Shown here: one piece after another, positions 1 to 64,000 of the stretch
How positions within the stretch are numbered: position 1 is the stretch's first letter
Layout of the letters: each line of letters starts with the position of its first letter
Assembly: GCA_008632985.1 (NCBI GenBank)
Contig: QPGO01000017.1
Coordinates: 124,001-188,000, forward strand
DNA length: 64,000 nt
Direction of reading: 5' to 3'
Source of the DNA: Psammoneis japonica
Taxonomy: Eukaryota
Notes under the pieces: model-generated
What the model saw: only the letters and a program-made list of their open reading frames with translations
Told to the model about the DNA's origin: nothing
The model's database searches: none
Program-made: the position numbers and the translations under genes

Positions 1-27
1 GAAAACATGCAAAATCAAAGCAAGCAG

Positions 28-397
28 AAGGCACAGTCAGAAAGATGTGCTGTTGGGCCAGCTGGTGGCTCGCAGAGTTCAACAGGGAAAATGTCCCACA
101 GCCACCAGAGAGTGCTGCGCAAACTGCACCAATGCCAGCATTGTTGTCTGCAATGTGTGCTGCAAGAAGCAAAACCATCAAAGACAAGGTTTTTGATCCT
201 CTGCCGGAAGCAAAATGTGCACGAACAAGTGTTGCCTCCCAACAATGGCAAGCAGCAGAAGCTCAAGTGCTGTCTCTGGATGGCAGTGCTTGTCTGATTG
301 GCAGAATTCAACACACAGCAAAACTCCCAACTTGTGCACTTGACTTGCAGCCGACAAACAGCAGTGAGCTCAGTGCAAGCAGCAGAATGACATCTGC
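28..397 (+). repeat. Diverged dispersed repeat, second copy at ~1836-2161
   Basis: Shared anchors aaggcacagtcagaaagatgtgctgttgg, gcagagttcaa, tggcagtgct, cacttgacttgcagcc occur in the same order in both copies. Confidence 0.8.
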
Positions 398-421
398 TTC
401 TTTGTGCTGGCAAAAAGGAAA

Positions 422-1083
422 ATGATGATGGAGGTGAAGAAAAATGGGATAAAGCAGAAAATGAGCCACCACAAAAATGGCACAAAAGTTGATGAAGGGT
501 TGGGAGGCCATTTCAGAAGGTGTGGTGAACTGCTTCTTTGAATTGGCATTGTCAAAATGGTGGTCTTGGACATCTTCGTTTGCTGCTGACATGCAACCAA
601 AGGAAGAGGCAGAAAGCAAGGGTTGTCAGAACAAAAAGCAAAGAGAAAGGGGATGCTGCAGCTGCAAAAGAGGCAGAAAGGTAAAATGCCGATGATGGAG
701 ATGAAGAAAAAAAGGGGACAACATGGAGAATGAGCCACTGTGAAAATGGCGCAAAAGGCAAGAGAGGGTTGGGAGGCCATTTCAAGAGGTGCAGCAAAGT
801 GCTGTTTTGATGGGGAGCCATGAACCCCGTTGGTGTTGTCAGAAGGCTGGTCTTGACACCATTGTTGTTTGCTGACAGCCATGTTCAATGATGGAGATGA
901 AGAAAAAAAGGGGACAACATGGAGAATGAACCACTGTGAAAATGGCGCAAAAGGCAAGGGAGGTCGGGAGGCCATTTCAAGAGGTGCAGCAAAGTGCTGT
1001 TTTGATGGGGAGCAGTGAACCCCATTGGTGTTGTCAGAAGGCTGGTCTTGACACCATTGTTGTTTGCTGACAGCCATGTTTAA
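422..1083. repeat. Tandem repeat, ~196-bp unit (near-identical copies 692-887 and 888-1083, diverged copy from ~422)
   Basis: Unit begins atgatggagatgaagaaaaaaaggggacaacatggagaatga. Copy differences include CpG decay (ggtcggg/ggttggg, ccccgtt/ccccatt). Confidence 0.9.
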
Positions 1084-3589
1084 TGTTTGATTGTGCTTTG
1101 CTCTTTTTCTGTCATGTGCGTGTGCTTCATGACAAACTGCATTCATGCCTGGACAAACCTGTGTGTTGTCAAAGTGTTGTCAAATCAGAAAGATGCTGGT
1201 TGAGAGTGGGGAGACTCATTGACATGCCAAGTGATGTGGTGTGTGAGGCAATGATGTGGGTGCCAGCACAGGAGTGATTGGTGGAGTTGCTTTGCAGAGA
1301 GAACATTCTTGCATCTGCAAGAGTGCTTTTTTGTGCAATTGTGAAATGGAACATCGTGCGGCTGCCATTGGTGTTGGTGCTTGTGGCAAATTGTTGCTTG
1401 GCAGTCTTGTCAGGAAGCAGCAGCAGCAGTGATGTGTTTGTGGAACAACCTCCATCATCAGCGGTTCAATCACGAGTCACCAGCCCTCTCTCAACCAGAC
1501 ACCCTGGGGCTTTTGTGCTCACCCGCCATCACCATGCACATTGTTGTGGATGTTTTCTTGCCTCTGACCTTCTCCCACCAAAGAGTCACATTCACTTTCC
1601 TCTCTGTGTGGAGTGTGCACGCACTTTGCTGTGCAACACTCCATGGCTGAAAAATGAAAAAAAATGAAAAAGAGGAGCAGGCAGTTGCAAAGCAAAATGA
1701 TGACAACACAGGCATCTCAAAACTCCTTGTTTCTGTGTGTCACTGGGATGGGCTTGTTTGAGATGGAATTTGTTTTGGAAAGTTTCTCCATTTCTCTCAG
1801 CAAGCACAGCAAAAATTTTGTGAAATCAAACTGAAAAGGCACAGTCAGAAAGATGTGCTGTTGGATGAGCTGGCAGAGTTCAATGAGGAAAACATCCTGC
1901 CAGAGAATGCTGTGCTGCTGACAATGATGTTGGTGTTGTCCACAGCATGTGCCACAAGCAGCAAAGCCGTTGAAAGACAAAACAGTGTGCTGTCTCCTCA
2001 AAATGGCATGCAAAAGTTCAAGTGTCTCTGCATGGCAGTGCTCATCTGAGTGGCAGCACTTCAACACACCACAAGACTTCCAACTTTCACACTTGACTTG
2101 CAGCCAGCCCACCAAACAGCAACAAGCTCAGCGCAAGCAGCATGACAGCAACAGCATCTGCTCCATTGGATTTGCTCCAGTTGCAAGTCAAAAAGTCAAA
2201 ACGCTGCTCTTGCTGGTGCCAAGGTCCCCTTCCCAAATTTTCTCTCTCATGCACCAGCTGTGCCAACTTGATGATGCCTCTTTCCTCCTGAAAAATGTGG
2301 TGATGGAAATGCAGGCAGTGAGCTTTTGTCACAACTGAAAACAGCAAAACCATTTTTGTTTTCTGAGTGTGGAAGAGGTCTCTCAATGTTGATGCCATGA
2401 TGTCCTCTTGCAGTTGTGCTGCCATGTCTCATGTGTGCCCACACTGCTTGCTCAGCACAGTGACTTTTGCACAACAAGCAGAATCTGGCTTGCTGAAATC
2501 ATCCTGCCACATCCAGACATTGTGCTTGCCGGACAATCCCAAACAAGAATTGTGGCAAAAAAGGCCACGCTTGCAGCTGACATGCATCAGGCTGCTCTGT
2601 GCTTGGCACAGTGACAAGCGTGAGTCTTGTGCGTGCACCTGCAATGTCATGCATCCACATCTCTTTTGCAGTCTTTTTGCAACTTTGTTTCTTCTTTCTT
2701 GAGGGCAAAACTGTCAGATGCTGCTTGTCAGCCAGTGCGTGCTGAATTCTTCAACACATCAATTGGCATTTTTGTGATTGCTTCCATTGCTGTCACATGG
2801 GGCTTTGGCTTTTTTGACTTCAAGGGTCAAACTCTGAGAACTTGCACTTCTCTTCCAGTCTTTTTTGTTGCAACTGTTCTTGCTTGTGACTCTTCTCAAA
2901 GATTCTGTTGGCTGCTGCTGCCCATCCACAGCACTCCTGGATCCATTCACAAAATTGCCCTGCCACCCCAAATCCACTAAACTGCAGGCTCCTTTGGGAG
3001 ACTGGTCAATTCTCTCATCTGAGATGCAAATGCAAGCCTTGGTGCATTTCTCTCCAGCAGAAGACTGCCTGTGTGTTTGACCCCTGGTGGGTTTGGATGT
3101 CTTTTTGGCACACAATGAGAAAGCATTGATGCCACAAAAAACAGAGGCAGTCCCAGCCCCTTCTGAAGACTCCTTCCCAGTTGAGATGTTTGCTTCCTTT
3201 GAAGGCAAATGGCAGCTTCAACACTGCCCATCACAACTCTTCTTGGAAACCCCCCGCCTGCTCTTCCTGACTTGCTTGGTGAATGCATGCAGGATCTCCC
3301 TCTGTTGGAATCTAATCTCTTCCTGGATCTGGAGTTTTGTGCATCCCTTCATGATCCAGTTGGCTGTCCAGTGTTCTCTTGCACTGCATCAGGGAGTGAT
3401 GGGTCAGTGTGCCTTCAGAGCGCAATTTTTGGGTGTGCTCTGATGTTCAAAGGAGTTCCCTTGGTTCATTGTGCTGGGCCTGTTTTTGGATGGTCCCCTT
3501 CATCATGTCATGCAGAAGCTCAGAGTGCTGTCCCTTTAACACTTTGTGTGTCAGGTCCTCAAATTCTGTTGGGAAACACACTGTGAAGA

Positions 3590-4900
3590 CATGGATGACT
3601 GGTGTGATGACCATGCTCTGGCAAACATTCTCAATTGCCCATCCATCTCACAATCATCCATCAACCATCAACCCTCTTGACCAAGCTCATCCAGAGAAAG
3701 ATTTTAATCTCTGGCATCATGGTGCCAATGTGCAGTTGTTCAATTGGGATGTCATCAATGAAGCCCATCAGACTTCCACCGACATTGCTCCATCAGTCAA
3801 CATGTCCTCTCTGGGCCAAGCACCTTTCACCCAGTGGGCCAAAGGCCATCAAGATCAACATGCTTCAGCATCAACTCTTCCTCTGAATGCTCAGATCAAT
3901 GAGCAAGCAGACAAATTGGCAGGTCAATGCCAAGGTCAACACACATCAGATGCAACTCAAGTGACACCCTTTCCCATTGTCAAGCACATCTCAGCCTTTC
4001 AGATGGAATGGTCGCCGCTGGATTAAAAGTGTCAGTGCATTGTGCAGCTGCAGCTCCTGCTCTTGTGGAATGCACCCATGAACAAAACAATTGGGGCGAA
4101 TCAGTTGTTGACAAGATTGGTTGGACCATGCACATTGCTCTTGTGTCTGCAGATTTTCTAAGAAGCAAGAGTCAACCATCAAGCTCATTGTTCATGATTT
4201 GCTGCCTGCAAATAAAATCATCAACTGATGCAACCCAGCAAGACCACATTTTTGCCTTGCATGTGAGCATCCCATGGAGGACAGGGGCCACATCCTTTGA
4301 TGTCCAGACAATCAAGCCTGGAGACAAACCTTTCTTCAAGGTCTTTGCAAGCACTGCAACAAGACAGACACTGTGCCTCCATTGTGAGATTTGCTTTTGT
4401 CAACTCTGGAGGCATGGCTTCAAGACAAGACAGCCTGCAAAACCAATGTGCTGTGCCCCTTGTTTCATCCACTGTGGAGGGCACAGTCCAATGTTGGATG
4501 GCAACAAGCATTTGATGGGCATTTTTCCACCTTGGGGAACACCTTTCAAGAGATGCACATGTGCAAGTCAGGCCTGTTGGAACAGTGTGTCATAAAAAAA
4601 AGACCCCCCCTCCTTTGTGGGCTGCCTGTTCACAGCTCATGACATGACACAGACTCTTGCAAATCTTCCCAATGCCAACAGGCCAAAGCTGAACTCACTG
4701 CTGCATGCAATGAATGCCATGAACACCTTGCCAAAAACAGAGACATTCTGATGAACACTGTGGAAGAACACATGAGCCAGGGCACCTCCACAATTCAAAA
4801 TTGGGTCACCATGGCAAAACCAAGGTTGAAAAAAAGCATCAAGGAAGTGAAGCACATTGCACTGCTTCATGACATCTGCTCTGGTGATGCCCATCCTGGC
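3590..4900 (+). mobile_element. Degenerate 3' part of a non-LTR retrotransposon (RNase H-like domain plus C-terminal CCHC finger)
   Basis: Translation gives WAKGHQD...LPLNAQINEQADKLA (RNase H C-terminal signature), then after frameshifts CLACEHPMEDRGHIL*C and QSNVGWQQAFDGHFS, typical of RNase-H-bearing LINE-like elements. Stops and frameshifts throughout. Confidence 0.7.
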
Positions 4901-6589
4901 TGGTCCTTGTCCTCTTCTGCCATGGTTGTCAATTGTGCTTGAAGTGCAGGCCAGCCCCCAGTGCCAGAGCTGCTGACAATGGAGTGAAAGCACTTAAAAT
5001 TTGGATCTGGTTTCTCTTTTTGGCAGCTGCAGCTTGCTCTCAATGGGTTTGCAGAACAAAACAAGAGTCTTGGATCAAGCATGAGCTGGCAGACCAAAAT
5101 TCTGCTCATGGACCACATGCCATTGCTGGTCATTCTGCACTCTGTACACTCAAGCAAATCAATCAAGAATTTTTGTCACCCAGAAGGACAGCTGGCATGT
5201 CTCTTTGCCATCTTCTGCACCAGCTGAAAGGAAAAGGCTTGAGCAATCCCACTGAGTTTGACAATGTGCACAACATGCTGGAGCTGGCAAGATTTTATTT
5301 GCATGACCAGCTTCCTCAAAAAGCACTCATCAAGCAACATTTTTAAAAGCAGTGCGGCCCTCCTCCTCTGCAGGATGGTGTGGAGAAAGATGCTGGCTCA
5401 CACAGCCACCACACACACTCTTCACAGCTTTGGTTGGTTTTCACAGCAAACTCTGTTGTGCCTTGTTGTCAAATAAAACAATGAAGACACCAAAGGTTTG
5501 CCACAGTTGAAAACTGTGAGATGAGAGAGTGCTTCTCTGTGTTGGTTCAGATGATGCAACAGAAAGAGGATGCAACAGACAGAGGTCTCAATGATGCAGC
5601 AATGTTGCCTCACAGTTGCACAACACAATGCCAAAAACTTGCACATTGTGAGAGAGCTGCTTTTTCATGACAACAGTTGTGGGACCATCTCTGAGTTGGC
5701 ACATTTCCAAACTTTTCTGTCCATGGACAAATGAGCTGGCTGACACAAGCTCACACGTTGGCACTCAGTGAGTGCTCAGCAACAAGCAGCTGTGGTGCAA
5801 GCAGCAAAATCTTTGCACACTTGGCATGAAACATCAGGGGGCAGTTGAGTGCACAACTCTTTCTTCCTTGTGACACAGGCTCAATTTTCACAGTTGCCAT
5901 GCAACCATGCAAGAGCAGACCTTTTCTCAGCACAATGAAGAGCAGCATGAGATGTGCCGGCACATGCAAAACATGATGCACATTGCTTGTGTGCCACACA
6001 CTCTTCACTGTAAAAACTTTGTGACACAAAACAGCTCACTGCTGGCTTCAGCCAATTGTTGCTCAGCAGCACAGCACATTGTGCTGCACATGTTTGTGGT
6101 CTGCAACATTTGCTCACATGTGGCACTCAACACAGGGAACAGGGAGAAAGCATCATGTGCACTGAATCACACACCAAGGGCAACTGAGTGCAAATGAACC
6201 CAGATCAACTGAAACCTGCTGCATGGCACACTCCAATCATGCCATTTTTCATTTCTTGCATGCTCCAAACAAGTTGATGTGCTTCCTGCCTCCTGCTGTC
6301 ACTCCAATGGGCAGAACAGGCAAAGTCATCTCTGGCACTCATTTCCTTCTTGTGGGCAACACTGGCACCTCTTCACATGCCTCAAAGAGGACCAATCAAA
6401 TCTTGCACTTAACTCCTTCAGCTGCCACAGCTTGTGTGCACCCAAAGCTTCCAAGTGGAGACTCTTCTTCAAGGTCACACATTGTCTCTCTGTTGCTTTC
6501 ATTGCAGTCATGGTGAAGATGCTTTTTCCTCCTGTTGGGATGGGGGAGCACAGAAGTTGCTGCCAAACAAGGATGATTTTGAGGGGCAC

Positions 6590-6740
6590 TCTTGTGTGAG
6601 ATCTTCTTCTGGATGGACTTGGCTCTGTGACATTTGGCCTGTTCTTGGACAGGCACTGTGGGTTTCAGGTTTGGCAACTGCACATCTCCACATTGCTCCT
6701 GACATGATTGAAACAACAGCATTGTTGCCACAAATGTGGT
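6590..6740. repeat. Diverged dispersed repeat, second copy at ~10810-10970
   Basis: Shared ttcttctggatggac, tcaggtttggc and ctcctgacatga(t/c)tga(a/g)acaaca in the same order. Confidence 0.7.
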
Positions 6741-9700
6741 GCAGCACCACAAGAACACACTGGCACAGCATTGCCTTTTTGTGTCAAGAAGAACATGCCA
6801 GAAAGCCAACAGAGAATCAGCCATTGAAGACATGACACTCTGACCATTTGATCCTGTGAAAGGAATGGCAGTCACTTGCATGCTGTGACAAGTCCAACCT
6901 GGATGAAGAATGCACAGAAGCAAGCTGGGCAGCAGTCAAGGTGTGAAGCATGAGAGCTTCATCACATGTTTGCAAAGGCCTTGGAATTTCATTTGCCCCA
7001 CTCTTTTTGCAAGGGCACATTTGAGCACAAAAAACAAGAAAGAAGCATGTTCATTTGTTGGAGCAACCACCAGTTGCTGCCATGATGTGTGGCTGCATTG
7101 TTGTTGGACACTTTGGTGCCCCCCCTTGCAAGACTTGTTGGCCCAAAGACATGACACTCATCACTGCAAGGAGCACAAAGTCGAATGAGTGTTCCTTGCA
7201 CCACATCTGGATTTTAACAAACCATTTAAAGTGCGCACCAATGCACCTGAGTTCTGAGTGCTGGCTCAGAGCAGAAACAATGAGAAAGCCCAAAAGTGCC
7301 CAATCAAATTGTGCACAAAATGCACCAAAGAGAATTGCTTGCCATTGTGGAAGCACCAAACAGCACGGGTCTGTCCTTCTTGGACAGTGCTTGTTTGCAT
7401 GTTCTGATCACAAAAACCCAGTGCACAGCACACTCAACACCAAACACACCACATGCCAGTGTTTGATTTGCAAAATAATTGGGCCTGGGCCACAATCTGT
7501 CAAAGGCCACCACCACCACTCTGGTTGCTCATGCACTGGGTCATTTCAACCTCAGCCCACCCCTGGAAAGAGAAAGAGATTTCTTGACAGTCATGCAAAT
7601 GCCAGAAGTTTGCCTTCTGCACAAGGCAAGCTTGACAGAAGCAAAGGAGGTGTGCCAACAATTCTCGCCAGCTTTGAGCCAATTCAACTTGAGCAGCAAA
7701 AAAGCACAAGCAGCTGTTGCAGACAGACGACACTTCAGAAGGGGATGTTCCATGTTCCATGTGGCAGGTTTGCTGCCAAGACAAAATTGTTGTCCCATTG
7801 GTGTCACTGCAAAAGCAGACAACTGGCTGGTGTCATGTGTTCAGTTGTGCCATCCTGGGGCAATGCACAGAGGCATTGGTTGCCCCATGTCTTTTCTGGC
7901 TCAGCATGATGTGTGAGAGCTGCAGAGTGCCCTCTGCATGCTCCAAAAATGCAAGGCATGTCAGAAGACAAGGCAAAACCTCAAACATGGGAAGCCACCA
8001 TGGAAAATGTGGCTGACAGTCTTGTGTGAGATCCCACACATGTGGACATGACAGGGGAGTGCACAGTCCAGCAAAAAGGAAAAAATGAATTTGTGCCCCC
8101 AGCTGCAATGATTGACCTGGTGACTGGGCAACTCAAAATTGCTGAAGTGTCAGCCAAAAGGGCAAGAATCTCACATCAGATGATGTCAAGCATTCCTGAC
8201 TGTGTGGATGTCCATGGCCAAGGAAGGTTGCCTTCTTTGACAGAGGAGCCCAGCTCATCTCTAATTTAGCTCATGGCCAATTTCAGTCAAAAAACAGAGC
8301 AACTGTGGCCTTCAAAACAAACCAACAAGCAAAGCAATCCACAGTTGTGCTCCACAGTGGAACATGCACAACAGCAGATGAGCAGGAATGTTGTGCAATC
8401 TTTTTGAGTCCAGGTCATGAAGTCAGATGACAACAACTCATGGAGTGGCATGCTTTCTGTGGCCACATCTTCTGAATGAGCAATGGCACACACCACCAGC
8501 TGGGCAAGCTCAAAGCAGCCAGTGTGTGGCAGAGACACCATGTGCCAAGTGAAAGTGTGCCCATGGACAAAAAAGGCAGCCATTCACTGATCATGAAGCC
8601 ACCAAGAAAGTCTTGGTCCTGGCTTTGGCTGATGCCATCATGCTTGCTGTTTGTCCCACACCAGCTTGGGCAACTGTCCAGTTGGCAGCTCCTGCATTGG
8701 CTGCTTGTGTTTTCAAAGACAAAATTGTTGTGCCTGCATTTGCAAGCATGCAGCAGGTGCAAACACAACAAGCCACAACCAGTTTTCCAGAAAGCAGACA
8801 GCTTGGCCTTTGGAGACACAAGAAGAGAAGATGTGCCTGGCCAGTTTAGCCCCAGCTGCAAACAGGGAGGCCACAGAGACAGAGAGAAACACAGCATGAG
8901 ATGAGCCAACTTGAAATTCAATCATCCCAATCAACTTGTCTGTCATTCTCAACTCAGATTGATTTGACACAACAGCCCTCACATCAACAACAGGAGCTGG
9001 CTGCTGACAAAGCCACCACAAAAATCTTGCTCCTGGCTTTGGCCAAGGCCATTGTGCCTGCCATTTGTCTTGCAGCTTGGATGTCCATCCAATTGGCAGC
9101 TTCCCCCTTGGCTGCTGCCCTTTTGCTTTTTGTTTGTTCCATTTAATGGAAACAGCCAATTTTGATTGTTTGCTTGAGAAAGAGAGAGAGAGCTTCAAGT
9201 GCGGAGCATGCTGACATGCCACAGGGGGCAGCTGCCCCTTGCCAAACAAGAGAAAATGAAAAAACACTGGGCTGATTGTCGTGCAAGCTTTGCCAAAGTT
9301 GTTGGCCCATTTCAGCAACAGCTGCACAATGTTCTGCCATTTCCTTTGCAACACAAGTCATGTCCAGTTCACACCGTTGGTTGGCGCTGCTTCTAGGCTG
9401 CAAAGCTGCAAAGTCAGAACATGTCATCCAAAATGGCCACATGCTGCCACAGTGACTTGTGCCATTCCATCCAAAGCTCTGGGTGCACAGCTCAGTGTCA
9501 AATTCCTTCCAAATGTGTCTGTGCCTGTGCAAACATTCGATGGCTCAAAAAAGCAGCCTTTGCGTGGTCGTCCAAAAACCATGTTGTAAAACTCACCAGT
9601 TGTTGAGATGTTCAAATGTCTGAATCATCATTCCTGTTGCTGCTGTCTTGGGAGCTTGGCAACTCATCATCATTGCTGTCATCTTTCAATGTGGTGCAAA

Positions 9701-10333
9701 CATCTCCAGTGTGATCCTGTTGCCCATTTGGATTTGTTCCAGACTTGAGTGGCATGCACATGCCCATTTTCACACAAAAAATGAAAGCTTTGTGCATTCT
9801 TCAACATTGAAACAACCACATTTCAATGGTTCTTGCAAGAAGCAAAACAACAAACAAACAAAATTTGAACCAGCTGATGGCCCCATGACTTTCAGCAATC
9901 ATGGTTGCCCCCTTTTTCAAACCCTTTGGAAATTGAGTTGCAAGGTGAGGACCACAGCATTTCACATGGCCCGTGTCATCAACATCAACATCAACAATGA
10001 AAATGCTTGCCACAGGCTGCAGTGCAGCACAAAAAGACCAGCCTGTCAGCAACAACAACTGAGCCTCATTTCACTCACAATTTGCCTCTGATGACAAGCT
10101 CTTTTTCACTGCCATTTGCACTTCCTCCACAATGTCAACTGACACAAGTGCTCCAGAGTTGTTTGTGTCCACACAAAGCATTGAAAAGGGGTCCATTGTG
10201 GGCTGAGTTTTGTTTCTCCTTGCTGATCAATGACTTGGTCTGCCATCCTCAGTTTTGAGCACATGGGCGTGAAGCAAAGGACACACTCTAGATGCAGGTG
10301 GGAATCTGTGTGTGACCTGCTGGGCCCACAGCT

Positions 10334-10499
10334 GTGCAGCAGAATTGCTGGGTGATGAGTGTGCCAAGAAATGACTGCCAACTGAAAAAGAGGAAATTTT
10401 GCAAGAGTGCACAAACTCAGTGCAGCAGAATTGCTGGGTGATGAGTGTGCCAAGAATGACCGCCAACTGAAAAAGAGGCAATTTTGCGAGAGTGCACAA
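10334..10499. repeat. Tandem duplication, 86-bp unit x2
   Basis: gtgcagcagaattgctgggtgatgagtgtgccaagaa starts at 10334 and 10420. Copies differ at CpG sites (gactgcc/gaccgcc, ttgcaag/ttgcgag). Confidence 0.9.
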
Positions 10500-11305
10500 T
10501 CCCACCCATGATTGAAGTGTGTCATTTTTTGTTGTTTGCCCAGCTGCAATGTTTGGACAAATTCTGCAGAAAAGCACACATGGAAATTTGCATGTGGGAC
10601 GCACATGCAACAACACGCACATGCAACGACACATGACAAAAAAAAACTCTTGTCACACATGTCAGAAACAAGAGAGCCGCCACACCCACCACATCCTGCC
10701 ACATTCAGTGAATGTGTGCAATGTTCAGTCCTTTTAGTTGCTGCAGCTTGGATGCACCCAAAGCATCCAAACAAGAAGAGAAAGTTGGGTGCGCAACAAT
10801 CTCAGTGTGGTGTGGGTGCTCTTTTGAGCTCTTGTTTTCTTCTGGATGGACCCAGCTTTGCAAGATTTGGCCCATCAATTCTTCTTCTTGGAAAGGCACG
10901 TTGTGGCAGGTGCTCAGGTTTGGCGATTGTATCACATCACTCCTGACATGACTGAGACAACAACGTCGGCATCATGAACGCAATGCGCCGCAAACTAACA
11001 CACCGACACTGTGGAAGGGGGCACATGCAATGCCAGAAAGCTGTTGTGTGTGACGCCGGTGCGAAGCAGCGGAGGGAGGAGGCGATCATTGGATTCCTGA
11101 TTCTGTTCACGATACCACTTACTACAGCACTACAGCCGCACAGATACTACGTTGAATTTGGTACAGATTCTACGTGACCATTGTTGTCCGACCGCCGCTA
11201 CTTCTCACGCATCGAGTGCATCTTACTCCCGGTCGCAACAACGCTGGTGTGTTCGAAAGGATCGATTGGTACAGAAGTGTAGTTGACAAAAGACGAAACG
11301 AAGAT

Positions 11306-12279
11306 ATGAAGGTGCGGCAACCGAGTCGAAGCGCTGTTGGATGATGTCTTGATATATGTGGATTATGGAGAAGCGGAGACGAATCATCGACATGGCGATT
11401 GTCGCGATGGATTCTCGTGTTGCTGTCATCGCAGAGCTCAGTACCCCATGCCCATGAGCTTCATGGTAGACGACCAAGTCGATAGCCACCATATATCCAA
11501 GGACTACTATACTAACCGTTGCTTGTGTTGCTGTTATTTTGGTGCAGATCAATATCGCTGCCCCGAGCACGGGGATGCAAAAGGTGATCGAGATTGATGA
11601 CGAGAAGCGTCTTCAGAACTTGTACGAGCGTCGCATGGCCCAGGAGATTGACGGTTCCGTGTTGGGCGAGGAGTTTGAAGGGTACATCCTTCGCATCTCT
11701 GGCGGAAACGACAAGCAGGGATTCCCCATGCGACAGGGCGTGTTAACCAACACCCGAGTCCGCCTCTTGTGTAAGAAGGGACACAAGGCGTACAGACCCC
11801 GACGTGCTGGTGAGCGCAAGCGTAAGTCTGTTCGGGGTTGCATCGTTGGACACGACATTGCCGTGCTTAACCTCGTCGTCACCAAGGTGGGAGATAACCA
11901 AATTGCAGGATTGACCGACGACACTGTTCCGCGTCGTCTTGGGCCCAAGCGTGCCAACAAAATCCGCAAGCTCTTTAACCTTTCCAAGGAGGACGATGTG
12001 CGCAAGTACGTGATTGCACGCACCTTTACCAACAAGAAGGGCGTTACTGTGCGCAAGGCACCAAAGATCCAGCGTCTTGTCACCCCGCTCACCCTGCAAC
12101 GCAAGCGCGCTCGAAAGGCAGCCAAGATGAACAGTGTGCTTCGAAACAAGGAGGAGGCGGCTGCATACAAGAAGGTTGTTGCCCAGAGGCTTGCCGAGCA
12201 GAAGGAGGCCCGTCGGTCTCTTATCTCCAAGAGGAGGTCGACCCGTAAATCTGCCAAGCTTGCTGCCGAGGGCAAATAG
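11306..12279 (+). CDS. RPS6: 40S ribosomal protein S6 (eS6); exons 11306-11311 and 11548-12279
   Basis: ATG AAG|gtgcgg...actaac...ttttggtgcag|ATC AAT ATC gives [14 protein letters not shown]. Contains [43 protein letters not shown] and [11 protein letters not shown]. Confidence 0.98.
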
Positions 12280-12586
12280 ACATGCTCTGTTGGCAGTAAA
12301 TAATAAAAAGAAAAAGTTTGGTATCGTTTTGTTGAGAAGTGATGCAGTATCAGTAGTTTGTTGATGGTTGTGCGGTACTGTAGCTACAAGGTAGAGAATA
12401 TCCACAACACCAATACAAGCGCAACGCCAGGGTATTTACAGACATAGACCAGCCTATCGCAAACGAAATAAACACTGCGTCATCGCAAACTCAATCTATG
12501 ATATGGGATACTCTGAACACGCCCGCAAGCTGCAATTGATGATTCGTTCTTCCGCTTTGTATTTTGAAAACCTCCCCCCAAAGCCA

Positions 12587-13035
12587 TCATGACGATTCCG
12601 CAAGACCAGCCGGATTGCTCACAATTAAAATTACAGAATCACCTCTTAGAAACATCTTGCTCACGTATCGGTCTTTATTGACAGCCATTCCCTTTGTTTT
12701 GCCCTTGCCTCCTTTGGAATTCTCCGTCCACATTTCTTTCACGTCTTCCAGCAATCTTTCAAAAATATGAGTAGAGATAAAGTGAGAGAAATATTCAGAT
12801 GGATGCTTATGATTAAAAGACAATGTAAAAATACGCACGCCAACTGACTGTTGGGTACTCACAGATTCATGTGACGGTCGTATGCCTTGACGCGGCCCAA
12901 CAATTTGTGATTGTTCCGCACATTGACCAAGATTTGAGTATTTCCCTTAACAGCCTTATAAAGAACACTAAATGGGCCAGATTTTAAGTCAGTGCCGGAA
13001 GCAGCTGCTTCTGGAGGGGGCTCGGTGCCGCTCAT
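12587..13035 (-). CDS. SNRPD2: Small nuclear ribonucleoprotein Sm D2; exons 13035-12863 and 12755-12587 (113 aa)
   Basis: Spliced product ...[50 protein letters not shown]...[20 protein letters not shown]. Intron gtgagt...gaaag of 107 bp restores the frame. Confidence 0.96.
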
Positions 13036-13846
13036 GGTGATTTCAAGGAAAAATTGCTTTTCGCTTTAGCTTCTCTTTGTTTTCGTGCTCGCTCGCGCGC
13101 GAGAGGTGCCTCCTGTCCTTCGACCGTTTGAATAACAACCGTATGTAATTACAATTAATACATACTTATATATAGTAATATTGAAATAATTAGTTTTGCA
13201 GATAGTTATGGTCTTTCAGACGAGTCATTTGTCCTTTCTACACAAATTTCAACGTGATAATTGAGTAAACTATCATATAAGAGTGTCTAATATTAAAATC
13301 ATTTATTTCTGTAGGATCACGTAAAGATGTACTGCTACACCCGCGAAGACCATCCAGTGAGAGAGGGGAAAGCTTCACAGAAACTAAACGGGAAGTGAGA
13401 GAGACGCCAATGGGCGGTGTATAGCGGCATGGACAACCGCCCAACCATCAACCACAGTTAACGGGGTAGATCATTAAAGAAGGATATAATATCGGGGAAA
13501 TAAGTGGTACGTTGATGGAAGCGCAGAGAAGTCAGGTCTCCGCGATTGAAAGCGCAAAAGTGAGAGAGGTGCAATAACGTTGCTGCGTTGAGTTCCATGT
13601 GGTGTGCTTGCGTTTGTCTGTAGGACTTGTGTGAGAAGAAGTACTGTAAGCTCTTTGTTTGATTGTATGGGTGACCCCGTATGGATCACTCAAGCTGCGT
13701 TTTGTTTCATAAGGGACTGCGTAAGTCTTGGGTGTGATCGGTCGTGGAGGAGGTGAGCGTTGGGTATAATTTTCGTATGGAATTCCCATTCACTCCTTTT
13801 CTCTTCCTGTCGTGCATAGACACAAGGCTCTTTGATAAGGAAAACA

Positions 13847-16800
13847 ATGAGTTCGCTTCGTTTAGCATTGAAACAGTCGCTGGCGGAGAGTGGGCAACAA
13901 CAAGCTCCGAGGAAGAGAGACACTGAAAGACGAAAGAAGGATGGACGGCGACGAAGAAAGGGAGAGCAGCCAAGAAAGAGGGGACCCGGGAGACCGAGAA
14001 AGGATGGGACCTCGACATACTACTCACCTGATGATGAGGAGTCGAACGGGAGCTCGAGTAGCGAGAATGAGTTCTCAGGATCCAGTGACAATGATACAAA
14101 ACCAGCTTCTGTGGACAGAGCTGCTGCGAGGGTAAAGCATGACAGCGAGTCGGGAGACCACAGTAGCGATGGTGACGATTCTGTGCGAAGGAGAAAGAAG
14201 ATCAAAAAGAAGCGCGCCATAAAGAAACATAGAGATACGGCAGCTAATAGGATACAGAGTCAATGGAAGAAGAAAAAGGGGAGCAAAGAAGAGAAATCTA
14301 CCCATGCGAAGCAGGTCATGTCAGAAGAACATGCTGTTGCTCGGAAGCCAAAGAGCTCTGAAAAATTGCAGCAGGAGTCGACGGCTACTACGGGATCGGG
14401 AAAAGCCAAAACTGTACCACCTCCTGCTCATGAGATCATATCTCATATAGCCGGTCTTTCTGTGGAGTCTCAGCGAAAGCATCTTGCAGCTGGTTTGAGA
14501 GTCAAGGTGAGTCGGTTATTTTGTCTAAGTCCGCCAGAAGTAATGTAATTCTTATGACCAAAGCTCACCTGTCGAATCATTTCGTGTTTTCAGGTGAGAT
14601 TCGAGATGAAGAAAAAGAAAGACGGAAAGCTGATACGGAGGCGAAAGTGGTACGGAGGGCTCGTAACTGGGGCTTCCAAAGGAGGTAGTAAGATTAGAAT
14701 CAAGTATGATGATGGGACGACAGAAGTATCAAAGTACCCCGACGAGGATGTTGTTGTGGATGCAGTGGGGAATGGCCGGCATCGCGTGCCTGATGATTTC
14801 TTTCTGCCTCCAGTCATGTCTGAAGAGAGTGACGACGATAACATGGAAGACGAGCCTGAATCTCCCGCACCCCGATATGCAGTGTCCGCGGACAACAAAG
14901 GATCCCGCGATGAGAGAGATAGCCCGAAGCCGCGGCGAAAGATGACGCCATCCTCGAAAAGTCCGTCCGGGACCGCAGAATATCAAAGACAAAGGACACG
15001 GAGGATTGAAAGAACCTGCCGATCCAGACACGCCGCTTGCTCCTCCGGAGCCTCCCATTGACGATTATTCGAAATCTCCGTCGCCAGTGTTCCGTGGTGT
15101 GCAACTCTCACATTCACACGACAGTAGCGAGACCTCCGGTTCCAAAAACGTCAGGAAACGCGAAGATGATTCTGTCGAAAGTGCTGAACATGATGACGTG
15201 GCCGAGATGGCTGTTGATGAGAGTGTCGATATACCGGAACCTGCGTCAACGCTAAAGAAATCGAAGGCAGCCCTCAGACAGTGCATGATGAAGTCGAACG
15301 GTACTCTTTGTCGAGTTCGGCTACAAAGGTGAGGAAACAATCGCCAGCGAGAAACGTTATGTCAAAGAAGCCATCGTTGACAATAAGGTTGAAGCCTCCA
15401 AGGTCGCTTCGGGAAGATAGTAAAGAACCAGGCGCCGTGATTGAGGAGGAAACCAAAGTGCCAGATCACGACGACAGTAGCTCCGACGAAGATATGTCTG
15501 TGATGGGATGGAGAACATTGCATCAGGTACCGTCGACGCACTTATGGCTGGAAGTAGTATCACTACCAGCACAGACTTAACTGCAAAAGCTGAAGATGGA
15601 AGTGCAGTGACAAGAATCTCGGATCCGAAGGTTCACCACAACGTTGGTGAAGTTTCCACGGGTGATACAACGAAAGATCAATCGTTGGCTGGGAGCAAAC
15701 GTCCTGTACCTAGCGGCACAGATGATGATCAACCGCCGAAAAAGAAACACAGCAGCGATCCTAACGACGAAGAGCAACGTGGTTCTGTGCATACTGATGC
15801 CGGTACATCTGAGTTCTCTGTTGTGGGTGCGAAAGGAGATGCGGCGGCTATTGAAAGGATGCCTAGCACGGATTCTGCGGTTGTCATTGAGAGCGAATCG
15901 GTGATAAAAGGAAAGACAGAGAAAGTCGCTTCGGATAAACTTGAAGTTCCGACCAGCATTGAAAAGCAATCCGTCGCAGGTGAGCCCTAGAGCCAAAACG
16001 GCCCTTATTAACTGCCGTTGTCGGAAAGAAATCCGAGAAGCCCGAGAATAAGAAATCTGGATCTCCTCTTTATACGGAAGGCCTTGATGACAATGTAAAA
16101 GGATCTCCTAAGGGCGTTGAATCACCGAAAGCTCTCTCGTTGGACCCGAAGCAATCAAGCAGCGTGAAGAACCTTTCTAACCTTTATCTTCTGTGGCATC
16201 CCCTCCTGTCTCCAAGTTGGGCTCTACCGAGGGTGACATTGCAGCTAAGAGAGATCCAGTACTTAAGGGGTCAAAGAACAGCGCTTTTGAAAAGAAGACT
16301 TCTGCAGTGCCTGGCGAGGATGCAGAGTTGAAGACAATGCCTACGGTTACATCCAGATCAGACGAGGACTTGGGAAGCAGGGCTATGACGCCTACTAATG
16401 TTACATCAGAAAGCAAGGGGTCTACGGTAGGTGTTGCCCGATCCGGTCGCCGAGCTGCCCAGCAGGCCAACCAACGTATCGCATCAAGACAAGAGCTAGT
16501 GATCCAGGACCCATTTGCAAAAGCCAGAAGAAGAGGGGTAAAATGGACACAAAAGTGCAAGAAAACACTGGCAAACGTAAAAACCGTCGGGGAGAACGGG
16601 ACGAAGATGAGGATGACGGTCGCCATTGGGTGAGATGCGACAACTGCCAGAAATGGCGATTGCTTCCTCGCACTGTTGAAACAGAGAAGCTCCCGAAGCA
16701 TTGGTACTGCGAAATGAACGTGTATGATTCTGCTCACAACAGTTGTGATGCCCCTGAACAGAAGTTTGAGGAGGAAACGAAGAAAAAGAAAAGAAAGAGG

Positions 16801-18156
16801 GGTCGTCCTCGTACCCAAACCCCGACCGAAAGACAAGAAAGTAAGGAAGACATCCGGATGCGCTCAATGCAGGAGCCTGCATCGATGGAACCGAGTGCAG
16901 GGAAGGGCAAACAACGAACTCCCTCGAGAAGCCCGTCACTTGAAAGTCGCGAAAAATTGATAGACGAAGAATCGCCACAGAAGGGAAGGAAATCATATCC
17001 GACAGCTACGGAAAGAGCGTCGCCCTCAAATAATGACATGGACAGTGGGGGCAAGGCTGATTCGTCCGCGCGAAAGCAGCAGTATGCTTCGTCTGCGAAG
17101 AAATCGAAGTCGTTTGAAGCCGACGAAGAGCTAAACAATTCAGAAAACGAAGAAATCGCTGCTGAAGTATCGGTGCCAAAGAAACGAGGGCGGAAAAAGA
17201 AAGTGAAAGCAAAGGTTGGTAAGGCTGCATCGAAAGACGAAGATGATGCCGATAACCAAGAATGGGTTCAGTGCGAAAATGTGAGAATGGAGAAGGCTTC
17301 CTCCGAACATATCATCTGAGGACCTTCCTGAAGTGTGGTATTGCAATATGAACACCTGGGACAAGGCTTCAGCGAGTTGCGATATCGAGGAAGAGAAAGG
17401 CGATCCAAATGTTCGGGAGTACAACATATTGGGACAGGTCAATCCTCCTATGGTACGAGCGGGAAATTGTCATACCGTAACCTCATTTTCGCCAAAACAG
17501 GCAAGAGACACAACCGCTTGGTATCGGAAAGGACCAGAGCAGCAGAGTCTCTCTTCGCCACCATCCCGGATGAAGATTCCGAAGACATCGTTAACCACAC
17601 TGTTAAGTATGCCCACTCAAGTGCGTTTGTGCCTCGAAAGTCGAACGCTACTACCCTTGACGATACACGAAGGGTGTCTCTTTTCGATTTCATGCACCAC
17701 TCTAATCTATGGGCTGAACTTCGTTTGGGAAGCAATGGGAATCCGCACAGCCACATTGAATCACCAGAGGGGTCGTTCGATGGGCTGTCAGCAGAAACGA
17801 AGCGGTCGTTGAAAGAATTCGTGTTTCACGCTTTGGGCACTGGATCTCTTGCTGGACACGAGGTACTTCTTGAAGCACAATGTCGACAGTGGGAAACGAG
17901 CCAAGCAAAGTGGGAAGGACTACGCGCTTGTTGCACTTTGGACGTTGTGACTGGGATACTTCAAGAGTTGGTACAAGATGGATTGGTTGAAGTCGTTCCA
18001 GAAAACGCATTGCAAGTTTCTGCTGTCGATAAGTCTCCAAGGTACCGGCGTATTTCCGCTGCAACTTTGCTAAGTTCCTCACCACCGTCACTTTCAAAGG
18101 AACGCGCAAGCTCTCGATGCATGAAGATTTCGAAGCCGTGGAAGAATCGCCAGTAA
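13847..18156 (+). CDS. Large low-complexity nuclear protein with a Tudor-like domain and two CW-type zinc fingers (chromatin reader); several apparent frameshifts
   Basis: Intron 14507-14593. Tudor-like WYGGLV...IRIKYDDGTTE. CW1 HWVRCDNCQKWRLLP...WYCEMNVYDSAHNSCDAPE at ~16625. CW2 EWVQCE(K)CE(K)WRRLPP...WYCNMNTWDKASASCDIEE at ~17260 needs two single-A insertions in A-runs. AT-hook-like RGPGRPRK and KRGRPR. Consecutive ORFs overlap in shifting frames. Confidence 0.8.
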
Positions 18157-18296
18157 CGTCTGTTCCACATGATTCATTCCAGGGCTGGCCGGGAGGGAAA
18201 TAAGTTGGGGCTAGTAATGCGTACCATATGTTACTAAATGTAAGGGAAACATTTCAGATCAGATAAATCATCACAACTACGGTCACAGTACTAATA

Positions 18297-20578
18297 TTAG
18301 AACCAAGTAGAGTGCCGATCGATCAAACCCGGAATTCGCCTTTTCGCCTTTTTCTCCGATCCGAAGCCTTTACGCTCCTTCTTCAGCAAACGAATTAGTT
18401 TTTCAACAATCTGGTCAAACGTCGGTCGCTCGTCCATGTCAATACTGTTGGTAGTAGAAAGACAGGCACGTTAGTGAGGGAAACTTTGCGGTTTGTAAGA
18501 CAGGAAAGGCTGCATCTGAACGTACCTCCAACAAGACGTGATGAGTTCCGTCAGCTCGACTGGCCACTTCTTGTTCAACGGAGGCCTTTCACCACCATTG
18601 ACAACACGTTTGTAAAATTCCTCGCGGTCCATCCCTTCAAAAGGCTTCTTCCCCGCATTCAACTCCCACAGAATGATCCCTGAAGCAGAACATGAAAAAC
18701 ATCTAATAATTTAGCAAAGATTTCACGACACCTTGGGTGCACATCAACCATCGTGGGCCTGTCTTGTTGTTCTCACCAAAAGAGTAAACGTCGACCTTAT
18801 GGTTATATTCTTCCGATTTTGCCACTTCTGGAGCCATGTATCGAAGCGAGCCTGTTTCGCCACTCATGTCATAGACTTGATCCGAAGCAGGGTTAGCATC
18901 CTCCACGATTCGAGCCAAACCGAAATCGATAATTTTGACCTGGCCGTTCAGCGTAAATCCTGTCGATAATTTGGAACAAGACACGCAAGTGAGAAAGATT
19001 GCGGGTAAGGGATGATTCCACAAAAGAGCGAGCCGCACTTACCTATATTGTCGGCTTTGAGATCTCGATGCAGCACCATGGACCCAGGTATTGCGCGCTC
19101 ATGGAGATAAGCAAGGGCATCCGCAATCGACTTGGCACAGTGTAACACGTCCCCATACGAGAACTGTTTCTTTCGCCAAAAGCGTCGTCTCCGATCCCTA
19201 ATTCTATTATCATACCCCAGCATTTGGGACATTGTTCCTCCATCTAACCGCTCTAGCACGATAAATCGAACTCCCTTTGTAGTAGTTCCTGCACCAACCA
19301 GACTGCAAATGTTTGAATGATCTAGTCTCGAATGAAGCGCTGCAGGAAGAATGAAAACACGTTTTAGATGAGCAGAGTAACGCAACGATGAATTTGTAAG
19401 CGAAGAATTGTAGGCGCACCAAGTTCGCTTTCGATTTCATTGATTGCCAGGACCACATCTTGACATTCTGGTTTAAGCGTTTTGACAACAACGGGCTTGC
19501 CATTGAGGACCGCAGTGTGAATCCAGCTATTTCCTCCGTCCGTAAGGTACTCAACATTTTTGAGTTGTCTCCATTGAAGATCAAGCTGAGCTCCGGTAAT
19601 GGATCGTTTTTCACTTATGCGTTTAATGACGGCGGGTGAATGTCGCGGCATGTGTTCAGATTGCGACAACTCCAAGGATTTCGGTTTCCGCACCACTGGG
19701 CGATCAATCAACCCCTCCTCGGCAAGCGGATTAACCGACGCGACAGCAGCAGCCAAGGACATGTGCACAAGAAACTCCACCGCCGTAAGTCTCATAACGT
19801 TTCGCCGAATAGAAAAATAGATAATGGTAATGTTTGTGTTGGATGCCTCGTGGCAAACTGGAACAGCCACGGCGGTGCGCACATCGCTAATGGATAGCCT
19901 CAGTGCTTCAGTTTCTGAGGGAGATTGCGCTGTCACCCACACAACATCCATGGCCTCCTTGGCCCGCTTACACAAGGCTGGTGATAGTAAATGTGTCCGT
20001 TCCGAAGATCGTTCTCCGTAATACACATCCACCAACTCATTTCTGACCGAGTCGTCAAGCGCCGTTGGTCGTAAGTGTGAATTCGTCAACTGATGTGTTT
20101 TCGGTCCTGTCCGGAGCCACATTTCTGCGATATCAAATCCCATGACCTCGCACGCTGCCCCCAAGCAAGCTTCAACGGAAGCCGATGACGGATGCAACAG
20201 TCGCTTGTGATAAATTGAATGCGTATGATTAATTGCACTGAGTGACTGCACGGGTGCTGGTTCTCCACTGCTACCTATGGCCGCACCCCTAGAGCCTGGC
20301 GGTGGTGACGGAGACGGTGTCGCCCTTCTTACACCTGCTTGATCGACCAAACCGGAAGTAGGCGAGGAGCCGTTCCTGTCTCGGAAAGCTTGAGTACTAC
20401 CATAGGATACGCCGTCGGTCGAACCAATAGTCCACGGTGTTGACGGCTGAGCCGCTTCGTCGATATCCAGATCCTCTCCTGCCGCCGAAACGGATGTTTC
20501 ATCGGCGGAGGACGTCATCGGAATTGTCCCGGCAGTTCTCGGGTTCTCCACATCCACGCGGGTTGGATGAGACATCAT
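18297..20578 (-). CDS. TKL-like Ser/Thr protein kinase with N-terminal GAF-like region; exons 20578-19420, 19339-19043, 18959-18777, 18679-18526, 18444-18297
   Basis: Four GT-AG introns restore one frame with VVVK, HRDLKADN, IIDFG, GETGSLRYMAPE, DVYSFGIILWEL, GERP and ERPTF. N-terminal MGFDIAEMWL...RTAVAVPV pattern resembles a GAF fold (inference). Confidence 0.9.
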
Positions 20579-21907
20579 TTCCGACAACACCGATCAGAAG
20601 TCAGAAGGTTTTTCTGACGCACAAAGAATTTCTTATCGATTGAACGTGGCTGCTCAACAGATTGTTCTCTTGAGACTGAGAAAGAAATTTACAGAAAACA
20701 AGGATGTAATGCTAGATGCAGCGAGACAGCAATCGCGATAGTTTAGAGTGCAGCGTTGGTCAGGGTTTCTTGTTTCTCGCTCTGCCTCAGCCTACCATAC
20801 AGTACCTAATCTAATGCTTCTTCGTCGTTTTGGAGTTTGCGGCACTCCATCCTCCGCCACCCTCCACTGCGCTGCGCTCGCGCTGCATGAACGGTACTTG
20901 GTAGGGCCCTACGTACCGTAGTGTCGTACCGGTACAGTAGAAATAATATGAGCCTTTGTAACATAGATAAACAGATATGAATAATATATTTAGCTGCTGC
21001 TGACCAACGCCAAATTTCTCCACACCCAACTAACACTGTGTAACCTGTACACTTTAACCGCGAAAAACAAAATGGTAGGTGCCGCTGCTGTTGACGATGT
21101 CGTTTGTCGAAATTAATGAGTACGAGGACAATTTTTTGATGCATTATTACTGTTTTATATCAATACTAACAATGTGTATAAAAACATTGCTCTCATATTG
21201 ATCAGGAGGCCGTTTGTAACAACCATTCTGTGGGTGCGCGAACAGCTTGTAAGACCGGCACGCCGCCGACGATCTCGAAGCGCTAAAGAAGGATTAAAGT
21301 GTATGAGGACAATGTTTGATGCAACTTTTTTCGTTCAATATCAAAACCAACTATACTTGTAAAAGCAGGGCTCTCATACTCATCATGAGACCGATCGTGA
21401 CGGCCCTACTGTTGGTGGAGAAGCCAGCGAGACCGATAGTCGATATTGCCGCCGACAATCTCGAAGCGCTCAAGAAGGATATCGAGACTCGTCTTGGAGT
21501 CTTTGTCACAGATATTCAAGATAATAATCGTCATGCCTTGGTCATGCAACATTCCAGCCAGGGAAGAGGTGGTTTCTACTCACTTTTGGTGAACAAGCAC
21601 GACAGGCACTCCTTGATGCTGGTAACTCGCCATCTACGACGTTGTTAACTATCGTCCGGTCTTGTAGGATCCTTCGTTTGGGAAATACGGTGCCGTATTC
21701 ATAAAAGAAAAGTGTGGATCTGTATCCATTTCATTGGCTTGAAAGCAACCGTCGTTAACAAGCGCCGCCTCACTCGTTATGTGCATTGGATCTGTTCTTT
21801 GTTTGTATAGAAAGTCGTCTATCATGTTGGTCTATCATGATATCGAATTTGTGGAGGCGGAATCACGTATTTACAGAGTATGACATGGAAAGTCAGTTTC
21901 ACGATGG

Positions 21908-23433
21908 AAGAGGCTCATCACTCGGCTCGTGACGGTCAACGCGAACTATTGTCTACAGCGGAGAAAGTATTGGAGAGCGAATGGATGATGGAGAAGAACT
22001 GAGCGGACGCGACTTCATTGGATCAATCAAGATGCTGGGATTTCGAACACCTGTTGCCGCAGCAAAAGCTTAAGGGCGCTTTCCACGCAGTGAAGCAAGT
22101 ACAGGCAATCGATCGTCTCGTTATAGTAGATCTGCTTTCAGCTGTAGTGATTCCTGTTTCTCCTTTTCTGTCTCAGTTGGATAAGGAAGGCGCAGTTCTG
22201 GGATTCAGACGCAGTGACTTTTCTTGTGGTCCCAATAAGTTTGATGCCCTCTTTTCCGATGACGAACCGGCGTCAAAAAAGTTTCACTAAGATGGCTCCC
22301 ATCCAAGAGTTACGTATAAGAAGAGCAGCCTCAAGATAACTCGGAATTCAAGGATGCATATGACCTTCTGAAAAAGGTTCGATGAAAGGTAGCATGGCCA
22401 TCGAGTCTTTGTTGGTCAAGATCATCAAGCATGAAGGGCTGACCCAGCCGATGGTATCATGAACGAGGTTTTAGTCCTGCATTCTCTGAAGCACGACCAC
22501 ATTGTGCAGTTGATAGTTGATTGACTTCTGCGAAGCACCCGACTAATTTTACATGGTGATGGAGTAAATGGAGGGCGGAGATGTCTTTGATAGAGTAGTG
22601 GAGTGTAAAAACTACACCGTGAAGGATTCCTGGGATCTCATCCTAACGCTATTGGAGACTATGGCATTCATCCACAGTCACGGTGTTGCACATCGGGATC
22701 TGAAACCCCAGGTTCAGACTAACAGCATGAAACACTTCTCTACTAGAGGTAATTAAGGTGCAGGAGTTGTCATTCGCTTACACCTACGTGAAAAATGGAT
22801 CTCTTCATCATACAACGCAGATTATTCTGTCGAAGGTGAGCAAAGTCAGCAGGATATGGTGTATAGATTCTGGGCTTGTGTCATGGTTATATTGAAATGA
22901 AGTGCACTTCTCAATCCCGTGTTTCATTTATATCTTTGCAATAGAGCAAAGATGAAGACGCGGATATCAAGTTGGCAGACTTTGGCTTCGCCGAGAGGGT
23001 ACGCATGTCTCAATCTTTGACCACTCGTTGCGGCACTTTTACCCATGTAACTCAAGAGATTTTAAAGAACGTTCCTCATGACGACCAAGCAGTCGACATG
23101 TGGTCAATAGGCGTTAGTACGTGTTTGTTGCTATCAGGCTACCCACCTTGTGCTTCGGATAATCAAGCGGAACTGTTTCGGAAGATTCGAAGCGGCACTT
23201 TTGAGTTTCATGACGCTGAATGGGGTGACGTCTCACCAGAAGCAAAGGAGCTCATGAAAGGTCTGCTGGTCGCGAAGCAGGCCTTGAGGAACAAGTGGTT
23301 TGACCGTGATGATGAGCTTCTCTCTAGCAACGAGTTGTCAGACAGCGTCCGTGAAATCAAGGAGATTCGTAATACGCTCAAGGGTCCGTCCGCAGCCATG
23401 CGCTGTCTGTCTGTCAAGAGTAGCGCCAAATAA
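21908..23433 (+). pseudogene. 5'-truncated CaMK-like kinase pseudogene (end of domain 1 plus domain 2)
   Basis: EGGDVFDRV, AHRDLKP, IKLADFGFA, TTRCGT, VDMWSIGV, LLSGYPP and VSPEAKEL, with in-frame stops and frameshifts. Confidence 0.85.
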
Positions 23434-24380
23434 GCTTTCTTGCAGCATCGATGTGTAGCTTGACGTCGGGAGAATCTATGACAGAAGGTTCTCTTGCAAC
23501 GGCAGCAAAATACCGGTACGAAATCTATCGGTTTATTAGAATGTTGTGTACTGGATGACCACTACGTTTCCCGTGGCTTCTAGAGTTTTCTGTTTGTAAG
23601 ACCTTTGGTAAGGCACTTCCACCAAACATTTCAACCAATGGCATGGAGTCAGTCTACGCTCGTTTTCTAAAGCTAGTACACGAGTATCTCCTTTCATGAG
23701 CTGTAACACCTACTCGAGAGAAAATGATCATACGCTGTCACGCTGTGCTACTAATTACCCCCCATAGTTCCTACTTATATTCCGGATGCTTGGACCCCTT
23801 GTCTACAACATACGACTAATGGTTCGCAGCATCAAACCGAAGCTCCGTTTCATCATCGTCAACAAGATGCTTTTTTGCACGGTCCTTCCCCTCCTTTTTG
23901 GCTGCAGCCTTGGCTTCTGATTCCGTAAGCTTGGCTTCCAACACCTCACGAGCCTTGCGTTCTGCTAAAGCCATGGCCAAGGCATTTTCCTCCGCCTCTT
24001 TTGCAGCGATCGCACTGGCTTCCCAAGCAGCTGCTTCGGCTTCCGCTTTCCTTCGATCATCATTCATGGACACCACGATCTCAACCGCGTTTTCCAAGGT
24101 TTTGGCAATGATTCTCTGTTCCTTGAGCACTTCGGCTTGATTCTTGACCTCTTTGGCATGTTTCTTGATTATGGCTGGAAGGTTGTCAACGAGGTTTCTG
24201 CGGCTGTCCGTGAGGTTCTCGTTGCTTTCCTCCTGAATAGGAAGGTCGCGCTTGGCATCGATGAGGTCGCGTTTCGTTTCTTCGTTCTTCGTCATAGAGC
24301 TTCTTTTGAGCTGCTTGGAGGACGCCTTGATGCTTGCGGGCACGCCCTTGAAATCTGCCGGCGTCGACACATCAGACTTT
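21908..24380. repeat. Tandem segmental duplication, copy A (~2.5 kb)
   Basis: Collinear with 25981-28442 from aagaggc(t/g)catcactcggctcgtgacggtcaacgcg to ccggcgt(c/t)gacacatcagactt; offset about 4.07 kb. Confidence 0.95.
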
Positions 24381-24724
24381 GACAGCCGCCACGCCCCCTT
24401 CTGCGAATCCCATTCATGACCGCTTGGCGCACGGCCCCTTGGACGATTGTAGGAACCCTTTCCATTCTTCACGGCAGGATTCTTTGGGTACTGCAGGTCG
24501 CTTTCATTCTCACTCACTTCAGAGGAGAAATCAACTTCCGAGACTTCTTCAGGAAACTCTTCCTTTTCCACGACCGAGCTGTTCGCATTTTGTGTCTTTG
24601 TGGAGACCAGGCCAAGAGGAACCCTCGAGTCATGTGCTCTGTGTTGCTTGGAAGCGTCGTGCTTTCCTTCGGCAGGTACATTTTCATCATTGACCATATC
24701 CAAAGGTTTGCGCTCCGCATCCAC
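23816..24724 (-). CDS. Hypothetical coiled-coil protein with RPRGRAP...W..G.W (AT-hook-like) motif; 5' end uncertain (possible upstream exon from ATG ~24856)
   Basis: Open 302-codon frame, E/K/A-rich C-terminus, paralogous to 27870-28440. The frame is preceded by a cacag acceptor-like site and an in-frame upstream segment with one TAA. Confidence 0.6.
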   Translation of the reverse strand: MDAERKPLDMVNDENVPAEGKHDASKQHRAHDSRVPLGLVSTKTQNANSSVVEKEEFPEEVSEVDFSSEVSENESDLQYPKNPAVKNGKGSYNRPRGRAPSGHEWDSQKGAWRLSKSDVSTPADFKGVPASIKASSKQLKRSSMTKNEETKRDLIDAKRDLPIQEESNENLTDSRRNLVDNLPAIIKKHAKEVKNQAEVLKEQRIIAKTLENAVEIVVSMNDDRRKAEAEAAAWEASAIAAKEAEENALAMALAERKAREVLEAKLTESEAKAAAKKEGKDRAKKHLVDDDETELRFDAANH

Positions 24725-25198
24725 CTGTGCAGCAGCATCAACAACAGGTTTTTAGTTCTCGGCTTTACTTGCGACCAATATAGAGTGAAGGTCTGCGATT
24801 TTCTGTTTCTCGTGTGCAGCCTTCAATAGTTCCATCTCCTCGTCTTTGGCATCCATCGCTCGTTGGTATTGGATCCTGCGTCAGCTTCCTACATTTTCAA
24901 TTTTTTGATTCATGCTCTGGCTCGCTCATTCACCGCTCGAGCTTCTCTGCTCACCCCTCGCACGTGTTTCCTTATTCAAAATTGATAAATATACATTTTC
25001 CAGTACGGTATGATGTGTACCGTATTCAAAATTCTACAGTACCGTTACTACCGTACCGTACCGTACATATCATACCGGTAGTAGGACAAACCCAAAAATA
25101 TTGTCTTTTTTCGCAGCCAAAAAGTCAGAGTGTCGGAGTTGCTGCAAAAAAAGACACTCTTTGCCTTTTCCGCATGCGTGCCTCCCGCGCAAGCAACC

Positions 25199-27473
25199 AT
25201 GGCGGCTATGACGGTTTATTACTGCAGGCCTACTGTAGACTACCGGCACTGTAGCGCCTTCAGCGAGCCCGGCAAATTTTGAGAACCTGTACGTATTATC
25301 CAAACGTATTCAGTCGGGCTCGTATGGCACGGTTTATGTCACGACAAACAAGGCAACGAAAAAGAACTACCAAGTCAAGGTCGACTCAAGTTCAAGAAGC
25401 CAGAAAAAGACACAAGGAGTATTACAGGGAAGTCAGAATCATGAGAGAGCTGAGTGCCTGTGAAGGAATCATAAGATTGGAAGCCTTTTGAACTTCCAGG
25501 CACGTTTCACGTTGTGTTGGAGTTGGCCGAGGGTGGAGACTTGTTTGATCGACTAGGCGATCGCACACCCCACACGAAGGAAGACGCACGCGACTTGGCG
25601 CTTTCGCTGCTGCAGACGATCATGCATATGCATAGAAAAGACTGTTTCACCGTGCCCTTGAACCAGAGAATCTGTTGCTGCGAGATTGGGTGGACAACAC
25701 CGCGATTAAGCTGGGAGACTTTGGTTTTTCGAAAAGCTGCCCGTGGATGGTTCTCTCTTACGTACGGTACTCGATGCGGTACTCCAGCCTTTGTCGCCCC
25801 TGAAATCTCTTGGGTTCCCCATCGGAAAGACCGTTGATATTGTGTCGGTGGAGTTATCCTCTGTGCTTTTGGTAGGATACGCACCCTTTTAGGACAAGCG
25901 TCGTAGAGATTTGTTTCAGAAGATTCGCTCCGCAGACAACGCCTTTCACGAGAAGTACTGGGAGTGAGATTCAATGAAGCAAAGAGGCGCATCACTCGGC
26001 TCGTGACGGTCAACGCGAACTATTGTCTACAGTGGAGAAAGCACTGGAGAGCGAATGGATCACCAAGCTTGATGGAGAAGAATTGAGCGGACGCGACTTG
26101 AGAGGATCCATCAAGATGCTGGGATTTCGAACACCTGTTGCCGCAGCAGAAGCTTAAGGGCGCTTTCCACGCAGTGAAGTAAGTACAGGCAATCGATCGT
26201 CTCGATATAATAGATCTGCTTTCATCTGAAGTGATTCCTGGTACTCCTTGTCTGTCTCAGTTGGGTAAGGAAGGCGCTGTTCTGGGATTCGGACGCCGTG
26301 ACTTTTTCTAGTGGCCACAACAAGTCTGATGCCCTCTTTTCCGATGACGAACCGGCGTCAAAAAAGTTTCACCAAAATGCTCCCATCCAGGAGTTACGTA
26401 TAAGCAGAGCAGCGCCTCAAGATGGGAGTTTAAAGTCAGCTCGGAATTCAAGGATGCATACGACCTTCTTAAAAAGGTTCGATAAAAGGTAGCATGGCCA
26501 CCGGTCAAGATCATCAAGCATGAAGGGCTAACCCGCATGGCGACGAGGGTATCATGAACGAGGCTTTCATTCCTGCAGTCTCTGAAGCACGATCACATTG
26601 TGCAGCTGATTAACTTCTGCGAAGCACCCGACTAATTTTACATGGTGATGGAGTACATGGAGGGCGAAGATGTCTTTGATAGAGTGAGCGTAAAAACTAC
26701 ACCGTGGAGGATGCTTGGGATCTCATCCGAACGCGATTGGAGACGACTGCATTCATCCACAGTTATGGTGCTGCACATCGGGATCTGAAACCCCAGGGTC
26801 AGACTGACAGCACGAAACACTTCTCAACTAGAGGTAGTATAGGTGCAGGAGTTGTCATTCGCGTACGCCTACGTGAAAAATGGATCTCTTCATCATACAA
26901 CGCAGATAATTCTGTCAAAGGTGAGCAAAGTCAGCAGGATATCGTGCATAGATTCTTGGCTTGTGTCATGGTTATGTTGAAACGAAGTGCTCCCGTGTTT
27001 CTTTCATATCAATATCTTTGCAATAGAGCAACGATGGAGACGCGGATATCAAGTTGGCAGACTTTGGCTTCGCCGAGAGGGTACGCATGTCTCAATCTTT
27101 GACCACTCGTTGCGGCACTTTTACCCATGTAACTCAAAAGATTTTAAAGAATGTTTCTCACGACCAAGCAGTCGACATGTGGCCAATAGGCGTTATTACG
27201 TGTTTGTTGTCATCGGGCTACCCGCCTTTTGCTTCGGATAGTCAAGTGGAACTGTTTCGACAGATTCCAAGAGATACTTTTGAGTTTCATGACGCTGAAT
27301 GGGGTGGCGTCTCACCAGAAGCGAAGGAGCTTGTGATTTGACCGTGATGACGAGCTTCTCTCTAGCAACGAGTTGTCATTCAGCGTCCGTGAAATCAAGG
27401 AGATTCGTAATACGTTCAAGGGTCTGTCCGGAGCCATGCGTTTTGGCTGTTTATCAAGAATAGCGCCAAATAA
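25199..27473 (+). pseudogene. Twin-domain CaMK-like kinase pseudogene
   Basis: Domain 1: GSYGTVY, EVRIMREL, LELAEGGDLFDRL, TRCGTPAFVAPEI. Domain 2: AHRDLKP, LADFGFA, VDMW. Many stops and frameshifts. Confidence 0.85.
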
Positions 27474-28442
27474 GCTTTCTTGTAGAATCGCTGTGTAGCT
27501 TGACGTCGGGAGAATCTATGATAGAAGGTTCACTTGCAACGACAACAAAATGCCGGTACGAAATCTATTGGGTTGTTAGAATGTTGTGTACTGGATGTTA
27601 CCACTACGTGTTCCCCGGCTTCTAGAGTTTTCTTTTTGTAAGACCTTGGCAAGGCACTCCCACCAAACATTTCAACCTACCGGTATCACATGGAGTCAGT
27701 CTACGCTCGTTTTTAACACGCTACACGAGTATCTCCTTTAATGAGTAGTAACACCTACTCGAGAGAAAACGATCATAGGCTGTCACGCTGTGCTACTAAT
27801 TACCCCCATAGTTCATACTTCTCCAATGTGCTTGAAACGTCGCTTGGACCCCGTGTCTACAACATACGACTAATGCTTCAAAGCATCAAAGAAAAGATCC
27901 GTTTCATCATCGTCGACAAGATGCTTCATCACACGGTCCTTCTCCTCCTTTTCAGCTGCAGCCTTGGCTTCTGATTCCGCAAGCTTGGCCTCCGACACCT
28001 CACGAGCCTTGCGATCTTCTAAAGCCATGGCCAAGGCATTCTCCTTTGCCTCTTTTTCAGTGGTCGCACTGGCTTTCCAAGCATCTGCTTCGGCTTCCGC
28101 TTTCCTTCGATCGTCATTCACGGACGCCGTGCTATCAACTGACTTTTGCATGCATTTGACCAATTCAGAAAACATCTTGTTTGTTTCGGTTTGATTCTTG
28201 ACCAACCCTGGCAAGTTGTCCATGAGAGTCTTGTGGCTGTCCGTGGCGTTCTTGTTGCTTTCCGTGAGGTTCTTGTTGCTGTCCGAGAGGTTCTTGGTGG
28301 TTTCCATCTGAATGGAAAGGTTGCGCTTGGTGTCGATAAGATCGCGTTTCGTTTCTACGTTTTCCTTTTTGAGCTGCTTGGCGGACTTCTTGACACTTGC
28401 GGGCATGCCCTTGAAACCGGCCGGCGTTGACACATCAGACTT
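25981..28442. repeat. Tandem segmental duplication, copy B
   Basis: Collinear with 21908-24380. Confidence 0.95.
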
Positions 28443-29533
28443 CGCCGAGACGGCTGTGTCTTCACTTGCCGTGCGGGCGATGGCATGAAATATCGAGTCG
28501 TCTACATCCCCGTGGTCGGCGTCACGGAACAAAACCTTCCTGGCAGAGGCGGGAGGATTCTTCAACACCTTTTTGTCCTCGACCGCTTCCTTCTTGGAAG
28601 ACGCGGGAGGATTCTTTGACAAGGACGAGACGGACACGGGCGCGGAAGAGTGAGAATGTCGCAAAGAACAAACACAAGCAATCCTGACGAAACGTACCTT
28701 TTTGTCATTGACCACCTGACGACTTTCCCGCCACACACGGAACTCCTCGTCCGTTGGGCGGTTCTCCCCGTGGTCGGCGTCACGGAACAAAACCTTCCTG
28801 GCAGAGGCGGGAGGATTCTTCGACGACACCTTTTTGTCCTCGACCGCTTCCTTCTTGGAAGACGCCGGAGGATGATTCTGTGACAAGGACGAGACACGGG
28901 CGCGGAAGAGTGAGAATGTCGCAAGGCACAAACACAAGCAATCCAAAAGCAATTTCTGCAGCGTACCTTTTTGTCGTTAACTACCTGACGACTTTCCCGC
29001 CACACACGGAACTCCTCGTCTGTTGGGCGGTTCTCCCAGTATTCCGTTTCAATGACAAACTTATCGGCAGAAATATTAAACAAACTCGAAAGCGTACCAC
29101 TGAAAGAATCAGACGCATGGGTACCCCTCTTCCACAACCCGCACCCTTTTTCCAGACAACCCATTTTGTACAGACAGTATGCCTTGTCAACCACGCTCAT
29201 CAAGTTGCCCGAGGTGGCATCCACTTGCCCGTTTTCGTCCACTTCAACGTACGCAACCAGGTTTCCGAGACAGAGAAGATGGCCGGACTCGTCAATGGTG
29301 TATCCTTTCCTCACCACGCTGTATTTCTTCGGATTTCCTTGACCATTCATTTTAGCGTTCCCGCGTGTGTCATACACTTGATACATCTTTTTTCCGGAAA
29401 GCAAAGTTGCAACGATTACATCGTGCTGCTTTTTCGTCATGATTTTGCAAGAAGCAACTTGATTCTCGTCGAGTACAAAGTGACGCTTGCGGACAACCTC
29501 GATGGCATTGATGATGTCTTGAATCGAAACCAT
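27870..29533 (-). CDS. Hypothetical ~496-aa protein with C-terminal coiled coil; exons 29533-28967, 28877-28698, 28613-27870
   Basis: Two homologous introns (AAAAAG|gtacg...ttgtcacag/ttgtcaaag|AAT) of 89 and 84 bp. Splicing joins the 323-aa and 360-aa ORFs into one stop-free frame. Confidence 0.75.
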
Positions 29534-30882
29534 TGTTTCTCTTGAAGATGCGTGAAAGCAAGCTTTGATAACAAACGAAAGTGGGGCTAGACGAGTGTCG
29601 TGTGTATCGAACGTCGAGACGATGATTGTGTTCAGTAGCCCCAGTGTCGTCGGCTTTGGTGACCGTTGCTCCGCTTCGTGCTACGAGCTGATTTTGAATT
29701 TGCGCGCTAGAAAACCTCGGTACCGTTAGAATGTGTAGAAATTACGTATGTAGATTGCGTAGAGCAATCCCAGCGCGTGTAGGATTACGTAGATTTGCAG
29801 TTTGAGTTGGGCATCTTTTTTGAAAGCCACCTTCATCCTGAATCCACTGCGACAATGACGAACTTTGCGTTGCTACCGCTAAACGTATAATAAGAGTTAA
29901 ATTTTCCGATGTTACAGATCGACAGACATTATTATGAATTAGCCACATATTACGCCGGCAGTGACATCGAGCAAATCGACTGCGGCTGCCGCCGATCCAT
30001 CACCCGCCGACGGCACGATGCTCGAGAAGGGGGGATCTCACGCGTTGATTGTCGAAATACTATGCAGGTTGCCCTCCAATCAACCGTTTGCGCAAGTGCG
30101 GGAGCCCAGAGACTGTTGCGCTTGTGCCGGTACCGTCTTCATTACTGTATGGCTTTTCTCGCGCAGCCCGCACCTTGCTCATTACTAGAGACATTTTTTC
30201 TGCATCTAAGAATGGTAAGACCAGTAAGTCATCATTTGAAATGGTGAAGCACTCACACACACTCTACAGTACGTACTGTCGAGATAGAAGAAACAGCAGA
30301 AGAAACAACACATTCGCCTACACTTCGTCCCTCTTCCATAACTGCGTGCACATTTCATCCAACCTTCGAACCTCTCTAGACCCCACTAGATACTGAAAGA
30401 TCCACAATCTGATTCTCCAAAGGAACAGCTTTTATCAAAGGACTTAAGTCATGCAGATTGTTGGCATGGAACGGCCACTTTAAGGACTTGCTCGCAGTCC
30501 CAGATATCCATGCTGAGAACTGACAGGCAAAAAACGTAGGTGTCATCAATGCTCCTTCGCGTCGTGTTCCCGGCATGCACTTTTCAGAAATTGTGACGGC
30601 CGAAAAACGACATGCCGTGATTATGCGCCGACTAAGACCCCAAGAAGGATATCAAGCGCGTCACAAGTCCATCTTGATACCAATAGTAGTTACAAAAAAG
30701 AATGTACAGTGGGATGAAGCATAAGGCTCCCAAACCGATACCCTTTTGTCTGCGCAAACGACGTGAAATAGTTTTCGTCGTCACAGATACAATAATCGGA
30801 TGTAGAGTGCCCAGTGCCTACACAACAGAAAAGGGAGCACGCAAAGGCGAGTTGAATAAGGACGAACGGCACCGAGACAACA

Positions 30883-32179
30883 TTACGACAATTGACTTAC
30901 TTCGTTCCATGTTTTTTGTCGTACTTTTGGAAACGCACCGCCGATGGAATGAGTCTGCCGCATGTCGCGGATGAATTTTTGGTTGACTACGCGCACCTCT
31001 CTTCGCTGTTGCCTTTGATATTGTAACACTTTTCTCGTGGCAATTTCGTCTTCGGCATCATCCGAGTCGTCCTCCATTTTTTGTATAGGGAAGGTGGTAT
31101 GTCGTCACCTTCAGCCAACCCGCTGTCGTAGGCATCGTGGGCGTCAGTCCCTACGCCGATGAGCTTGGTATCACCTTCCTCGGCAACGCTACTCTCGTTG
31201 CTATTAGCTTGGACCGGTACGGAAGACCCCCCCCGTGGAAATCTTCGTTCCATTGGTACGAGTTCTAGTTTGTATCGCCATTGTTCAAGATAGAAATAAC
31301 TGCACTTTTAGAATCACAGTCCATCACGATGCTGCTGCCGTTGCTAGCTTGGACCGAACGACAATAACCCCCCTTGCAAATACTCGTACTATTGGTAGCT
31401 TTTGGCTCGCGTTGCCTTGCGACGCTGCTGCGTTTCGCTTGGGAACCTTTGCGTCGAGCTTTCTTCCCAATTTTCTATGAGAGATGGAAAAAAAAAACAG
31501 TTCTAGAATTGAAAAGACAACATGAAATAGAACAAGAAATGAAACTTACCTTCTTGGACTGCGTGGTTTTGAATAAGTAGTATTTCCTCACTAGTATAAG
31601 TTTCTTCAAACGACGCTTCTTTTCTTCTGGTATGCACATCAAGTCCACTTCCTTCGAAATGAACCTTGGTTCTTCCTCATTCGTTTTCTTGAGATCTGAT
31701 TTATCAACCCGCTTGAAAAACATTTCAATGACCCACTCATCAGTGAGATCTCTACATTCTAACTTGTGCCGTTAAGCCAGTGGCCTGGATGATTGCCCAC
31801 ACGTTTGATACCGCTTGGTCACGAGTTCGCTATCGACAGCGGTTCTGTCGAAAATACTCGGAAAGAACAACTTGGTTCTTTCCAGGTTCAATGGATCAGA
31901 GCATTTTTCACCCATTGGCTCTTGAGTGGTAACAAGTGGGTCGACCAGTAGTGCACTTCTGGATGAATGTGGGGAGGAAAACATGGCATTTGGATTGACC
32001 AAATGGAAACCATTGCCATCGTCAGCGCTTGATACACCACTCGTTGAATTGGCCCGCATTCCGCCTCGCGGCATATCAACAAGTGCTAGTGGACAATCAT
32101 TTCTAGCGTTTACACGATCTCCACTGTCCTCTTGTGGCAAATAGGCACCATTCTTGTGTTCATTCATGATGACAAACAA
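30883..32179 (-). pseudogene. Disrupted hypothetical gene
   Basis: ORFs 32179-31772 and 31723-31475 are in the same frame, split by one TAA. gtaagt donor at ~31548 and ctcatag acceptor at ~31476. Further acidic fragments extend to ~30883. No recognisable family. Confidence 0.4.
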
Positions 32180-32189
32180 TCAACAACGG

Positions 32190-32480
32190 ATGATATGTAT
32201 GAACAATGATCGCAGGTAGATGCGGTGCAGCTCTCAGCTCGTTGGCAACGAGATCTGCGGATAAGACGAAAAAGAAAAGAAAGCAGAGTGTGAGCAATGC
32301 AGGCCAGTGATAAGGACTTCCGTATGGATTGATATAAACGGAATGTGCATTGTGCCGGACGATTATCGTCTCTAGTACACTCACTACCGATTTTCAAATG
32401 CCAGTCTTTCCTGAACAAACAGCGGTAGATTCAATTCACATGCCAACTCGACTTGAGCTCGAAACCAGGGCACAAGAAGA
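32190..32480 (-). pseudogene. TatD-family DNase gene fragment
   Basis: PWFRAQVELACELNLPLFVQERLAFE followed by PHLPAIIVH resembles TatD QLxLAxELxLPxFxHxR...xxxHCF. The rest of the gene is not seen. Confidence 0.5.
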
Positions 32481-33013
32481 GCGCCTTTCTTTTCAAACGA
32501 TCGACAAAAGCACAAAATCATTGTGCCATAGTAGTCGATTTTGAGGAGCATACGTTGCAAAGTTGAACTCTTGCAGGAAAGCGCTTGGTCCAAGATGACA
32601 CGATAAGGGGAATCAAATGAAACTGCAAGAAGGCCGGATCAAAGGTGTCTGCATTGAACGGATTGAATTCTGGGTATCGTTCCATGCTTTCCTCGGCAAT
32701 TATTGATATTTATCTCTCAGTGACACTTTCTCGAGTCATAAACATCCCCAGCGTGGCGTGCAGGAATCGCCACAACCAAAGGTACGGAAACATGCATTGC
32801 AAAGCCGAGGGTGCGCAAATGGCTGGATCGGCTTCGATTTAGCGGGTAAGTTGAGTGATATCACTTCTTCTGGCACTCAAAATAAAAATGGGAGATAGTA
32901 GAGGCTAATAAAAAGCATTGTTACTGTCGAACGGTTCCGTAATAGTCTAAAATACCGCTCCGATCCTCATGGTATTGCTGTTAGATGAAAAATGTCACAG
33001 GGTTCGAGAGAGA

Positions 33014-33266
33014 TTCATCGTGGAACCCCACAAATACGCGGGGACCCGTAACCCGGAAATGTGTAGAGTTGTACGTGCATGTATGGGGACTCTTTACGTA
33101 GGTTTTGTACCAGAGCTATCTCGCGAACTAGGCGTTTTTTCGAAATTTTGTCGTAGAAACTGTACCAGTTTTGCGTATGTAGGCTACATGTTTCAGTACC
33201 ACATACAAAAATGAGCGTAGACCTCTACAGGAGGGTCCCCGCGTATTTGCGGGGTTCCACGATGAA
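33014..33266. mobile_element. MITE (253 bp, 34-bp TIRs) nested in the left TIR of the larger element
   Basis: ttcatcgtggaaccccacaaatacgcggggaccc (33014-33047) versus gggtccccgcgtatttgcggggttccacgatgaa (33233-33266), one mismatch. The empty site is visible in the other TIR, and ~6 extra bases (gagaga/gataga) suggest a TSD. Confidence 0.9.
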
Positions 33267-34464
33267 GATAGAGAGGTGTCTCTCTCTTTTTTTTTTGCTT
33301 CCACAACACCTTTCCGGGTTCCCCTCAACAGCCACGTAGAATCGTACACAAAATAAGCACTAGAATTTGAGTTGCAACCATCAAAACACACCGATGTCAA
33401 CCATGAAGACCGCCGCTGCTCCGCCGCCAAGCGGCACGCAACTAACCAACCCGAACATGATAGTCGTGCATCTAGTCGAAGTGTCAAGCATTCTGCCATC
33501 AATCTGGACTCGCATGATTCTGAAGAGGGCTCAGAAACCCACAAGAAACGAGGGGCAGCCAGCTGCGAAACTTGTCATTCCCTGCGGCCTGCGGTGCTTT
33601 CACATTCACGAGGCGCACCGAGAGGCGCAATAATTCCAATCAATTATCGTCGAAGACATGGGCTGTTGATTCAGTTGCAAAGTGTTTTGAGAATCTCCCG
33701 CAGCCAAAGAGTGTCACGAGGAGATGAGCGGCGAGACCGATGTTGATGTTTGATGTTGTGGTGCCACAGATCGGAGGCCATTTGACACATTGTCGATGAG
33801 GTTTCTGATGCATCTGGCTTGTCCATGGATTCTACTCCATTGGAAGTTTGAGCTGCACTGGAGACACTGCACAAGCTTTTGACGTCATTCCTGGAGCCTG
33901 GTCATAAAAACCTGAACGACTCTGCTCGTGCACGTCAAAAGAAAACTCCCACTTGCGAAGCAGAGCATGATCTTTCGCGTTTCAAGGTGAACAGACAGGT
34001 GAGTGCAAACAAAAATCTCCATGCATTCAAACTGCATTGCCTGCTTGCTCACGCCCACAACCTGCTCTCTTTCAGAGCAGGGAGGAGGACATGTCGCAAG
34101 TCTCGCACTCGGACCGCGAGATGACGACAACGACGAGGAAACACACCGACTTTCATGTCGACAAGGTTCCTTTTCATGACTCATTCCAGCTTGCTGCAAC
34201 AAACAGTCCTCATCTGAAGAAGCACCATGGGTGGGGCAAGAACATGATTGGGGAACAATCCAAGTTTGATTTGTTGGTGGAGTTTGATTCGGCGCCACCG
34301 AAAAATGCAGTCCACACTTCCGAATCAATTGCAACATGCTTTGGAGCAACTGTGAGAGGATTGCATTGGAGATTCATCTTGTTGCAACATTGACATTCTG
34401 GGTGCCAATCAAGGCTGCAGCACCAGTGCTGTGGATGCTTGCCAGGCCCCACTCGACATGTTGC

Positions 34465-34770
34465 CACTCGAGAACAGTTGACCACACCGAGACAACACGA
34501 CGCCACCAGCTGAGACTCGACATTTGCTGTTCGAGATGACACAATGCCACTGGGAAGAGACTGCGCATTCTGCTCGAGATGATGCGATGACATTGGAGCT
34601 GGACATTTGCTGCGAGCACTCGAGATGATGCAACAACACTGGAGACCAGATGGTTGCTGGGTCTGCTCGAGACGACACCACTCGAGATCAGACATTGCTG
34701 CTCGAGACAACACAACACCAGTCGAGATGACAGCACAATCACCAACCTTGAATGGTCGTGACATGTCGAG
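34465..34770. repeat. Irregular array of about 10 TCGAGA(T/C) motifs inside the TIR element
   Basis: (c/g/t)tcgaga-tgac/-tgatg/-caac/-cgac recurs at ~34467, 34531, 34573, 34619, 34666, 34681, 34701, 34721. Confidence 0.7.
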
Positions 34771-35389
34771 TGGTGCTCTCCATAAAAGAGACAGTGCTTG
34801 TGCCAACATTGGAGTTGACGTTCACTGCTGCTGCAGTGCGAAGTGCGAAACATCCTTGCACCCCGTCTCAGCACGGCGGCAAGGCTTGCTGTGCCTGCCG
34901 CCAGTTGAGCGTGGTCAACAATGCATTCAAAAGTGTCTCTTTGAGTCATTCAGGATGCCTTTCCAAAAGCAAGCCCAACTAGAGAGTGCAATGTCATGAA
35001 AAACCGGACCGCTTCATTGCCATTGTTTGTTGTTTTGATCTTGCGGTGGTTGCATCAAATTCTAGTGCTTGTTTTGTGTGCGATTCTACGTGGCTGTTGA
35101 GGGGACCCGGAAGATTGTTGTCGAAGGAAAAAAGAAAAAAAAAGAGGACACCTCTCTCTCTCGAACCCTGTGACATTTTTTCATCAAACAGCAATAGATT
35201 TCAGATTGTGGATTGTGGTTTGTGCGCGTGCGTGACTGATGAGTCCCGTCTAACTTTATGTCTGCGCCTCGCGCCGCCGGTCGGCACGCACTGGGTCAGC
35301 ATGTATTCAGATTTATAATGTCCTGAAGATTGCAAACGGCATTGTCATTACCTGATGTCATCATAATTGGATAAGAACATGAATGGCAT

Positions 35390-37841
35390 CATACATTCAA
35401 GATTTGCCGCACCGGCAGGTGTGCATGGTCCTGTGTCAAGAGAAGCACAGTGCACGGTGTTGGCTCCGTCTGCTTGCAAAGCGAACAGATGTGGGTTGTC
35501 TTTGCACCACAAACCCTGCAGGCACCCTGCAACAAGCAATTTGCAAGCACTCCACTCTTGGTTTTCCTGCGCTTGTTTGTTGGGGTAAATGAGCGTTGAT
35601 TCCACCCACCGGCAATCCCTCCGCACACCAAAAGGGGTTGAAAGGTTTCTATGAGCGAATGGCCACGAGGCTCAATGAGTCACTCTGCAACCACAGTCAT
35701 CGTCAATTGACTCTTCCAAAAGATGCTCACAGAGCTCCTTTTCACACTCTGTGTGACCGCTCCAGGAGCTCCAGGTGGGACCTCGCAATGCTGAGCTGTG
35801 TGGCGCAATTGTTTTTTGTCAGGCGCAATTGTTTTTTGTCATCCAACGCATGTCTCACATGTGCATTTCCACATGTCCTGTTTTGTGAAGCCAAAAGCTT
35901 TCTGTCATCTGCACTCATGACAACAAAAATGTGCTGGGCACATTCTTTGATGTCTGAAGAATGCACCCAGGCATGCTGCAACGAATGCACTTCATTCAAG
36001 TGTGGAGGAGGAGACACGCTCGCAATCATTGACATGCCCAGAGCTCCCACTCAGAATTCTGTGGGCCCAATGTCACAAAAAGTCCCACCCAGCAGGACTG
36101 GAACCTGTCTGTCACAGATGATGATCATGCCAACAACAGAGAAATTCACATGGTTGGACTGGTCCAGGGTGCCCAACTTCTGTTTGATCTGCAGGTTGTC
36201 TTGCCTGCTCCTGTTGTGCTGATCAATCTTTCCACAAGTGTCACAGCATGTCTCTGCAGCTTTGGATTGGGGGATTTCAAGCTCTTGCCGCTCAGGATCT
36301 GCGCTCATGCTGACTTCCTCAATCTGTCGCCAATGAGTCCTGGAGCATGGCGCTCCTGCATCCAACGACAAAGTGTTGGCAATGAAACACCTTCAATCAC
36401 GATCCATCCAGACAAAGGCAAGTTTGTTTGCACAACCATCTTGCCGCAGTGTGACAACTCCATGGTGTGTTTTGTCCACACTCAGTGAGCTCAATGCTCT
36501 GCAGATGCTGCATGGGAAACTTCCGTGTTGCAGTCTCAACCACACCAATGAACTGCATGCCAATGCGCTCCATTTCTTCTGCAGCACCAAATGATGCAAA
36601 GTGTGAATCTGCGCAGATGATGCAATCTGTTGTCCTCCTGGACACTTGCGTTTTCCACCTCTGCTGTCTCACCAACTTCAGCCTTGGCATCATGCCACTC
36701 TGTCCACACGCAGAATTTTGCATCTCACATCCATTCTCCTGCTTGCGATCAATTGCCACATGCTGTGGGAGGCCAATGTTGGTCAAGCACCCACCAAGAC
36801 CATGCCACTTTGAGGTGGACTTGTCAACCCAAACAGCAGTCGTCAACCAATCTCCAACGGCACTCTTCAGATGACATTGTTTCTGGTTGCTCATTTGGCT
36901 GATGATCACCAAACCAAATTGAAGCATGCAAGGCATCAAATCTGTTTTGAGACATGCCGGTCTGTCCAAATGCCGGTGCCCCGAACGACACTTTGATGGG
37001 ATGGTTGTTGCCCAGAGAACCACTCTTGAATTGAGCTCAAACTTGGTTGCTGGGATGCAAACCCAAAAAAACTTGAGCAACTCAGACAAGTTTGTGTCAG
37101 CTGCTTGCCTCTTCCTCAGTTGCTGGTTGGCAAGAACAGTGATGGCATTGAGGTGGTCGGGTGGGAACATCATCACAAAAAAATCCAATCGGGAAAAACA
37201 CCCCACGCGGTCTCGACTGTTTGGTCCCAACCATTCTTCCAAACCAGTTTTCACCATCCATTGTCTGGCTGGCACTGGACCATTGACAGTGCACCCATGT
37301 GCACATCCTGCTTCTGCGTGCCATGGTGCTCCATGCGCAGCAGTGACAGGTTGCTCCCTTGTCTTGGGAGTCGCGCCGCTGCTGCTGGCACTGCTGGTGT
37401 TGTCGTTGCCCACGTCAGGAGGAGCATTTGTTGCATCCTGAGGAGCCTGGGGTGCTGGTTGACTGTTGTTGGAGGAGGGAGCATTGGAATTTGCTGCTGG
37501 GTTGTTGCTTGTTGCCACTGCGCTGGTGTGGCAGCAGCGGCCTGCTGCGTTGGTTGTGGAGGGGGTGGGTCACCGGGCATCACGTTGCAGCTGTTGAGAT
37601 CCTTCCTTTTTAAGGCATCACCACCAAGCTCATGCACCACAGTGACAAACCATGCACATCTTCCATTTGGATTGGAAGTTTGGGCCTTCAATTCTGCATG
37701 AACGACTGTCCCACTGACCTGTTTCATCTTCTTGTTGGAGCCATGCCTTCGGGTGCACTCAGCCTTGCTTGTCACATGAACGGTGTTGACGTGGACTCGA
37801 GCACCAACTTGATGCCTTGGATCTGGTGCCATGGTTGCCAT
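35390..37841 (-). mobile_element. Degenerate piggyBac-family transposase gene (stramenopile type), interrupted at ~35625-36120
   Basis: N-terminal VGARVH...AECTRRHGSN; core FFVMMFP, ELLKFF, WVDKSTSKWHGLGG, GLPQHVAIDRKQENGCEMQNSACG, ADSHFAS, FIGVV, IDQHNRSRQDNL; C-terminal QGACRVCGAKTTHICSLC cysteine-rich domain. Frameshifted. Confidence 0.85.
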
Positions 37842-39919
37842 GAGGAGGTTGTGTCATGATGGTTGTCAAAGAACGTTGGCAACTGCATTGTTGTTCGTCT
37901 CCAAACATCGATCGACTTTTCATCATCATCGATTGAGCGCAAAAACTCAACGCGCATGAAAAATTTGTTGCCTCTGTTGAGATGCCATCTGTTGAAGCCA
38001 TTGGACATCATGTGGAACCGCCAATTTTGGTCTTAAGAGGTTCAAGAGCATGAAGAACAGCGCAGCTGTGCAGTTTGACATTGCTGGTGTGTTTTGAGAT
38101 TTAGTGAGGGGGGTCAAAAAATTGCCTCAATTGAGGTTTTTACCTCAACTGAGGTCCTTGGTAGACTGGACACTAGCTGGCTCCAGAGCAGCAGAGGCAG
38201 AGAGGGAACAAGTCTCCAGCCGCCAGCTGCTGGCTGAAAAAAGTCTGCTCGTCAGTGCGTTTGGGGGTTTTGCAAGGCAGACTCTGCTGCCAGGGTGGTG
38301 TCATGCATTGCATTGAAACATGTTTTGGTTCTTCTCTTTGCATTGCCCTTTTGTTGCTCTGGCTCCTGTTCAGTTTGTCCCAAGCAACATTTTGTCATGG
38401 CAGAGCAACAATTTTTGCTGTGCTCAGCCACAAAATGGGCAGCATCACTTTCGTCGGAGCAACATCATTTGTTCAACACAATGACATTTTTGCATTTCCC
38501 CCCTTTGGTGTCCCTCCTTGACTCTGCCACGTGTGGGTTCTACGTGGATTGGATGCCTGATCAATGATTTCCTGATCCCACATGTCTGCACGCGTTTTTC
38601 TACAGTGTTTGCTTCAACAGACCAGTTCAACCAAAAGACCACAATCCAAAGACACATTTGTGCATTTGTTCAATTGGTTCACAATTTTTGATGCTTGCGT
38701 GGACCCCACGTGACTGTGTGCGTGATCAGGGAAAAAAGGATCCATTGAATCCACGCGTGTGTCTTTTTCACTGCCATGGAGTCCTGCCATTTTGGACGCC
38801 TCTTCCAGCAATGCACCATGGCCAATTCTGTTGCTTTCCAGCATCTCCGTTGCTGTGGGTCTGTGGCCACAGAGTCTGGTTGTCCTTGGAAGAAGGATGC
38901 CAGCTGCAAATGGTCTGTGAGTGACAGGAATCCCCACCTGTCTGATTTTCTTGTTTCAACCAAGTTGGGGCTGGAAGCTGTTGCTTCTAAATGCAACTTT
39001 TCCCTGCACCCATCTGATTTGGAGTGGCTTGACTGAGACTTTCAGATGTTCGTGACCCCACATCTGCTCATGCCAACAAGCACTGCAGAAGCAGAGTCCA
39101 CTCTGGCAAGTCCTTGGAAGAGCTCAATTCTGAGCTTGCTGCAGACAAGAAGCCTTGGAGACTTTGTGCTTCTCCCAGGTTTGCTTCCTCTGTTTCCCCA
39201 GCTGCTGAGGAGAATTGTGAGATGTGGTGCAAGAAGCTGTGGCATTTTCTTGCCATGATTGGTGATTGTGAATCCATGGTCATGCTCTTGCCTCATCCAC
39301 CAGCAGGCTCCAAGTGCCCAACTGTTGCACAGCAGTCCCTTCAGCATTTTGTGGTTCATCATTGCAGGGCCTTCAATCAACCATTGAAGTCTTCCTTTGT
39401 TGATTCTGTTGCCTCTGACCCTGTTTTGGACATCTTTGGCAACAACATCAGATGTGAAGGTTGCGTCAACAACACCAAGGGATTTGCCAACATTTGTGCC
39501 ACCTTGACAGTTCTTGGTGGCAAGCTGGGCACAAATGGCAACTGCAGAGAGCAGCATCAAGACTGTTCGCAAAGGTGTTGTCTGACCCAAAAACCAGAAG
39601 TTGGCTCAGCAGGAACTGTTTGAGATTTTTCAACTGCTTTGTTTCATGCCACAACCTTTCCATTGAAAGCCTTCTGTCATCACACACCTGTGTCACAGGC
39701 AGCAAGTTTCATTGTGACTCTTGCAATGCCAGGTCCCCATCATCAAAACACTGGTGAGTCTGAGTGGCCAACAGACTTTTTGTTTCCCTTTCATTTTTAG
39801 CCAAAATTCAGCTTTCTGCATTGCCATCTTGTCCCACAATTGCTGCACTTGCAATGCCAATCCTCCATTTCTGACACAGCTGCCCCTTGTCCCACTGAAA
39901 ATGCAGGGGTCAGCACAGC

Positions 39920-40760
39920 AGCAGCCACACACCCACAGATGGATGGGGTTTGCTTCTGGACTGGCTCTGGTAGAGTGTTGCATTGTGAAGGCCATGGGCA
40001 ACTCTGTTGGGTGCCAGGGGACACAGCAGGGACAATGGCAGGGCATTGGAGCACTTTTGTTGTGTTGATGTGGCCCCATGTCAGCCTGCAAAAACAGGTC
40101 TTGCCACACCAGCCACACCCACAGAGTGAGTGGATCTGCTTTTTGACTGGCTCAAGTGCAAGGTTGTCTTGTGATGGACATGGGCAACTCCCTTGGGTGC
40201 CAGGGAACCCAGCCAGGACAATGGATGGGTGTTGGAGCACTGGTGTTGTGTTGACGTGGCCACTTGTTGCCCTGAAAAAACAGGCCTCACACCACACCAG
40301 CCAGACCAGCAGAGTGAGATGATGTGCTTTTGGACTGACTCAAGTGCAAGGTGGTCTTGTGATGGACATGGGCAACTCTCTTGGGTGCCAGGGGACCCAC
40401 TTGGGACAATGGATGGGCGTTGGAGCACTGATGTTGTGTTGATGTGGCCACTTGTTAACCTGAGAAATGATGTCTTGCACAGTCTCACTGTCTCACCACA
40501 CCAGCCCAACCACCAGCAGAGTGAGATGATGTGCTTTTGGACTGACTCAAGTGCAAGGTTGTCTTTTGAAGGACATGGTCAACTCCCTTGGGTGCCAGGG
40601 GACCCAGCAAGGACAATGGATGGGCATTGCATCGCTGGTGTCATGTCGATGGGGCCACATGCCAGCCTGAAAAAACAGGGCTCACCACACCAGCCACACC
40701 CGCAGATGCACTGGGTGTTCTTTTGGACCAGTTGAAGTGCAATTTTGTCTTGTGATGGTC
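39920..40760. repeat. Tandem repeat, ~186-207-bp unit, about 4.5 copies
   Basis: catgg(g/t)caactc...ttgggtgccaggg(g/a)ac recurs at ~39994, 40179, 40367, 40574. Confidence 0.9.
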
Positions 40761-42198
40761 TGGGAGCAAGAAAGATTCTGTGTTGCAAGGGAAAAGCTGG
40801 CCTTGCAATTCAACATTGCTTTAGAATCTTCAGCGATGCACATGAAAAAAAAGAAAGCTGAGATCAATTTTCTAGCCCCAACGATGGGAAAGCAACGGTC
40901 ACCTGTGATTCCTCATCATTGAAGTCATCATGGCAATGGCCTGAAGCATCTTCAGGCTGAAAAACAAAGCCAACATTTGTCTCCATCAACTTCAAGTTTC
41001 TTGCACATTCCAAATGCTCATGGAGGCATCGCAAATGCTCAGATGAGTGGTGCCCAATCTCAAGATTTGGTTGGACATCTTTTTTGCTGTGATCCCTCCT
41101 GTTGTTGTCATGACCAGACAACACCTCTTCACCCTGTTCTGGCAAGTCATCTTCATTGCTGTCACTGTCATTTTTCAAAGTGCCACAAAGAACTTCATTT
41201 GGCCCCAACCTTTCCTCTGCCATGTTGCAAAAACTGTCAACCCACTTGGTGTTCATCAAAAAATGCCCGGGTCTCAACAACTTCACAACAACAGCTGCTT
41301 CTTTCTCTCAGTGTCAATGTCCTGTGACTTCTGGGCAACACATGCAGCACAGATCAACTCAAACAGGTTGTCAATCACCCAATTAGAGTTTGCCAACACT
41401 CCAAGATTCACGTGCACTTTGTTGCACATTTGCTCACCACAGCTGCCTCTTGCTGAAACAAACATTTTGGCAACTTCAAGATTGAAACATTCCTCCAAAA
41501 AATTTGGTCCATTGGAGAAAGGCTTGTTGGCCTTTGCATGCAGGTTCACCTCAAGGTGTTCTGTTCTTGCCTTGAACCCTTCAAGAACCATCTTGCAGTG
41601 TGTCAACAAGGGCGAGTTTCTCACAAGTCCCAAACTTTGCATGGCAAGGGAATCATCAAAAGGCAGCTTGCAAACAACAGGTGAATTAAAGGCTGCATCT
41701 TTGAGCAATTCATCAGAAACTCATGCATCCCAAACACCTTTTCAAGAATGGCTTCAGGGACATCTTCCAGCTCCCTTTTCATGTGGGCTTCAATTTGGAG
41801 GATTTTAACACCAGATGTGCTTTTTCAAAACAACTTTGGCTGAGTTGACAAGCAGAGACCAGATTGCCCACCTCTGCAACAGATGTTGTTTCCTCCCAGT
41901 GCAGTTGCAGGCAGTCTTGACAACACTTTGGCTGGAATGTTTTGACTTGTTGCACCTCCTTCTTGAGCCAGACAATGCTGATTCAGGTTCTGACTCAGCA
42001 CAGAAAATGCAGTCATTGTGGGTCAGTCACAGGATGCAGGTGCCACTGCGAGATCAGGAATGACCGGATCCAGCATGAAGTGCACAGCCAGTCCAGCGAA
42101 TGAGTCATTTTTTGGGGAAAATGCGCGGTCCCACCAAAAGATCAGGAATGACCTGATCTGGCACATTTTGCACAGAGATTTCAACAGTCAAAGTCACA

Positions 42199-44186
42199 TT
42201 GCAAATGACTTTCAAGTGTGGGATCTACGCACGCTGCAGCAGGGCCCTGCCCAATCTGGCGCCTGCAGTCAGAAAAAAAAAAACAATCACACAACAAGTG
42301 CATGAGTTGCAACAAGAAATTGATTCAATTGCTGAGCTGAAAAGTGTGGCAATGTCAGCAAATGATGCTGTTCCTCCTGCAGGTGGGCTGGGTGGGATGA
42401 AAAACAATTTTGGTGAGCATGAGTCACAACCAGAAGAGGCTGCTGAGCCAGGGTTTGGATTTGCCAGGGTGCCAAGTGAGAGTGAGCAAGAGGAGGAGGA
42501 GGAGGAGGAGGAGGTGGTGGTGGAGGAGATGGATGAGGAGGAGGACATGGAGAAGCAGGAGGAAGAGGAGGAGAAGGAGGAGGTCCAAGATCTGCCACCA
42601 TTGCATGATGCAACATTGACCCAGCTTGGAGGATCCATTTTTGGAGATGGAGTTTGCCCAAAAGGTGTTGTCATGGATGCAAAGAGCAAATGCAAAAACA
42701 AGACTGAGGGCAGGTGCATTTGCCAAGAGGCTGTTAAGAGTGTCTGCAAAACTTTGGGAGAGTGTGTGTGCAAATCACAAGTTGCAAATGACTTCAAGAC
42801 AAAGCACAAAAAATGCAAACAGGACAGCAAGGGGGTTCTCACAGAGTGGGTTGCTCCAAGGCCCAAGTGCAAGGACAACACTTCTGTGATTTTTGTTTGT
42901 GCAAAGTGCTGGGAGGAGAGAAAAGAGGTTGAGTTTGTTGCAATTGGGAGATGCAGTCACAAACCAGGCAAAGTGGGAATTGAAGCGAGGCAAGTTTTCC
43001 ACCATGATGAGTGCTGCTGCAAACCATTTGAGGAAAGCTGCTCAATGAGAAACCATGGGCATGAAGTTCTGAAGTGCGACAAGGAAGAGATTCCAAGGAC
43101 AACCCATGATGCGATGGTGAACAGAACAGAAGGACATGAAGCTGGAAGAGAGGTGCCACCAGGCAATCACATCAACTTTGGGAAAAAGGTGAAGGCTCTG
43201 GACAACAGAAGTTGTGAGTTTTTGCCCTCCTCCAAATGTGAAGAGGTGGACAAGTGGGAGCACTGGAGGGCCATGCTCAGATTCCAGCTCCACATGTCCA
43301 ACTCCTTGAGCATGAGTGAGGAGCTGGCTCCTTTTGTGTTGGACAAGGAATTGTTCCAGGAGAAGCTGCTGCAGGAAGGCCAATTTTCCATTGCCATGAT
43401 TGAGAGATGTGAGGTGAGACCCAAGAACCACCACTTGAAGATTGCTGGTGTGTCTGCTCTTTTTGGAGGACACTCATTGCTGCCAGAAAGAGAGAAATGT
43501 GTCCACCAGTTGACACACAAGGATGCACCCAAGTTTGAGGAATTCATTGAGTCAACTCATTGCAAGGAATCATGGGAAGGAAGGTGGAGAGGTTCATTCC
43601 TTCTTCTTTCCTAATCCCCTTGCATGGATTCAGGAGGCTCTTCATTGTGAATGATCTTTGGTTTGTTCAGGTCAATGCAGGCAGTGAGTGCATCATTTTC
43701 CAGGGCACAACCAAACATGGTGGAGAGACCTGGAGCATGCACAAGGACAAGTCATGGAGGACAAGCATCCATGGGCATGTGGACCACATGCCCACATGTG
43801 ATGCTGATTGCAGAATTGACCACTCAAACATCAGTGTGGATCAAAGCCATGAGGGCTTGCACATGTCAGCAAAGCACCTGGCAACCTTTGCAGGAGAGGA
43901 TGTGACCAGAGAGGTGGGGCACGTTGGTGAGGAATTCACAGACATTTGCAAAAATGCACAGCTCAAGGATGTTCAGAACTTTGGATTGAGGCACCAGATG
44001 ACAAGGAACTGGGTGATGGAGCAACAAAAGGCAGATGATTTGGAGAAACAACTCAAGAAACAAGGCAAGGTGAAATTTGATGAAATGTTGAATGCTTGTG
44101 TGGTGATGCAGCATGTGGTGGGCAAAATGATGAAGGAGAGGGGAAAAGGAGATGCGTTGACAATGTGGGGTCAACAAGGAAGTTGA
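42199..44186 (+). pseudogene. Relic gene: acidic N-terminus, Cys/Lys-rich middle, possible 2OG-Fe(II) dioxygenase-like domain
   Basis: Protein-like 471-aa and 208-aa overlapping ORFs with a poly-Glu tract and no Tyr after the first few residues. Motif order HQLTHKD ... SSFLIPL ... IIFQGTTKHGG ... WRTSIH. Confidence 0.45.
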
Positions 44187-47100
44187 GTGGACAGCCAATG
44201 CAAAAGTTGGAGATTCTGGTGAGGGAAACAAACAAGTTGAGCAAACAGATGAGTGAAGAGGAGCAGCTGCAGCTTGCAAAGAGCAGTCAGCAGAGGCAGG
44301 AGGAGGAGGCTTTGGTTGATGTGATTGAGAAGCTTAAAGGAAGTGACAGTGCAGAAGAGGTGGCAGCAGCAGTTGACAAAGTGACAGGTTCCAAAGAGGG
44401 CAAATCAATGTAGAAGGAGAGCAAGGAGTCAAGCCATGAGAATGCCACCAGGAGAAAGAAAAGACCAAGAAGAAATTGAACAAAAACACAGGTTAAATTA
44501 AAAAGAGTTAGGATCCTAGAAACTACAAAGTTGTTGTGATCAACAGCTCAGAGAGGAGAAGGAAACTGTTGGTCTGTGCTGCAAAGCTTGGAGCAAGGCA
44601 GCCATGTCAGCCAATGGAAGTGTGTTTGCAGTGCTGACAAATTGAATCCCAAAGGGTCCAGATTCTTGAACAACACCCAGAAAGTCAGCCAAGAGGGGGA
44701 TGCCACCAGGAACAAAGCCACCTCCACACTCAAACTTGAGCATGTGATCAAAAGAGATCAGTGGGAGACAAGAGTGGACAGAGTCCATGCAGTTGCAGTC
44801 ATCCTTGAATGTCAGGCACAAGCCCCCACAATCTTCATCCAACATGCCCACCCTGGGAAAAACTGAAAGAGCTTGAAACAAAACTTGAGTGGCTTGTGAG
44901 GCAGACACAAGCTGCCCAAGATGAGCTCAATCTTTTTGCAGAGGGGGTCTGCAAGTGACAGATTCTGAAGGGCCCTCTCAAACACCTCCACAGAGAACAT
45001 TTCTGCCATGGGGTTGCTGAGGGGGGCACCATGAGTGGGAGACTCAACCACCAAAAGCAGATGCTCTTGAGGGTCTCTGCTGCTGCCCTCCTCTGAGGCA
45101 TTCTGTCTGCCACAAACCAGCTGGCAGAGGCCAAATGCAGGACCAAACCTCAAAGGACAAACAGAATGACAATGAGAAGAGTCTCCAGGGGTGAAGGCAC
45201 AATTGACAAGGGTGCTCCATGCCTCCCCAGGGAGTTGCTCATGTTGCTGCCAAGACTGGGCAGGACTTGGGTCCACACAAAATCAGCAACTTCAGACCAA
45301 TCCAGAAAGCAGCCTCTTGGGTGGCTGTGCACAATGGTCATGGCAAAGGGTGTGGGAGGGAGGGAGGGAGGGAGGGAGCTGAAACAGAAATCAAGGAAAG
45401 GAATGCAATGACAATGGGCTGGCACGGTGAGCTGCTTTGTGTCAGTGGCATTGTGTGGCTGTTGGGATTCAAAGCATGCAAATGAGTCGTTGCTGCTAAA
45501 TGACACATGGAAACATAAATGGATGAACATGACAGTTCACGAAAAGTGCAACATTGAAAAACATTGTGTCATTGATGATTGCAGAAACAACAAAGAGGGA
45601 CATTTTGTCACACAGTGGTGCGCACGTGCTTTCTGCACTGGATCAGCAAATTGTTGATCTGGCACAGCTTCAATGGCATGCTTTTTTTTTTTTGTGGGAT
45701 TGAAACAAATCAAAGCATTCATTGCATCAATGTTTGACACTTGAGGGGCGATTCGCGCAGCAGAAAGCATGCGTGCGAGTTTCCGGATCAGCAAATTCCT
45801 GATCTCACACTGTTGGAAATTTTGGTGAATCTTCCACCCATGCACTCTACATTGCTGCACAGGAACTGTGGTGGGAAATGAGTCTTGCAAGGCACACAGG
45901 ACATTGTGTGTTGTTAGGAAGTCTGAGCTCAACAAGCAAATGGGTGGAGCAACAGGTGAGCAACATTTCATTGCTCAGCAACTGTCTGTGCAACATTTTC
46001 CTGGCACGCACCTGCATGCACGAAGCTGTCCTAGCCACTGCAGGGCCCCAAAAGGGTTTGGATGAGCACACGCAAATGTGAAGTGGTCAGCCCCGCCTGC
46101 TCATGACTCAGCACTTTGCTGCAGTGAAAATTGAGCACGGCAGGAATCAGATGATTGCAAAAACAGTCAGATGACTTCTGCTGACAACAATGTAAACTGC
46201 ACCTGATGCACATTCTGTGTTCTTGAGTGCATGAACCAACCATTTGAAGCATCAGCCCCACATGCAGTTGCTTTGCTGAACTTCACCAAAATGACCCTGC
46301 TTGTTTTTCAGGAGCTCTAATTTGCACAGAAGCCACATGCTGGTTTCTGTGCATTTGCGCAGATTTTGTGCTGGCTGCATCACAGGGGGGTGTTGTTCGC
46401 TGGCCCTGATGAACTCTTTCTCTGACATGAAACATTTTTCATGATGGCTGGCACATGACTGCCGGCTCAGTGGACAAGTTTCAAGTGGTGCAAACACGCA
46501 GATCCCATCTCCAATTTATGGCACTCAGATTTGTTTGGTGCAAATCTGCACAGCATTTTGTGCGGGGTGCATGCCAACGGTCTGTCAATGGCAGCGAAGT
46601 TTTTTTTTTTGCTGTTCAAAAATCTTGATGCTGAAAACACTTGTCAAACATTGGCTTTCGTCACTCACTAGAAAACACCCAGTTCTGGTGAGTGACGAAA
46701 GCCGATTTTTGATGTCATCCAATGTGAAAGCTCCAGAACAAGAGCAAAGCATGGAAACAAGGTGTCCCACAAGCAATTTGTGCAGCATGCAAACCTGTGT
46801 GAGATTTCTGAACCCCGGTTTAAATGTCACATTTATGATGTGATCAACACTTGGAAGACAAATGCAACAGTTGTTTTCACTTGAACAAATGCCAAATTTT
46901 CAACAACAAACACTTGCTTTGCGCTCACTCTGACTGACACAACATGTGTTTGACCTTGTCCAGCTCGTCACGAGCTTTTGATTGACATGTGGGTTGTGGG
47001 GTCTGAGAGGTCATCCTAAAAAAACTTCTCAACCATTGACAGACTGTCGGCAAGCAGGGATGACACCAAGCACTGCATTGCACACAAAGCCATGGTGCTC

Positions 47101-48691
47101 CGCACAATTCGTCTTTTGTTCAGACAAGCTTCCAATGTTTGTCAAAGCAAGCTGGAAGCACAAAATTTGCAACTCGAGTCAGTCTTTGTGCAAGTGGTTG
47201 AGAATGGTCTTGCATCAAAGAAAAAGACAAATCAAAGCATTGTGGTGTGTCATTTTTTGAATTTGTTGCAATCACATTGCAACAACCATTTAGAGTTGGG
47301 GCTTCAATCCTTGAGAACAGTCTTGGATGCTCGGCACCAGATGTCAGCACTGTTGCACATTGTGATGCAGCAGCAAGCAGGAGTGCCCCATTCTTCCTTG
47401 TGCTGCGGGGCAAGCGCCTTTCATTTGACTCTGTCCTTTGAGCACAACCAACAACCAGCTGTTCTGGGTCACTCAAACAAAGAGAAATTGTGTCGGTCCA
47501 ACTTCCAACTGTGCTGTCGTCAACTCGTCCAGGGTCTTTTTCTGTTTCTTTGTTGGCGCAGTCGGGTTGCCGACATTTTCAAAAAAGATCCTGTGACATG
47601 GCTTCTTCTCACAGAGCAGTGATCCACTTTTGCTTCTCCTCCTCACACGCTGCCCTCATTGTAAAGTGGAAGTCTGGATTTGCAACTTGAAACATGAAGG
47701 GGAGCACCCGATTGCCTGGGATCCAGTTGAGTTAAAGAGCAAAGTGAAGGAACTGTTCAGAAATGACTGAAGCCAACCACTCCAAGATGGTGTCGTCCCA
47801 ATCAGCTTTTAGATGGACAATCATGTGAGCCAATGGTGAGTGAAACTCAACTCCATCAAAGACTTCTCGGGATGCAGCAAACTTGGCAATGAAGGGAGCC
47901 ATGAACTCAATGACTTTGGGGTGGCCACAAAACTGCCAGATGAGCACAACAGCCTTTTCCATGTGAACCTTTCCTTGATTGTCACGGTCAAACACATCAT
48001 CAACAAGTCCAGTGAATAAAACGGATGTGGGCAAGCACTTGAGTGAGGAACAGGCTTAGGATGTGTGCAGAGCCGTGCCCGCATCAAATCTGCGTGAAAA
48101 CAGATTTGTGCTTCGATCCCTGCTCCATTGACTCTGACCCGCATGTCACTTGTGTTGACATTGCAATGCCTTTGAAGCATGTGAGCATTGTGCTGTTGTC
48201 TCTTGCAGCTGCAAGAGGTGCTGAACCAAAGCTTCCTCAAAAAGCAACGTGCCGGTGGAGTGGCAGTTTTGTTTGCAACTTGTCACTTCAAGAGCAGCAT
48301 CCAACGTTGCAACAAGATTTTAGGGCAGTTGTCAGCACAGTGCAAACTGTTCCACTTCAAGTTTTGGATTTTGCAAATTGTCACACACACCGACAGTGAG
48401 TCAATTCAATCAATCGCCAGAGACAGAACATGATGATTCTGAAAGATGCCAGGTGCTCCTCCCCCTGTGGTTCATTCATTAAGTTGATGCAAGCTGGCAG
48501 ACATCAATTTAGATGAACCATTGCACCATTGAAGCACCCCCAAAATCAATTCATGCATTGTCTTGATTTCTGATCAGATCTGGCAGTTCATGGAGGGCAG
48601 AGTGAAGCATGTTGCAGCTCGAAGCATCTCCTGTGTTCTGGCAGATGCATCCAAGTGCATGGGTCCACACATGGGGACGCACATTGTGCTT

Positions 48692-49230
48692 TCAACACAG
48701 CTCCTTTGCATGACATTCTAGAAGCAGAAGAACTGTTGCTTCATTGCCTCTATTTGTTGCATGGTGAAGGGCTGTTTTGCCATGCTCACAAGTGTGGCTG
48801 GGGCTGGCGCCGTGCTTCAACAGAGTTTGTGCCCCCTCTTCATCATGAGACTCAATGACACAAACCAAAGGTGTGATGCCACATTCCCCTGTCAAGTCAA
48901 CTGCCTCAGGATTGAGTTTTAGAAGCTCAGCCAAAACCTTTGTCCAGTCTTTGTTCTGAGCTGACAAGTGGAGAGCCATCGTTCCATGCCACAAGTGTGG
49001 GGCCCCAATCTCAGCTCCATGCTCCAGCAACAGTCAAGTCACTTTGTTGTCCCCACTCACAATGGAGTGCTGCAATGCGTTGACCCATCAGCTTCATGGG
49101 CATTCACGTGTTGGGTGGCACCCAGGGACCACACCCCAAAAACAGACTGCTCACTCCCTGTGGCATGCAGAGCCACTCACCAGCGGTGTCCATCCCCCCA
49201 AGGGGGGGCATTTGACAGCTTCTAAGATGT
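48692..49230 (-). pseudogene. Ankyrin-repeat gene relic
   Basis: GWTPL, LLEHGAEI...GTMALHLSA, GITPLVC...LLKHGA, GKTALHHATNRGNEATVLLLL. Confidence 0.8.
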
Positions 49231-52200
49231 TTGATCCAATGTTGGCTAGAGCTTGGATGTCTTCCTCCATTCCAAACACTGCAACTGCATGCAAATCAGG
49301 TGCATCCACCCAAATGTCTTGCAGTGCTTGCCACTCCTCTGCTGTTTGACAAAATGGTTGACAAAGTGATGCCAGCTCTTCCCCCCCATGCCGTTCAAGG
49401 CTTTCAGTGATGATGCCATGGGGCAACGTGCTGCAGGAGTGTTTGGCAAAAATTGAAATTTGACCTTTGGCAGGTGTTGATGCACACATTGCATGGGTGA
49501 TCATGTGCACAAAAATGCAACCCAGCACCAGTCTGTCACACGGTGATTTGCAAATTGGAATGAGAAAGGGTTGAGACTGAACTTGCTCCAATCCAAATGG
49601 TTGCCTTTCGGCATGTCTGGATCTGGCTGCAACTCTTGTGTGGCCTTGCGAGGTGGATTTTGAATTTGGTGCCATCTGCAAGCTCCTCTTTGCAAGACAT
49701 GGCTCAAATGGGGTTGAGACCTTGAAGGCGGCTCCATGGTTCTCATGGCCTGTTCATCTGCAGCATCTTGGACATGTGGTGGGATGCTCTTTGGGATCAT
49801 GATGTGGTTGCTGAAGACATGGAAAAAAATCAGACTTGGGCATCGTGCAGTTCGTGTCAACAAAAAAGTCATCCAGCTCAATGATCATGTCTGAACAAAG
49901 GTTGTTCAAACAAGCGCTCATGTGAGAGCACTTGGGATGATCTTGAAAGCAGAACTGCATCTCATCAAGTGATGGCGTGACACCATTTTTGTTGGTATTT
50001 TGCTCATGGTGCACTGCTGGAGTGATCCTGGTCTTGCACCTGCAGAGTGCCAGCGCATGTTCCACAGCCAATTTTTTTCAGACTTGAGCTCAAAAAAAGT
50101 TTCTGAACCCAAAATGGTGGCACTGGCTTGCTCAGCTCACAAAATGATCAAACAAAAAGAGAGTCAACAGAGCAGAGTTCTTGTGACCAGCTTGAGGCCA
50201 TGAGCATTTTGCTCTGCCTCAGCCTGGTGGTCTTCTGGAAAATGATGTCATGATTTGTGGTGATGATGCAACAACTCTCCTCCACTCCCCAGGGTTTGAG
50301 AGTGCAGAGGTCCACATGCATGCAGATGATTTTGTGTTGTGCAAAAATCTGCATGATGAGTTCGCACTGTGTTTCTGTGCAATGTCTCTCATGACTTCAT
50401 GCACATGATGAAATTTGTTGGTGTCTGAGCATTTTCCAGAGGTGTGCAAATCATCTGTTGTCATTTGCACATGTGCACACTTGCAAGGTTGATTGCAAAT
50501 GCAGTGCCAATGCATGCATGAGAAGTGTCATGTCCATCATCAGTCCAACAGCAGGAGCACCCAGCATGTTGGTTGTTTTTTTGTTCCATGTGCAAAAGTG
50601 CCTGGTTTTGCTTCATGTGAGAATTGGTTGGTCATTGGGGCACACCCTTTGCTCTGTGTTCCTTGCAGCTAATTTTGCTTGCATTGCAGGACAACTTGGC
50701 ACAAAAGACATGTTTTTGCCGCACGTGGCAGGTGGGCACCACATGCAGTGCTGACACAGAGCAAAATGCAAGAAACCTGAGAGTGTCCATTTTTGAAATT
50801 GTCAAGATGCTGGTGCAATCTGGTGCAGAGAGCAACAATGATGCTGGAAATCTGTGTGGGAAAAGCAGTGCACAATTTGAAAATGTGACAGACATCATGT
50901 GTGCTCTTGGCTCCACTTGCTTTCATGTGATGCAGCTTTGCTCTTGAGTCACATGACTCACAAAAATGAAAACAGTGTGCCAACTTCATGGTGCATGTCT
51001 CGCAGCTCCTGCAACAGTCATCTGCACACTGAGGCTCATCTGCCATTCAGGCAGCAGCAAGGAGCAATCATTGTTTTCTTGCCACCAACTTCTGTTCCTT
51101 TTCTGTCAGAGTGATGGTTTCACTCATTGTTTCATCTGCCAAGTGGCCAACATTGTCACCTCATTGTTTTTGGATGACATTTGGTTCATTGGCAGAAGTG
51201 CACACCCAGGAGCTTCTTCTTTGTTGCTGGTTGTTTTGATCAGTTTGACCACTTTTGCCACCAAGTGGTGCATTGATTTGGCAGTGGTGATCCAATCCAT
51301 TTAAGGTTCTTTGTTGCTGGATCATGTGTCAAAGTCCCCAATGTGCTGCAGGCATTCAGGCATGCTGCAAGCTGTGGTTTCTGTCTGAGTGTTCAAGTCA
51401 GGCAGGCAAGCATGCTTCTGAGCCAGGATCCATGACAGACAGTCTGTTTGTGCAGCACAGGCTTCCATGCTTCACACCCTCACTTTTGTGATGCAAGCCA
51501 ACCTGGTCATCTTGACACGCGGCACCCTGAGTCCATGCCAAAACTGTTGCTCCACATCTGCCAATGCTGGTCTTTGCTCTGCAGCTCTGACAGGTCCATG
51601 AGCACAACTTCTGTGAGAGGAGGCAGCAATGGTTGCAGTCTGTGTTGGAGTTTGGGGGTGCATTTTCCCACATTTGTTTGTTTGTTTGTCCTCAGGCATC
51701 TGATTGGCTGTCCAACTGATGCAAAACAAGAGAAGTTTGGGAGGATTGTCCACTTCTGACCTCTGGATGGCTTGTTTGCAGGGGTTTTCAACCAAGCAAC
51801 CCAAAGCACTGCTCTGACTGTGGGCGCTGACATGCCTGCACAACTCTGCAGATGAGCACACCAGATGATGGAAATTTTCAGCATCTGACTGCAAAACAGG
51901 ATGACACAGCCTGGCAGCTTCTGATTTGCAACATGGGCCAAAGCTTCCAATCAAGTTTCCAAGTTCTTGTCTGGTTTTCCAGCTCCTGGCCTCCAGCTCA
52001 GTTTCTGGCTTCTGCTCAAGCTCTGCTTTGACCCACTCCTTGCCATGGTTCTTGCCAGCCAACAGTTTGATGATGGCTTCAATCATGTGATTGGTGCTGT
52101 TTTGGCTCAACTCTCAACAACAGCCCCCCCCTCAATCTGCTTTGCTTTGGCCATTGCTGCCGTTGTCAGGCACAATGACCTGCTCTCCCTTGCCCCTGTT

Positions 52201-55200
52201 GCCATTGTTGACACCCTTCAGTGTGCAATGACAATGGCATCCTTGCACCCCTGCCTCATTGTCACAAGGCTTTGCCAGCAGCTTTCACCACCAGTTTCTG
52301 TGCTTTCAAAGGTTGGTGCTCTGGCGTGGCTGCCTGTCAGCAGCAGCAACTTTGCTCACTCACAAACACAAGAGCTTTGAGTGCATCACATCAGTCCAGA
52401 TCATGTGGTGCCTCTTTCCAAGGTTGCCAGCTGCCCCACCTTTGCCCCAAAAGTCCCCCATTTTGTGTCGCCGGTCATGCAGTCTGCGCCTCGCCTCAAC
52501 TGACCTGTCCAGCACGACAGGCCACTCTGAAAGTGTTCCAACAGGCTCGTGCAGCAGTGTTGACTCTGACCTTGTGCCTTCTGCTGCAAACAGTGATGTG
52601 TGCTCTCTGAAAATGTTTGCCATGCCTCCCACAGTGCTGATGTTCCCCACGTCTCTCGCAAGTTTTTTGTCAGGCCCAATGCCGTGCCTCCACGTGCAAT
52701 CACAAAACCCCCATTTTTTGCCAAAATTCATTTCCATCCAACCAATGACACACTGGTGTGAAGTTCCCAACAACTTGTGGGGTCACAAGCAGAGAGTTGC
52801 ATTGGTCACAGAGCTGTCACTGAAATTCGTCCATTGCACTTTCCCGCGCAACAAAGGAGGTGCTCCGCAAAAAGTTGGTTCCATCTTCCAACACCCAATG
52901 CCAGGAACAACACGTGCCCATTGCATTCTCACAAGACACTCGTTTAAAGCACAGGAGACTGACAATGCTCGTATCTTGGGCATTTCTGTCTCTAGTGGGG
53001 AGTCAAAGTCTGGCTGTTTTTAGTTTTTTGGTTCTAGTCGAATGGATCCACTTTCATTCCCGAGTCGTGACTCGTTCAATCGAATGAGTCAACGCACATT
53101 CTCGACTCGTGATTCGAAGTCACGAGGCGCTCGTGCCATTTTGACAGGCGTTGTGGATGACAGGGTCCTTGTGGCATCCTCTCTACTGGGTGATTGGCAA
53201 GGGCAATGATGCACACCACTGTGCTGCATTTGCCACACAACAGCTTGTAATCCTGAGATCATGGTGTGCTCATTGCAGCTTGACAGGCCACACTTTGTGT
53301 GAAGACAATGGCCATTTTTCATTCCGAGACGCACCCACCCCACAGTGCCCAACTTTGAATCTCAGCCTTCCCACAAGACAAAAAGCTGCATTCCCTCAAG
53401 TGCGCAACTGGTCTTGAGAGACTGGATGGCATCAGACCATGGCTCGAATCCCCCCGAGTTTGGCGGCGTGCCTCCACCATCATCGTTGCAAGAGCATCTC
53501 CAGCGCTGTTGCTCTGGTCTGTTGAAAGCAAAACAAATTCCAGTTCTGCAAAAGCACTCAAATTGCTCTTCACCTGCTGCTGCAATGGTGCCTTGAGCCA
53601 TGGATCCTTGACACAGTTGTTGCTGCTGGCATCAGCTTTGGGATGCTTGGGTTGTTCGTCGCATTCACAGCCAGTCACCCTCATCCTTTTCAGTCCTGCA
53701 GGGGCTTGGATGGTGAATGAGTGCTGACAACACTCCCCTCTGTCCCCTCCTTGCCTTCATCAACTGAGCACACTGGGCCTCAATTGCCAACAATGGGAGG
53801 TCTGTTTGTGCTTGCTGGGGCTGTCAAGTTTGATTGATGCAAAATGGTGTGGAAACTTCAGCAACCAAATCCACGCAGTCAGGTGCATCAAAACATTCGA
53901 CAAATGTGCTTCCTGTCATTGGCAGATCTTTTTCCAAGAAAACAATTGCTTCCTTGCTTGCAATGCAAACTGTCTGCTCATGCCTTCCAACCAGCATTGC
54001 ATCTGGAAGCAATTTGTTTGTTCTTGAATCTCAATCCACGAATTTTAAAGCATGTCTTTTTCTGAATTTTTCTTTCAATGGAACCCTCTCCAATTCAACA
54101 AAAACTCTTTGGCAAAGCACTGCAGTTGATCCATTAGAAAATGCTTGCTCTGTGCTCAAGAATCCTGGCACAGCAGTGTCCATGGCTTTTGTGATGATGG
54201 GCCAGAGCTGGTCTCTGGCAGACTGGTTCTCAATTGCCGGCACGGCACACCAATCTCTTTGGCCAATGCTTTCTCATGCCACCACCATTCATGTTTGTGT
54301 TTTCCAGTCTTTTGTTGCTGCTCTTGTGCTGCTGGCTTTAACTTGGCGGGTGCTGGAAATCTGGCTGGCGGTGGGTGTGCAAAGAATTGTCACGTGACAT
54401 GGCGTCATGACAAGCGAAACGGCATGTTTCAAAAAATCTTGCCAAAATGCTTGTCTCTGATTGGACAATTGCAACCATGTGATGCACAAAATCTGACAGA
54501 GTGATGGCTGCAAATGTCAAGAAAATGATGATGGTTCAGATGCCCACTGAAGCAACACAATTGTCACAATCGTTGGTGAGAGATTTGACCAACAATTTCC
54601 CCATGGCAAATGTGGCCATGTGGTGTCACCACGGTGATGGTCTGTGTGCTCATCCAGGTGGGTCACCAGCAGGGTCAGGGGATTCCAAAGCATGTCAAAA
54701 GATTTGAATGGACAAAGACAGACAGCAGACACATTTTTGAATGCATGCTTCACACACCTGGAGGTGGGCTGCATGTGCTGTGGCCAGCACGTGCGAGACA
54801 TTGAGGAGACTGTGCATTTCCCTCATGACACTTGCACAACTGCATTGACTGCACAACATCCATTTTCTCACAGTTGCTCCTTCAGTGCCATTGAATCAAC
54901 TGTCACCACCACCAAACAACCACCAGTCTGTGATCAAGAGAACACACACATCACAGACAAGTCCACCAAAACAAGATTCAAATCAACACCATGGCACATG
55001 ATGCGCACACCAAGAAAGAGATGATGAGGATGCTGTGCTGCCAATCCACACCCCACCAGGTGTGCACATGTCCTTGTGGCTGTCTGCACGCACTGCTCAA
55101 ATTGGCTCCCCTTTTCACACATTCATGAAAAATCTGAACATCCAGTGCAAATGCCAAATGCCACATGCCGCATGGCACATTGTGCATTTCTTTTTTAAAT

Positions 55201-55534
55201 TCAACAAAGGGCAACACAGTGTGCCGCTTGACCAACTGTTGACCCACTGCAATGCCGTCAACAACAACACAACAGCAAGGTCAAACATGATGGTGCTGGG
55301 CATTGTGCGGCAGTTCTCAGTTCCATTCAATTTGCTTTTCACTGCTGTGAATCATCATCTTTGACAGAGAGATGGCCATGGATCCAAATGAACTTTTGGT
55401 GCAGAGTCTGTTTTTGGAGAAAACACAGAAAACATTCATCATGCACTGCAAGCCAGCGCCAATCCGAATCACGCTGTGCCTGTTGACAGCATTGCGCACC
55501 CAATTCTTTTTGTTTTCATTCGTAACATGACAAT

Positions 55535-56240
55535 GTGCAATCACAGTGCACAATTGCAACTCTTGCTGGATGCAGGGTGCACTTGACTGATTGTTGTGGA
55601 CTTTCTGGTTGGACCCCATTGCAAGCTGTGTGCATTTGTGGGCGTGCATCCATGGCTCAAATCCTCATGTCACATGGTGCAGCAGTGGATGAAACAGAAC
55701 AACCAACCAACAATGGTCACACTTCTTTGCGTTTGGCCACTCTCTTTGGAAATGCTGATGTCTGCCAGTTTCTTCTGCAGAATGATGCTGATGCAGAGTC
55801 AAAGTCAACTGCTCATCTTGCTTCAGGTTGTGGAATGGAAGACACTGCGTGAGTTGTCTTGGAAGAAGGAGGAGCTTCAGTCGATGCAACATGCCACAGT
55901 GACACCACACCATCGCATCTCATTGCAAGTTGCAATCACACTGGGCAGCAAAAGTGTTGTGAGACTGCTGTTGGACCACGGAGCTGATCTGAATGCCAAC
56001 ATGAGTGGGGTCACACCATTGAACTTTTCAATCTCTTTGGGTCACCACAGTGCCACCTCTGCCTTGATGGGTGTGCATGTGCAGCAACTTTTGTTGCACG
56101 AAGACATTCTGCCAGTGCTCTGGTGGGCCCATGTGCTGGCCAAAGTGGGGAACAGGAGCACAGACATGTCCAGAGTGGGCCTTGTTTGCTCTTTGATTTG
56201 TGAGAATCCAGATCTGTTTCAGTTTTGCAGGAATGTCTGA
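55535..56240 (+). pseudogene. Ankyrin-repeat gene relic
   Basis: GWTPLQAVC...LMSHGAAVD, GHTSLRLATLFGNADVCQFLLQNDAD, VVRLLLDHGADLNA...GVTPLNFS. One frameshift near 55850. Confidence 0.8.
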
Positions 56241-59200
56241 AGGAAGCTGATCGCTTTGTTGCATTTGCTGCCAGTCTTGGCATTCTAAGAAAGCATGGGA
56301 GCAAACTTTCATCATCCAGTTCACTGGAAACTGCACATCTGCCATTGCCTCAGGCTGGGTTGTCAATGCTGCAGTCCAGCATCAGCATTCGTCATGCAGT
56401 GTGGCATCTGTTGGGTCACATTTTTCACCTCTGGCACCCCACCCAAAAAGAGCTCAGCACAGCACCTCTGTCATCAGTGCACAAAAACACCTCCTCAAGC
56501 TTTTTGACTCATTCCAAACCTCATCCTTGTTCATCAAGTTGGTCCCGTCTGTAGCTGACAACCAACAGCGGTGGCATTTTGAGTGTCTCTTGTGCTTGCT
56601 TTGTGAAAAATGCACCAAAACCTCTGTGTTTTTATGTCAGCAAAAGTTCATCTTGCATGGCTCTTTTGGTTGACCAATGCTTTGAAAGACTTGTTGGCAC
56701 AAAAGACTGGTGATGTGTGGGGAAGCATGTGTCAGTGAGACTTGGCAATGTGGGCAGCCATCATTGACACCATGACAGAAGCAATGAGTCACTTCACATG
56801 TGTGCATGTCCAACCTCGTCGTTGCCACAGTGAAGAGTGTGTCTGGATCTTTCAGAGGGCACTGTTTCCCAGTTTCCACTTGCTGCTCATGGACAGAAAT
56901 GATCAAGGTGCATCAAAAAGAAGTGCCACAGATCTCTCATCCACACACATTGCGCACAACAATCCATTTCAAGCAAGATGACACTCAGCTGTCAAGGATG
57001 GTTGATGCATCTTGAGCCTCCCATTGAATCAGAGAGAAGATCGGGGTCCAGTTTGGGCATGATGATGACTTGCTGCCATGCTGTCCTGGCCAGGTCTGCC
57101 ACCTGCAATGCATCAGCCAATTGCAGAATTGTGGAAGCTGCTGAGAACCTTCAAGCTCTGTTTTCAGCTGCCTGTGCTGGCAAAGATGTTTCCAAGATTG
57201 CAGCTGTGGAGCACTCTGTCTTGCCAAGACCTCACAAGTCAGGTGCACACTGATCTTGGGTCAGATGTCCCAAAGAAGTGCACTCCAACATCATGTGAGG
57301 TGATCAATCACAAGGATTGTGCTGAGTCAGACAAGACATTGCTCATGGAACACAAGCACCATCTCAGCGGCTCCAAGACACTGCTTGCCAAAGACATGGA
57401 CTGTGGCAAACTGGGGCCTGCTGTGTGCATCACATTTCTTCAGCTCTGGCTGGCACTGTCTCTGCATTGCTGAAAAGGATTGGCCCAGTCTCTTGACCAA
57501 GCTGCCTTGCAGAGCAACAACATTTCCAAAGCTGCTGGCAGCAACCACTGGGACAATGATCCCAGGTGCTGTCCCAAGCATGCAGAACATCAGAAGTGCA
57601 AGAAAAAAGTGCCAGCAGCATCAATGGAACAAGAAAGATGTCTGCTGTCAGTGCCTGCCTCTGACCCCAACCTGCCTGCTGCATCTGCTGTCACTGTTGA
57701 TGCCATGCCTGCTGAAAAAAGCCAAACTCAGGGAGCTTCTCTCACCAATGAGCCCATCGTTGCACCCATCTGGTGGGTCTCTCAAAGCCCATTGTAAACA
57801 AGCATGGTTCAACTGCCAACTTTCAAGGAAAGCGCGCTTCTTGCAAGCAAGCCGGTGTCAAACAGTTGCCCACAACTGTCACAAGGAGACAGAGCACATT
57901 CACAAGCTGCCCAGCCAAGGGCAGCCTGTGAGCAATCTGACCTCAGTCTGTGGCCTCAACTCTCATGTCCCACCTGGTGAGCCTCCCACCCAAATGACCC
58001 CTCTGATCTGTCTGTCACACCCACCAGAGACACTCCTCTTGCTGGTGCAGAGCCAGTGGTCTGGACTGGGTTTCACTGCTGTGCAGTCAAGTGTCTTTCT
58101 CCTGCTGCTGGTGCAAGCACTGCCTGTTTCTCCCAACCTGCCAAGAAACCACCCAAGCAGGTTGACTCCATCTCAGACTCTCCAGCTCCTGTTGCAGAGC
58201 ACTCATTTGACACCATGTCTGAGCCTGAACCTGCCCCCACCCTGTCAGCACCCCAAGTGTGCCATCTTTGGCTGTGGCACCTGTTGAACATTCCCCTTTC
58301 TGGGCTTCAGCCATGCAATGGAAGAGGCTTCTGTGGTTCATTGGCACAAGCAATGGCCCTCCTCCCCACCGCACCAGCCAACTCAAATGCATGCCTGCCC
58401 TCCACTGTTGTTTGTCCCCCTGCTGTTAGAGTGTCATTGCATGTGCTGTTGCTTTGCAGCAATTTGTTGGTGGCCATGCTCCTCCCTGTGCTGTTTGTCC
58501 TTGGGCTGCCTGTGCTCTCAGAGTTGCAAGCCTGTTGCCACTCTAGATGACTGAGTCAACCTGGTGCCTGGCGCACCAATCCAGAAGCACAATCTCAGGG
58601 CATGACAGCTCAAATGTGAGTTGGCATTTCACAATGGAGACAACTGTGATTCATCCATTTTGCCATTTAAACCCACCAATTTGAATGACACATGACAACA
58701 ACAACTTCTTTGATGCACACAGAGCTTCTTGTGGTTCAAGAGTGTGCTCCTTTGATTCAGAGCATTTTGCAAGACCAGCTGATCCAGTCTCTGGATGTCT
58801 TTGGTGGTGTTGCTGACTGATGTTGCACCCCCCATTTCATCCACTGAAGTGACCTCTTGTGCTCAGCCATCCTCTGCTGTGATTCATGTCATCTCCGGGC
58901 AGAGCCAGCTCATGTGCCTCATTTCCATCTTGGACCAAGTGACCTCCAGGTTGTCTTTGATGTTGGTGCTTTGTGCAAGACATTGCATTCAATGCACGCA
59001 AATGGATTCAAGAATGGTCCTGTCAAACTTTTTTGTGCCCTGCTTGCCCTTGGGGGGGGGGGGGCACGACAGATGTGGTGCAAAGATTGCCTGCAAGGGC
59101 ACTGTCATTTTTGGATCTTCCAAGAAGCTTTGCACCTGCCATGTCTCTTGAATCCAAGGTCTGCTTGCATTCTCCACAATCGTCCGCCAAAGGAAAATGG

Positions 59201-59635
59201 ATTCAAAGGCCATTTCTGGGGTGACAGTGAGATGCACAAGATTTGTTCTTTTGATGGTGCTCCCAAGCACTCGCACACTTGAGCATGACACGCACCTCCA
59301 CTTGCCAGTTGGCTGCCATGACTCGCTGGGCTCTCGGGCCCACTCATGCTCTCCAAGACAATCTGGGTGCAGCTTTGGCAACCCTGTCAATCTAACTCTG
59401 TCCTCTGCTCAGAAATTGCTTTGTGGATGATGGCATGCACACTTTGGGCATGCCACCTCCATTTTCCAAAGATCCCAGGCCATTTGTTCAAGGCTGCACC
59501 CAATCGCGACATTCCCAAATTGGACACCTGCAAGCATGCCAAGGGCTTTTCATCATTCTTTGTTAAGAAACATCTGGCCCTGGGTGCGATGGAGTGCTGA
59601 AGGCCGGCCACCCATCTCTGGCCCAGTCCATCCAA

Positions 59636-59720
59636 CAGCCAGCCAGCCAGCCAGTCTGTCTGTCTGCCTGTCTGTCTGTGTGTGTGTGTGTGTGTGTGTC
59701 TGTCCATCAGTCTGTCTGTC
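59636..59720. repeat. Compound microsatellite (CAGC)n-(GTCT)n-(TG)n
   Basis: Read directly from the sequence. Confidence 0.9.
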
Positions 59721-61499
59721 ATTCAGTCAATTGGCATTCATCACTTTGAATCATGCCTCAATGGCCACACCTGCAATTCATGGCAAACGTTCTTCCCAGC
59801 AGTGCAATGGCAGCTGCATCTTTGTTCACCGTGCATCTGGTCTCACATCCTCATTGAACACCAAGTCCGTTTCTGCTCTTCTGTCACCAAGCACATGAGG
59901 CCATGGCTGTGCCGGATCACGGCATGATTGTCCACTTGCCAACAGAAGCACTTTCAAAGCCAGCCAATTTGTTTCACATGCCAATGGCTCCTGACAATGC
60001 ACATGCTTCTGTGGCACAAATGCTCATCTTCAAAATGGAGTTGCAGCATGTTGACTTGGTTCTTGGCTCAGCGCTCTTGGTGCCGCTGGGCTTTGTTCCG
60101 CCAATGTCTGCACTGGCTGCACCATCCCACACCAGCACTTGCATGATCTGCACATGCAGGGTTGTTCTGTCCATGTTTTTGACCCCTGCTTGCAGGAAGG
60201 CAAGAAACTTCTGCACAATGGCAGCAATCTCTCATTGTGGTGATGGCGTGCCTTCTGGGGCTCCAGCAGCACCCACGCCAGTGGCAAGGTCTCTTTTGGC
60301 CCTGAATCAGATGAGCTCACCCAAGTCCTCCAACAAGTCAGCTCTGGCTGTGGACACTTGACCATCTGCAAATCAGCCATTGTCTGCTCCATCCACACCA
60401 CCATCAACAGCTGTTGATGTTCTTGATGCATCTTTCTGCCAACTCAACCACAACATCTGCTGTGCCATGCACCAAGCCGCTTGCTTCTTCTGTGCTCCAA
60501 GAACTTTTGCACAGTTGCAGCAAAGTCCCGGCAACAACAAATGGCTGCATTGTTTGCTTCATTGATGCCAACTTTGATGGTCTCTGTTGCAGCCAAAAAG
60601 ACTCTCAAAACCTGGCAAGCATCAAGTCTCACACCAGACATTTCATCTTGTGGTGCAAACAAGCCAGTGTCCTCTTCTGTGGGTTTCGGAGCTGCAGATC
60701 CAGGTTGCACTTTTTGCTGTGGAAGCCAAGCTTCTGCCACTGCTGGCAACAGCCAGTGCATGACTTGATGCTGTGACCAGCAAAATTTTAACGGCTTCAG
60801 CTTCATGCACCACTCAGGTGCAAGAGCTGCAAGACACAAAATGCCACCAAGTCCAAGGCATTTTTGCTGATGTAAAAGATGGAACAATCTTGTCTTCAAT
60901 TTTGCACAAGGACAGTCAAGTGTGCCTCAAGCTCTGAAAAATGCTGTCAAGGCTTTTGCCATGGTGCCAGCAAGCACACTGGCATTCCTTGTCACCACTG
61001 CTGGTTCCGCACAAAGGCAGAGGCTCCAGAGATTCTCATTGAGCTTGCAGGAACTGTTTCCAGCTCGCTGATCAATTTGCAAAGGGGCTTGCTTTCAAGC
61101 CTGATTCTGGTTGGTCAATCTTTTTGGTGGTGGGGTTGAGAGGGAGAGTTGACATCTGTTTTTCAGCCTTTTCACGCAAGCACAACAGGGCACATTTCAA
61201 ATTCAAAACTCCTCCAAATCCCCCCATCAAATCTCTGCCAATGGATTCTTGCAGTCACAATTTTCAGTCAACAACTCATGCAAAAACAAGCTTTGCTGGT
61301 TTGCAACCTTGAGCTTCTGCTCATTCAATGTCACAGGTTGCACATCAAGTTCATGATCTTCACAGATTATTTTTCAAAGAAAGGGGCCACCATTCTTGTT
61401 TGCCAGAGGGCAAAGAGTCAAACAAAGACACTGCTTCATTGTTGCTTGTGCACACATCAACAAAGTTGCAAGACAGCTCTGTTTTGTTGTCCTTCACAT

Positions 61500-62045
61500 T
61501 GTTTGCAGCAGGCTTCAAGGGCAGCAAGGCATCATCACCAACATTTCCCTTTGCCTGCATGTGTTGACAACACACCAGCACATTTCAATGAGCAAACTGA
61601 AACCTTGAAATGCAAGGCACAAAGTGTCAGTTGCATCATCTGCACTTGCCTTGTCATTCACATCATTGCTCCCATCCTTTCCATCCTCCATGCCATTTGC
61701 AACAGGCTTCAAGGGCAATGAGGCATCATCATCAACATGCCCCTTTAACTGCATGTGTGACAACAAACCAGCACCATTTTAGTGAGTGAACTGAAACCTT
61801 GAAATGCAAGGCATGAAGCATCAGTCACATCACCCACACTTGCCTCATCATTCATGTCATCATTCAAGTCTTTTTCCTCCTCCACATCATTTGCAGCAGG
61901 CTTCAAGGGCAACAAGGCATCATCATCCACATGCCCCTTTGCCTGCATGTGTGACAATGAACAGCCAGCACCATTTTAGCAAGTGAGCTGAACCTTGAAA
62001 TGCAAGGCATTGAGCATCAGTTGCATCATCTTTGCTTGCCCTGTT
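61500..62045. repeat. Tandem repeat, ~194-bp unit x3
   Basis: tttgca(g/a)caggcttcaagggca...accttgaaatgcaaggca at ~61502, 61696, 61890. Confidence 0.9.
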
Positions 62046-62207
62046 GCTCATGTCATCTTTCCCATTGTTGTTCCCCTCCTTCATGCCAGCCTTTGAGCTC
62101 CCCTTTGGCAGCTCCATTTTGTTGTTGCTTGTGCACAGATCAACAAAATTGAGAGACAGTTCTGTTTCGTCATCACTTGCACACACACCAGCAATTTTTT
62201 TGTCGTT

Positions 62208-63089
62208 GCTTGCACATGGATCAGCGCAACCACAAGGATTTTTTGGAACTTTGGGAACACATGCTGCAACATCATCATGCAAAGCCCGAGGAATCATGCG
62301 CTCTGGTGCAGGATGTTTTTGCAGGGCTGCATGATGAAGCTTCAATTCAATGGCACCAGCCAGTTGAGGTCTCATCCTCTTGGCTTCCCCTTTGCAACAT
62401 GGCAGTGTGTTTCTTCTGCCAATCATTGTCCTTGCCTTTGGGCAATGCTTCAATTGGAAATGGGTCAGAGAATGCTGTCAATTGCTTTCCACTGCAACTT
62501 GTTGCATTGCCATGTTCCGCTTTTCTGCAAAATGCTTGTGAGCTTGTTGCACATGTTCCTCATCATCCAGACGGCGCAAAACTTCTTGTTCATGTGTGTT
62601 GCCCTCTATTGGCACTGTCCTGTGTTCCTTGTCACTTGTGCATTGACCATCATCAGGCTGCTGCATTTCATTGAAGCTTGCGCACGGGCAGATCAACAAA
62701 ATTGCGAGGATTTTTTGGAACTTCGGCAGCACATGCTGCAACGTGCTGCAGCAGCGTCGTCACACAAAACCAAAGGAATCATGTGCTCTGTGCAGGATGT
62801 TTCTGCAGGGCTGTGCAATGAAGTTTCAATTCAATGGCCTGCCAAATGAGGTCATTCTCTTGGTTTTCTCTTTGCAACATGACAGCGTGTTTCTTCAGCC
62901 GTTCATTGTTCTTGCCTTCAGGCAATGCTTCAATTGGCAATGGGTGGGAGAGAATGCTGTCGATTGCTCTCCACTGCAACTTGTTGCATTGCCACATTCC
63001 ACTTTTCTGCAAAATCCTTGTGAGCTTGTTGCATGCATCCCTTGTTGCCCAGATGATGCAAAACCTCTTGTTCACGTGTGTCATTCTCC
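62208..63089. repeat. Tandem duplication, ~400-bp copies (62208-62607, 62676-63089)
   Basis: Shared ggattttttggaactt, tcaattcaatggc, ccactgcaacttgttgcattgcca and ttgtgagcttgttgca. Confidence 0.9.
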
Positions 63090-63543
63090 ACCGGCATGAC
63101 AAGCAGGAGATGGGATGAAGGTGCTGCAAGGAGCTGCACTTGCACTCGTGCATTGAGCAACACAGCAACAACAACAGCAAGCGTTGTTCGCGTTGGAGTT
63201 TCGAGTGTGAGTGATGGAAGATCAAGATGGAAGCGAGTTGTTTTGAATGAGACGTCGTTTCAAACGAACTTTACGACGTCATTGTGACGTTGACGAACCG
63301 GATCTTTTTTTCTTACCGCCCGGCCGGCTGAGAGCTCGCAGGCAACCAGTCACCCATTTCGCTCATCTCAAATCAATCTTCTTGGCCAGTGCCATTCCGC
63401 ACTCTGCCAATCAACCACATCAAGAATCACGAGCAGCAGCAGCGAACCGAAGTGTGTCTTTGAGATATAGCGTGCATCGTGTGATAGTCTGAGGTTTCAC
63501 CATATCTAAAGGAATCGAATCGTCCACTGAGAGTAGTTTCAGC

Positions 63544-64000
63544 ATGAAGAAGTTGGTTGTCGGTGTGTGGATTACAGGGGCTGTTGCCAGCGGTGTTGCT
63601 GCCTTCACCGTCCTTGGTGCTAGCACTAGGAATGCCTTGAGATTCTCGCAAAGACAACCGCACTCGTTCGCCGTAACAAGGAGGTATCTCGCGGATCGTG
63701 TACAAACAAACAAGGCGGAGGAGATCCTCTCGAGTCGCAGTGCCGGTCCAGAGCTGACACGTTCCCAGGTAGAAAAGCTTACGGTGCCTCAACTGAAACA
63801 GCAGCTTCGCTTGTGCGGACTTAAAGTTGGTGGACGAAAAGTAGAACTGATAGATCGACTCTTGGCATTTTATGGCGAGGTGCCAGAGGTTGAGAATTAT
63901 GTTGAAGTTGATCAGCAAAACGAGAATTATGTTGAAGTTGATGTAGTAGATCAGCAAAACGATGCGAGAGATAGTAAGGCTCGTCGTTTTGCCAAGGAGA
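63544..64000 (+). CDS. 5' part of a predicted plastid-targeted SAP-domain protein (runs off the window; absent from the ORF track)
   Basis: MKKLVVGVWITGAVASGVAA|FTVLGASTRNALRFSQR is a signal peptide with ASAFAP-like cleavage plus transit peptide. SAP motif LTVPQLKQQLRLCGLKVGGRKVELIDRLL. Confidence 0.8.
   Translation, partial: MKKLVVGVWITGAVASGVAAFTVLGASTRNALRFSQRQPHSFAVTRRYLADRVQTNKAEEILSSRSAGPELTRSQVEKLTVPQLKQQLRLCGLKVGGRKVELIDRLLAFYGEVPEVENYVEVDQQNENYVEVDVVDQQNDARDSKARRFAKE

Follow-up and report, generated by a model that had tools for sequence, protein, structure and literature searches.

Two nuclear domains of the diatom Psammoneis japonica with the signature of TpA-directed hypermutation alongside CpG decay

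The window analysed here, a 64,000-nucleotide stretch of the Psammoneis japonica genome, holds a gene island of normal composition between gene-poor flanks in which the dinucleotide TA has nearly vanished, raising the question of which process removed it. Approximately 95% of TA steps are gone from about 40 kb of flanking DNA (94–96% saturation), as are most CG, with 132 TA present against approximately 1,670 expected at island density. The left flank (positions 1–10,930) has 29 TA (observed/expected ratio (o/e) 0.038) and 58 CG (o/e 0.095), with TG at 1.94 and CA at 1.82; the right flank (33,632–63,271) has 103 TA (0.053) and 428 CG (0.244), with TG at 1.77 and CA at 1.84. The island (11,113–33,473) carries 919 TA (0.606) and 1,318 CG (1.027), with TG at 1.11 and CA at 1.10, and composition is normal again at 63,272–64,000 (TA o/e 0.557, CG o/e 1.02). 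The loss of TA and CG with excess TG and CA over about 40 kb, reported in the initial annotation, is real and extreme (TA o/e 0.04–0.05, against 0.61 in the island). Both strands are affected, as seen from the flank excess of TG (1.77–1.94) together with CA (1.82–1.84).

From the island to the flanks, the dinucleotide fraction falls by 0.0378 for TA and by 0.0470 for CG and rises by 0.0898 for TG and CA together, so that the gain in TG and CA equals the loss of TA and CG, exact to 0.005, relative to the neighbouring island. AA (0.0800 to 0.0804, +0.0004), TT (0.0762 to 0.0814, +0.0052) and AT (−0.0043) are nearly constant, which upholds the earlier claim that A:T>G:C change is confined to TA, and G+C is unchanged between the compartments (0.479 versus 0.483). 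We consider it probable that the flanks are two chromatin-scale domains of the diatom nuclear genome in which DNA-level, TpA-directed transitions (TA to TG or CA) are near complete, with a slower decay of CG to TG or CA alongside.

Table 1 Coordinates of domains, borders, relics and repeats in the window
Feature	Positions	Strand	Evidence or content
Left hypermutated domain	1..10930		TA/CG depletion; continues beyond the window start
Left border strip, CG restored, TA still near-absent	10931..11112		6 CG per 100 bp from 10,901; TA back at 11,113 (9 per 100 bp)
Normal gene island	11113..33473		RPS6e, zf-CW protein, protein kinases, 2.5-kb internal duplication
Right hypermutated domain	33474..63271		TA/CG depletion, counted over 33,632–63,271
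Sub-blocks, TA gone and CG partly kept	33632..38000		Survival fractions
Small TA-bearing patch	35047..35400		12 TA in 35,001–35,500
PiggyBac-type transposase relic, 390-aa open frame	36400..37569	−	PF13843, E 3.9e-08
Longest open frame of the right domain, 485 aa, possible gene relic	42157..43611	+	Cys- and His-rich
Ankyrin-repeat gene relic	48695..49033	−	Ank_2, E 3.9e-17
Ankyrin-repeat gene relic, two overlapping frames	55526..56237	+	Ank_2, E 9.4e-13 and 4.1e-06
Tandem and dispersed repeat units	61502..63081		Copies differ CA versus TG at the same dinucleotide
Normal composition	63272..64000		ORF with SAP domain (E 5.6e-11)

The domain borders are sharp to 100–200 bp: TA returns at 11,113, ends after 33,473 and is back near 63,270–63,400, showing that the hypermutation process ends within 100–200 bp of expressed genes. 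On the left border and again on the far-right one, CG recovers 100–200 bp before TA does. To the right of the island, out to approximately 38 kb, CG stands at 45–74% of island density where TA is already lost; survival of TA and CG is 0.094 and 0.735 at 33,632–35,050, and 0.033 and 0.453 at 35,400–38,000.

In a Pfam scan of 290 ORFs of at least 75 amino acids, run with curated cut-offs, four in-domain ORFs scored above cut-off, a fragment of a PiggyBac transposase and three with ankyrin repeats, the latter in two relic regions. The initial description of the flanks as transposon and gene relics holds for these fragments, and only these four in-domain ORFs carry it. No ORF of at least 75 amino acids in the left domain (1–10,930) has a Pfam family above cut-off, and none of the 290 ORFs gave a Pfam match to a reverse transcriptase, integrase or viral hallmark. 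The 485-residue frame has no homologue by word search, no Pfam family and no Atlas match. The island RPS6e shares 94% identity with its diatom counterparts (Helicotheca, Ditylum), in line with the diatom origin assumed in the initial annotation.

Three sequence comparisons, made on one transposase relic with five Tyr columns, one copy of a 120-bp repeat and two repeat arrays, show TA to be the ancestral state in the domains. For the PiggyBac relic, 955 homologues were found, 39 of which were used for the column comparison and 150 for Tyr content. Measured against the 39 homologues, conserved Tyr is kept in 0 of 5 columns, and the three strongest (86–97% Tyr) now hold His, with codons CAT, CAT and CAC. 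The relic has no Tyr in 390 residues, against a median of 2.6% in the 150 homologues, only one of which lies below 0.8%. Its other changes include Ile to Met (ATG), Leu to Pro (CCA) and Arg (CGY) to Cys (TGY), each twice, and its 64 mismatches comprise 10 that are a single TA>TG/CA step, 4 that are a single CG step and 18 that need more than one change.

The repeats give the same direction. The first approximately 120 bp of the TA-bearing patch is a copy of a repeat at 33,266–33,380 (minus strand); TTAT and GTAC of the outside copy correspond to TTGT and GTGC in the in-domain copy, which retains CTAG and CTAC. Repeat units at 61,502–62,061 show 10 columns mixed between CA and TG, with transitions making up 81 of 98 differences (17 transversions). 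The repeat pair at 62,235–63,081 shows 9 CA/TG mixes and 11 of CG with TG or CA, with transitions in 46 of 55 (9 transversions). The mixed columns show that the change arose in place, on either strand and independently from one repeat copy to the next. These polarity tests and the mass balance support the proposal, made in the initial annotation, of a second, TA-specific A:T>G:C process that is limited to the domains and lies atop CpG decay.

Survival of TA depends on its neighbours, being 0.009 in RTAY, 0.055 in RTAR/YTAY and 0.298 in YTAR (chi-square 142, p 1e-31). An additive one-strand model on the base 3′ of A gives k values of 2.33 (C), 2.27 (T), 0.82 (G) and 0.44 (A), with a likelihood ratio of 160.8 on 3 degrees of freedom. 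The process is thereby shown to favour R-T-A-Y, in which the mutated pair is an A with a 3′ pyrimidine or, equivalently, a T with a 5′ purine. GTAA sites give GCAA rather than GTGA (gain of 60.2 versus 9.8 per 10,000), a split not fully separable from CpG decay acting in these same contexts. In young blocks TA loss proceeds, as a relative rate, at 3.5–8 times CpG decay, and blocks with CG survival of 0.45–0.74 are already at TA survival of 0.03–0.09, showing that the TA process reaches saturation ahead of CpG decay. Rates and directions are read here from the end state rather than from observed mutation events, and for most rates the flanks are taken to have started with island composition. 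The context preference and the speed relative to CpG decay are additions to what the initial annotation described.

A modified base at TA, with 5mC at CG, might be miscalled by a long-read base-caller; both dinucleotides are palindromic, and a strand-wise miscall would give TG or CA and never the double change. This explanation can be set against a public run (X1; 657,387 Logan contigs; single-copy word depth 58–67, approximately 60-fold), whose platform is not on record, whose accuracy is judged by its word depth and the length of its contigs, and which comes from the same sample as the other listed runs and may be the assembly's own data, a point in favour of the artefact. X1 depth is present in 30 of 30 bins over 30,000–49,999 and is equal in island and domain, the domain lying mostly at single-copy depth. 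An X1 match over 36,202–38,251 spans 2,050 bp with a single difference, and two further matches span 1,805 bp with 4 differences and 2,049 bp with 3. Contigs of up to 2 kb at approximately 60-fold word depth thus match the TA-free sequence with 1–4 differences per 2 kb, and 31-mer contigs of this kind are out of reach for noisy long reads. A pure miscall of intact DNA is also unlikely because repeat copies mix CA and TG at one site and the relic shows lost frames and other changes. With X1 contigs carrying the TA-free sequence near letter for letter, the artefact that the initial annotation had named as a possible refutation is ruled out as it was framed there; a base-calling artefact is already largely refuted, and we give it almost no weight. 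Scarcely credible, too, is a native composition, in which the flanks would be foreign or repeat DNA devoid of TA or CG from the outset, or would carry an ADAR-like RNA edit reverse-transcribed back. Most of the 40 kb lacks a recognisable family, as such an origin would allow, but conserved Tyr has become His with CAY codons while relatives elsewhere have normal Tyr content, the repeat reads TA in its outside copy but TG within the domain, and the mass balance is struck with the adjoining island. As for the RNA edit, no reverse transcriptase was found by Pfam among the ORFs scanned, both strands are affected, and relics of a DNA transposon and of ankyrin genes are affected within one contiguous block.

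Fungal RIP resembles the diatom pattern in being regional, transition-only and dinucleotide-specific, in wrecking transposons and in leaving sharp compositional blocks in ascomycetes. It was rejected: RIP changes C to T at CpA, creates TpA and lowers G+C, whereas in the diatom domains TpA is destroyed (0.04–0.05 of expectation) and G+C is constant (0.483 versus 0.479). RIP is also triggered by duplication, whereas the 2.5-kb island duplicates at 21,908–24,379 and 25,982–28,442 (87.8% identical) are untouched, retaining 99 and 95 TA and 126 and 136 CG. The diatom process appears not to be triggered by duplication, given these intact duplicates and a mostly single-copy domain; older, diverged duplications may exist.

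Decay of CG to TG or CA is the known fate of 5-methylcytosine, and the domains carry what reads as its signature (CG>TG/CA change and CG depletion). Sites of both kinds are still polymorphic: the 40 best-supported differences between the window and X1 comprise 8 of TA with TG/CA, 13 of CG with TG/CA and 19 at neither. CpG decay accounts for the CG>TG/CA half of the pattern (block CG survival 0.09–0.74; the 13 polymorphic differences), but it is unable to remove TA, is slower here and has borders slightly inside the TA-free zone. Ordinary divergence is also large, because 18 of the 64 relic mismatches are multi-step and 19 of the 40 X1 differences lie outside TA and CG.

The initial annotation knew of no published system with this signature; a 2026 preprint on Bigelowiella natans, however, used mutation-accumulation lines to measure exactly this TpA>TpG/CpA hypermutation (Mettrop et al., bioRxiv 10.64898/2026.01.13.699255). 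Of the 231 mutations recorded in two viral inserts, 230 were A>G or T>C, all at TpA according to the text, with a de novo rate approximately 1000 times background that was on in some lines only. The targets described are integrated NCLDV and virophage DNA (Rho 0.45 in the NCLDV region), and DDE transposase and reverse-transcriptase domains are over-represented in TpA-poor, CpA+TpG-rich clusters; genome defence by an ADAT2-like DNA adenine deaminase is proposed (10.64898/2026.01.13.699255). As an end state, the diatom domains show the same A:T>G:C change at TpA only, on either strand and in discrete regions beside normally mutating DNA. This signature, which alone makes the link, suggests a process of the same kind in the two organisms. 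They differ in lineage, B. natans being a chlorarachniophyte (rhizarian) and P. japonica a diatom (stramenopile), and in degree, with a Rho of 0.45 for NCLDV DNA against a TA o/e of 0.04–0.05 over 40 kb. The B. natans targets described are viral, whereas the Pfam scan here returned no viral gene, and the rate is directly measured there and inferred in the diatom. CpG decay accompanies TA loss in the diatom, whereas CpG has no occurrence in the B. natans text; the R-T-A-Y preference is measured in the diatom, whereas 'trinucleotide' and 'flanking' are absent from the preprint's main text, a legend of which mentions a mutation motif.

A mechanism for the TpA-directed change can be proposed in which a silent or methylated chromatin state, and not sequence duplication, would provide the targeting. 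Most probably, inosine would be made at 5′-T-A-Y-3′ on either strand by a TadA/ADAT2-type DNA adenine deaminase and would then be fixed as G, so that A:T becomes G:C at one or the other position of TA. The loss of Tyr codons, together with changes at Ile, Leu and many cross-codon positions, would disable transposons along with other silent DNA. The TadA/ADAT2 target A34 follows U33, and C comes next in bacterial tRNA-Arg. TadA, ADAT2/3 and TadA-derived base editors convert A to I, read as G, in a tRNA context that resembles T-A-Y; this is a resemblance only, and the natural substrate of TadA and ADAT2/3 is RNA. Adenine deamination and thymine modification predict the same sequence outcome, and thymine chemistry is an unlikely alternative that still deserves some weight: a TET/JBP-type dioxygenase would oxidise T at R-T-A to 5-hydroxymethyl- or 5-formyluracil, and mispairing with G or error-prone repair would give T>C. 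Oxidised thymines cause A:T>G:C changes, R-T-A-Y is equally readable as T with a 5′ purine, and the CA/TG mixes show change at each of the two TA positions. Against this, the B. natans authors prefer adenine deamination, likewise as a proposal. Error-prone repair in heterochromatin by a polymerase-eta-like enzyme (WA>WG), raised in the initial annotation, includes A>G at TA within its WA motif, but AA and TT are undepleted, leaving the A-A half of WA untouched, and saturation of 94–96% at one dinucleotide far exceeds a repair by-product. The constancy of AA, TT and AT, with change limited to TA, weakens this candidate and makes it very improbable.

The domains are the first sign of TpA hypermutation from a diatom; it is at saturation here and falls on non-viral DNA. 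Tentatively, and with more doubt than confidence, we suggest that TpA hypermutation could be an old, chromatin-guided genome defence common to the SAR supergroup (diatoms, chlorarachniophytes), in which a dedicated nuclear enzyme would read R-T-A-Y in double-stranded silent DNA and outpace 5mC decay. Were this so, the sharp outer edge of heterochromatin would be written into sequence, and the enzyme would amount to a naturally occurring DNA editor, specific to TA, that turns A into G.

In animals, ADAR hyperediting and APOBEC3 likewise hypermutate selfish or viral sequences by deamination, with ADAR showing a preference for a 5′ U (cited in 10.64898/2026.01.13.699255). These enzymes act on RNA or on single-stranded retroelement cDNA and mark one strand, whereas in the diatom a contiguous genomic block that includes a DNA transposon is affected on both strands.

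The window comprises three compositional compartments, with a gene island of normal composition lying between two TA-poor flanks, and its final 729 bases return to normal composition. Together the flanks hold 132 TA dinucleotides, against approximately 1,670 predicted from the island density, at equal G+C content (0.479 in the island and 0.483 in the flanks). The loss of TA and CG with an excess of TG and CA, as described for the flanks in the initial annotation, is borne out by the dinucleotide counts far beyond chance. Expressed as fractions of all dinucleotides, TA is lower by 0.0378 and CG by 0.0470 in the flanks than in the island, and TG and CA together are higher by 0.0898. The window shows real, DNA-level hypermutation of TpA to TpG/CpA that is confined to domains, prefers R-T-A-Y sites (R, purine; Y, pyrimidine) and is superimposed on CpG decay.

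Compartments of the window and protein-coding fragments recognized in the flanks, with dinucleotide counts and observed/expected ratios (o/e).
Feature	Position	Strand	TA (o/e)	CG (o/e)	TG o/e	CA o/e	Pfam
Left flank	1–10,930		29 (0.038)	58 (0.095)	1.94	1.82	
Island	11,113–33,473		919 (0.606)	1318 (1.027)	1.11	1.10	
Right flank	33,632–63,271		103 (0.053)	428 (0.244)	1.77	1.84	
PiggyBac transposase fragment	36,400–37,569	-					Above cut-off
Ankyrin fragment	48,695–49,033	-					Above cut-off
Ankyrin fragments	55,526–56,237	+					Above cut-off

Three independent tests, based on a transposase relic, on repeat copies inside and outside the domain, and on repeat units, show that TA was the ancestral state. 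The PiggyBac relic has 955 homologues (E ≤ 0.001), and the 39 of at least 400 residues among the best 50 were aligned with it, giving 172 conserved columns and 64 mismatches. The relic has lost tyrosine at all five conserved tyrosine columns, and the three that are 86–97% tyrosine are now histidine (codons CAT, CAT and CAC). Other changes include Ile to Met (ATG) and Leu to Pro (CCA), each twice, and Arg to Cys (TGC and TGT). A single TA to TG/CA step accounts for 10 of the 64 mismatches and a single CG to TG/CA step for four; 46 are reachable by any single change, and 18 require more. The 390-residue frame of the relic contains no tyrosine. Among 150 homologues the median tyrosine content is 2.6%, with only one below 0.8%, and intact members of the family are therefore not TA-free, contrary to one possibility considered in the initial annotation.

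The outside copy of a 120-bp repeat (33,266–33,380, minus strand) reads TTAT and GTAC where the inside copy (from 35,047) reads TTGT and GTGC; the inside copy retains CTAG and CTAC. Among the repeat units at 61,502–62,061, transitions make up 81 of 98 pairwise differences and ten dinucleotide columns alternate between CA and TG; the repeat pair at 62,235–63,081 shows 46 transitions among 55 differences and nine such columns. A change from CA to TG between copies takes two steps. These mixtures are most simply explained if the same ancestral TA or CG was converted separately in each copy, in place and on either strand, after duplication. A 188-bp tandem repeat in the hypermutated domain (39,983–40,706, 3.8 copies, 79% matches) differs from the repeats at 61.5–63.1 kb in that transversions account for 91 of 160 pairwise differences between its units.

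The window was compared with contigs of two sequencing runs, X1 and X2, of the one public sample that contains this sequence. X1 comprises 657,387 Logan contigs (140.7 Mb) with a single-copy word depth of 58–67; its sequencing platform is unrecorded, and it may be the assembly's own sample. Depth in X1 is present in all 30 bins of positions 30,000–49,999 and is equal in the island and the domain, most of which lies at single-copy depth. Contigs of X1 match the TA-free DNA over 2,050 bp (36,202–38,251, one difference), 1,805 bp (four differences) and 2,049 bp (three differences). Contigs built from 31-mers are unobtainable from noisy long reads, which makes miscalling of a modified base, a concern raised at the outset, very unlikely. 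The window and X1 differ at 236 positions. Among the 40 best-supported differences, four are TA in the window and TG/CA in the reads, four show the opposite, 13 are CG against TG/CA and 19 are other changes. TA and CG sites are thus both variable, whether within the sample itself or between it and the assembly.

Summed X1 word depth reaches 3,467–5,508 at 35,336–36,669, against approximately 60 for single-copy DNA, and is 1,071 at 32,668–33,334, 993 at 38,004–38,670 and 591 at 46,008–46,674; these stretches are repeated elements. For an open reading frame (ORF) in the part of highest depth (36,054–36,392, minus strand), the protein collection contains no homologue. X2 has depth in 7 of 30 bins and lacks cover over most of 33,335–49,999, which is no evidence of silence. 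One X2 contig joins 32,254 to 32,385, and the 130 skipped bases (32,255–32,384) start with GTGAGT and end with CAG on the minus strand. This is a canonical intron, and its removal indicates cDNA-like behaviour of X2, whose library type is unrecorded.

The surviving TA sites are distributed non-randomly across context classes (chi-square 142, p = 1e-31). Flank density relative to island density is 0.009 for R-T-A-Y (five sites), 0.055 for R-T-A-R and Y-T-A-Y, and 0.298 for Y-T-A-R; no ATAT survives against approximately 134 expected from the island, and 31 TTAA survive against approximately 76. A model in which the A on each strand changes at a rate depending solely on its 3′ neighbour accounts for all 16 contexts (k = 2.33 for C, 2.27 for T, 0.82 for G and 0.44 for A) and improves on a uniform rate with a likelihood ratio of 160.8 (3 degrees of freedom). 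The products of GTAA-type sites agree with this model, the gain being 60.2 per 10,000 for GCAA and 9.8 for GTGA, although CpG decay in the same context can be only partly subtracted.

DNA adenine deamination would provide a chemistry for the loss of TA and is our leading guess; thymine oxidation is its main rival. An A with a pyrimidine 3′ of it is, on the opposite strand, a T with a purine 5′ of it, so that the R-T-A-Y rule fits adenine and thymine chemistry equally. Error-prone synthesis of the polymerase-eta type, which acts at WA and was also among the mechanisms first suggested, is disfavoured, since AA, TT and AT shift by no more than 0.005 between the island and the flanks and the A:T to G:C change is therefore limited to TA. 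Long tracts converted on one strand were not detected in the flanks by a runs test of TG versus CA (z = −0.5 in the right flank, −3.3 in the left flank and −0.7 in the island), and overdispersion of TG and CA is no higher there than in the island.

The relative pace of the two losses can be read from blocks that retain CG. At 33,632–35,050 and 35,400–38,000, CG stands at 45–74% of island density and TA at only 3–9%; at 52,401–53,500 the values are 59% and 17%. Provided that decay also accounts for the missing CG of these blocks, TA is lost approximately 3.5 to 8 times faster than CG. Alternatively, CG is unmethylated in these blocks and the TA process is independent of CG methylation. In older blocks TA levels off at 3–16%, chiefly at Y-T-A-R sites. 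CG recovers 100–200 bp ahead of TA at the left and far-right borders.

Among classical systems fungal RIP comes closest, but it runs in the opposite direction and is triggered by duplication. The island contains a 2.5-kb segmental duplication (21,908–24,379 and 25,982–28,442; 87.8% identity over 2,386 aligned bases) with paralogous ORFs rich in Glu, Lys and Ala (23,816–24,751 and 27,870–28,976, both on the minus strand) that belong to no Pfam family. As an unmutated control, its copies hold 95 and 99 TA and 136 and 126 CG, and plain duplication is therefore not the trigger. The hypermutated domain ends sharply a few hundred bases upstream of the gene for ribosomal protein S6e. From this stop, and from the overlap with CpG-depleted DNA, we infer that the process is aimed by a domain of chromatin or methylation. 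No tRNA genes were found as border elements.

To our knowledge, no targeted erasure of TpA by a cellular process was known before a 2026 preprint. It describes mutation-accumulation lines of Bigelowiella natans, a chlorarachniophyte. According to its text, two viral regions integrated in that genome mutate at approximately 1000 times the rate of the remaining DNA, and of 231 changes in these regions 230 are A to G or T to C, all on TpA; 124 clusters of the genome are poor in TpA and rich in CpA and TpG. Its authors propose a DNA adenine deaminase resembling ADAT2 (10.64898/2026.01.13.699255). The signature had been put forward for the window as undescribed, a status that this precedent removes; the process seen here most likely corresponds, in a diatom, to that of B. 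natans. The two cases differ in lineage and in degree: the window is near saturation, whereas the NCLDV region of B. natans has a Rho of 0.45 and its viral inserts are half depleted (10.64898/2026.01.13.699255). Moreover, unlike those inserts, the window contains no viral genes, CpG decay accompanies its TA loss, and its flanking-base preference was measured. The words 'CpG', 'diatom', 'trinucleotide' and 'flanking' do not occur in the main text of the preprint, whose supplements may hold context data (10.64898/2026.01.13.699255). The available text of a Phaeodactylum mutation-accumulation paper (PMC6604790) makes no mention of TpA. No report of a TA-erasing signature in a diatom was found in the literature.

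The window represents an end state in a diatom, with approximately 95% of TA lost over tens of kilobases and sharp borders beside a ribosomal protein gene. Diatoms are major primary producers of the ocean, and a mechanism common to the window and B. natans would probably be widely distributed among SAR protists. Any candidate enzyme must account for the extended R-T-A-Y preference. Erasure of TA would bias the annotation of transposons: having lost Tyr, TAA and TAG, relics resemble long open frames rich in Cys and His. The plus strand of the flanks (40.6 kb) holds 68 TAA, 39 TAG and 966 TGA, and that of the island (22.4 kb) 438 TGA. With TAA and TAG nearly absent, the domains are rich in long frames closed only by TGA, in which gene finders may predict spurious Cys- and His-rich proteins. 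Methylation proxies based on dinucleotides would be distorted, because the TG/CA excess is only partly derived from CpG. The o/e ratios of TA and of TG/CA together would offer a simple genome-wide marker for long-term silent chromatin that needs no epigenomic data.

Island genes encode S6e, a zf-CW protein and protein kinases (Pfam). S6e shares 94% identity with proteins of the diatoms Helicotheca tamesis and Ditylum brightwellii; the 120 matches listed all reach at least 84%, and the named ones are from diatoms or stramenopiles. The window is therefore diatom nuclear DNA. Recognizable genes are sparse in the flanks: among 290 ORFs of at least 75 residues (36, 150 and 104, a few of them beyond 63,272), only the PiggyBac and ankyrin fragments exceed Pfam cut-offs within the domains, and none was recognized as a reverse transcriptase, an integrase or a giant-virus hallmark. 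Viral origin of the domains was dropped, as these ORFs contain no hallmark gene. Weak matches to TgpA_N, TraM, the IFT121 zinc finger, FA_hydroxylase, P5-ATPase and Flavi_NS5 (E = 0.003–0.008) fall below curated cut-offs and were taken as chance. None of the 127 pattern matches to the transposase relic in a metagenome scan was confirmed. A 485-residue ORF at 42,157–43,611 has no homologue by word search and no Atlas match. This frame carries a long acidic run and coincides with a stretch of strong purine skew (42,000–46,000; GC skew +0.19 to +0.21, AT skew +0.17 to +0.22) resembling that of the Glu- and Lys-rich genes at 14–18 kb, which suggests that the stretch is the relic of a host-type gene rather than of a transposon.

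Follow-up and report, generated by a model that had tools for sequence, protein, structure and literature searches.

Flank-dependent loss of TpA in two depleted domains of a diatom contig points to context-specific A:T to G:C hypermutation

Among known hypermutation defences, RIP and APOBEC act by cytosine deamination, and ADAR hypermutation acts on RNA, where it changes A to G and favours U/T on the 5' side of that A and G at +1. Deaminases of the TadA/ADAT type have U-A-C-G as their native tRNA site. RIP is defined as repeat-directed transition hypermutation (PMC2621366) and a TadA-8e variant is described as editing A in 'YAC' (PMC13109818); in PMC10953296 'YAC' stands for a yeast artificial chromosome. 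Dinoflagellate 5-hydroxymethyluracil is described as an enzymatic T modification that is enriched over repeats (PMC11071213) and tied to transposon silencing (PMC11572971); reports from the 1980s, as cited in PMC11071213, have it favouring TA and TC contexts, and the same paper states that no motif was found in Breviolum. Our literature search returned no account of TA and CG being erased together, or of repeats hypermutated from A:T to G:C.

Analysis of a 64,000-nucleotide window of Psammoneis japonica (contig QPGO01000017.1, positions 124,001 to 188,000) revealed two domains depleted of TA and CG, one on each side of a gene island with ordinary dinucleotides (coordinates are those of the window, with a strand only for features that have one). 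In the first domain, D1 (1..11100), TA is lost until ~11100 and CG is normal again from ~10900, with per-kilobase observed/expected (o/e) ratios of 0.01-0.07 for TA, 0-0.27 for CG and 1.77-1.96 for TG/CA. In the second, D2 (33500..63200), TA is gone throughout, CG loss is only about half at 34-39 kb and uneven elsewhere, and a patch with weaker conversion (35063..35650) holds 14 TAs in mixed contexts. The gene island (11100..33500; TA o/e 0.18-0.78, CG o/e 0.77-1.29), which is rich in coding sequence, served as a stand-in for the unmutated, ancestral state. A domain scan of its ORFs identified products with Ribosomal_S6e, zf-CW and Pkinase domains, and spliced contigs of run X2 (GT..AG joints) map to it; that run has no contig within 1-10672, which was not counted as evidence for silence. 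Depleted-domain counts cover 1-10950 (D1) and 34000-63000 (D2), and counts designated 'no patch' omit the 700-base stretch 35001-35700, which includes the patch. With both domains pooled, CG o/e was 0.19 vs 1.02 in the island. Among 99 stop-free domain frames of at least 120 residues, Pfam matched only a transposase and a decayed ankyrin-repeat coding remnant in D2 (55587..56237, + strand; Ank_2, E 4.1e-06), and tRNA and Rfam scans of the whole window gave no match.

The TAs that remain in the domains are strongly sorted by their flanking bases. The original prediction started from survivors in D1 that were overwhelmingly TTAA, CTAA/TTAG and CTAG, or RTAA(A) beside A runs, and the first three account for 10, 7 and 2 of its 30 TAs, followed by ATAA/TTAT (6), GTAA/TTAC (3), GTAC (1) and ATAC/GTAT (1), with no ATAT, ATAG/CTAT or CTAC/GTAG. 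Every site it had named is present (TTAA at 1081 and 4024; CTAA at 2978, 3313 and 8262; CTAG at 9394 and 10289), and the single GTAC it placed near 5144, the only one in either domain, lies at 5144..5147. The 100 TAs of D2 comprise TTAA (21), CTAA/TTAG (27), CTAG (12), ATAA/TTAT (12), CTAC/GTAG (11), GTAA/TTAC (9), ATAC/GTAT (4) and ATAG/CTAT (4), with ATAT and GTAC at zero. Pooled, the 130 TAs from this one window that form the evidence base divide into 6 RTAY, 45 mixed and 79 YTAR (2/9/19 in D1 and 4/36/60 in D2), compared with 295/481/147 in the island, so that the predicted order, RTAY below RTAR/YTAY below YTAR, is seen in both domains. The pooled distribution differed from base composition (chi-square p 3e-21), from island NTAN proportions (p 1e-44), from the domains' own NTGN+NCAN (p 3e-24) and from a Markov xT*Ay null (p 1e-12), and each domain was significant alone, the weakest result (p 0.002) coming from D1 under the Markov null. 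Equal depletion of all NTAN contexts after composition correction, the outcome named beforehand as contrary to the prediction, was rejected (deviance 177.7, 9 df, p 1.6e-33).

Survival relative to the island fell from 0.43 for TTAA to 0-0.013 for ATAT, GTAC and ATAC/GTAT, the contexts noted at the outset as nearly absent. A two-strand additive model of loss, in which only the base 3' of each A matters, fitted these data (residual deviance 6.4, 6 df), with half-site loss exponents of 0.43 (A), 0.83 (G), 2.42 (C) and 2.63 (T), a flank dependence of about five- to six-fold. An A at +2 (T at -2) gave extra protection, survivors being enriched for T at -2 both with Y at -1 (Fisher p 6e-12) and with R at -1 (p 0.036). 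The description of YTAR as resistant thus holds relative to the other classes but not in absolute terms, since YTAR survival was 0.23-0.43, still a 2.3-4.3-fold depletion, and the +2/-2 base counts too.

The best explanation of these patterns, and one that we consider likely, is that silenced diatom DNA was hypermutated in place by context-specific A:T to G:C transitions at TpA together with transitions at CpG. Under this explanation D1 and D2 would derive from transposons and decayed genes, and transitions would convert TpA as well as CpG, the two pyrimidine-purine steps that are self-complementary, to TpG/CpA. In the TpA arm (A:T to G:C) the strands would act independently, the A of T-A being converted about 5x faster before C or T than before G or A, and more slowly still when A is the second next base. 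R-TA-Y would be a target on both strands and therefore the first to disappear, mixed sites would be intermediate, and T-Y-TA-R-A would live longest. The agent may be a DNA-modifying enzyme directed at silenced chromatin, with an adenine deaminase reading T-A-Y, or a sequence-equivalent thymine modifier reading R-T-A, as candidates.

Comparison of the two arms bears on whether a dedicated TpA mutator is needed at all. A slow neighbour-dependent bias of methylated heterochromatin, combining 5mC decay with a TpA repair or damage bias, could act without one; transposons are methylated in diatoms (PMC9998398), and CG loss is graded with distance from the island and uneven, as slow decay predicts, with a mild half-site order (T-CG and C-CG > A-CG > G-CG). 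Surviving CGs show a weaker, opposite flank bias (RCGY kept), and CpG loss to TpG/CpA occurs inside defined domains (CG o/e 0-0.66, with TG/CA gain). The CpG arm is probably a separate, slower process, namely methylated CpG decay. TpA loss, however, exceeds CpG loss in depth, sharpness and extent: most domain kilobases have a TA o/e of 0-0.05, far under CG; at 34-39 kb TA loss is complete where half of CG is kept, the piggyBac remnant included; the domain edges are sharp, with the transition inside 100-200 bases; and the five- to six-fold flank dependence has a clean additive fit. We therefore regard slow bias as an unlikely account of the TpA arm.

The same survivors could instead reflect gain, if TAs had been erased without regard to context and those now present were new, arising from TG/CA or in A/T runs by C>T at T-CA and by A>T within A runs. 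In agreement with such gains, mixed-class survivors are mostly RTAAA inside A runs, sites that look recent and not retained, and where repeat pairs set a YTAR site against a converted site, the latter is CA in 7/7 cases (overlapping pairs included), which also fits a new TA from TCA. The NTGN+NCAN precursors, however, are evenly spread, with 31.8/68.1/30.1 expected across the three classes vs the 6/45/79 observed (p 3e-24, as above), and a rule depending only on T at the first position predicts that TTAC and TTAT equal TTAA, when they are actually 7 to 9x rarer relative to the island. New RTAY from ordinary transitions would, moreover, build up without ongoing selective removal. Recent gain consequently appears quite improbable as the source of the flank pattern.

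In contrast to what is expected of DNA that simply avoids TA and CG, the shortage of both arises from mutation in place, as indicated by unchanged base composition, conserved sums, CA-versus-TG differences between repeats and Tyr losses in a transposase remnant. Domain and island share an identical base composition, TA and CG alone falling as CA/TG rises, and the TA+CG+TG+CA sums per flank class were kept (63.2 vs 62.9, 56.5 vs 59.6, 55.1 vs 57.3). Once the island had been converted in silico, its 4-mers correlated with those of the domain at 0.95-0.97 instead of 0.60, figures to be read as correlations only because the conversion ran at twice the intended exposure. Within-domain repeat alignments contained 56 CA-versus-TG doublet mismatches (overlapping alignments recounted), the next doublet reaching 9, as well as 38 sites with CG facing TG or CA (overlapping pairs included), and repeat-copy identity rose from 75-96% in four letters to 89-99% in purine/pyrimidine code. 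One copy pair of a 194-bp tandem array (61502..62028) showed 15 CA-versus-TG doublet differences, with 80% four-letter and 94.6% purine/pyrimidine identity; copies of a 188-bp array (39983..40706) also differed at CA/TG doublets, a single column showing TA, TG and CA in different copies; and a 195-bp tandem duplicate in D1 (692..1085) had 96% four-letter and 99% purine/pyrimidine identity. Repeat copies were thus converted independently after duplication.

The decayed piggyBac-type transposase in D2 (36400..37569, - strand; Pfam DDE_Tnp_1_7, E 3.9e-08) has 0 Tyr among 390 residues. Alignment with its eight homologs (E 2.9e-51 to 2.3e-23), together with the codons, showed that four conserved Tyr positions hold His or Cys, and a D-E to D-K change fits CpG>CpA across a codon boundary. 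The four conserved Tyr positions and one variable one are each preceded by a purine, making all of them RTAY, so that these losses cannot decide the direction of TA conversion. Transposase relatives also occur in metagenome contigs; in a list of 80 loci kept from 308, which is biased to intact copies, 0/80 had a TA o/e below 0.44, leaving no hypermutated copy for comparison. The surviving TTAAs were also considered as piggyBac target-site duplications, an idea rejected because the best inverted-repeat match beside TTAA in 119 pairs tested was 10/16 and the control maximum had a mean of 9.1 and a 95th percentile of 11. Although viruses are known to avoid CpG and UpA, a non-mutational origin in foreign or selected DNA is made very unlikely by the island-equal composition and conserved sums, the doublet differences among repeat copies, the His/Cys and D-K replacements, and the transposase and ankyrin remnant being the only Pfam matches in the domain frames.

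DNA contigs of run X1, which may be the window's own source sample, agree with D1 in pieces 302 to 5810 bases long, each showing 0-3 differences, at a word depth of ~59-77. Among the X1 differences listed, with the clusters 819-829, 10039-10042 and 15174-15244 excluded, 5/5 in D1 vs 5/13 in the island were of TG/CG, CG/CA or TG/TA type (Fisher p 0.036). A sequencing or assembly artefact, in which modified heterochromatin bases are misread as G or C, is hardly credible given this agreement, and two-strand misreads of a palindrome would be expected to leave CA/TG bubbles everywhere and broken 31-mer contigs.

For hypermutation at TpA, the direction of conversion was assessed from the products. 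At YTAY/RTAR flanks the gain per 1000 tetramers was 15.9 for YTGY and 6.9 for YCAY, giving p(TA>TG) = 0.93 (0.77-1.09) with undirected CpG decay and 0.80 at q=0.6, where q describes the directionality of that decay; the value stays above 0.5 up to q=0.7, dropping to 0.54 at q=0.8, and repeat pairs independently put q at 6/13. The YTAY products therefore favour A>G at T-A-Y if CpG decay is not strongly directional (q<=0.7). With that dependence on q, the YTAY products agree with the A>G in T-A-Y originally proposed and not with its mirror model, and the additive half-site fit is as that proposal predicted. A likelihood grid of in-silico conversions gave a ridge running from (rTA 16, rCG 1) through (2, 2) to (0.25, 64), so that the TA and CpG directions are inseparable by composition alone, and window-wise regression aimed at separating the two was uninformative (p 0.36, CI -0.48 to 0.88). 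In a paralogous short segment, TTAT and GTAC are retained in the island copy (33266..33380, - strand) and read TTGT and GTGC in the domain copy (35047..35161, + strand), which retains CTAG and also CTAC, despite the latter being a predicted target. Attempts to polarise the TA columns of the 194-bp and 188-bp arrays were ambiguous.

We propose, tentatively and at somewhat less than even confidence, that a diatom genome-defence mutator of undescribed chemistry is at work, a chromatin-targeted enzyme converting A:T to G:C at TpA within T-A-Y (or R-T-A). Of the earlier argument that flank preference indicates an enzyme rather than generic TpA avoidance, in-place and motif-dependent mutation stands; the enzyme itself is a reasonable suggestion, none having been seen, and a scan of 12 island and right-edge ORFs found no deaminase domain. 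Acting together with CpG decay, such a mutator would drive silenced DNA to a TA-free, CG-poor, TG/CA-rich state at constant GC, erasing TAA and TAG stops. In nuclear DNA, an A:T to G:C change restricted to domains, acting at TpA and having a motif that can be measured, would constitute a new mutator class and might yield natural enzymes for DNA adenine editing or thymine modification; an adenine deaminase, if that is the agent, would amount to a natural A>G editor of DNA with intrinsic sequence preference. The motif predicts the order in a reporter, RTAY first and TTTAAA-like sites late, as well as the product per strand, so that candidate enzymes could be assayed on short oligonucleotides. 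Lacking TAA and TAG, such domains also stay open over long distances in each of the six frames, so that gene callers will predict false proteins. A public 'hypothetical protein', P0130, carries the same signature, being Tyr-poor and Cys/His-rich.

Compared with known systems, the domains resemble dinoflagellate 5-hydroxymethyluracil in a possible enzymatic change of T over repeats, but that base is a modification known from dinoflagellates rather than a heritable T>C. ADAR shares A>G with U/T 5' of the A; its substrate, however, is double-stranded RNA, whereas in the domains the change extends to a DNA transposon, to gene remnants and to every stretch of DNA between them, and G at +1 protects (0.83 vs 2.4-2.6), TAG contexts being the second-best survivors after TAA. 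TadA/ADAT enzymes likewise target A after a pyrimidine and before C, and in context alone the exponents for C (2.42) and T (2.63) vs purines (0.43-0.83) are similar, although T at +1 proves no less sensitive than C in the domains, the natural substrate of these enzymes is tRNA and their DNA activity is engineered. Methylated-CpG decay matches the CG arm, with its TG/CA gain, but leaves TpA untouched. RIP is similar in being transition hypermutation limited to repeated or silenced DNA, with a dinucleotide context, sharp compositional domains and in-place action on copies after duplication. Within the window, most of the domain sequence occurs once, and an island duplicate of 2.5 kb, 83% alike, is unconverted. 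RIP changes C:G to T:A mostly at CpA, making TpA and cutting GC, whereas the domains, with pooled TA o/e at 0.04 and CA/TG o/e at 1.83, lose TpA by A:T to G:C at unchanged GC, in a diatom host, and have TG/CA as the product rather than the substrate.

Dinucleotide ratios (o/e) computed per kilobase divided the window into a gene island (~11.1–33.5 kb) and two flanking depleted blocks (1 to ~11.1 kb and ~33.5 to 63.2 kb), in which TA o/e was 0–0.21, CG o/e 0–0.66 and TG/CA o/e 1.6–2.1; GC content was ~48% across the whole window. The island encodes ribosomal protein S6e (93% identity to proteins from two centric diatoms, which places the organism among the diatoms), kinase fragments and, at 16543–17319 (plus strand), a protein rich in lysine that carries a CW-type zinc finger (E 1.5e-17), a domain that reads histone marks. 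A SAP-domain protein (63493–63999, plus strand; E 5.6e-11) begins immediately beyond the right edge of the right block. Because TAA and TAG are almost gone, 103 frames free of stops and 120 or more residues long occur in 1–11000 and 33900–63999 together, all six reading frames being represented; four lie beyond ~63.2 kb, one of them with the SAP domain. Pfam searches of the 99 in the depleted domains gave a credible match in only 2 (transposase and ankyrin) and 1 further sub-threshold match, and over-prediction by gene callers is to be expected in such domains.

Analysis of the remaining TAs revealed a strong dependence on flanking bases. The original prediction held that TAY/RTA is the target and YTAR resistant (R, purine; Y, pyrimidine), and all the surviving sites that it named were found in the sequence. 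The 30 TAs in 1–10950 and the 100 in 34000–63000 were distributed among RTAY, mixed (RTAR/YTAY) and YTAR flanks as 2/9/19 and 4/36/60, the reverse of the ranking in the island (295/481/147). The pooled 130 TAs departed from the expectation from base composition (p 3e-21), from the NTAN proportions of the island (p 1e-44), from the NTGN and NCAN tetramers of the domains themselves, which lie one transition away from TA (p 3e-24), and from a Markov null built on xT and Ay dinucleotides (p 1e-12). Without a less converted stretch (35001–35700), the contrast sharpened to 4/35/77.

With that stretch excluded and the island of this single window serving as proxy for the ancestor, survival was 0.43 for TTAA, 0.27 for CTAA/TTAG, 0.23 for CTAG, 0.06 for ATAA/TTAT, 0.049 for GTAA/TTAC, 0.041 for CTAC/GTAG, 0.013 for both ATAC/GTAT and ATAG/CTAT, 0.007 for GTAC and 0 for ATAT. 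Equal depletion of all contexts was rejected (deviance 177.7, 9 df), while an additive Poisson model, in which each strand contributes a loss set solely by the base 3′ of its A, gave an adequate fit to all ten (residual deviance 6.4, 6 df, p 0.38), with exponents of 0.43 for A, 0.83 for G, 2.42 for C and 2.63 for T. The model thus puts the predicted order, RTAY lowest and YTAR highest, into numbers; the resistance of YTAR is relative, since these sites are themselves 2.3- to 4.3-fold depleted. T at −2 was present in 53% of survivor half-sites compared to 25% in the island (Fisher p 6e-12 with Y at −1; p 0.036 with R at −1), with TTTA enriched 5.1-fold and TCTA 2.5-fold, making T-Y-TA-R-A the most persistent site. 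A check for piggyBac footprints did not support that origin for the surviving TTAA sites.

Surviving CGs showed a weaker flank bias of opposite sign (RCGY/mixed/YCGR 150/217/92 observed, 102/245/113 expected, p 3e-7), GCGC being the best-kept context (survival 0.44 compared to 0.13–0.23 for the others). GC/GC o/e rose from 1.01 to 1.26 in the depleted domains, driven by GCA/TGC, which doubled to become the most enriched trinucleotide.

Some survivors are accounted for by TA that re-formed in favoured contexts, as suggested by RTAAA survivors within A runs and by YTAR sites that stand opposite CA in 7/7 cases in repeat pairs, but the precursors for such gain are evenly spread and cannot yield a 20-fold difference between classes.

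The class order is identical for A>G where Y follows the A and for the mirror T>C where Y follows T-A, but the products separate them. At YTAY/RTAR flanks, YTGY gained 15.9 and YCAY 6.9 per 1000 tetramers, against losses of 10.05 for TA and 13.09 for CG. If p and q are the shares of lost TA and lost CG turned into TG, then 10.05p + 13.09q = 15.9, and p (95% CI from block bootstrap) is 0.93 (0.77–1.09), 0.80 (0.65–0.95), 0.67 (0.51–0.82) and 0.54 (0.38–0.69) for q of 0.5, 0.6, 0.7 and 0.8; the mirror model (p ~0.2) requires q above 1. Both independent estimates of q are modest: the Y-CG side was converted in 6/13 mixed-flank repeat pairs with CG kept in one copy, and arithmetic on the CG class survivals (~0.28, 0.16, 0.15), read as additive per-strand losses, gives ~0.6. 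The predicted A>G at T-A-Y is favoured by the excess of YTGY and by p above 0.5 for q up to 0.7, but its direction is confounded with that of CG in composition data: a likelihood grid showed a ridge of TA and CG biases from (16, 1) via (2, 2) to (0.25, 64), and window-wise regression did not separate them. In the sole direct comparison, a 115-base paralogous segment (island 33266–33380; domain 35047–35161), TTAT became TTGT and GTAC became GTGC, while CTAG and also CTAC were kept.

Contigs from a public DNA run (X1) matched 1–20000 in segments, the longest 5873 bases, differing at 0–7 bases each (0–3 within the left block); X1 may be the sample behind the window, so this support is not independent. 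This match argues against misread modified bases, since a CA/TG bubble at each former TA would be expected to break 31-mer contigs. The five non-clustered differences in the left block were TG/CG (three), CG/CA (one) and TG/TA (one), kinds that made up 5/13 in the island (Fisher p 0.036), weakly suggesting that such changes are still segregating. Summed word depth in X1 was ~8500 at 10006–10672 compared to 55–110 in other bins; this bin contains an 85-bp tandem duplicate (10334–10499) and an A-rich stretch, and is probably an element of very high copy number in the genome.

Judged from its sequence, the depleted state arose through mutation in place rather than avoidance. Base composition was equal in domain and island (A 0.258 and 0.260), and of the ten dinucleotide classes TA and CG alone were down, with CA/TG up. 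The sum of TA, CG, TG and CA per 1000 tetramers was conserved in each flank class (63.2 vs 62.9, 56.5 vs 59.6, 55.1 vs 57.3), and converting island TA and CG in silico, a rough procedure with exposure above that intended, brought the correlation of island 4-mers with those of the domain up from 0.60 to 0.95–0.97. Repeat copies within the domains differed mainly by adjacent CA-vs-TG doublets, 56 in all, a count inflated by overlapping alignments, with 9 for the runner-up doublet type. Their identity rose from 80 to 94.6%, 80 to 92.5%, 75 to 93% and 76 to 89% in a purine/pyrimidine alphabet, indicating that copies were converted independently after duplication. Foreign DNA or a selected composition as the source of the TA and CG deficit is contradicted by the conserved sums and by the doublet differences. 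A 2.5-kb duplication in the island (21908–24379 and 25982–28442; 83% identical, 89–92% in purine/pyrimidine code), which encodes two related coiled-coil proteins (302 and 360 residues), lacks hypermutation (TA o/e ~0.6–0.7 in most kilobases, 0.32 at 24–25 kb), so duplication by itself is no trigger.

TA loss was uniform with sharp edges, whereas CG loss was patchy within the right block and graded, o/e falling from 0.64 to 0.05 across 34–40 kb. TA loss reached ~100–200 bases further at the left edge, where CG was normal from ~10900 and TA still 0 in 11001–11100, and ~1.5 kb or more further at 33.5–35 kb, TA falling from ~33500 and CG declining only gradually from 34 to 40 kb. The TA footprint was wider and sharper than that of CG at 10900–11100, 33500–39000 and 62000–63200. 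A decayed piggyBac-type transposase (36400–37569, minus strand) lies where TA is gone and CG half kept, so the TA arm is either faster or otherwise targeted, which argues against a single slow equilibrium and favours an active process. The remnant has Tyr at 0/390 residues, conserved Tyr of eight homologs being replaced by His or Cys (WYG>WHG, QYV>QHV, SYF>SHF, SKY>SKC), and a D-E to D-K change compatible with CpG>CpA across a codon boundary. One homolog (P0130), a 395-residue 'hypothetical protein' from a public JGI source, contains 0.5% Tyr, 4.8% Cys and 3.0% His (0, 5.1 and 3.3% in the remnant), compared to 1.7–3.8% Tyr in the other seven, and has WHG, MCV and SKC where the others have WYG, M/Q/H-YV and SKY (SKF in one), suggesting that TA erasure may also be present in other public data, annotated as genes.

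We propose that a putative DNA-modifying enzyme, directed to chromatin and targeting T-A-Y (or R-T-A), would account for the TA loss; deamination of A and modification of T on the opposite strand are indistinguishable by sequence. A full-text literature search covering few subscription journals returned no account of TA and CG erased together and no A:T>G:C hypermutation of silenced DNA. For an A deaminase, TadA-derived editors, which according to an excerpt of PMC13109818 can be confined to Y-A-C, offer a precedent for context; G at +1 is protective in the depleted domains, a poor match to ADAR-like editing. A thymine modifier has a biological precedent in dinoflagellates, where 5-hydroxymethyluracil is reported as enriched over repeats (PMC11071213), with a TA/TC preference in old reports cited there, and as tied to transposon silencing (PMC11572971). 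The closest concept to the TA erasure is RIP, whose chemistry, as excerpted from PMC2621366, is the opposite.

Follow-up and report, generated by a model that had tools for sequence, protein, structure and literature searches.

A TA/CA difference between the two arms of one inverted-repeat element at the edge of a TA-poor region in Psammoneis japonica

The two terminal inverted repeats (TIRs) of a 2.2 kb element in the diatom Psammoneis japonica differ by TA>CA at two sites. With a probability of roughly 0.7, this difference is a local trace of a transition process that acts on the DNA itself, in a specific sequence context and in transposon-rich regions. The element was found in a window of 64,000 nucleotides, the whole stretch of DNA that was analysed (contig QPGO01000017.1, positions 124,001 to 188,000), and all coordinates below are those of the window.

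Compartments of the window and the boundary inside the element

The window consists of a gene island with normal dinucleotides and of converted DNA on both of its sides. The features are given here in order of position.

1..10900, no strand: left converted zone (TA 2.7/kb, CG 5.2/kb, CA+TG 234/kb)
11001..33400, no strand: gene island with normal dinucleotides (TA 40.9/kb, CG 58.8/kb)
31550..32796, minus strand: expressed gene adjoining the element, from a splice junction in an X2 contig
32973..33013, plus strand: outer left TIR, unconverted, from arm pairing
33014-33266, no strand: nested MITE, unconverted, with its own 34-nt TIRs (97% complementary)
33267..33380, plus strand: inner left TIR, unconverted, with GTAG at 33337, GTAC at 33345, ATAA at 33354 and CTAG at 33361
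33341-33370: inner segment of the left TIR arm, reading atcgTAcacaaaaTAagcactagaatttga
33401..35046, no strand: element interior, converted, from the conversion index, dinucleotide counts and an ORF scan
35047..35196, minus strand: right TIR, with GCAC at 35080 and ACAA at 35071 opposite the left-arm GTAC and ATAA
35055-35084, reverse-complemented: segment of the right TIR arm, reading atcgCAcacaaaaCAagcactagaatttga
35301..35400, no strand: unconverted 100-bp patch (index 0.47, 9 target-type TA counts)
35401..63100, no strand: right converted zone (TA 3.1/kb and CG 12.2/kb over 35451-62950)
36400..37569, minus strand: piggyBac-like transposase relic (DDE_Tnp_1_7), from Pfam score and homologues

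The conversion index was calculated as (RTA+TAY)/(RTA+TAY+RCA+TGY). Its value is 0.009 in the converted zones versus 0.38 in the island. The observed-to-expected ratio (o/e) of TA is 0.01-0.12 in the converted zones versus 0.5-0.78 in the island, and the edges are sharper than 200 bp. The flanks of the island are low in CG, and their CA/TG o/e is about 1.9. The sum of the pyrimidine-purine (YR) steps is conserved, at 237.8/kb in the island and 242.3/kb in converted DNA, and the GC content is 0.47-0.49 in both compartments, that is, unchanged by conversion. In the right zone the CG o/e drops from 0.66 beside the element to 0.02-0.16 at 39-45 kb. Genes of the island include RPS6, a zf-CW protein and protein kinases, and the Pfam scan of 26 long ORFs of the converted zones gave piggyBac and ankyrin matches only. 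The low-TA island windows 24001 and 28001 were considered as possible conversion and rejected, because their CA/TG is not raised; they encode Ala/Glu/Lys-rich proteins.

The preliminary description had placed the conversion boundary within the element, and the index agrees with this. It is 0.54 at 33200-33299, 0.27 at 33300-33399 and 0.10 at 33400-33499, and it is 0 from 34000 to 34699 in the element interior. The interior (33401-35080) has 6.0 TA/kb, 47 CG/kb and 199 CA+TG/kb at a GC content of 0.507, corresponding to a loss of about 85% of TA versus only about 20% of CG. The nested MITE is TA-rich, as had been described, with 79 TA/kb versus 41/kb in the island and 6/kb in the element interior; the summed depth of the bin holding it is 1193 versus about 60 for single-copy contigs. 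Conversion has reached the interior and the right arm but not the left arm or the MITE. Between the spared arm and the 5' side of the spliced transcript of the adjoining gene there are 177 bp. An X2 contig joins 32254 to 32385 with no other letters, and the skipped 130 nt are GT..AG on the minus strand; therefore, the 5' side of this gene is toward the element. The cover of run X2 ends at about 34005, which is not taken as a sign of silence.

It had also been claimed that conversion follows position and not element identity, and this part of the description is doubtful. A purely positional conversion would mean that a chromatin domain is converted whatever its content and that its edge falls inside the element by chance. 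Such a reading is unlikely, but it has points in its favour. One and the same element holds both a spared arm, the left, and a converted one, the right. The MITE, the high-depth repeat at 30003-30669 and a 2.5-kb duplication (21908-24379 and 25982-28442, 83% identity) are all unconverted in the island, so repetition alone is probably not the trigger. The contiguous converted DNA reaches about 27 kb and is mostly low-copy, and both island edges adjoin the 5' sides of genes. Against it stands the unconverted patch at 35301-35400, which starts 105 bp past the right end of the element in otherwise converted surroundings. The 104 bp between the element and the patch (35197-35300) have an index of 0.09, and only 1 of 381 converted-zone 100-bp windows reaches an index of 0.2. 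The patch indicates that the converted DNA is not a single positional domain. It is also not a known RNA gene, since the Rfam scan (at the gathering threshold) and the tRNA scan of the whole window returned 0 and 0 matches. In addition, converted tracts in metagenome relatives are discrete, 1-3 kb long and transposon-sized, with unconverted flanks on the same contig, and in one locus (L033) a single contig carries a converted tract and, next to it, an unconverted piggyBac copy.

The two arms of the element

The arms pair in three blocks: 32973-32992 with 35177-35196, 32988-33013 with 35155-35180, and 33266-33370 with 35055-35159. The element is flanked by TA at both ends (the right one at 35195-35196), although two bases are weak evidence. 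With its TIRs and TA flanks the element may be of the Tc1/mariner-like kind, for which the transposase would come in trans; the six ORFs scanned have no transposase domain, and the window has no second copy. All six element ORFs scanned are without a Pfam domain; therefore, the element appears to be non-autonomous. Neither the TIR nor the MITE nor the interior has a further copy within the 64-kb window, and a degenerate 25-nt TIR motif, scanned exactly against the metagenome contigs, gave 0 matches.

The arm sequences of the preliminary description and their coordinates were reproduced, with the differing bases at 33345 and 33354 on the left versus 35080 and 35071 on the right. Both differences are RTA>RCA, as had been noted (GTAC to GCAC and ATAA to ACAA). 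Once the MITE is removed, the identity of the arms is 85.5% over 159 nt, with 10 substitutions within the TIR proper and 7 indels. Six left-arm TA can be compared. Three are kept in the right arm (the GTAT end, GTAG and CTAG); the other three comprise the two TA>CA changes and one TA>TT, a transversion at the non-target TTAG. Target-type TA are kept at 35087 within the right arm and at 35195 at its end, which counts against the proposed process. The arms had been called direct before/after evidence. They do differ in the way described, but the label is overstated for two sites, because eight other substitutions lie outside what conversion explains. With these eight substitutions and the 7 indels, which are unrelated to conversion, the arms may never have been identical.

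Ordinary divergence, in which the arms were never identical or have drifted and the two TA/CA differences arose by chance, is improbable even so. The limited similarity of the arms and the three retained TA would fit it. However, both changes match the target motif and the direction seen across the region. Given the background divergence of the arms, at least two specific T>C changes at four target Ts have a P of about 0.003 by a rough binomial estimate, and no TA of the right arm is absent from the left arm. Moreover, the adjoining interior has lost most of its TA.

Target context and direction of change

Context survival was obtained by setting the counts of the converted zones against the island density, scaled by length. 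For YTAR there are 76 survivors versus 147 in the island (survival 0.30), for RTAR/YTAY 36 versus 478 (0.044), and for RTAY 3 versus 295 (0.006). The value of 0.006 is near the square of 0.044, as is expected if the two strands are hit independently. The earlier claim of a directional TA>CA/TG conversion in this DNA is supported, and the counts bear out its preference for RTA (equivalent to TAY on the complementary strand) and the sparing of CTAG-type sites. No strand coordination was detected at saturation in the window, a further point against the proposed process; RCAY versus RTGY counts are 743:740 and 318:334, with no runs. CA<>TG flips between duplicates account for 55 of 400 differences in converted DNA versus 5 of 254 in the island (Fisher P = 4.5e-8). 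On the basis of these flips, conversion acts in place, after duplication.

The direction of change was read from the transposase relic and from metagenome copies. The relic scores 33.4 bits against the DDE_Tnp_1_7 profile (cut-off 22.4, E = 3.9e-08) and so belongs to this family; its eight homologues have E values from 2.9e-51 to 2.3e-23. The relic gene is decayed, and it has His at all three Tyr columns that are invariant among the homologues, in each case with the codon R|CAY (a purine before CAY). The same directed T>C/A>G signature was found in 36 metagenome loci from another organism, of a related family; it also occurs in a second ochrophyte. Toward the more converted copy of eight pairs of metagenome copies, T>C was counted 175 times and A>G 199 times. 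In the same pairs the reverse transitions were counted 96 (C>T) and 100 times (G>A), and each transversion type 14-41 times. TA sites of the less converted copy are CA or TG in the partner at 170 of 233 positions. In the copy pairs, RTAR became CA in 31 cases and TG in 13, and YTAY became TG in 53 cases and CA in 19. TA was therefore ancestral in general, as had been assumed, within a scope formed by the Tyr columns of the relic and the metagenome copy pairs rather than by this TIR family.

In the metagenome, tract edges approximately follow the limits of homology in L006, L027 and L029, as judged by eye and not rigorously. An automatic comparison of TA-free tracts with homology limits over the metagenome loci used a definition that was too strict.

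A sequencing artefact, in which modified bases of silent chromatin are misread and the cell DNA still has TA, is very unlikely. The X1 data repeat the TA-poor sequence but may be the source data of the assembly, and the platforms of both are unrecorded, which leaves this explanation some room. On the other side, the same signature is present in the 36 loci of the other organism, where copies of intermediate conversion degree and sharp tract edges within single contigs are seen. Strand-specific misreading at the palindromic RTAY would also be expected to give mixed CA/TG calls, yet contigs of run X1, 0.9-2 kb long and of single-copy depth, have 1-4 differences from the converted zone.

The reverse direction, with CA as the family consensus and the left-arm TA gained by C>T at CpA, can be set aside as the least probable: position 33302 reads G, like the right arm, in all four covering X1 contigs (a C>G that is the only element difference among the 40 of 1360 listed), so the left arm has private changes, but the island has neither an excess of TA nor a deficit of CA/TG, and all direction tests give TA>CA/TG.

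Proposed process and comparison with known systems

In the proposed process, RTA would be changed to RCA, seen as TAY to TGY on the opposite strand, and CG would be changed to TG/CA alongside, more slowly than TA is lost. The non-autonomous element, just upstream of an expressed gene at the island edge, would have been hit in place in the interior and in the inner part of the right arm, with the left arm and the young nested MITE, next to the 5' side of the gene, being spared. The process is probably enzymatic, directed at transposons or silent chromatin, and may spread by about 100 bp. TA loss appears to be saturated wherever it is present, and CG loss seems to vary widely. Among possible reactions, deamination of the adenine in TAY (A>I, which is read as G) is the most likely. 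Alternatively, the thymine at RTA may be oxidised or modified and then mispair with G. Biased gene conversion was rejected, because it predicts a higher GC content and opposes CG loss, yet the GC content is the same in both compartments. An RNA route through ADAR was also rejected, since the targets are DNA transposons and both strands show the change to the same degree. As a wider and tentative proposal, with chances a little short of even, a DNA hypermutation that targets transposons and erases TA would exist in diatoms, and perhaps in other ochrophytes as well; an enzyme acting on chromosomal DNA would deaminate adenine (TAY) or modify thymine (RTA). Within the literature searched, no report of TA>CA/TG hypermutation was found for diatoms or elsewhere; apparently, the process is undescribed so far.

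Repeat-induced point mutation (RIP) of ascomycete fungi is C>T at CpA, creating TA and AT-rich DNA. The present pattern resembles it as a transition hypermutation of transposon-rich DNA with a dinucleotide context on both strands. Further likenesses are the discrete tracts with fairly sharp edges, the destroyed reading frames and the strand bias of a lightly hit copy, which is seen here between L034 and L016 (13 A>G, 10 of them at TAY, versus 3 T>C). In contrast to RIP, T>C/A>G here destroys TA, and GC stays near 48%; the C:G to T:A change at CpA with TA excess that marks RIP is absent, as the TA and CA/TG ratios given above show. RIP depends on a RID/DNMT4-type enzyme and on a premeiotic stage. 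It is triggered by duplication beyond a threshold of length and identity, but the 2.5-kb duplication, the multi-copy MITE and the 30003-30669 repeat are unconverted, although the threshold of this host may differ. The DNMT4 enzymes of other diatom species are related to fungal RID, and their function is given as unknown (PMC9998398).

Decay of methylated CpG is similar in that a CG o/e of 0-0.45 is matched by a TG/CA gain in the same DNA. The CG densities (5.2-12.2/kb versus 58.8/kb in the island) and the conserved YR sum are consistent with it, and judging from base composition the CG loss may well be ordinary decay of methylated CG. However, this explains the CG part only, and it is slow and variable among segments versus the saturated loss of TA.

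ADAR A-to-I and APOBEC C-to-U editing act at the RNA or cDNA stage. ADAR hyperediting and APOBEC editing of retroelements share clustered, context-dependent transitions in mobile elements with the present case, and for ADAR also the A>G change. They differ in that DNA transposons (piggyBac and the TIR element) and 27-kb tracts are affected here, with equal strands and about 97% conversion. The natural substrate of TadA is the A of U-A-C in a tRNA loop, which resembles the TAY preference; this is the likeness to TadA-type adenine deaminases and to the base editors that were developed from such enzymes. To our knowledge, no natural TadA-fold enzyme mutates chromosomal DNA.

5-Hydroxymethyluracil prefers TpA and TpC. 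It is a modification of thymine, in contrast to the fixed T>C change found here, and no report of it in diatoms was present among the matches listed in the literature search. In dinoflagellates, another SAR lineage, it replaces 12-68% of T (PMC6313786).

If the proposed process is real, hypermutation defence of genomes would extend beyond cytosine deamination, and in a major group of marine primary producers the inactivation of transposons would work through TA removal, which eliminates all Tyr codons, the TAA and TAG stops and many other codons. It would also point to an enzyme with a short sequence preference that turns A:T into G:C and works on the double-stranded DNA of chromosomes; we know of no natural activity of this kind. 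Such a natural A:T>G:C DNA mutator would be a chemical mirror of fungal RIP. Together with CG decay, it would drive all pyrimidine-purine steps to CA/TG at constant GC content. In such genomes, assumptions of neutral decay would mislead repeat annotation, gene prediction and transposon dating, and the conversion index could tell silent from active DNA at a resolution of about 100 bp. For bench tests, the element itself would serve as a natural in-place control, with one arm spared and the other hit.

Regional loss of TA and CG

At 11554-12279 lies a ribosomal protein S6 (RPS6) gene that shares 93-94% identity with its counterparts in Helicotheca tamesis and Ditylum brightwellii, and the window is nuclear diatom DNA. 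Per kilobase, positions 1-11000 and about 33400-63100 show TA o/e of 0.01-0.12, CG o/e of 0-0.66 and CA/TG o/e of 1.6-2.0. The sole exception among these converted zones is 35001-36000 (TA o/e 0.21), which contains an unconverted patch. In the island at 11001-33400 and in the last kilobase, TA o/e is 0.5-0.78 and CG is near 1, except for the TA values at 24001-25000 (0.32) and 28001-29000 (0.18). These two windows were rejected as converted: their CA/TG is not raised, and they encode Ala/Glu/Lys-rich proteins. Zone averages were obtained with an index, (RTA+TAY)/(RTA+TAY+RCA+TGY), counted in 200-bp windows. Island windows gave 0.38 +/- 0.14, and windows of the converted zones 0.009 +/- 0.021. 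The island has 237.8 pyrimidine-purine steps per kb and converted DNA 242.3, so their number is conserved; GC is unchanged (0.479 vs 0.486). Therefore, TA and CG became CA/TG through transitions. The TA left in converted DNA is mainly YTAR.

TA survival in converted DNA, as survivors over island counts, scaled for length
YTAR: 76 survivors, 147 in island; 0.30 of island density
RTAR/YTAY: 36 survivors, 478 in island; 0.044 of island density
RTAY: 3 survivors, 295 in island; 0.006 of island density

If the two strands are hit independently, RTAY survival should equal the square of single-target survival, and it roughly does. At saturation, neither strand bias nor runs were found in the window (743:740 and 318:334). 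It is this regional pattern, rather than two TIR sites, that is the real finding.

TIR arms and direction of change

The island ends within a TIR transposon whose left arm lies on the gene side and whose right arm lies in converted DNA.

Features of the element
32973-32992 with 35177-35196: paired arm segments
32988-33013 with 35155-35180: paired arm segments
33266-33370 with 35055-35159: paired arm segments
33014-33266: MITE inserted into the left arm; 34-nt TIRs of its own, 97% complementary

A TA dinucleotide is present beside each end. No Pfam domain was detected in the six interior ORFs scanned, and no second copy occurs within the 64-kb window. The element is read, from its structure, as a putative non-autonomous TIR element of 2.2 kb. 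The preliminary description had reported that its arms differ by TA>CA. The two 30-mers concerned were confirmed, and they differ only at 33345 (GTAC vs GCAC) and 33354 (ATAA vs ACAA). Overall, the arms are 85.5% identical over 159 nt; the TIR proper carries 10 substitutions, and there are also 7 indels. Among six comparable TA sites of the left arm, three are kept in the right arm, two are changed to CA, and one (the non-target TTAG) carries a transversion. By a rough binomial estimate against the divergence of the arms themselves, at least two T>C changes at four target Ts have P ~0.003. The two sites are thus more than chance, yet thin evidence taken alone. At base 33302 the window has C; all four covering contigs of sequencing run X1 have G and match the right arm. 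This indicates other copies of the element in the X1 sample, and private changes in the left arm.

The direction of change was examined with a piggyBac-like relic.

Relic
36400-37569, minus strand: piggyBac-like relic

When aligned with five protein-collection homologues, the relic has His at all three columns where the five unanimously have Tyr. These His are encoded by CAT, CAT and CAC, with a purine before each codon. P0128, a sixth homologue, is nearly without Tyr (2 in 395 residues) and has 19 Cys. Relatives of P0128 were taken as 36 loci on metagenome contigs. A dynamin-like protein encoded in the flank of one locus has its best named matches in Chaetoceros (66%) and Triparma (65%). Therefore, the metagenome host is an ochrophyte, probably a diatom. 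TA o/e among the 36 loci ranges from 0.06 to 0.91 with every degree of TA loss (e.g. L024, L031, L028, L022), and converted blocks of 1-3 kb share contigs with unconverted flanks. Since this piggyBac family belongs to another ochrophyte, the process is not limited to the species of the window. Eight pairs of related copies, less vs more converted, were then counted directionally. Toward the more converted copy there were 175 T>C and 199 A>G changes, vs 96 C>T and 100 G>A in reverse and 14-41 transversions per type. TA sites of the less converted copy had become CA or TG in 170 of 233 cases. RTAR gave mostly CA (31, vs 13 TG), YTAY mostly TG (53, vs 19 CA), and YTAR was kept most often (17/38). 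From the Tyr to His changes and the copy pairs, TA is thus the ancestral state in general, with the same motif preference in a second organism and other data sets; in this TIR family, TA may be ancestral. One lightly converted pair, L034:212-816 and L016:2586-3190 (95% identity), carries 13 A>G changes, ten of them at TAY, and 3 T>C. Single episodes may thus be confined to one strand, and the pair is a possible snapshot of one episode.

Probable targeting and tempo of conversion

As had been described, the boundary lies inside the element: the 100-bp index falls through 0.54, 0.27, 0.10 and 0.0 across 33200-33599. An expressed gene has its 5' side toward the spared left arm. In one contig of run X2, 32254 continues directly at 32385 with no mismatch, and the skipped stretch is GT..AG on the minus strand. 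The opposite island edge adjoins the upstream side of RPS6, so that both edges fit protection through active chromatin.

The patch at 35301-35400 has an index of 0.47; in the converted zones, a value of 0.2 is reached by only one of 381 other 100-bp windows. It is the sole clearly unconverted window within about 38 kb of converted DNA and has no Rfam or tRNA match. The 104 bp separating it from the element could be converted or TA-poor by nature (index 0.09; 8% of island windows are equally low). Possible origins of the patch are original flank between two transposon-directed tracts, a later insertion and a protected site. Conversion by position rather than element identity is in line with the boundary inside the element but doubtful in view of this patch, as converted DNA is not one domain. 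The island holds unconverted repeats, namely the MITE, a multi-copy segment at 30003-30669 and a segmental duplication.

Duplication
21908-24379 and 25982-28442: unconverted 2.5-kb segmental duplication, 83% identity, with a protein kinase and a coiled-coil Ala/Glu/Lys-rich protein

Repetition as such does not seem to attract conversion. Given the patch and the unhit repeats, we favour a conversion aimed at transposons or silent chromatin, spreading a short way and limited by active promoters, over a pure positional domain or a duplication sensor like that of repeat-induced point mutation (RIP). High-copy repeats also occur in the converted zone, where summed X1 depth is 4281-7478 at 35339-36672 and 1060 at 38007-38673 (single-copy about 60).

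Between duplicated segments, CA<>TG flips make up 55 of 400 differences in converted DNA vs 5 of 254 in the island (Fisher P = 4.5e-8). The excess indicates that duplication came first and that each copy then resolved its conversion independently. Wherever TA has been lost, the loss is saturated, while CG o/e varies from 0.66 to 0 across converted kilobases. In the element interior TA is 6.0 per kb (about 85% lost) and CG 47 per kb (about 20% lost). TA conversion thus seems quick and CG decay slow, which favours an active process over mutational bias. With distance from the island, CG o/e steps down from 0.64-0.66 (34-36 kb) to 0.31-0.45 (36-39 kb) and 0.02-0.16 (39-45 kb), while TA is uniformly low across 34-45 kb. 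CG may act as an age clock for converted segments. In the tandem repeats at 61490-63081 and 39882-40758, also converted, units differ largely through CA<>TG flips; 61502-61865 and 61696-62061 differ by 15 flips, 16 single transitions and 4 transversions.

X1 records 5-7 match the converted zone nearly exactly (0.9-2 kb, 1-4 differences, single-copy depth), although X1 is possibly the source sample of the assembly and thus non-independent support. That misread bases produced the TA-poor sequence is very improbable, since the signature recurs in another organism's contigs, taken from other data sets, where copies of intermediate conversion and abrupt tract borders occur, and strand-specific misreading at palindromic RTAY should give mixed calls, whereas the contigs are clean.

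Possible chemistry and relation to known systems

The changes T>C at RTA and A>G at TAY are one event, seen from opposite strands. Adenine at TAY may be deaminated; inosine would pair with C and the site would end as G. The substrate context of TadA is U-A-C, which the TAY context resembles. Alternatively, thymine at RTA may be oxidised or otherwise modified and then mispair with G. 5-Hydroxymethyluracil prefers TpA. In dinoflagellate DNA, it is reported in place of 12-68% of T (PMC6313786). The two chemistries cannot be separated from sequence alone. CG loss would most simply be decay of methylated CG, and diatom DNMT4 is a further candidate for this part; it is described in PMC9998398 as a relative of fungal RID whose function is unknown.

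The process resembles RIP as transposon-directed, tract-wise transition hypermutation. However, TA is destroyed in this diatom and created by RIP, so that RIP's defining chemistry does not apply here, and plain duplication seems not to be a trigger. No description of such a TA-erasing process was found in the full-text literature searched. The process would belong with hypermutation-based genome defence, and its base specificity would be unprecedented. The preliminary observation was confirmed and its interpretation partly supported: a directional change of TA to CA was borne out, and conversion by position alone is doubtful in view of the patch at 35301-35400. The underlying phenomenon is highly unusual and has strong support.

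Two other genes were noted.

Other genes
16399-17319, plus strand: CW-type zinc finger gene in the island (Pfam zf-CW, E = 1.9e-17)
55587-56237, plus strand: ankyrin-repeat ORF within converted DNA

zf-CW domains read histone H3K4 methylation. The ankyrin-repeat ORF is probably a decayed gene or a transposon passenger.

What the first reader, a model, noticed from the sequence alone, without database searches (positions are those of the whole stretch)
35390..37841. piggyBac transposase with conserved tyrosines recoded to His or Cys, following the context rule
Motifs I recall for this family (RRYG, WYGLGG, LPxYVAIDRKP, ADSYFAS, YYxxCxxIDxHNR) read RRHG, WHGLGG, LPQHVAIDRK, ADSHFAS and CCDTCGKIDQHNR. 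Each His codon follows a purine (AGG CAT, TGG CAT, CAG CAT, TCA CAC: RTA>RCA), and the site preceded by C became Cys (TGC TGT: TAY>TGY). This gives protein-level direction of change and shows how the process inactivates transposases without needing stops.
Basis: partly seen in the sequence, partly recalled or inferred. Interest (0 to 1): 0.85.

Follow-up and report, generated by a model that had tools for sequence, protein, structure and literature searches.

The report
Diatom transposon relic stripped of TA
A dead piggyBac-type transposon gene in a diatom genome has lost every tyrosine codon because it lies in a stretch of DNA where almost every T-A step has been turned into C-A or T-G, the mark of a little-known genome defence so far reported only once, in an unrelated alga.

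Summary
Window 37841-35390 (minus strand) is a piggyBac-like (PF13843) transposase relic.

It has 0 Tyr in 781 aligned codons, against 2.7% in homologues. At 9 reliably aligned Tyr-rich columns it reads His 4 times and Cys 5 times.

The cause is not specific to this gene. Window 1-10.9 kb and 33.4-63.2 kb have lost about 97% of TpA and much CpG, with a matching CpA/TpG excess. The gene island between them is normal. Independent read-derived contigs at about 60x carry the same letters, so this is not an assembly artefact.

The context rule is a roughly 4-fold preference, not a law. TA survival is 0.6% for RTAY, about 4.5% for RTAR and YTAY, and 30% for YTAR. The His/Cys split in this element alone is not significant (p 0.15-0.28).

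The relic also has 6 frameshifts, an in-frame TGA, deletions and an insert.

The closest known case is TpA-only hypermutation in Bigelowiella natans (2026 preprint). I found no diatom report.

Two 99.2% identical metagenomic copies of a related element differ at 34 sites, 27 of them at TA, which suggests the process is ongoing.

The parts
35389..37841 (-). piggyBac-like (DDE_Tnp_1_7) transposase pseudogene, from putative start ATG to last stop
   Evidence: Pfam PF13843. tblastn of 199 homologues gives a best total of 471 bits, with no hit elsewhere in the window. Frameshift-aware alignments to P0051 and P0035.
37570..37841 (-). N-terminal domain with the RRHG motif (His codon CAT at 37745-37743)
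   Evidence: Aligned to 'CRRRYG' of P0051 and 'CSRRYG' of P0035. The column is 51% Tyr in 37 homologues.
36117..37350 (-). DDE catalytic core holding the Tyr-column codons listed under evidence
   Evidence: Tyr-column codons: 36990 TGT, 36804 CAT, 36762 CAT, 36603 CAC, 36389 TGT, 36248 TGC and 36245 TGT. The three acidic positions align as VDKS, CADSHF and KIDQHN to homologues. The first two also align to piggyBat 9c0f through P0051.
36393..36395 (-). in-frame TGA in place of a conserved Arg
   Evidence: The column is 95% Arg, and CGA to TGA restores the consensus.
35750..36109 (-). extra sequence inside the transposase with five TGA stops; it overlaps a high-copy repeat
   Evidence: Unaligned codon runs. 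Logan word depth is 7,041-12,358 over 35614-36415, against about 60 elsewhere.
35473..35586 (-). C-terminal Cys-rich domain (CRVCGAKTTHICSLC)
   Evidence: tblastn hit of P0004 residues 556-592. Aligned to P0051.
33400..63200 (.). TA-depleted, CpG-decayed compartment that contains the element
   Evidence: TA counts are 1-16 per 2 kb against 115-144 expected; TG and CA are in excess.
1..10900 (.). second TA- and CpG-depleted compartment
11000..33400 (.). gene island with normal TA and CG (RPS6e, LSM, zf-CW, protein kinases)
35195..35392 (.). 200-bp island that keeps 10 TA, directly after the transposase stop

Best explanation
The feature is a dead copy of a diatom piggyBac-like DNA transposon. 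It lies in a silenced, repeat-derived compartment of a diatom chromosome. That compartment has undergone DNA-level hypermutation aimed at the dinucleotide TpA: each TA became CA or TG, which is an A-to-G change on one strand or the other.

Every Tyr codon is TAY, so all tyrosines were erased. A change of the A gives Cys (TGY). A change of the T, which is the A on the opposite strand, gives His (CAY).

The process prefers an A followed by a pyrimidine: TAT and TAC are hit more than TAG and TAA, by about 4-fold. As a result, R-TA-Y sites go first and resolve either way, RTAR resolves mostly to RCAR, YTAY mostly to YTGY, and YTAR (including TTAA) survives longest.

CpG decay to TG/CA, as expected from cytosine methylation, acts on the same compartment but more slowly. 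The element keeps 41% of its CpG and 2% of its TpA.

Shown here: the identity of the gene, the loss of TA with a matching CA/TG gain, its direction, its restriction to a compartment, and the flank preference.

Inferred: the chemistry is enzymatic adenine deamination (A to inosine, read as G) on chromosomal DNA by a TadA/ADAT-like or other deaminase recruited to silenced DNA, serving as a genome defence analogous in logic to fungal RIP.
For: Identity of the gene:
- PF13843 hit.
- 6 word-index homologues with E 8e-48 to 1e-27.
- A profile search finds 7,671 relatives.
- Alignment to full-length homologues over about 710 residues.
- The host is a diatom: RPS6e in the gene island is 93% identical to Helicotheca tamesis and Ditylum brightwellii. 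Named homologues come from Fragilaria crotonensis and Nitzschia inconspicua.

TA loss:
- The element has 3 TA against 158 expected. CG is 68 against 167. TG and CA are at 1.8 times expectation.
- The compartments keep 117 TA in 39.6 kb. The gene island has 917 in 22.4 kb.

Direction of change:
- 9 of 9 reliably aligned Tyr-rich columns read His or Cys.
- 0 Tyr in 781 aligned codons, against 2.7% in homologues.
- At 61 mismatches in conserved columns, a TA reversion restores the consensus in 14 of 48 opportunities. Other transitions do so in 13 of 84.

Context preference:
- Survival is RTAY 0.006, RTAR 0.046, YTAY 0.042 and YTAR 0.30.
- A multiplicative half-site model reproduces 8 of the 10 four-letter contexts within about 25%; ATAA (0.061 observed against 0.038 modelled) and the sparse ATAC (2 sites; 0.011 against 0.006) fit less closely. 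Survival by the 3' neighbour of the A is T 0.056, C 0.099, G 0.447 and A 0.676.
- About 76% of lost RTA became RCA, against about 26% of lost YTA becoming YCA.

The letters are real:
- A read-derived Logan contig of run X1 (2,050 letters, word depth 64.7) lies on 36202-38251 with 1 differing letter and no gap. Its depth equals that of the gene island (58.1), so the reads are not a CA/TG mixture.

In situ and recurrent:
- Paralogous repeats inside the depleted compartments show 66 CA-versus-TG double differences. The gene island shows 5.
- Two database homologues are also Tyr-poor and carry His or Cys at Tyr columns. P0137 has 0 Tyr in 342 aa. P0056 reads H C H C C H at 6 of 9 columns.
- Metagenome loci L069 and L075 are 99.2% identical over 4,051 bp and differ at 34 sites. 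27 of these are TA against CA or TG: RTAY 14, YTAY 9, RTAR 4, YTAR 0.
- Those changes cluster in patches. 18 of the 21 changes in L069 fall in 3403-3925, and all 6 in L075 fall in 2800-2987. Both outcomes are interleaved within a patch.
- Other near-identical locus pairs show few TA-type differences, for example 3 of 72 and 2 of 41.

Precedent:
- Mutation-accumulation lines of Bigelowiella natans show hypermutation restricted to TpA, giving TpG or CpA, in integrated viral DNA (bioRxiv 10.64898/2026.01.13.699255; I read the abstract, Results and Discussion).
Against: - No unmutated copy of this same element was available, so ancestral bases are inferred from proteins and from the gene island used as a proxy for composition.
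- The His/Cys split by preceding base is not significant in the element (p 0.15-0.28). It is not seen in the 11 direct Tyr events of L069/L075: 5 His and 3 Cys after a purine, 2 His and 1 Cys after a pyrimidine. Pooled p is 0.28.
- The back-conversion enrichment is only marginal (p 0.05).
- CA-versus-TG double differences between paralogues are not enriched in R_Y flanks: Y_Y 15, R_R 10, R_Y 8, Y_R 3. These pairs overlap and are not independent.
- The supporting reads come from one study. It may be the source of the assembly, so it excludes consensus errors but not library-level chemistry.
- No enzyme was identified. Sequence alone cannot tell adenine deamination from a thymine-directed route.
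- The hosts of L069, L075, P0137 and P0056 are unknown.
Confidence: 0.8

Rival explanations
1. The process is real but acts on thymine. The T in R-T-A is modified or misrepaired, for example as an oxidised or otherwise modified thymine that pairs with G, giving T to C. Adenine deamination is not involved.
For: RTA to RCA and TAY to TGY are reverse complements, so every count fits equally well. Both outcomes are interleaved within the L069 patches, so there is no strand mark to decide between the two.
Against: No enzymatic route from T to C is known to me (recalled). Adenine-to-inosine deamination is an established chemistry, and the B. natans authors favour it, though as a hypothesis only. Nothing in my data discriminates between them.
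Confidence: 0.12
2. No dedicated editing system exists. A slow, passive mutation or repair bias of heterochromatin has removed TA, and methylated CG, over a long time.
For: TA loss and CpG loss share the same compartments and nearly the same borders. Much of the compartment is old and unrecognisable: only ankyrin relics were found among 122 ORFs.
Against: TA loss is far more complete than CpG decay in the younger piggyBac block, at 2% against 41% retained. L069 and L075 differ almost only at TA (27 of 34), in tight patches of 190-520 bp; that looks like bursts, not slow drift. In B. natans the measured rate is about 1000-fold above background and occurs in only some lines.
Confidence: 0.08
3. 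It is a sequencing, base-calling or assembly artefact at modified bases. The true DNA has TA, and the true protein has Tyr.
For: Only one study's runs hold the stretch, and that study may be the source of the assembly.
Against: A contig rebuilt from raw reads at word depth 64.7 matches 2,050 bases with 1 difference. Its depth equals that of the normal gene island, which rules out a half-and-half CA/TG read mixture. The element is also broken by frameshifts, deletions and an insert. The same signature appears in unrelated metagenome assemblies.
Confidence: 0.03
4. ADAR-like RNA editing of transcripts was followed by reintegration of the edited copies.
For: A-to-G with a 5' U/T preference resembles ADAR editing (as discussed in the preprint).
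Against: piggyBac is a DNA transposon with no RNA intermediate. The signature covers 30 kb of mixed non-coding DNA, tandem repeats and several element types with shared borders. Both strands are affected. The 3' preference is for a pyrimidine, whereas ADAR prefers a 3' G (recalled).
Confidence: 0.02
5. Fungal-type repeat-induced point mutation (C to T at CpA) or plain CpG decay explains the composition.
For: CpG is depleted: 0.41 of expectation in the element and much lower in the older parts of the depleted compartments, at 5-45 CpG per 2 kb against 107-131 expected.
Against: RIP creates TpA, but here TpA is destroyed. CpG decay cannot remove TA or turn Tyr codons into His or Cys.
Confidence: 0.01

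Closest known systems
TpA-restricted hypermutation of integrated viral DNA in Bigelowiella natans (Mettrop et al., bioRxiv 10.64898/2026.01.13.699255, 2026)
   Same: The changes are A to G or T to C exclusively at TpA, giving TpG or CpA. They are confined to particular genomic regions of foreign or mobile origin. TpA-depleted, CpA+TpG-enriched clusters in that genome are enriched for DDE transposase and reverse-transcriptase domains. Activity is burst-like and not constitutive.
   Different: The host is a diatom (stramenopile), not a chlorarachniophyte (rhizarian). Depletion here is near saturation: TA is at 0.02 of expectation in the element, against Rho 0.45 in their NCLDV region. The targets here are transposon- and repeat-derived compartments. 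A 3' pyrimidine preference and coincident CpG decay are seen here; neither is mentioned in that text, where my term search found 0 hits for 'flank', 'trinucleotide' and 'CpG'. Their evidence is experimental rates, mine is comparative. Their supplementary tables could not be opened.
Repeat-induced point mutation (RIP) of fungi
   Same: Region-targeted transition hypermutation that degrades mobile DNA and recodes its proteins, leaving a dinucleotide signature that can be read from composition.
   Different: RIP is C to T, mostly at CpA, and enriches TpA. Here TpA is destroyed and the change is A to G. The 83%-identical kinase gene duplicates in the gene island are untouched, so duplication alone is not shown to be the trigger.
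piggyBac superfamily transposases (Pfam PF13843; piggyBat structure 9c0f)
   Same: It has a DDE_Tnp_1_7 core with three aligned acidic positions and a C-terminal Cys-rich domain.
   Different: It belongs to a divergent clade with named diatom members and its own N-terminal domain (P0051 against 9c0f scores only E 5e-4). This copy is a pseudogene, and no terminal inverted repeats or TTAA duplication were found.
Methylation-driven CpG decay of transposons
   Same: CG has become TG or CA in the same compartments, with little flank dependence.
   Different: It explains only the CpG part. It is slower than the TA loss in the piggyBac block.

Membership tests
piggyBac superfamily (PF13843 DDE_Tnp_1_7) | Match to the family profile above the curated cut-off | tested here: met
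   33.4 bits against a 22.4-bit cut-off. Because of frameshifts, the match covers only profile positions 4-65 of 349. The rest of the core aligns to PF13843-bearing homologues.
piggyBac superfamily (PF13843 DDE_Tnp_1_7) | Three catalytic acidic residues (DDD) | tested here: met
   The D of VDKS, of CADSHF and of KIDQHN align to the invariant D of homologues. The first two are also placed on piggyBat 9c0f through P0051. The catalytic role itself is recalled, not tested.
piggyBac superfamily (PF13843 DDE_Tnp_1_7) | C-terminal cysteine-rich domain | tested here: met
   CRVCGAKTTHICSLC at 35586-35473 aligns to homologues.
piggyBac superfamily (PF13843 DDE_Tnp_1_7) | Terminal inverted repeats and TTAA target duplication | tested here: not met
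   No convincing terminal inverted pair among 100 pairs (25 listed) found in 34900-38500. The ends may have been erased by the hypermutation.
piggyBac superfamily (PF13843 DDE_Tnp_1_7) | Intact reading frame (an active element) | tested here: not met
   6 frameshifts, 1 in-frame TGA, deletions of 17 and 14+6 aa, and about 360 bp of extra sequence.
TpA-targeted A-to-G DNA hypermutation (B. natans type) | Changes confined to TpA, giving CpA or TpG | tested here: met
   TA is at 0.02 of expectation and CA/TG at 1.8. Tyr columns read His or Cys in 9 of 9. 27 of 34 differences between L069 and L075 are of this type.
TpA-targeted A-to-G DNA hypermutation (B. natans type) | Restricted to discrete regions of foreign or mobile origin, leaving host genes untouched | tested here: met
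   Borders are sharp within 200-600 bp at about 10.9, 33.4 and 63.2 kb, and the housekeeping gene island is normal.
TpA-targeted A-to-G DNA hypermutation (B. natans type) | Directly measured elevated mutation rate | not testable with these tools
   This needs mutation-accumulation or pedigree sequencing. The L069/L075 pair is only an indirect sign of recent events.
TpA-targeted A-to-G DNA hypermutation (B. natans type) | Adenine deaminase as the agent | not tested
   No whole genome is held for this window. In the preprint too, this is a hypothesis only.
Fungal RIP | C to T at CpA with a gain of TpA in duplicated DNA | tested here: not met
   TpA is lost, not gained.

The most novel reading that the evidence does not exclude
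Diatoms run a dedicated DNA-editing genome defence that deaminates adenine at T-A-pyrimidine on both strands of silenced transposon chromatin. It acts in bursts, reaches saturation, and is faster than CpG decay. Together with Bigelowiella this would make TpA editing a widespread, possibly ancestral SAR-clade counterpart of fungal RIP. The T-A-Y preference would be the fingerprint of a TadA/ADAT-type enzyme retargeted to DNA. piggyBac-like elements in natural populations would still be under attack, as the 27 of 34 differences between two metagenomic copies suggest.
Probability: 0.5. Interest if true: 0.9.

Novelty: new member of a known kind. Interest (0 to 1): 0.75.

Why it matters
If this holds, diatoms, a major group of marine primary producers, have a transition-hypermutation defence against mobile DNA that is chemically opposite to RIP. 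So far that defence rests on a single 2026 preprint in another lineage.

The piggyBac relic gives protein-level polarity: Tyr in homologues, His or Cys here.

The window gives a quantitative target preference (TAT and TAC over TAG and TAA). Candidate deaminases can be tested against it in vitro.

There is also a practical consequence. Erasing TAA and TAG leaves such DNA open in all six frames. Gene callers then emit spurious long 'proteins', such as the Tyr-free homologues P0137 and P0056 in public sets. Similarity searches, in turn, under-detect the transposons that are really there.

Tried and rejected
**Steps that gave nothing**
- Whole-genome search: no genome is held for this window.
- Self-BLAST found no second copy of the element in the window. 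A tblastn of 199 homologues found none elsewhere either.
- Terminal inverted repeats and TTAA: nothing convincing.
- Pfam on 122 ORFs of 110 aa or more from the depleted compartments found only two ankyrin relics.
- The search for related loci with the Tyr-poor homologue P0056 found nothing in metagenome contigs.
- The second scan, with alignment A1, used patterns that contain W-Y. It could therefore only recover copies that keep that Tyr. None of the 80 loci is as depleted as the window; the lowest TA ratio is 0.29-0.39 of expectation.
- Earlier findings of this scan: nothing on this genome or sequence. The listed phage notes do not bear on this case.

**Tests that were inconclusive**
- Flank test on CA-versus-TG double differences between paralogues: inconclusive.
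- His/Cys against the preceding base: not significant in any data set.

**Sequencing runs**
- No RNA holder is listed.
- Run X2 covers only the gene-island part of the laid stretch. Its kind is only guessed, so the missing cover of the depleted part is not used as evidence.

**Literature**
- Six literature searches gave no report of TpA hypermutation in diatoms. They cover only the held open-access and bioRxiv library.
- The B. natans supplementary tables, which list the mutated sites and could show flanks, are closed.
Full report
**What is at the coordinates**

On the minus strand, 37841-35390 carries the remains of a piggyBac-type transposase.
- The longest open piece (36400-37569, 390 aa) matches Pfam PF13843 DDE_Tnp_1_7 at 33.4 bits against a 22.4-bit cut-off.
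- A word-index search gave 6 homologues with E 7.8e-48 to 1e-27 and 33-49% identity.
- A profile built from them found 7,671 proteins at E up to 1e-3, and 1,117 at up to 1e-30.
- Named relatives come from the diatoms Fragilaria crotonensis and Nitzschia inconspicua.
- A tblastn of all 199 fetched homologues hit only this place in the window. The best total was P0051, with 471 bits over 747 aligned positions.
- My own frameshift-tolerant protein-to-DNA alignment runs from 37811 to 35461 against P0051 (residues 13-722 of 750) and from 37826 to 36117 against P0035 (residues 4-611 of 761).
- The three acidic core positions (VDKS, CADSHF, KIDQHN) and the C-terminal Cys-rich motif are in place.

The copy is dead. 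Against P0051 it has:
- six frameshifts (37502, 36981, 36838, 36468, 36116, 35674);
- an in-frame TGA at 36395-36393 where 95% of homologues have Arg;
- deletions of 17 and 14+6 residues;
- about 360 bp of extra sequence (36109-35750) with five TGA stops.

That extra sequence overlaps a repeat whose word depth in read-derived contigs is 7,000-12,000, against about 60 elsewhere. No terminal inverted repeats or TTAA duplication could be found.

Every quoted string and codon pair is present.

I aligned 45 homologues of 550 aa or more and mapped the element's codons onto the columns. Ten columns have at least 50% Tyr.
- One of these (35884, Lys) lies in the badly aligned insert region, and I set it aside.
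- The other nine read His four times: 37745, 36804, 36762 and 36603. The preceding bases are G, G, G and A.
- They read Cys five times: 36990, 36389, 36248, 36245 and 35731. The preceding bases are G, G, A, C and C.

With the threshold lowered to 20% Tyr there are 20 columns: 6 His, 8 Cys, 4 Phe, 1 Trp and 1 Lys. All 6 His follow a purine. Of the Cys, 5 follow a purine and 3 a pyrimidine.

The aligned translation has 0 Tyr in 781 codons, against 2.7% in homologues. His and Cys are raised by about the same amount.

Homologues do not carry His or Cys at these columns: at most 1 of 43-45 sequences carries either residue at each of the nine strict columns. The one sequence that does so repeatedly, P0056, is itself Tyr-poor.

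**The cause lies in the compartment, not the gene**

Across the window, TA is at 0.25 of expectation, CG at 0.50, and CA and TG at 1.57 and 1.56. This is the average of two very different states.
- Window 1 to about 10.9 kb and about 33.4-63.2 kb hold 1-16 TA per 2 kb against 115-144 expected, and mostly 5-50 CG.
- 11-33.4 kb is ordinary.

The ordinary part carries RPS6e, an LSM protein, zf-CW proteins and protein kinases. RPS6e is 93% identical to those of the diatoms Helicotheca tamesis and Ditylum brightwellii, so the host is a diatom.

The depleted parts are almost unrecognisable: 2 of 122 long ORFs hit Pfam, and both are ankyrin relics.

The lost TA and CG are matched by gained CA and TG.

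In the piggyBac block, TA is at 0.02 of expectation but CG is still at 0.41. At the 33.4-kb border, TA drops about 800 bp before CG does. TA loss is therefore faster than CpG decay, and separable from it.

A 200-bp island right after the transposase stop (35195-35392) keeps 10 TA.

**Is it real DNA?**

A contig that Logan rebuilt from the raw reads of run X1 (2,050 letters, mean word depth 64.7) lies on 36202-38251 with one differing letter and no gap. The gene-island contig next to it has depth 58.1.

Equal depth argues against a mixture of CA-reading and TG-reading molecules, which a strand-wise misreading of modified bases would produce.

The run may be the one the assembly came from. It therefore excludes consensus and polishing errors, not every library effect. 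The same signature in unrelated assemblies (below) covers most of that gap.

**The context rule**

In the depleted compartments, 117 TA remain in 39.6 kb: YTAR 77, RTAR 22, YTAY 15 and RTAY 3. The gene island has 917 in 22.4 kb: 145, 273, 204 and 295 in the same order. Survival is thus 0.30, 0.046, 0.042 and 0.006 (chi-square p 1e-34).

A model in which each strand's A is hit independently, at a rate set by its 3' neighbour, fits 8 of the ten four-letter contexts within about 25%; ATAA (0.061 observed, 0.038 modelled) and the sparse ATAC (0.011 against 0.006) fit less closely. Survival by neighbour is T 0.056, C 0.099, G 0.447 and A 0.676. TAY is therefore roughly four times more mutable than TAR.

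A trinucleotide budget suggests about 76% of lost RTA became RCA, against about 26% of lost YTA becoming YCA.

These figures use the gene island as a stand-in for the ancestral composition. That is an assumption.

For Tyr codons (N-TAY) it predicts about equal His and Cys after a purine, and mostly Cys after a pyrimidine. The element shows 4:3 (or 6:5) after a purine and 0:2 (or 0:3) after a pyrimidine. That fits, but the sample is far too small (Fisher p 0.28 and 0.15).

**Back-conversion**

At 217 columns with a consensus of at least 60%, the element matches 156. For the 61 mismatches, the consensus is restored as follows:

| Single change | Opportunities | Restores consensus |
|---|---|---|
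| TA reversion | 48 | 14 |
| CG reversion | 51 | 12 |
| Other transition | 84 | 13 |
| Transversion | 366 | 21 |

The enrichment over other transitions is in the predicted direction but marginal (p 0.05). The restored residues are the expected ones: Tyr from His or Cys, Leu from Pro or Ser, Ile from Met, and Arg from Cys, His, Gln, Trp or stop.

**Independent cases**

Two database homologues from metagenomes show the same recoding.
- P0137 has 0 Tyr in 342 aa. It reads H, H, C, C at four of the six Tyr columns it covers.
- P0056 has 6 Tyr in 741 aa. It reads H C H C C H at six of nine columns.

Among 80 metagenome loci that encode relatives, L069 and L075 are 99.2% identical over 4,051 bp and share a frameshift in the transposase.
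- Of their 34 differences, 27 are TA in one copy against CA or TG in the other.
- By context: RTAY 14, YTAY 9, RTAR 4, YTAR 0. YTAR makes up 22% of the TA present (P of 0 in 27 is 0.001; RTAY excess p 5e-4).
- In contexts with one favoured half-site, the favoured one was used 10 of 13 times (p 0.046).
- The changes sit in patches. 18 of the 21 in L069 fall within 3403-3925, and all 6 in L075 within 2800-2987. CA and TG outcomes are interleaved, so both strands are hit in one patch.
- Other near-identical locus pairs show few TA-type differences: 3 of 72, 2 of 41 and 2 of 22. CG-type differences outnumber them in each of those three pairs.

This looks like recent, burst-wise activity on a related element in an unknown host.

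Eleven Tyr codons differ between the two copies. After a purine there are 5 His and 3 Cys; after a pyrimidine, 2 His and 1 Cys.

Two further observations come from inside the window.
- Paralogous repeats in the depleted compartments show 66 CA-versus-TG double differences, against 5 in the gene island. This fits changes made in place after duplication. Their flanks gave no clear test of the rule.
- A 115-bp inverted pair at 33266-33380 and 35047-35161 differs by two TA-to-TG changes at TAY, while a shared CTAG survives.

**Mechanism**

Shown: region-restricted conversion of TA to CA or TG on both strands, with a 3' pyrimidine preference, faster than CpG decay.

Inferred: enzymatic deamination of adenine to inosine in chromosomal DNA of silenced mobile sequence, acting as a genome defence.

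The obligatory 5' T and the TAY preference recall the U-A-C context of the TadA tRNA substrate. That is my recollection, not a tool result.

A thymine-directed chemistry at R-T-A would leave the same pattern and cannot be excluded from sequence.

Fungal RIP is excluded for the TA component because it creates TpA. RNA editing is excluded by the contiguous, mixed-content domains.

**Comparison with what is known**

The only report of this signature that my six literature searches found is a 2026 preprint on Bigelowiella natans. I read its abstract, Results, Discussion and a term search; its supplements are closed.
- In mutation-accumulation lines, 231 of 302 new mutations fell in two integrated viral regions. 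Nearly all were A to G or T to C at TpA, at about 1000 times the background rate, and only in some lines.
- TpA-poor, CpA+TpG-rich clusters elsewhere in that genome were enriched for DDE transposase and reverse-transcriptase domains.
- The text does not mention flanking bases, CpG or diatoms.

The present case is therefore a new member of that kind in another lineage. It is much closer to saturation, lies in transposon compartments, and adds a measurable flank preference and a protein-level read-out.

**Verdict**

The specific 'His after purine, Cys after pyrimidine' statement is a tendency that this locus alone cannot establish. The element was disabled in many ways, not only by recoding.

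The wider phenomenon it exposes is real and of high interest.

Noticed in passing
window 35195-35392: A 200-bp island keeps 10 TA, including RTAY sites, inside the otherwise TA-free domain, directly after the transposase stop. Word depth there is 277-360, so it is a moderately repeated piece. It may be a later insertion or an untargeted spacer.
   Followed up: partly
window 33266-33380 and 35047-35161: An inverted pair of about 115 bp (86% identical) brackets a 1.7-kb block that has lost TA but keeps CG. The arms differ by two TA-to-TG changes at TAY, while a shared CTAG survives. It may be the ends of another DNA transposon.
   Followed up: partly
window 35750-36109: About 360 bp of extra sequence inside the transposase, with five TGA stops, overlaps a very high-copy repeat (word depth 7,000-12,000 in read-derived contigs). 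It is probably a small element inserted into the relic.
   Followed up: partly
window 34000-39500 and the depleted compartments in general: With TAA and TAG erased (TAA 1, TAG 1 and TGA 66 on the element's strand), the DNA is open in all six frames: 58 ORFs of 60 aa or more in 5.5 kb. Gene callers will emit spurious proteins from such DNA. The Tyr-free database entries P0137 and P0056 look like examples.
   Followed up: partly
window 48695-49033 (-) and 55587-56237 (+): Ankyrin-repeat relics are the only other Pfam-recognisable coding remains in about 40 kb of depleted DNA.
   Followed up: no
window 39882-40758, 61490-62088, 62235-63081, 692-1085: Tandem arrays inside the depleted compartments. 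Their copies differ by many CA-versus-TG double changes (66 in all paralogue pairs, against 5 in the gene island).
   Followed up: partly
window 21908-24379 and 25982-28442: Two protein-kinase gene copies, 83% identical over 2.5 kb, sit in the gene island with normal TA and CG. Duplication as such has not drawn the hypermutation.
   Followed up: partly
L069:1-4051 and L075:1-4051: Two metagenome contigs with the same frameshifted piggyBac-like gene differ at 34 sites. 27 of them are at TA, in two tight patches. The host is unknown.
   Followed up: yes
L064, L041 (whole loci): Two further metagenome loci with relatives of the transposase are partly TA-depleted (0.31 and 0.39 of expectation) with a CA/TG excess (1.59 and 1.48). 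They may be intermediate stages.
   Followed up: no
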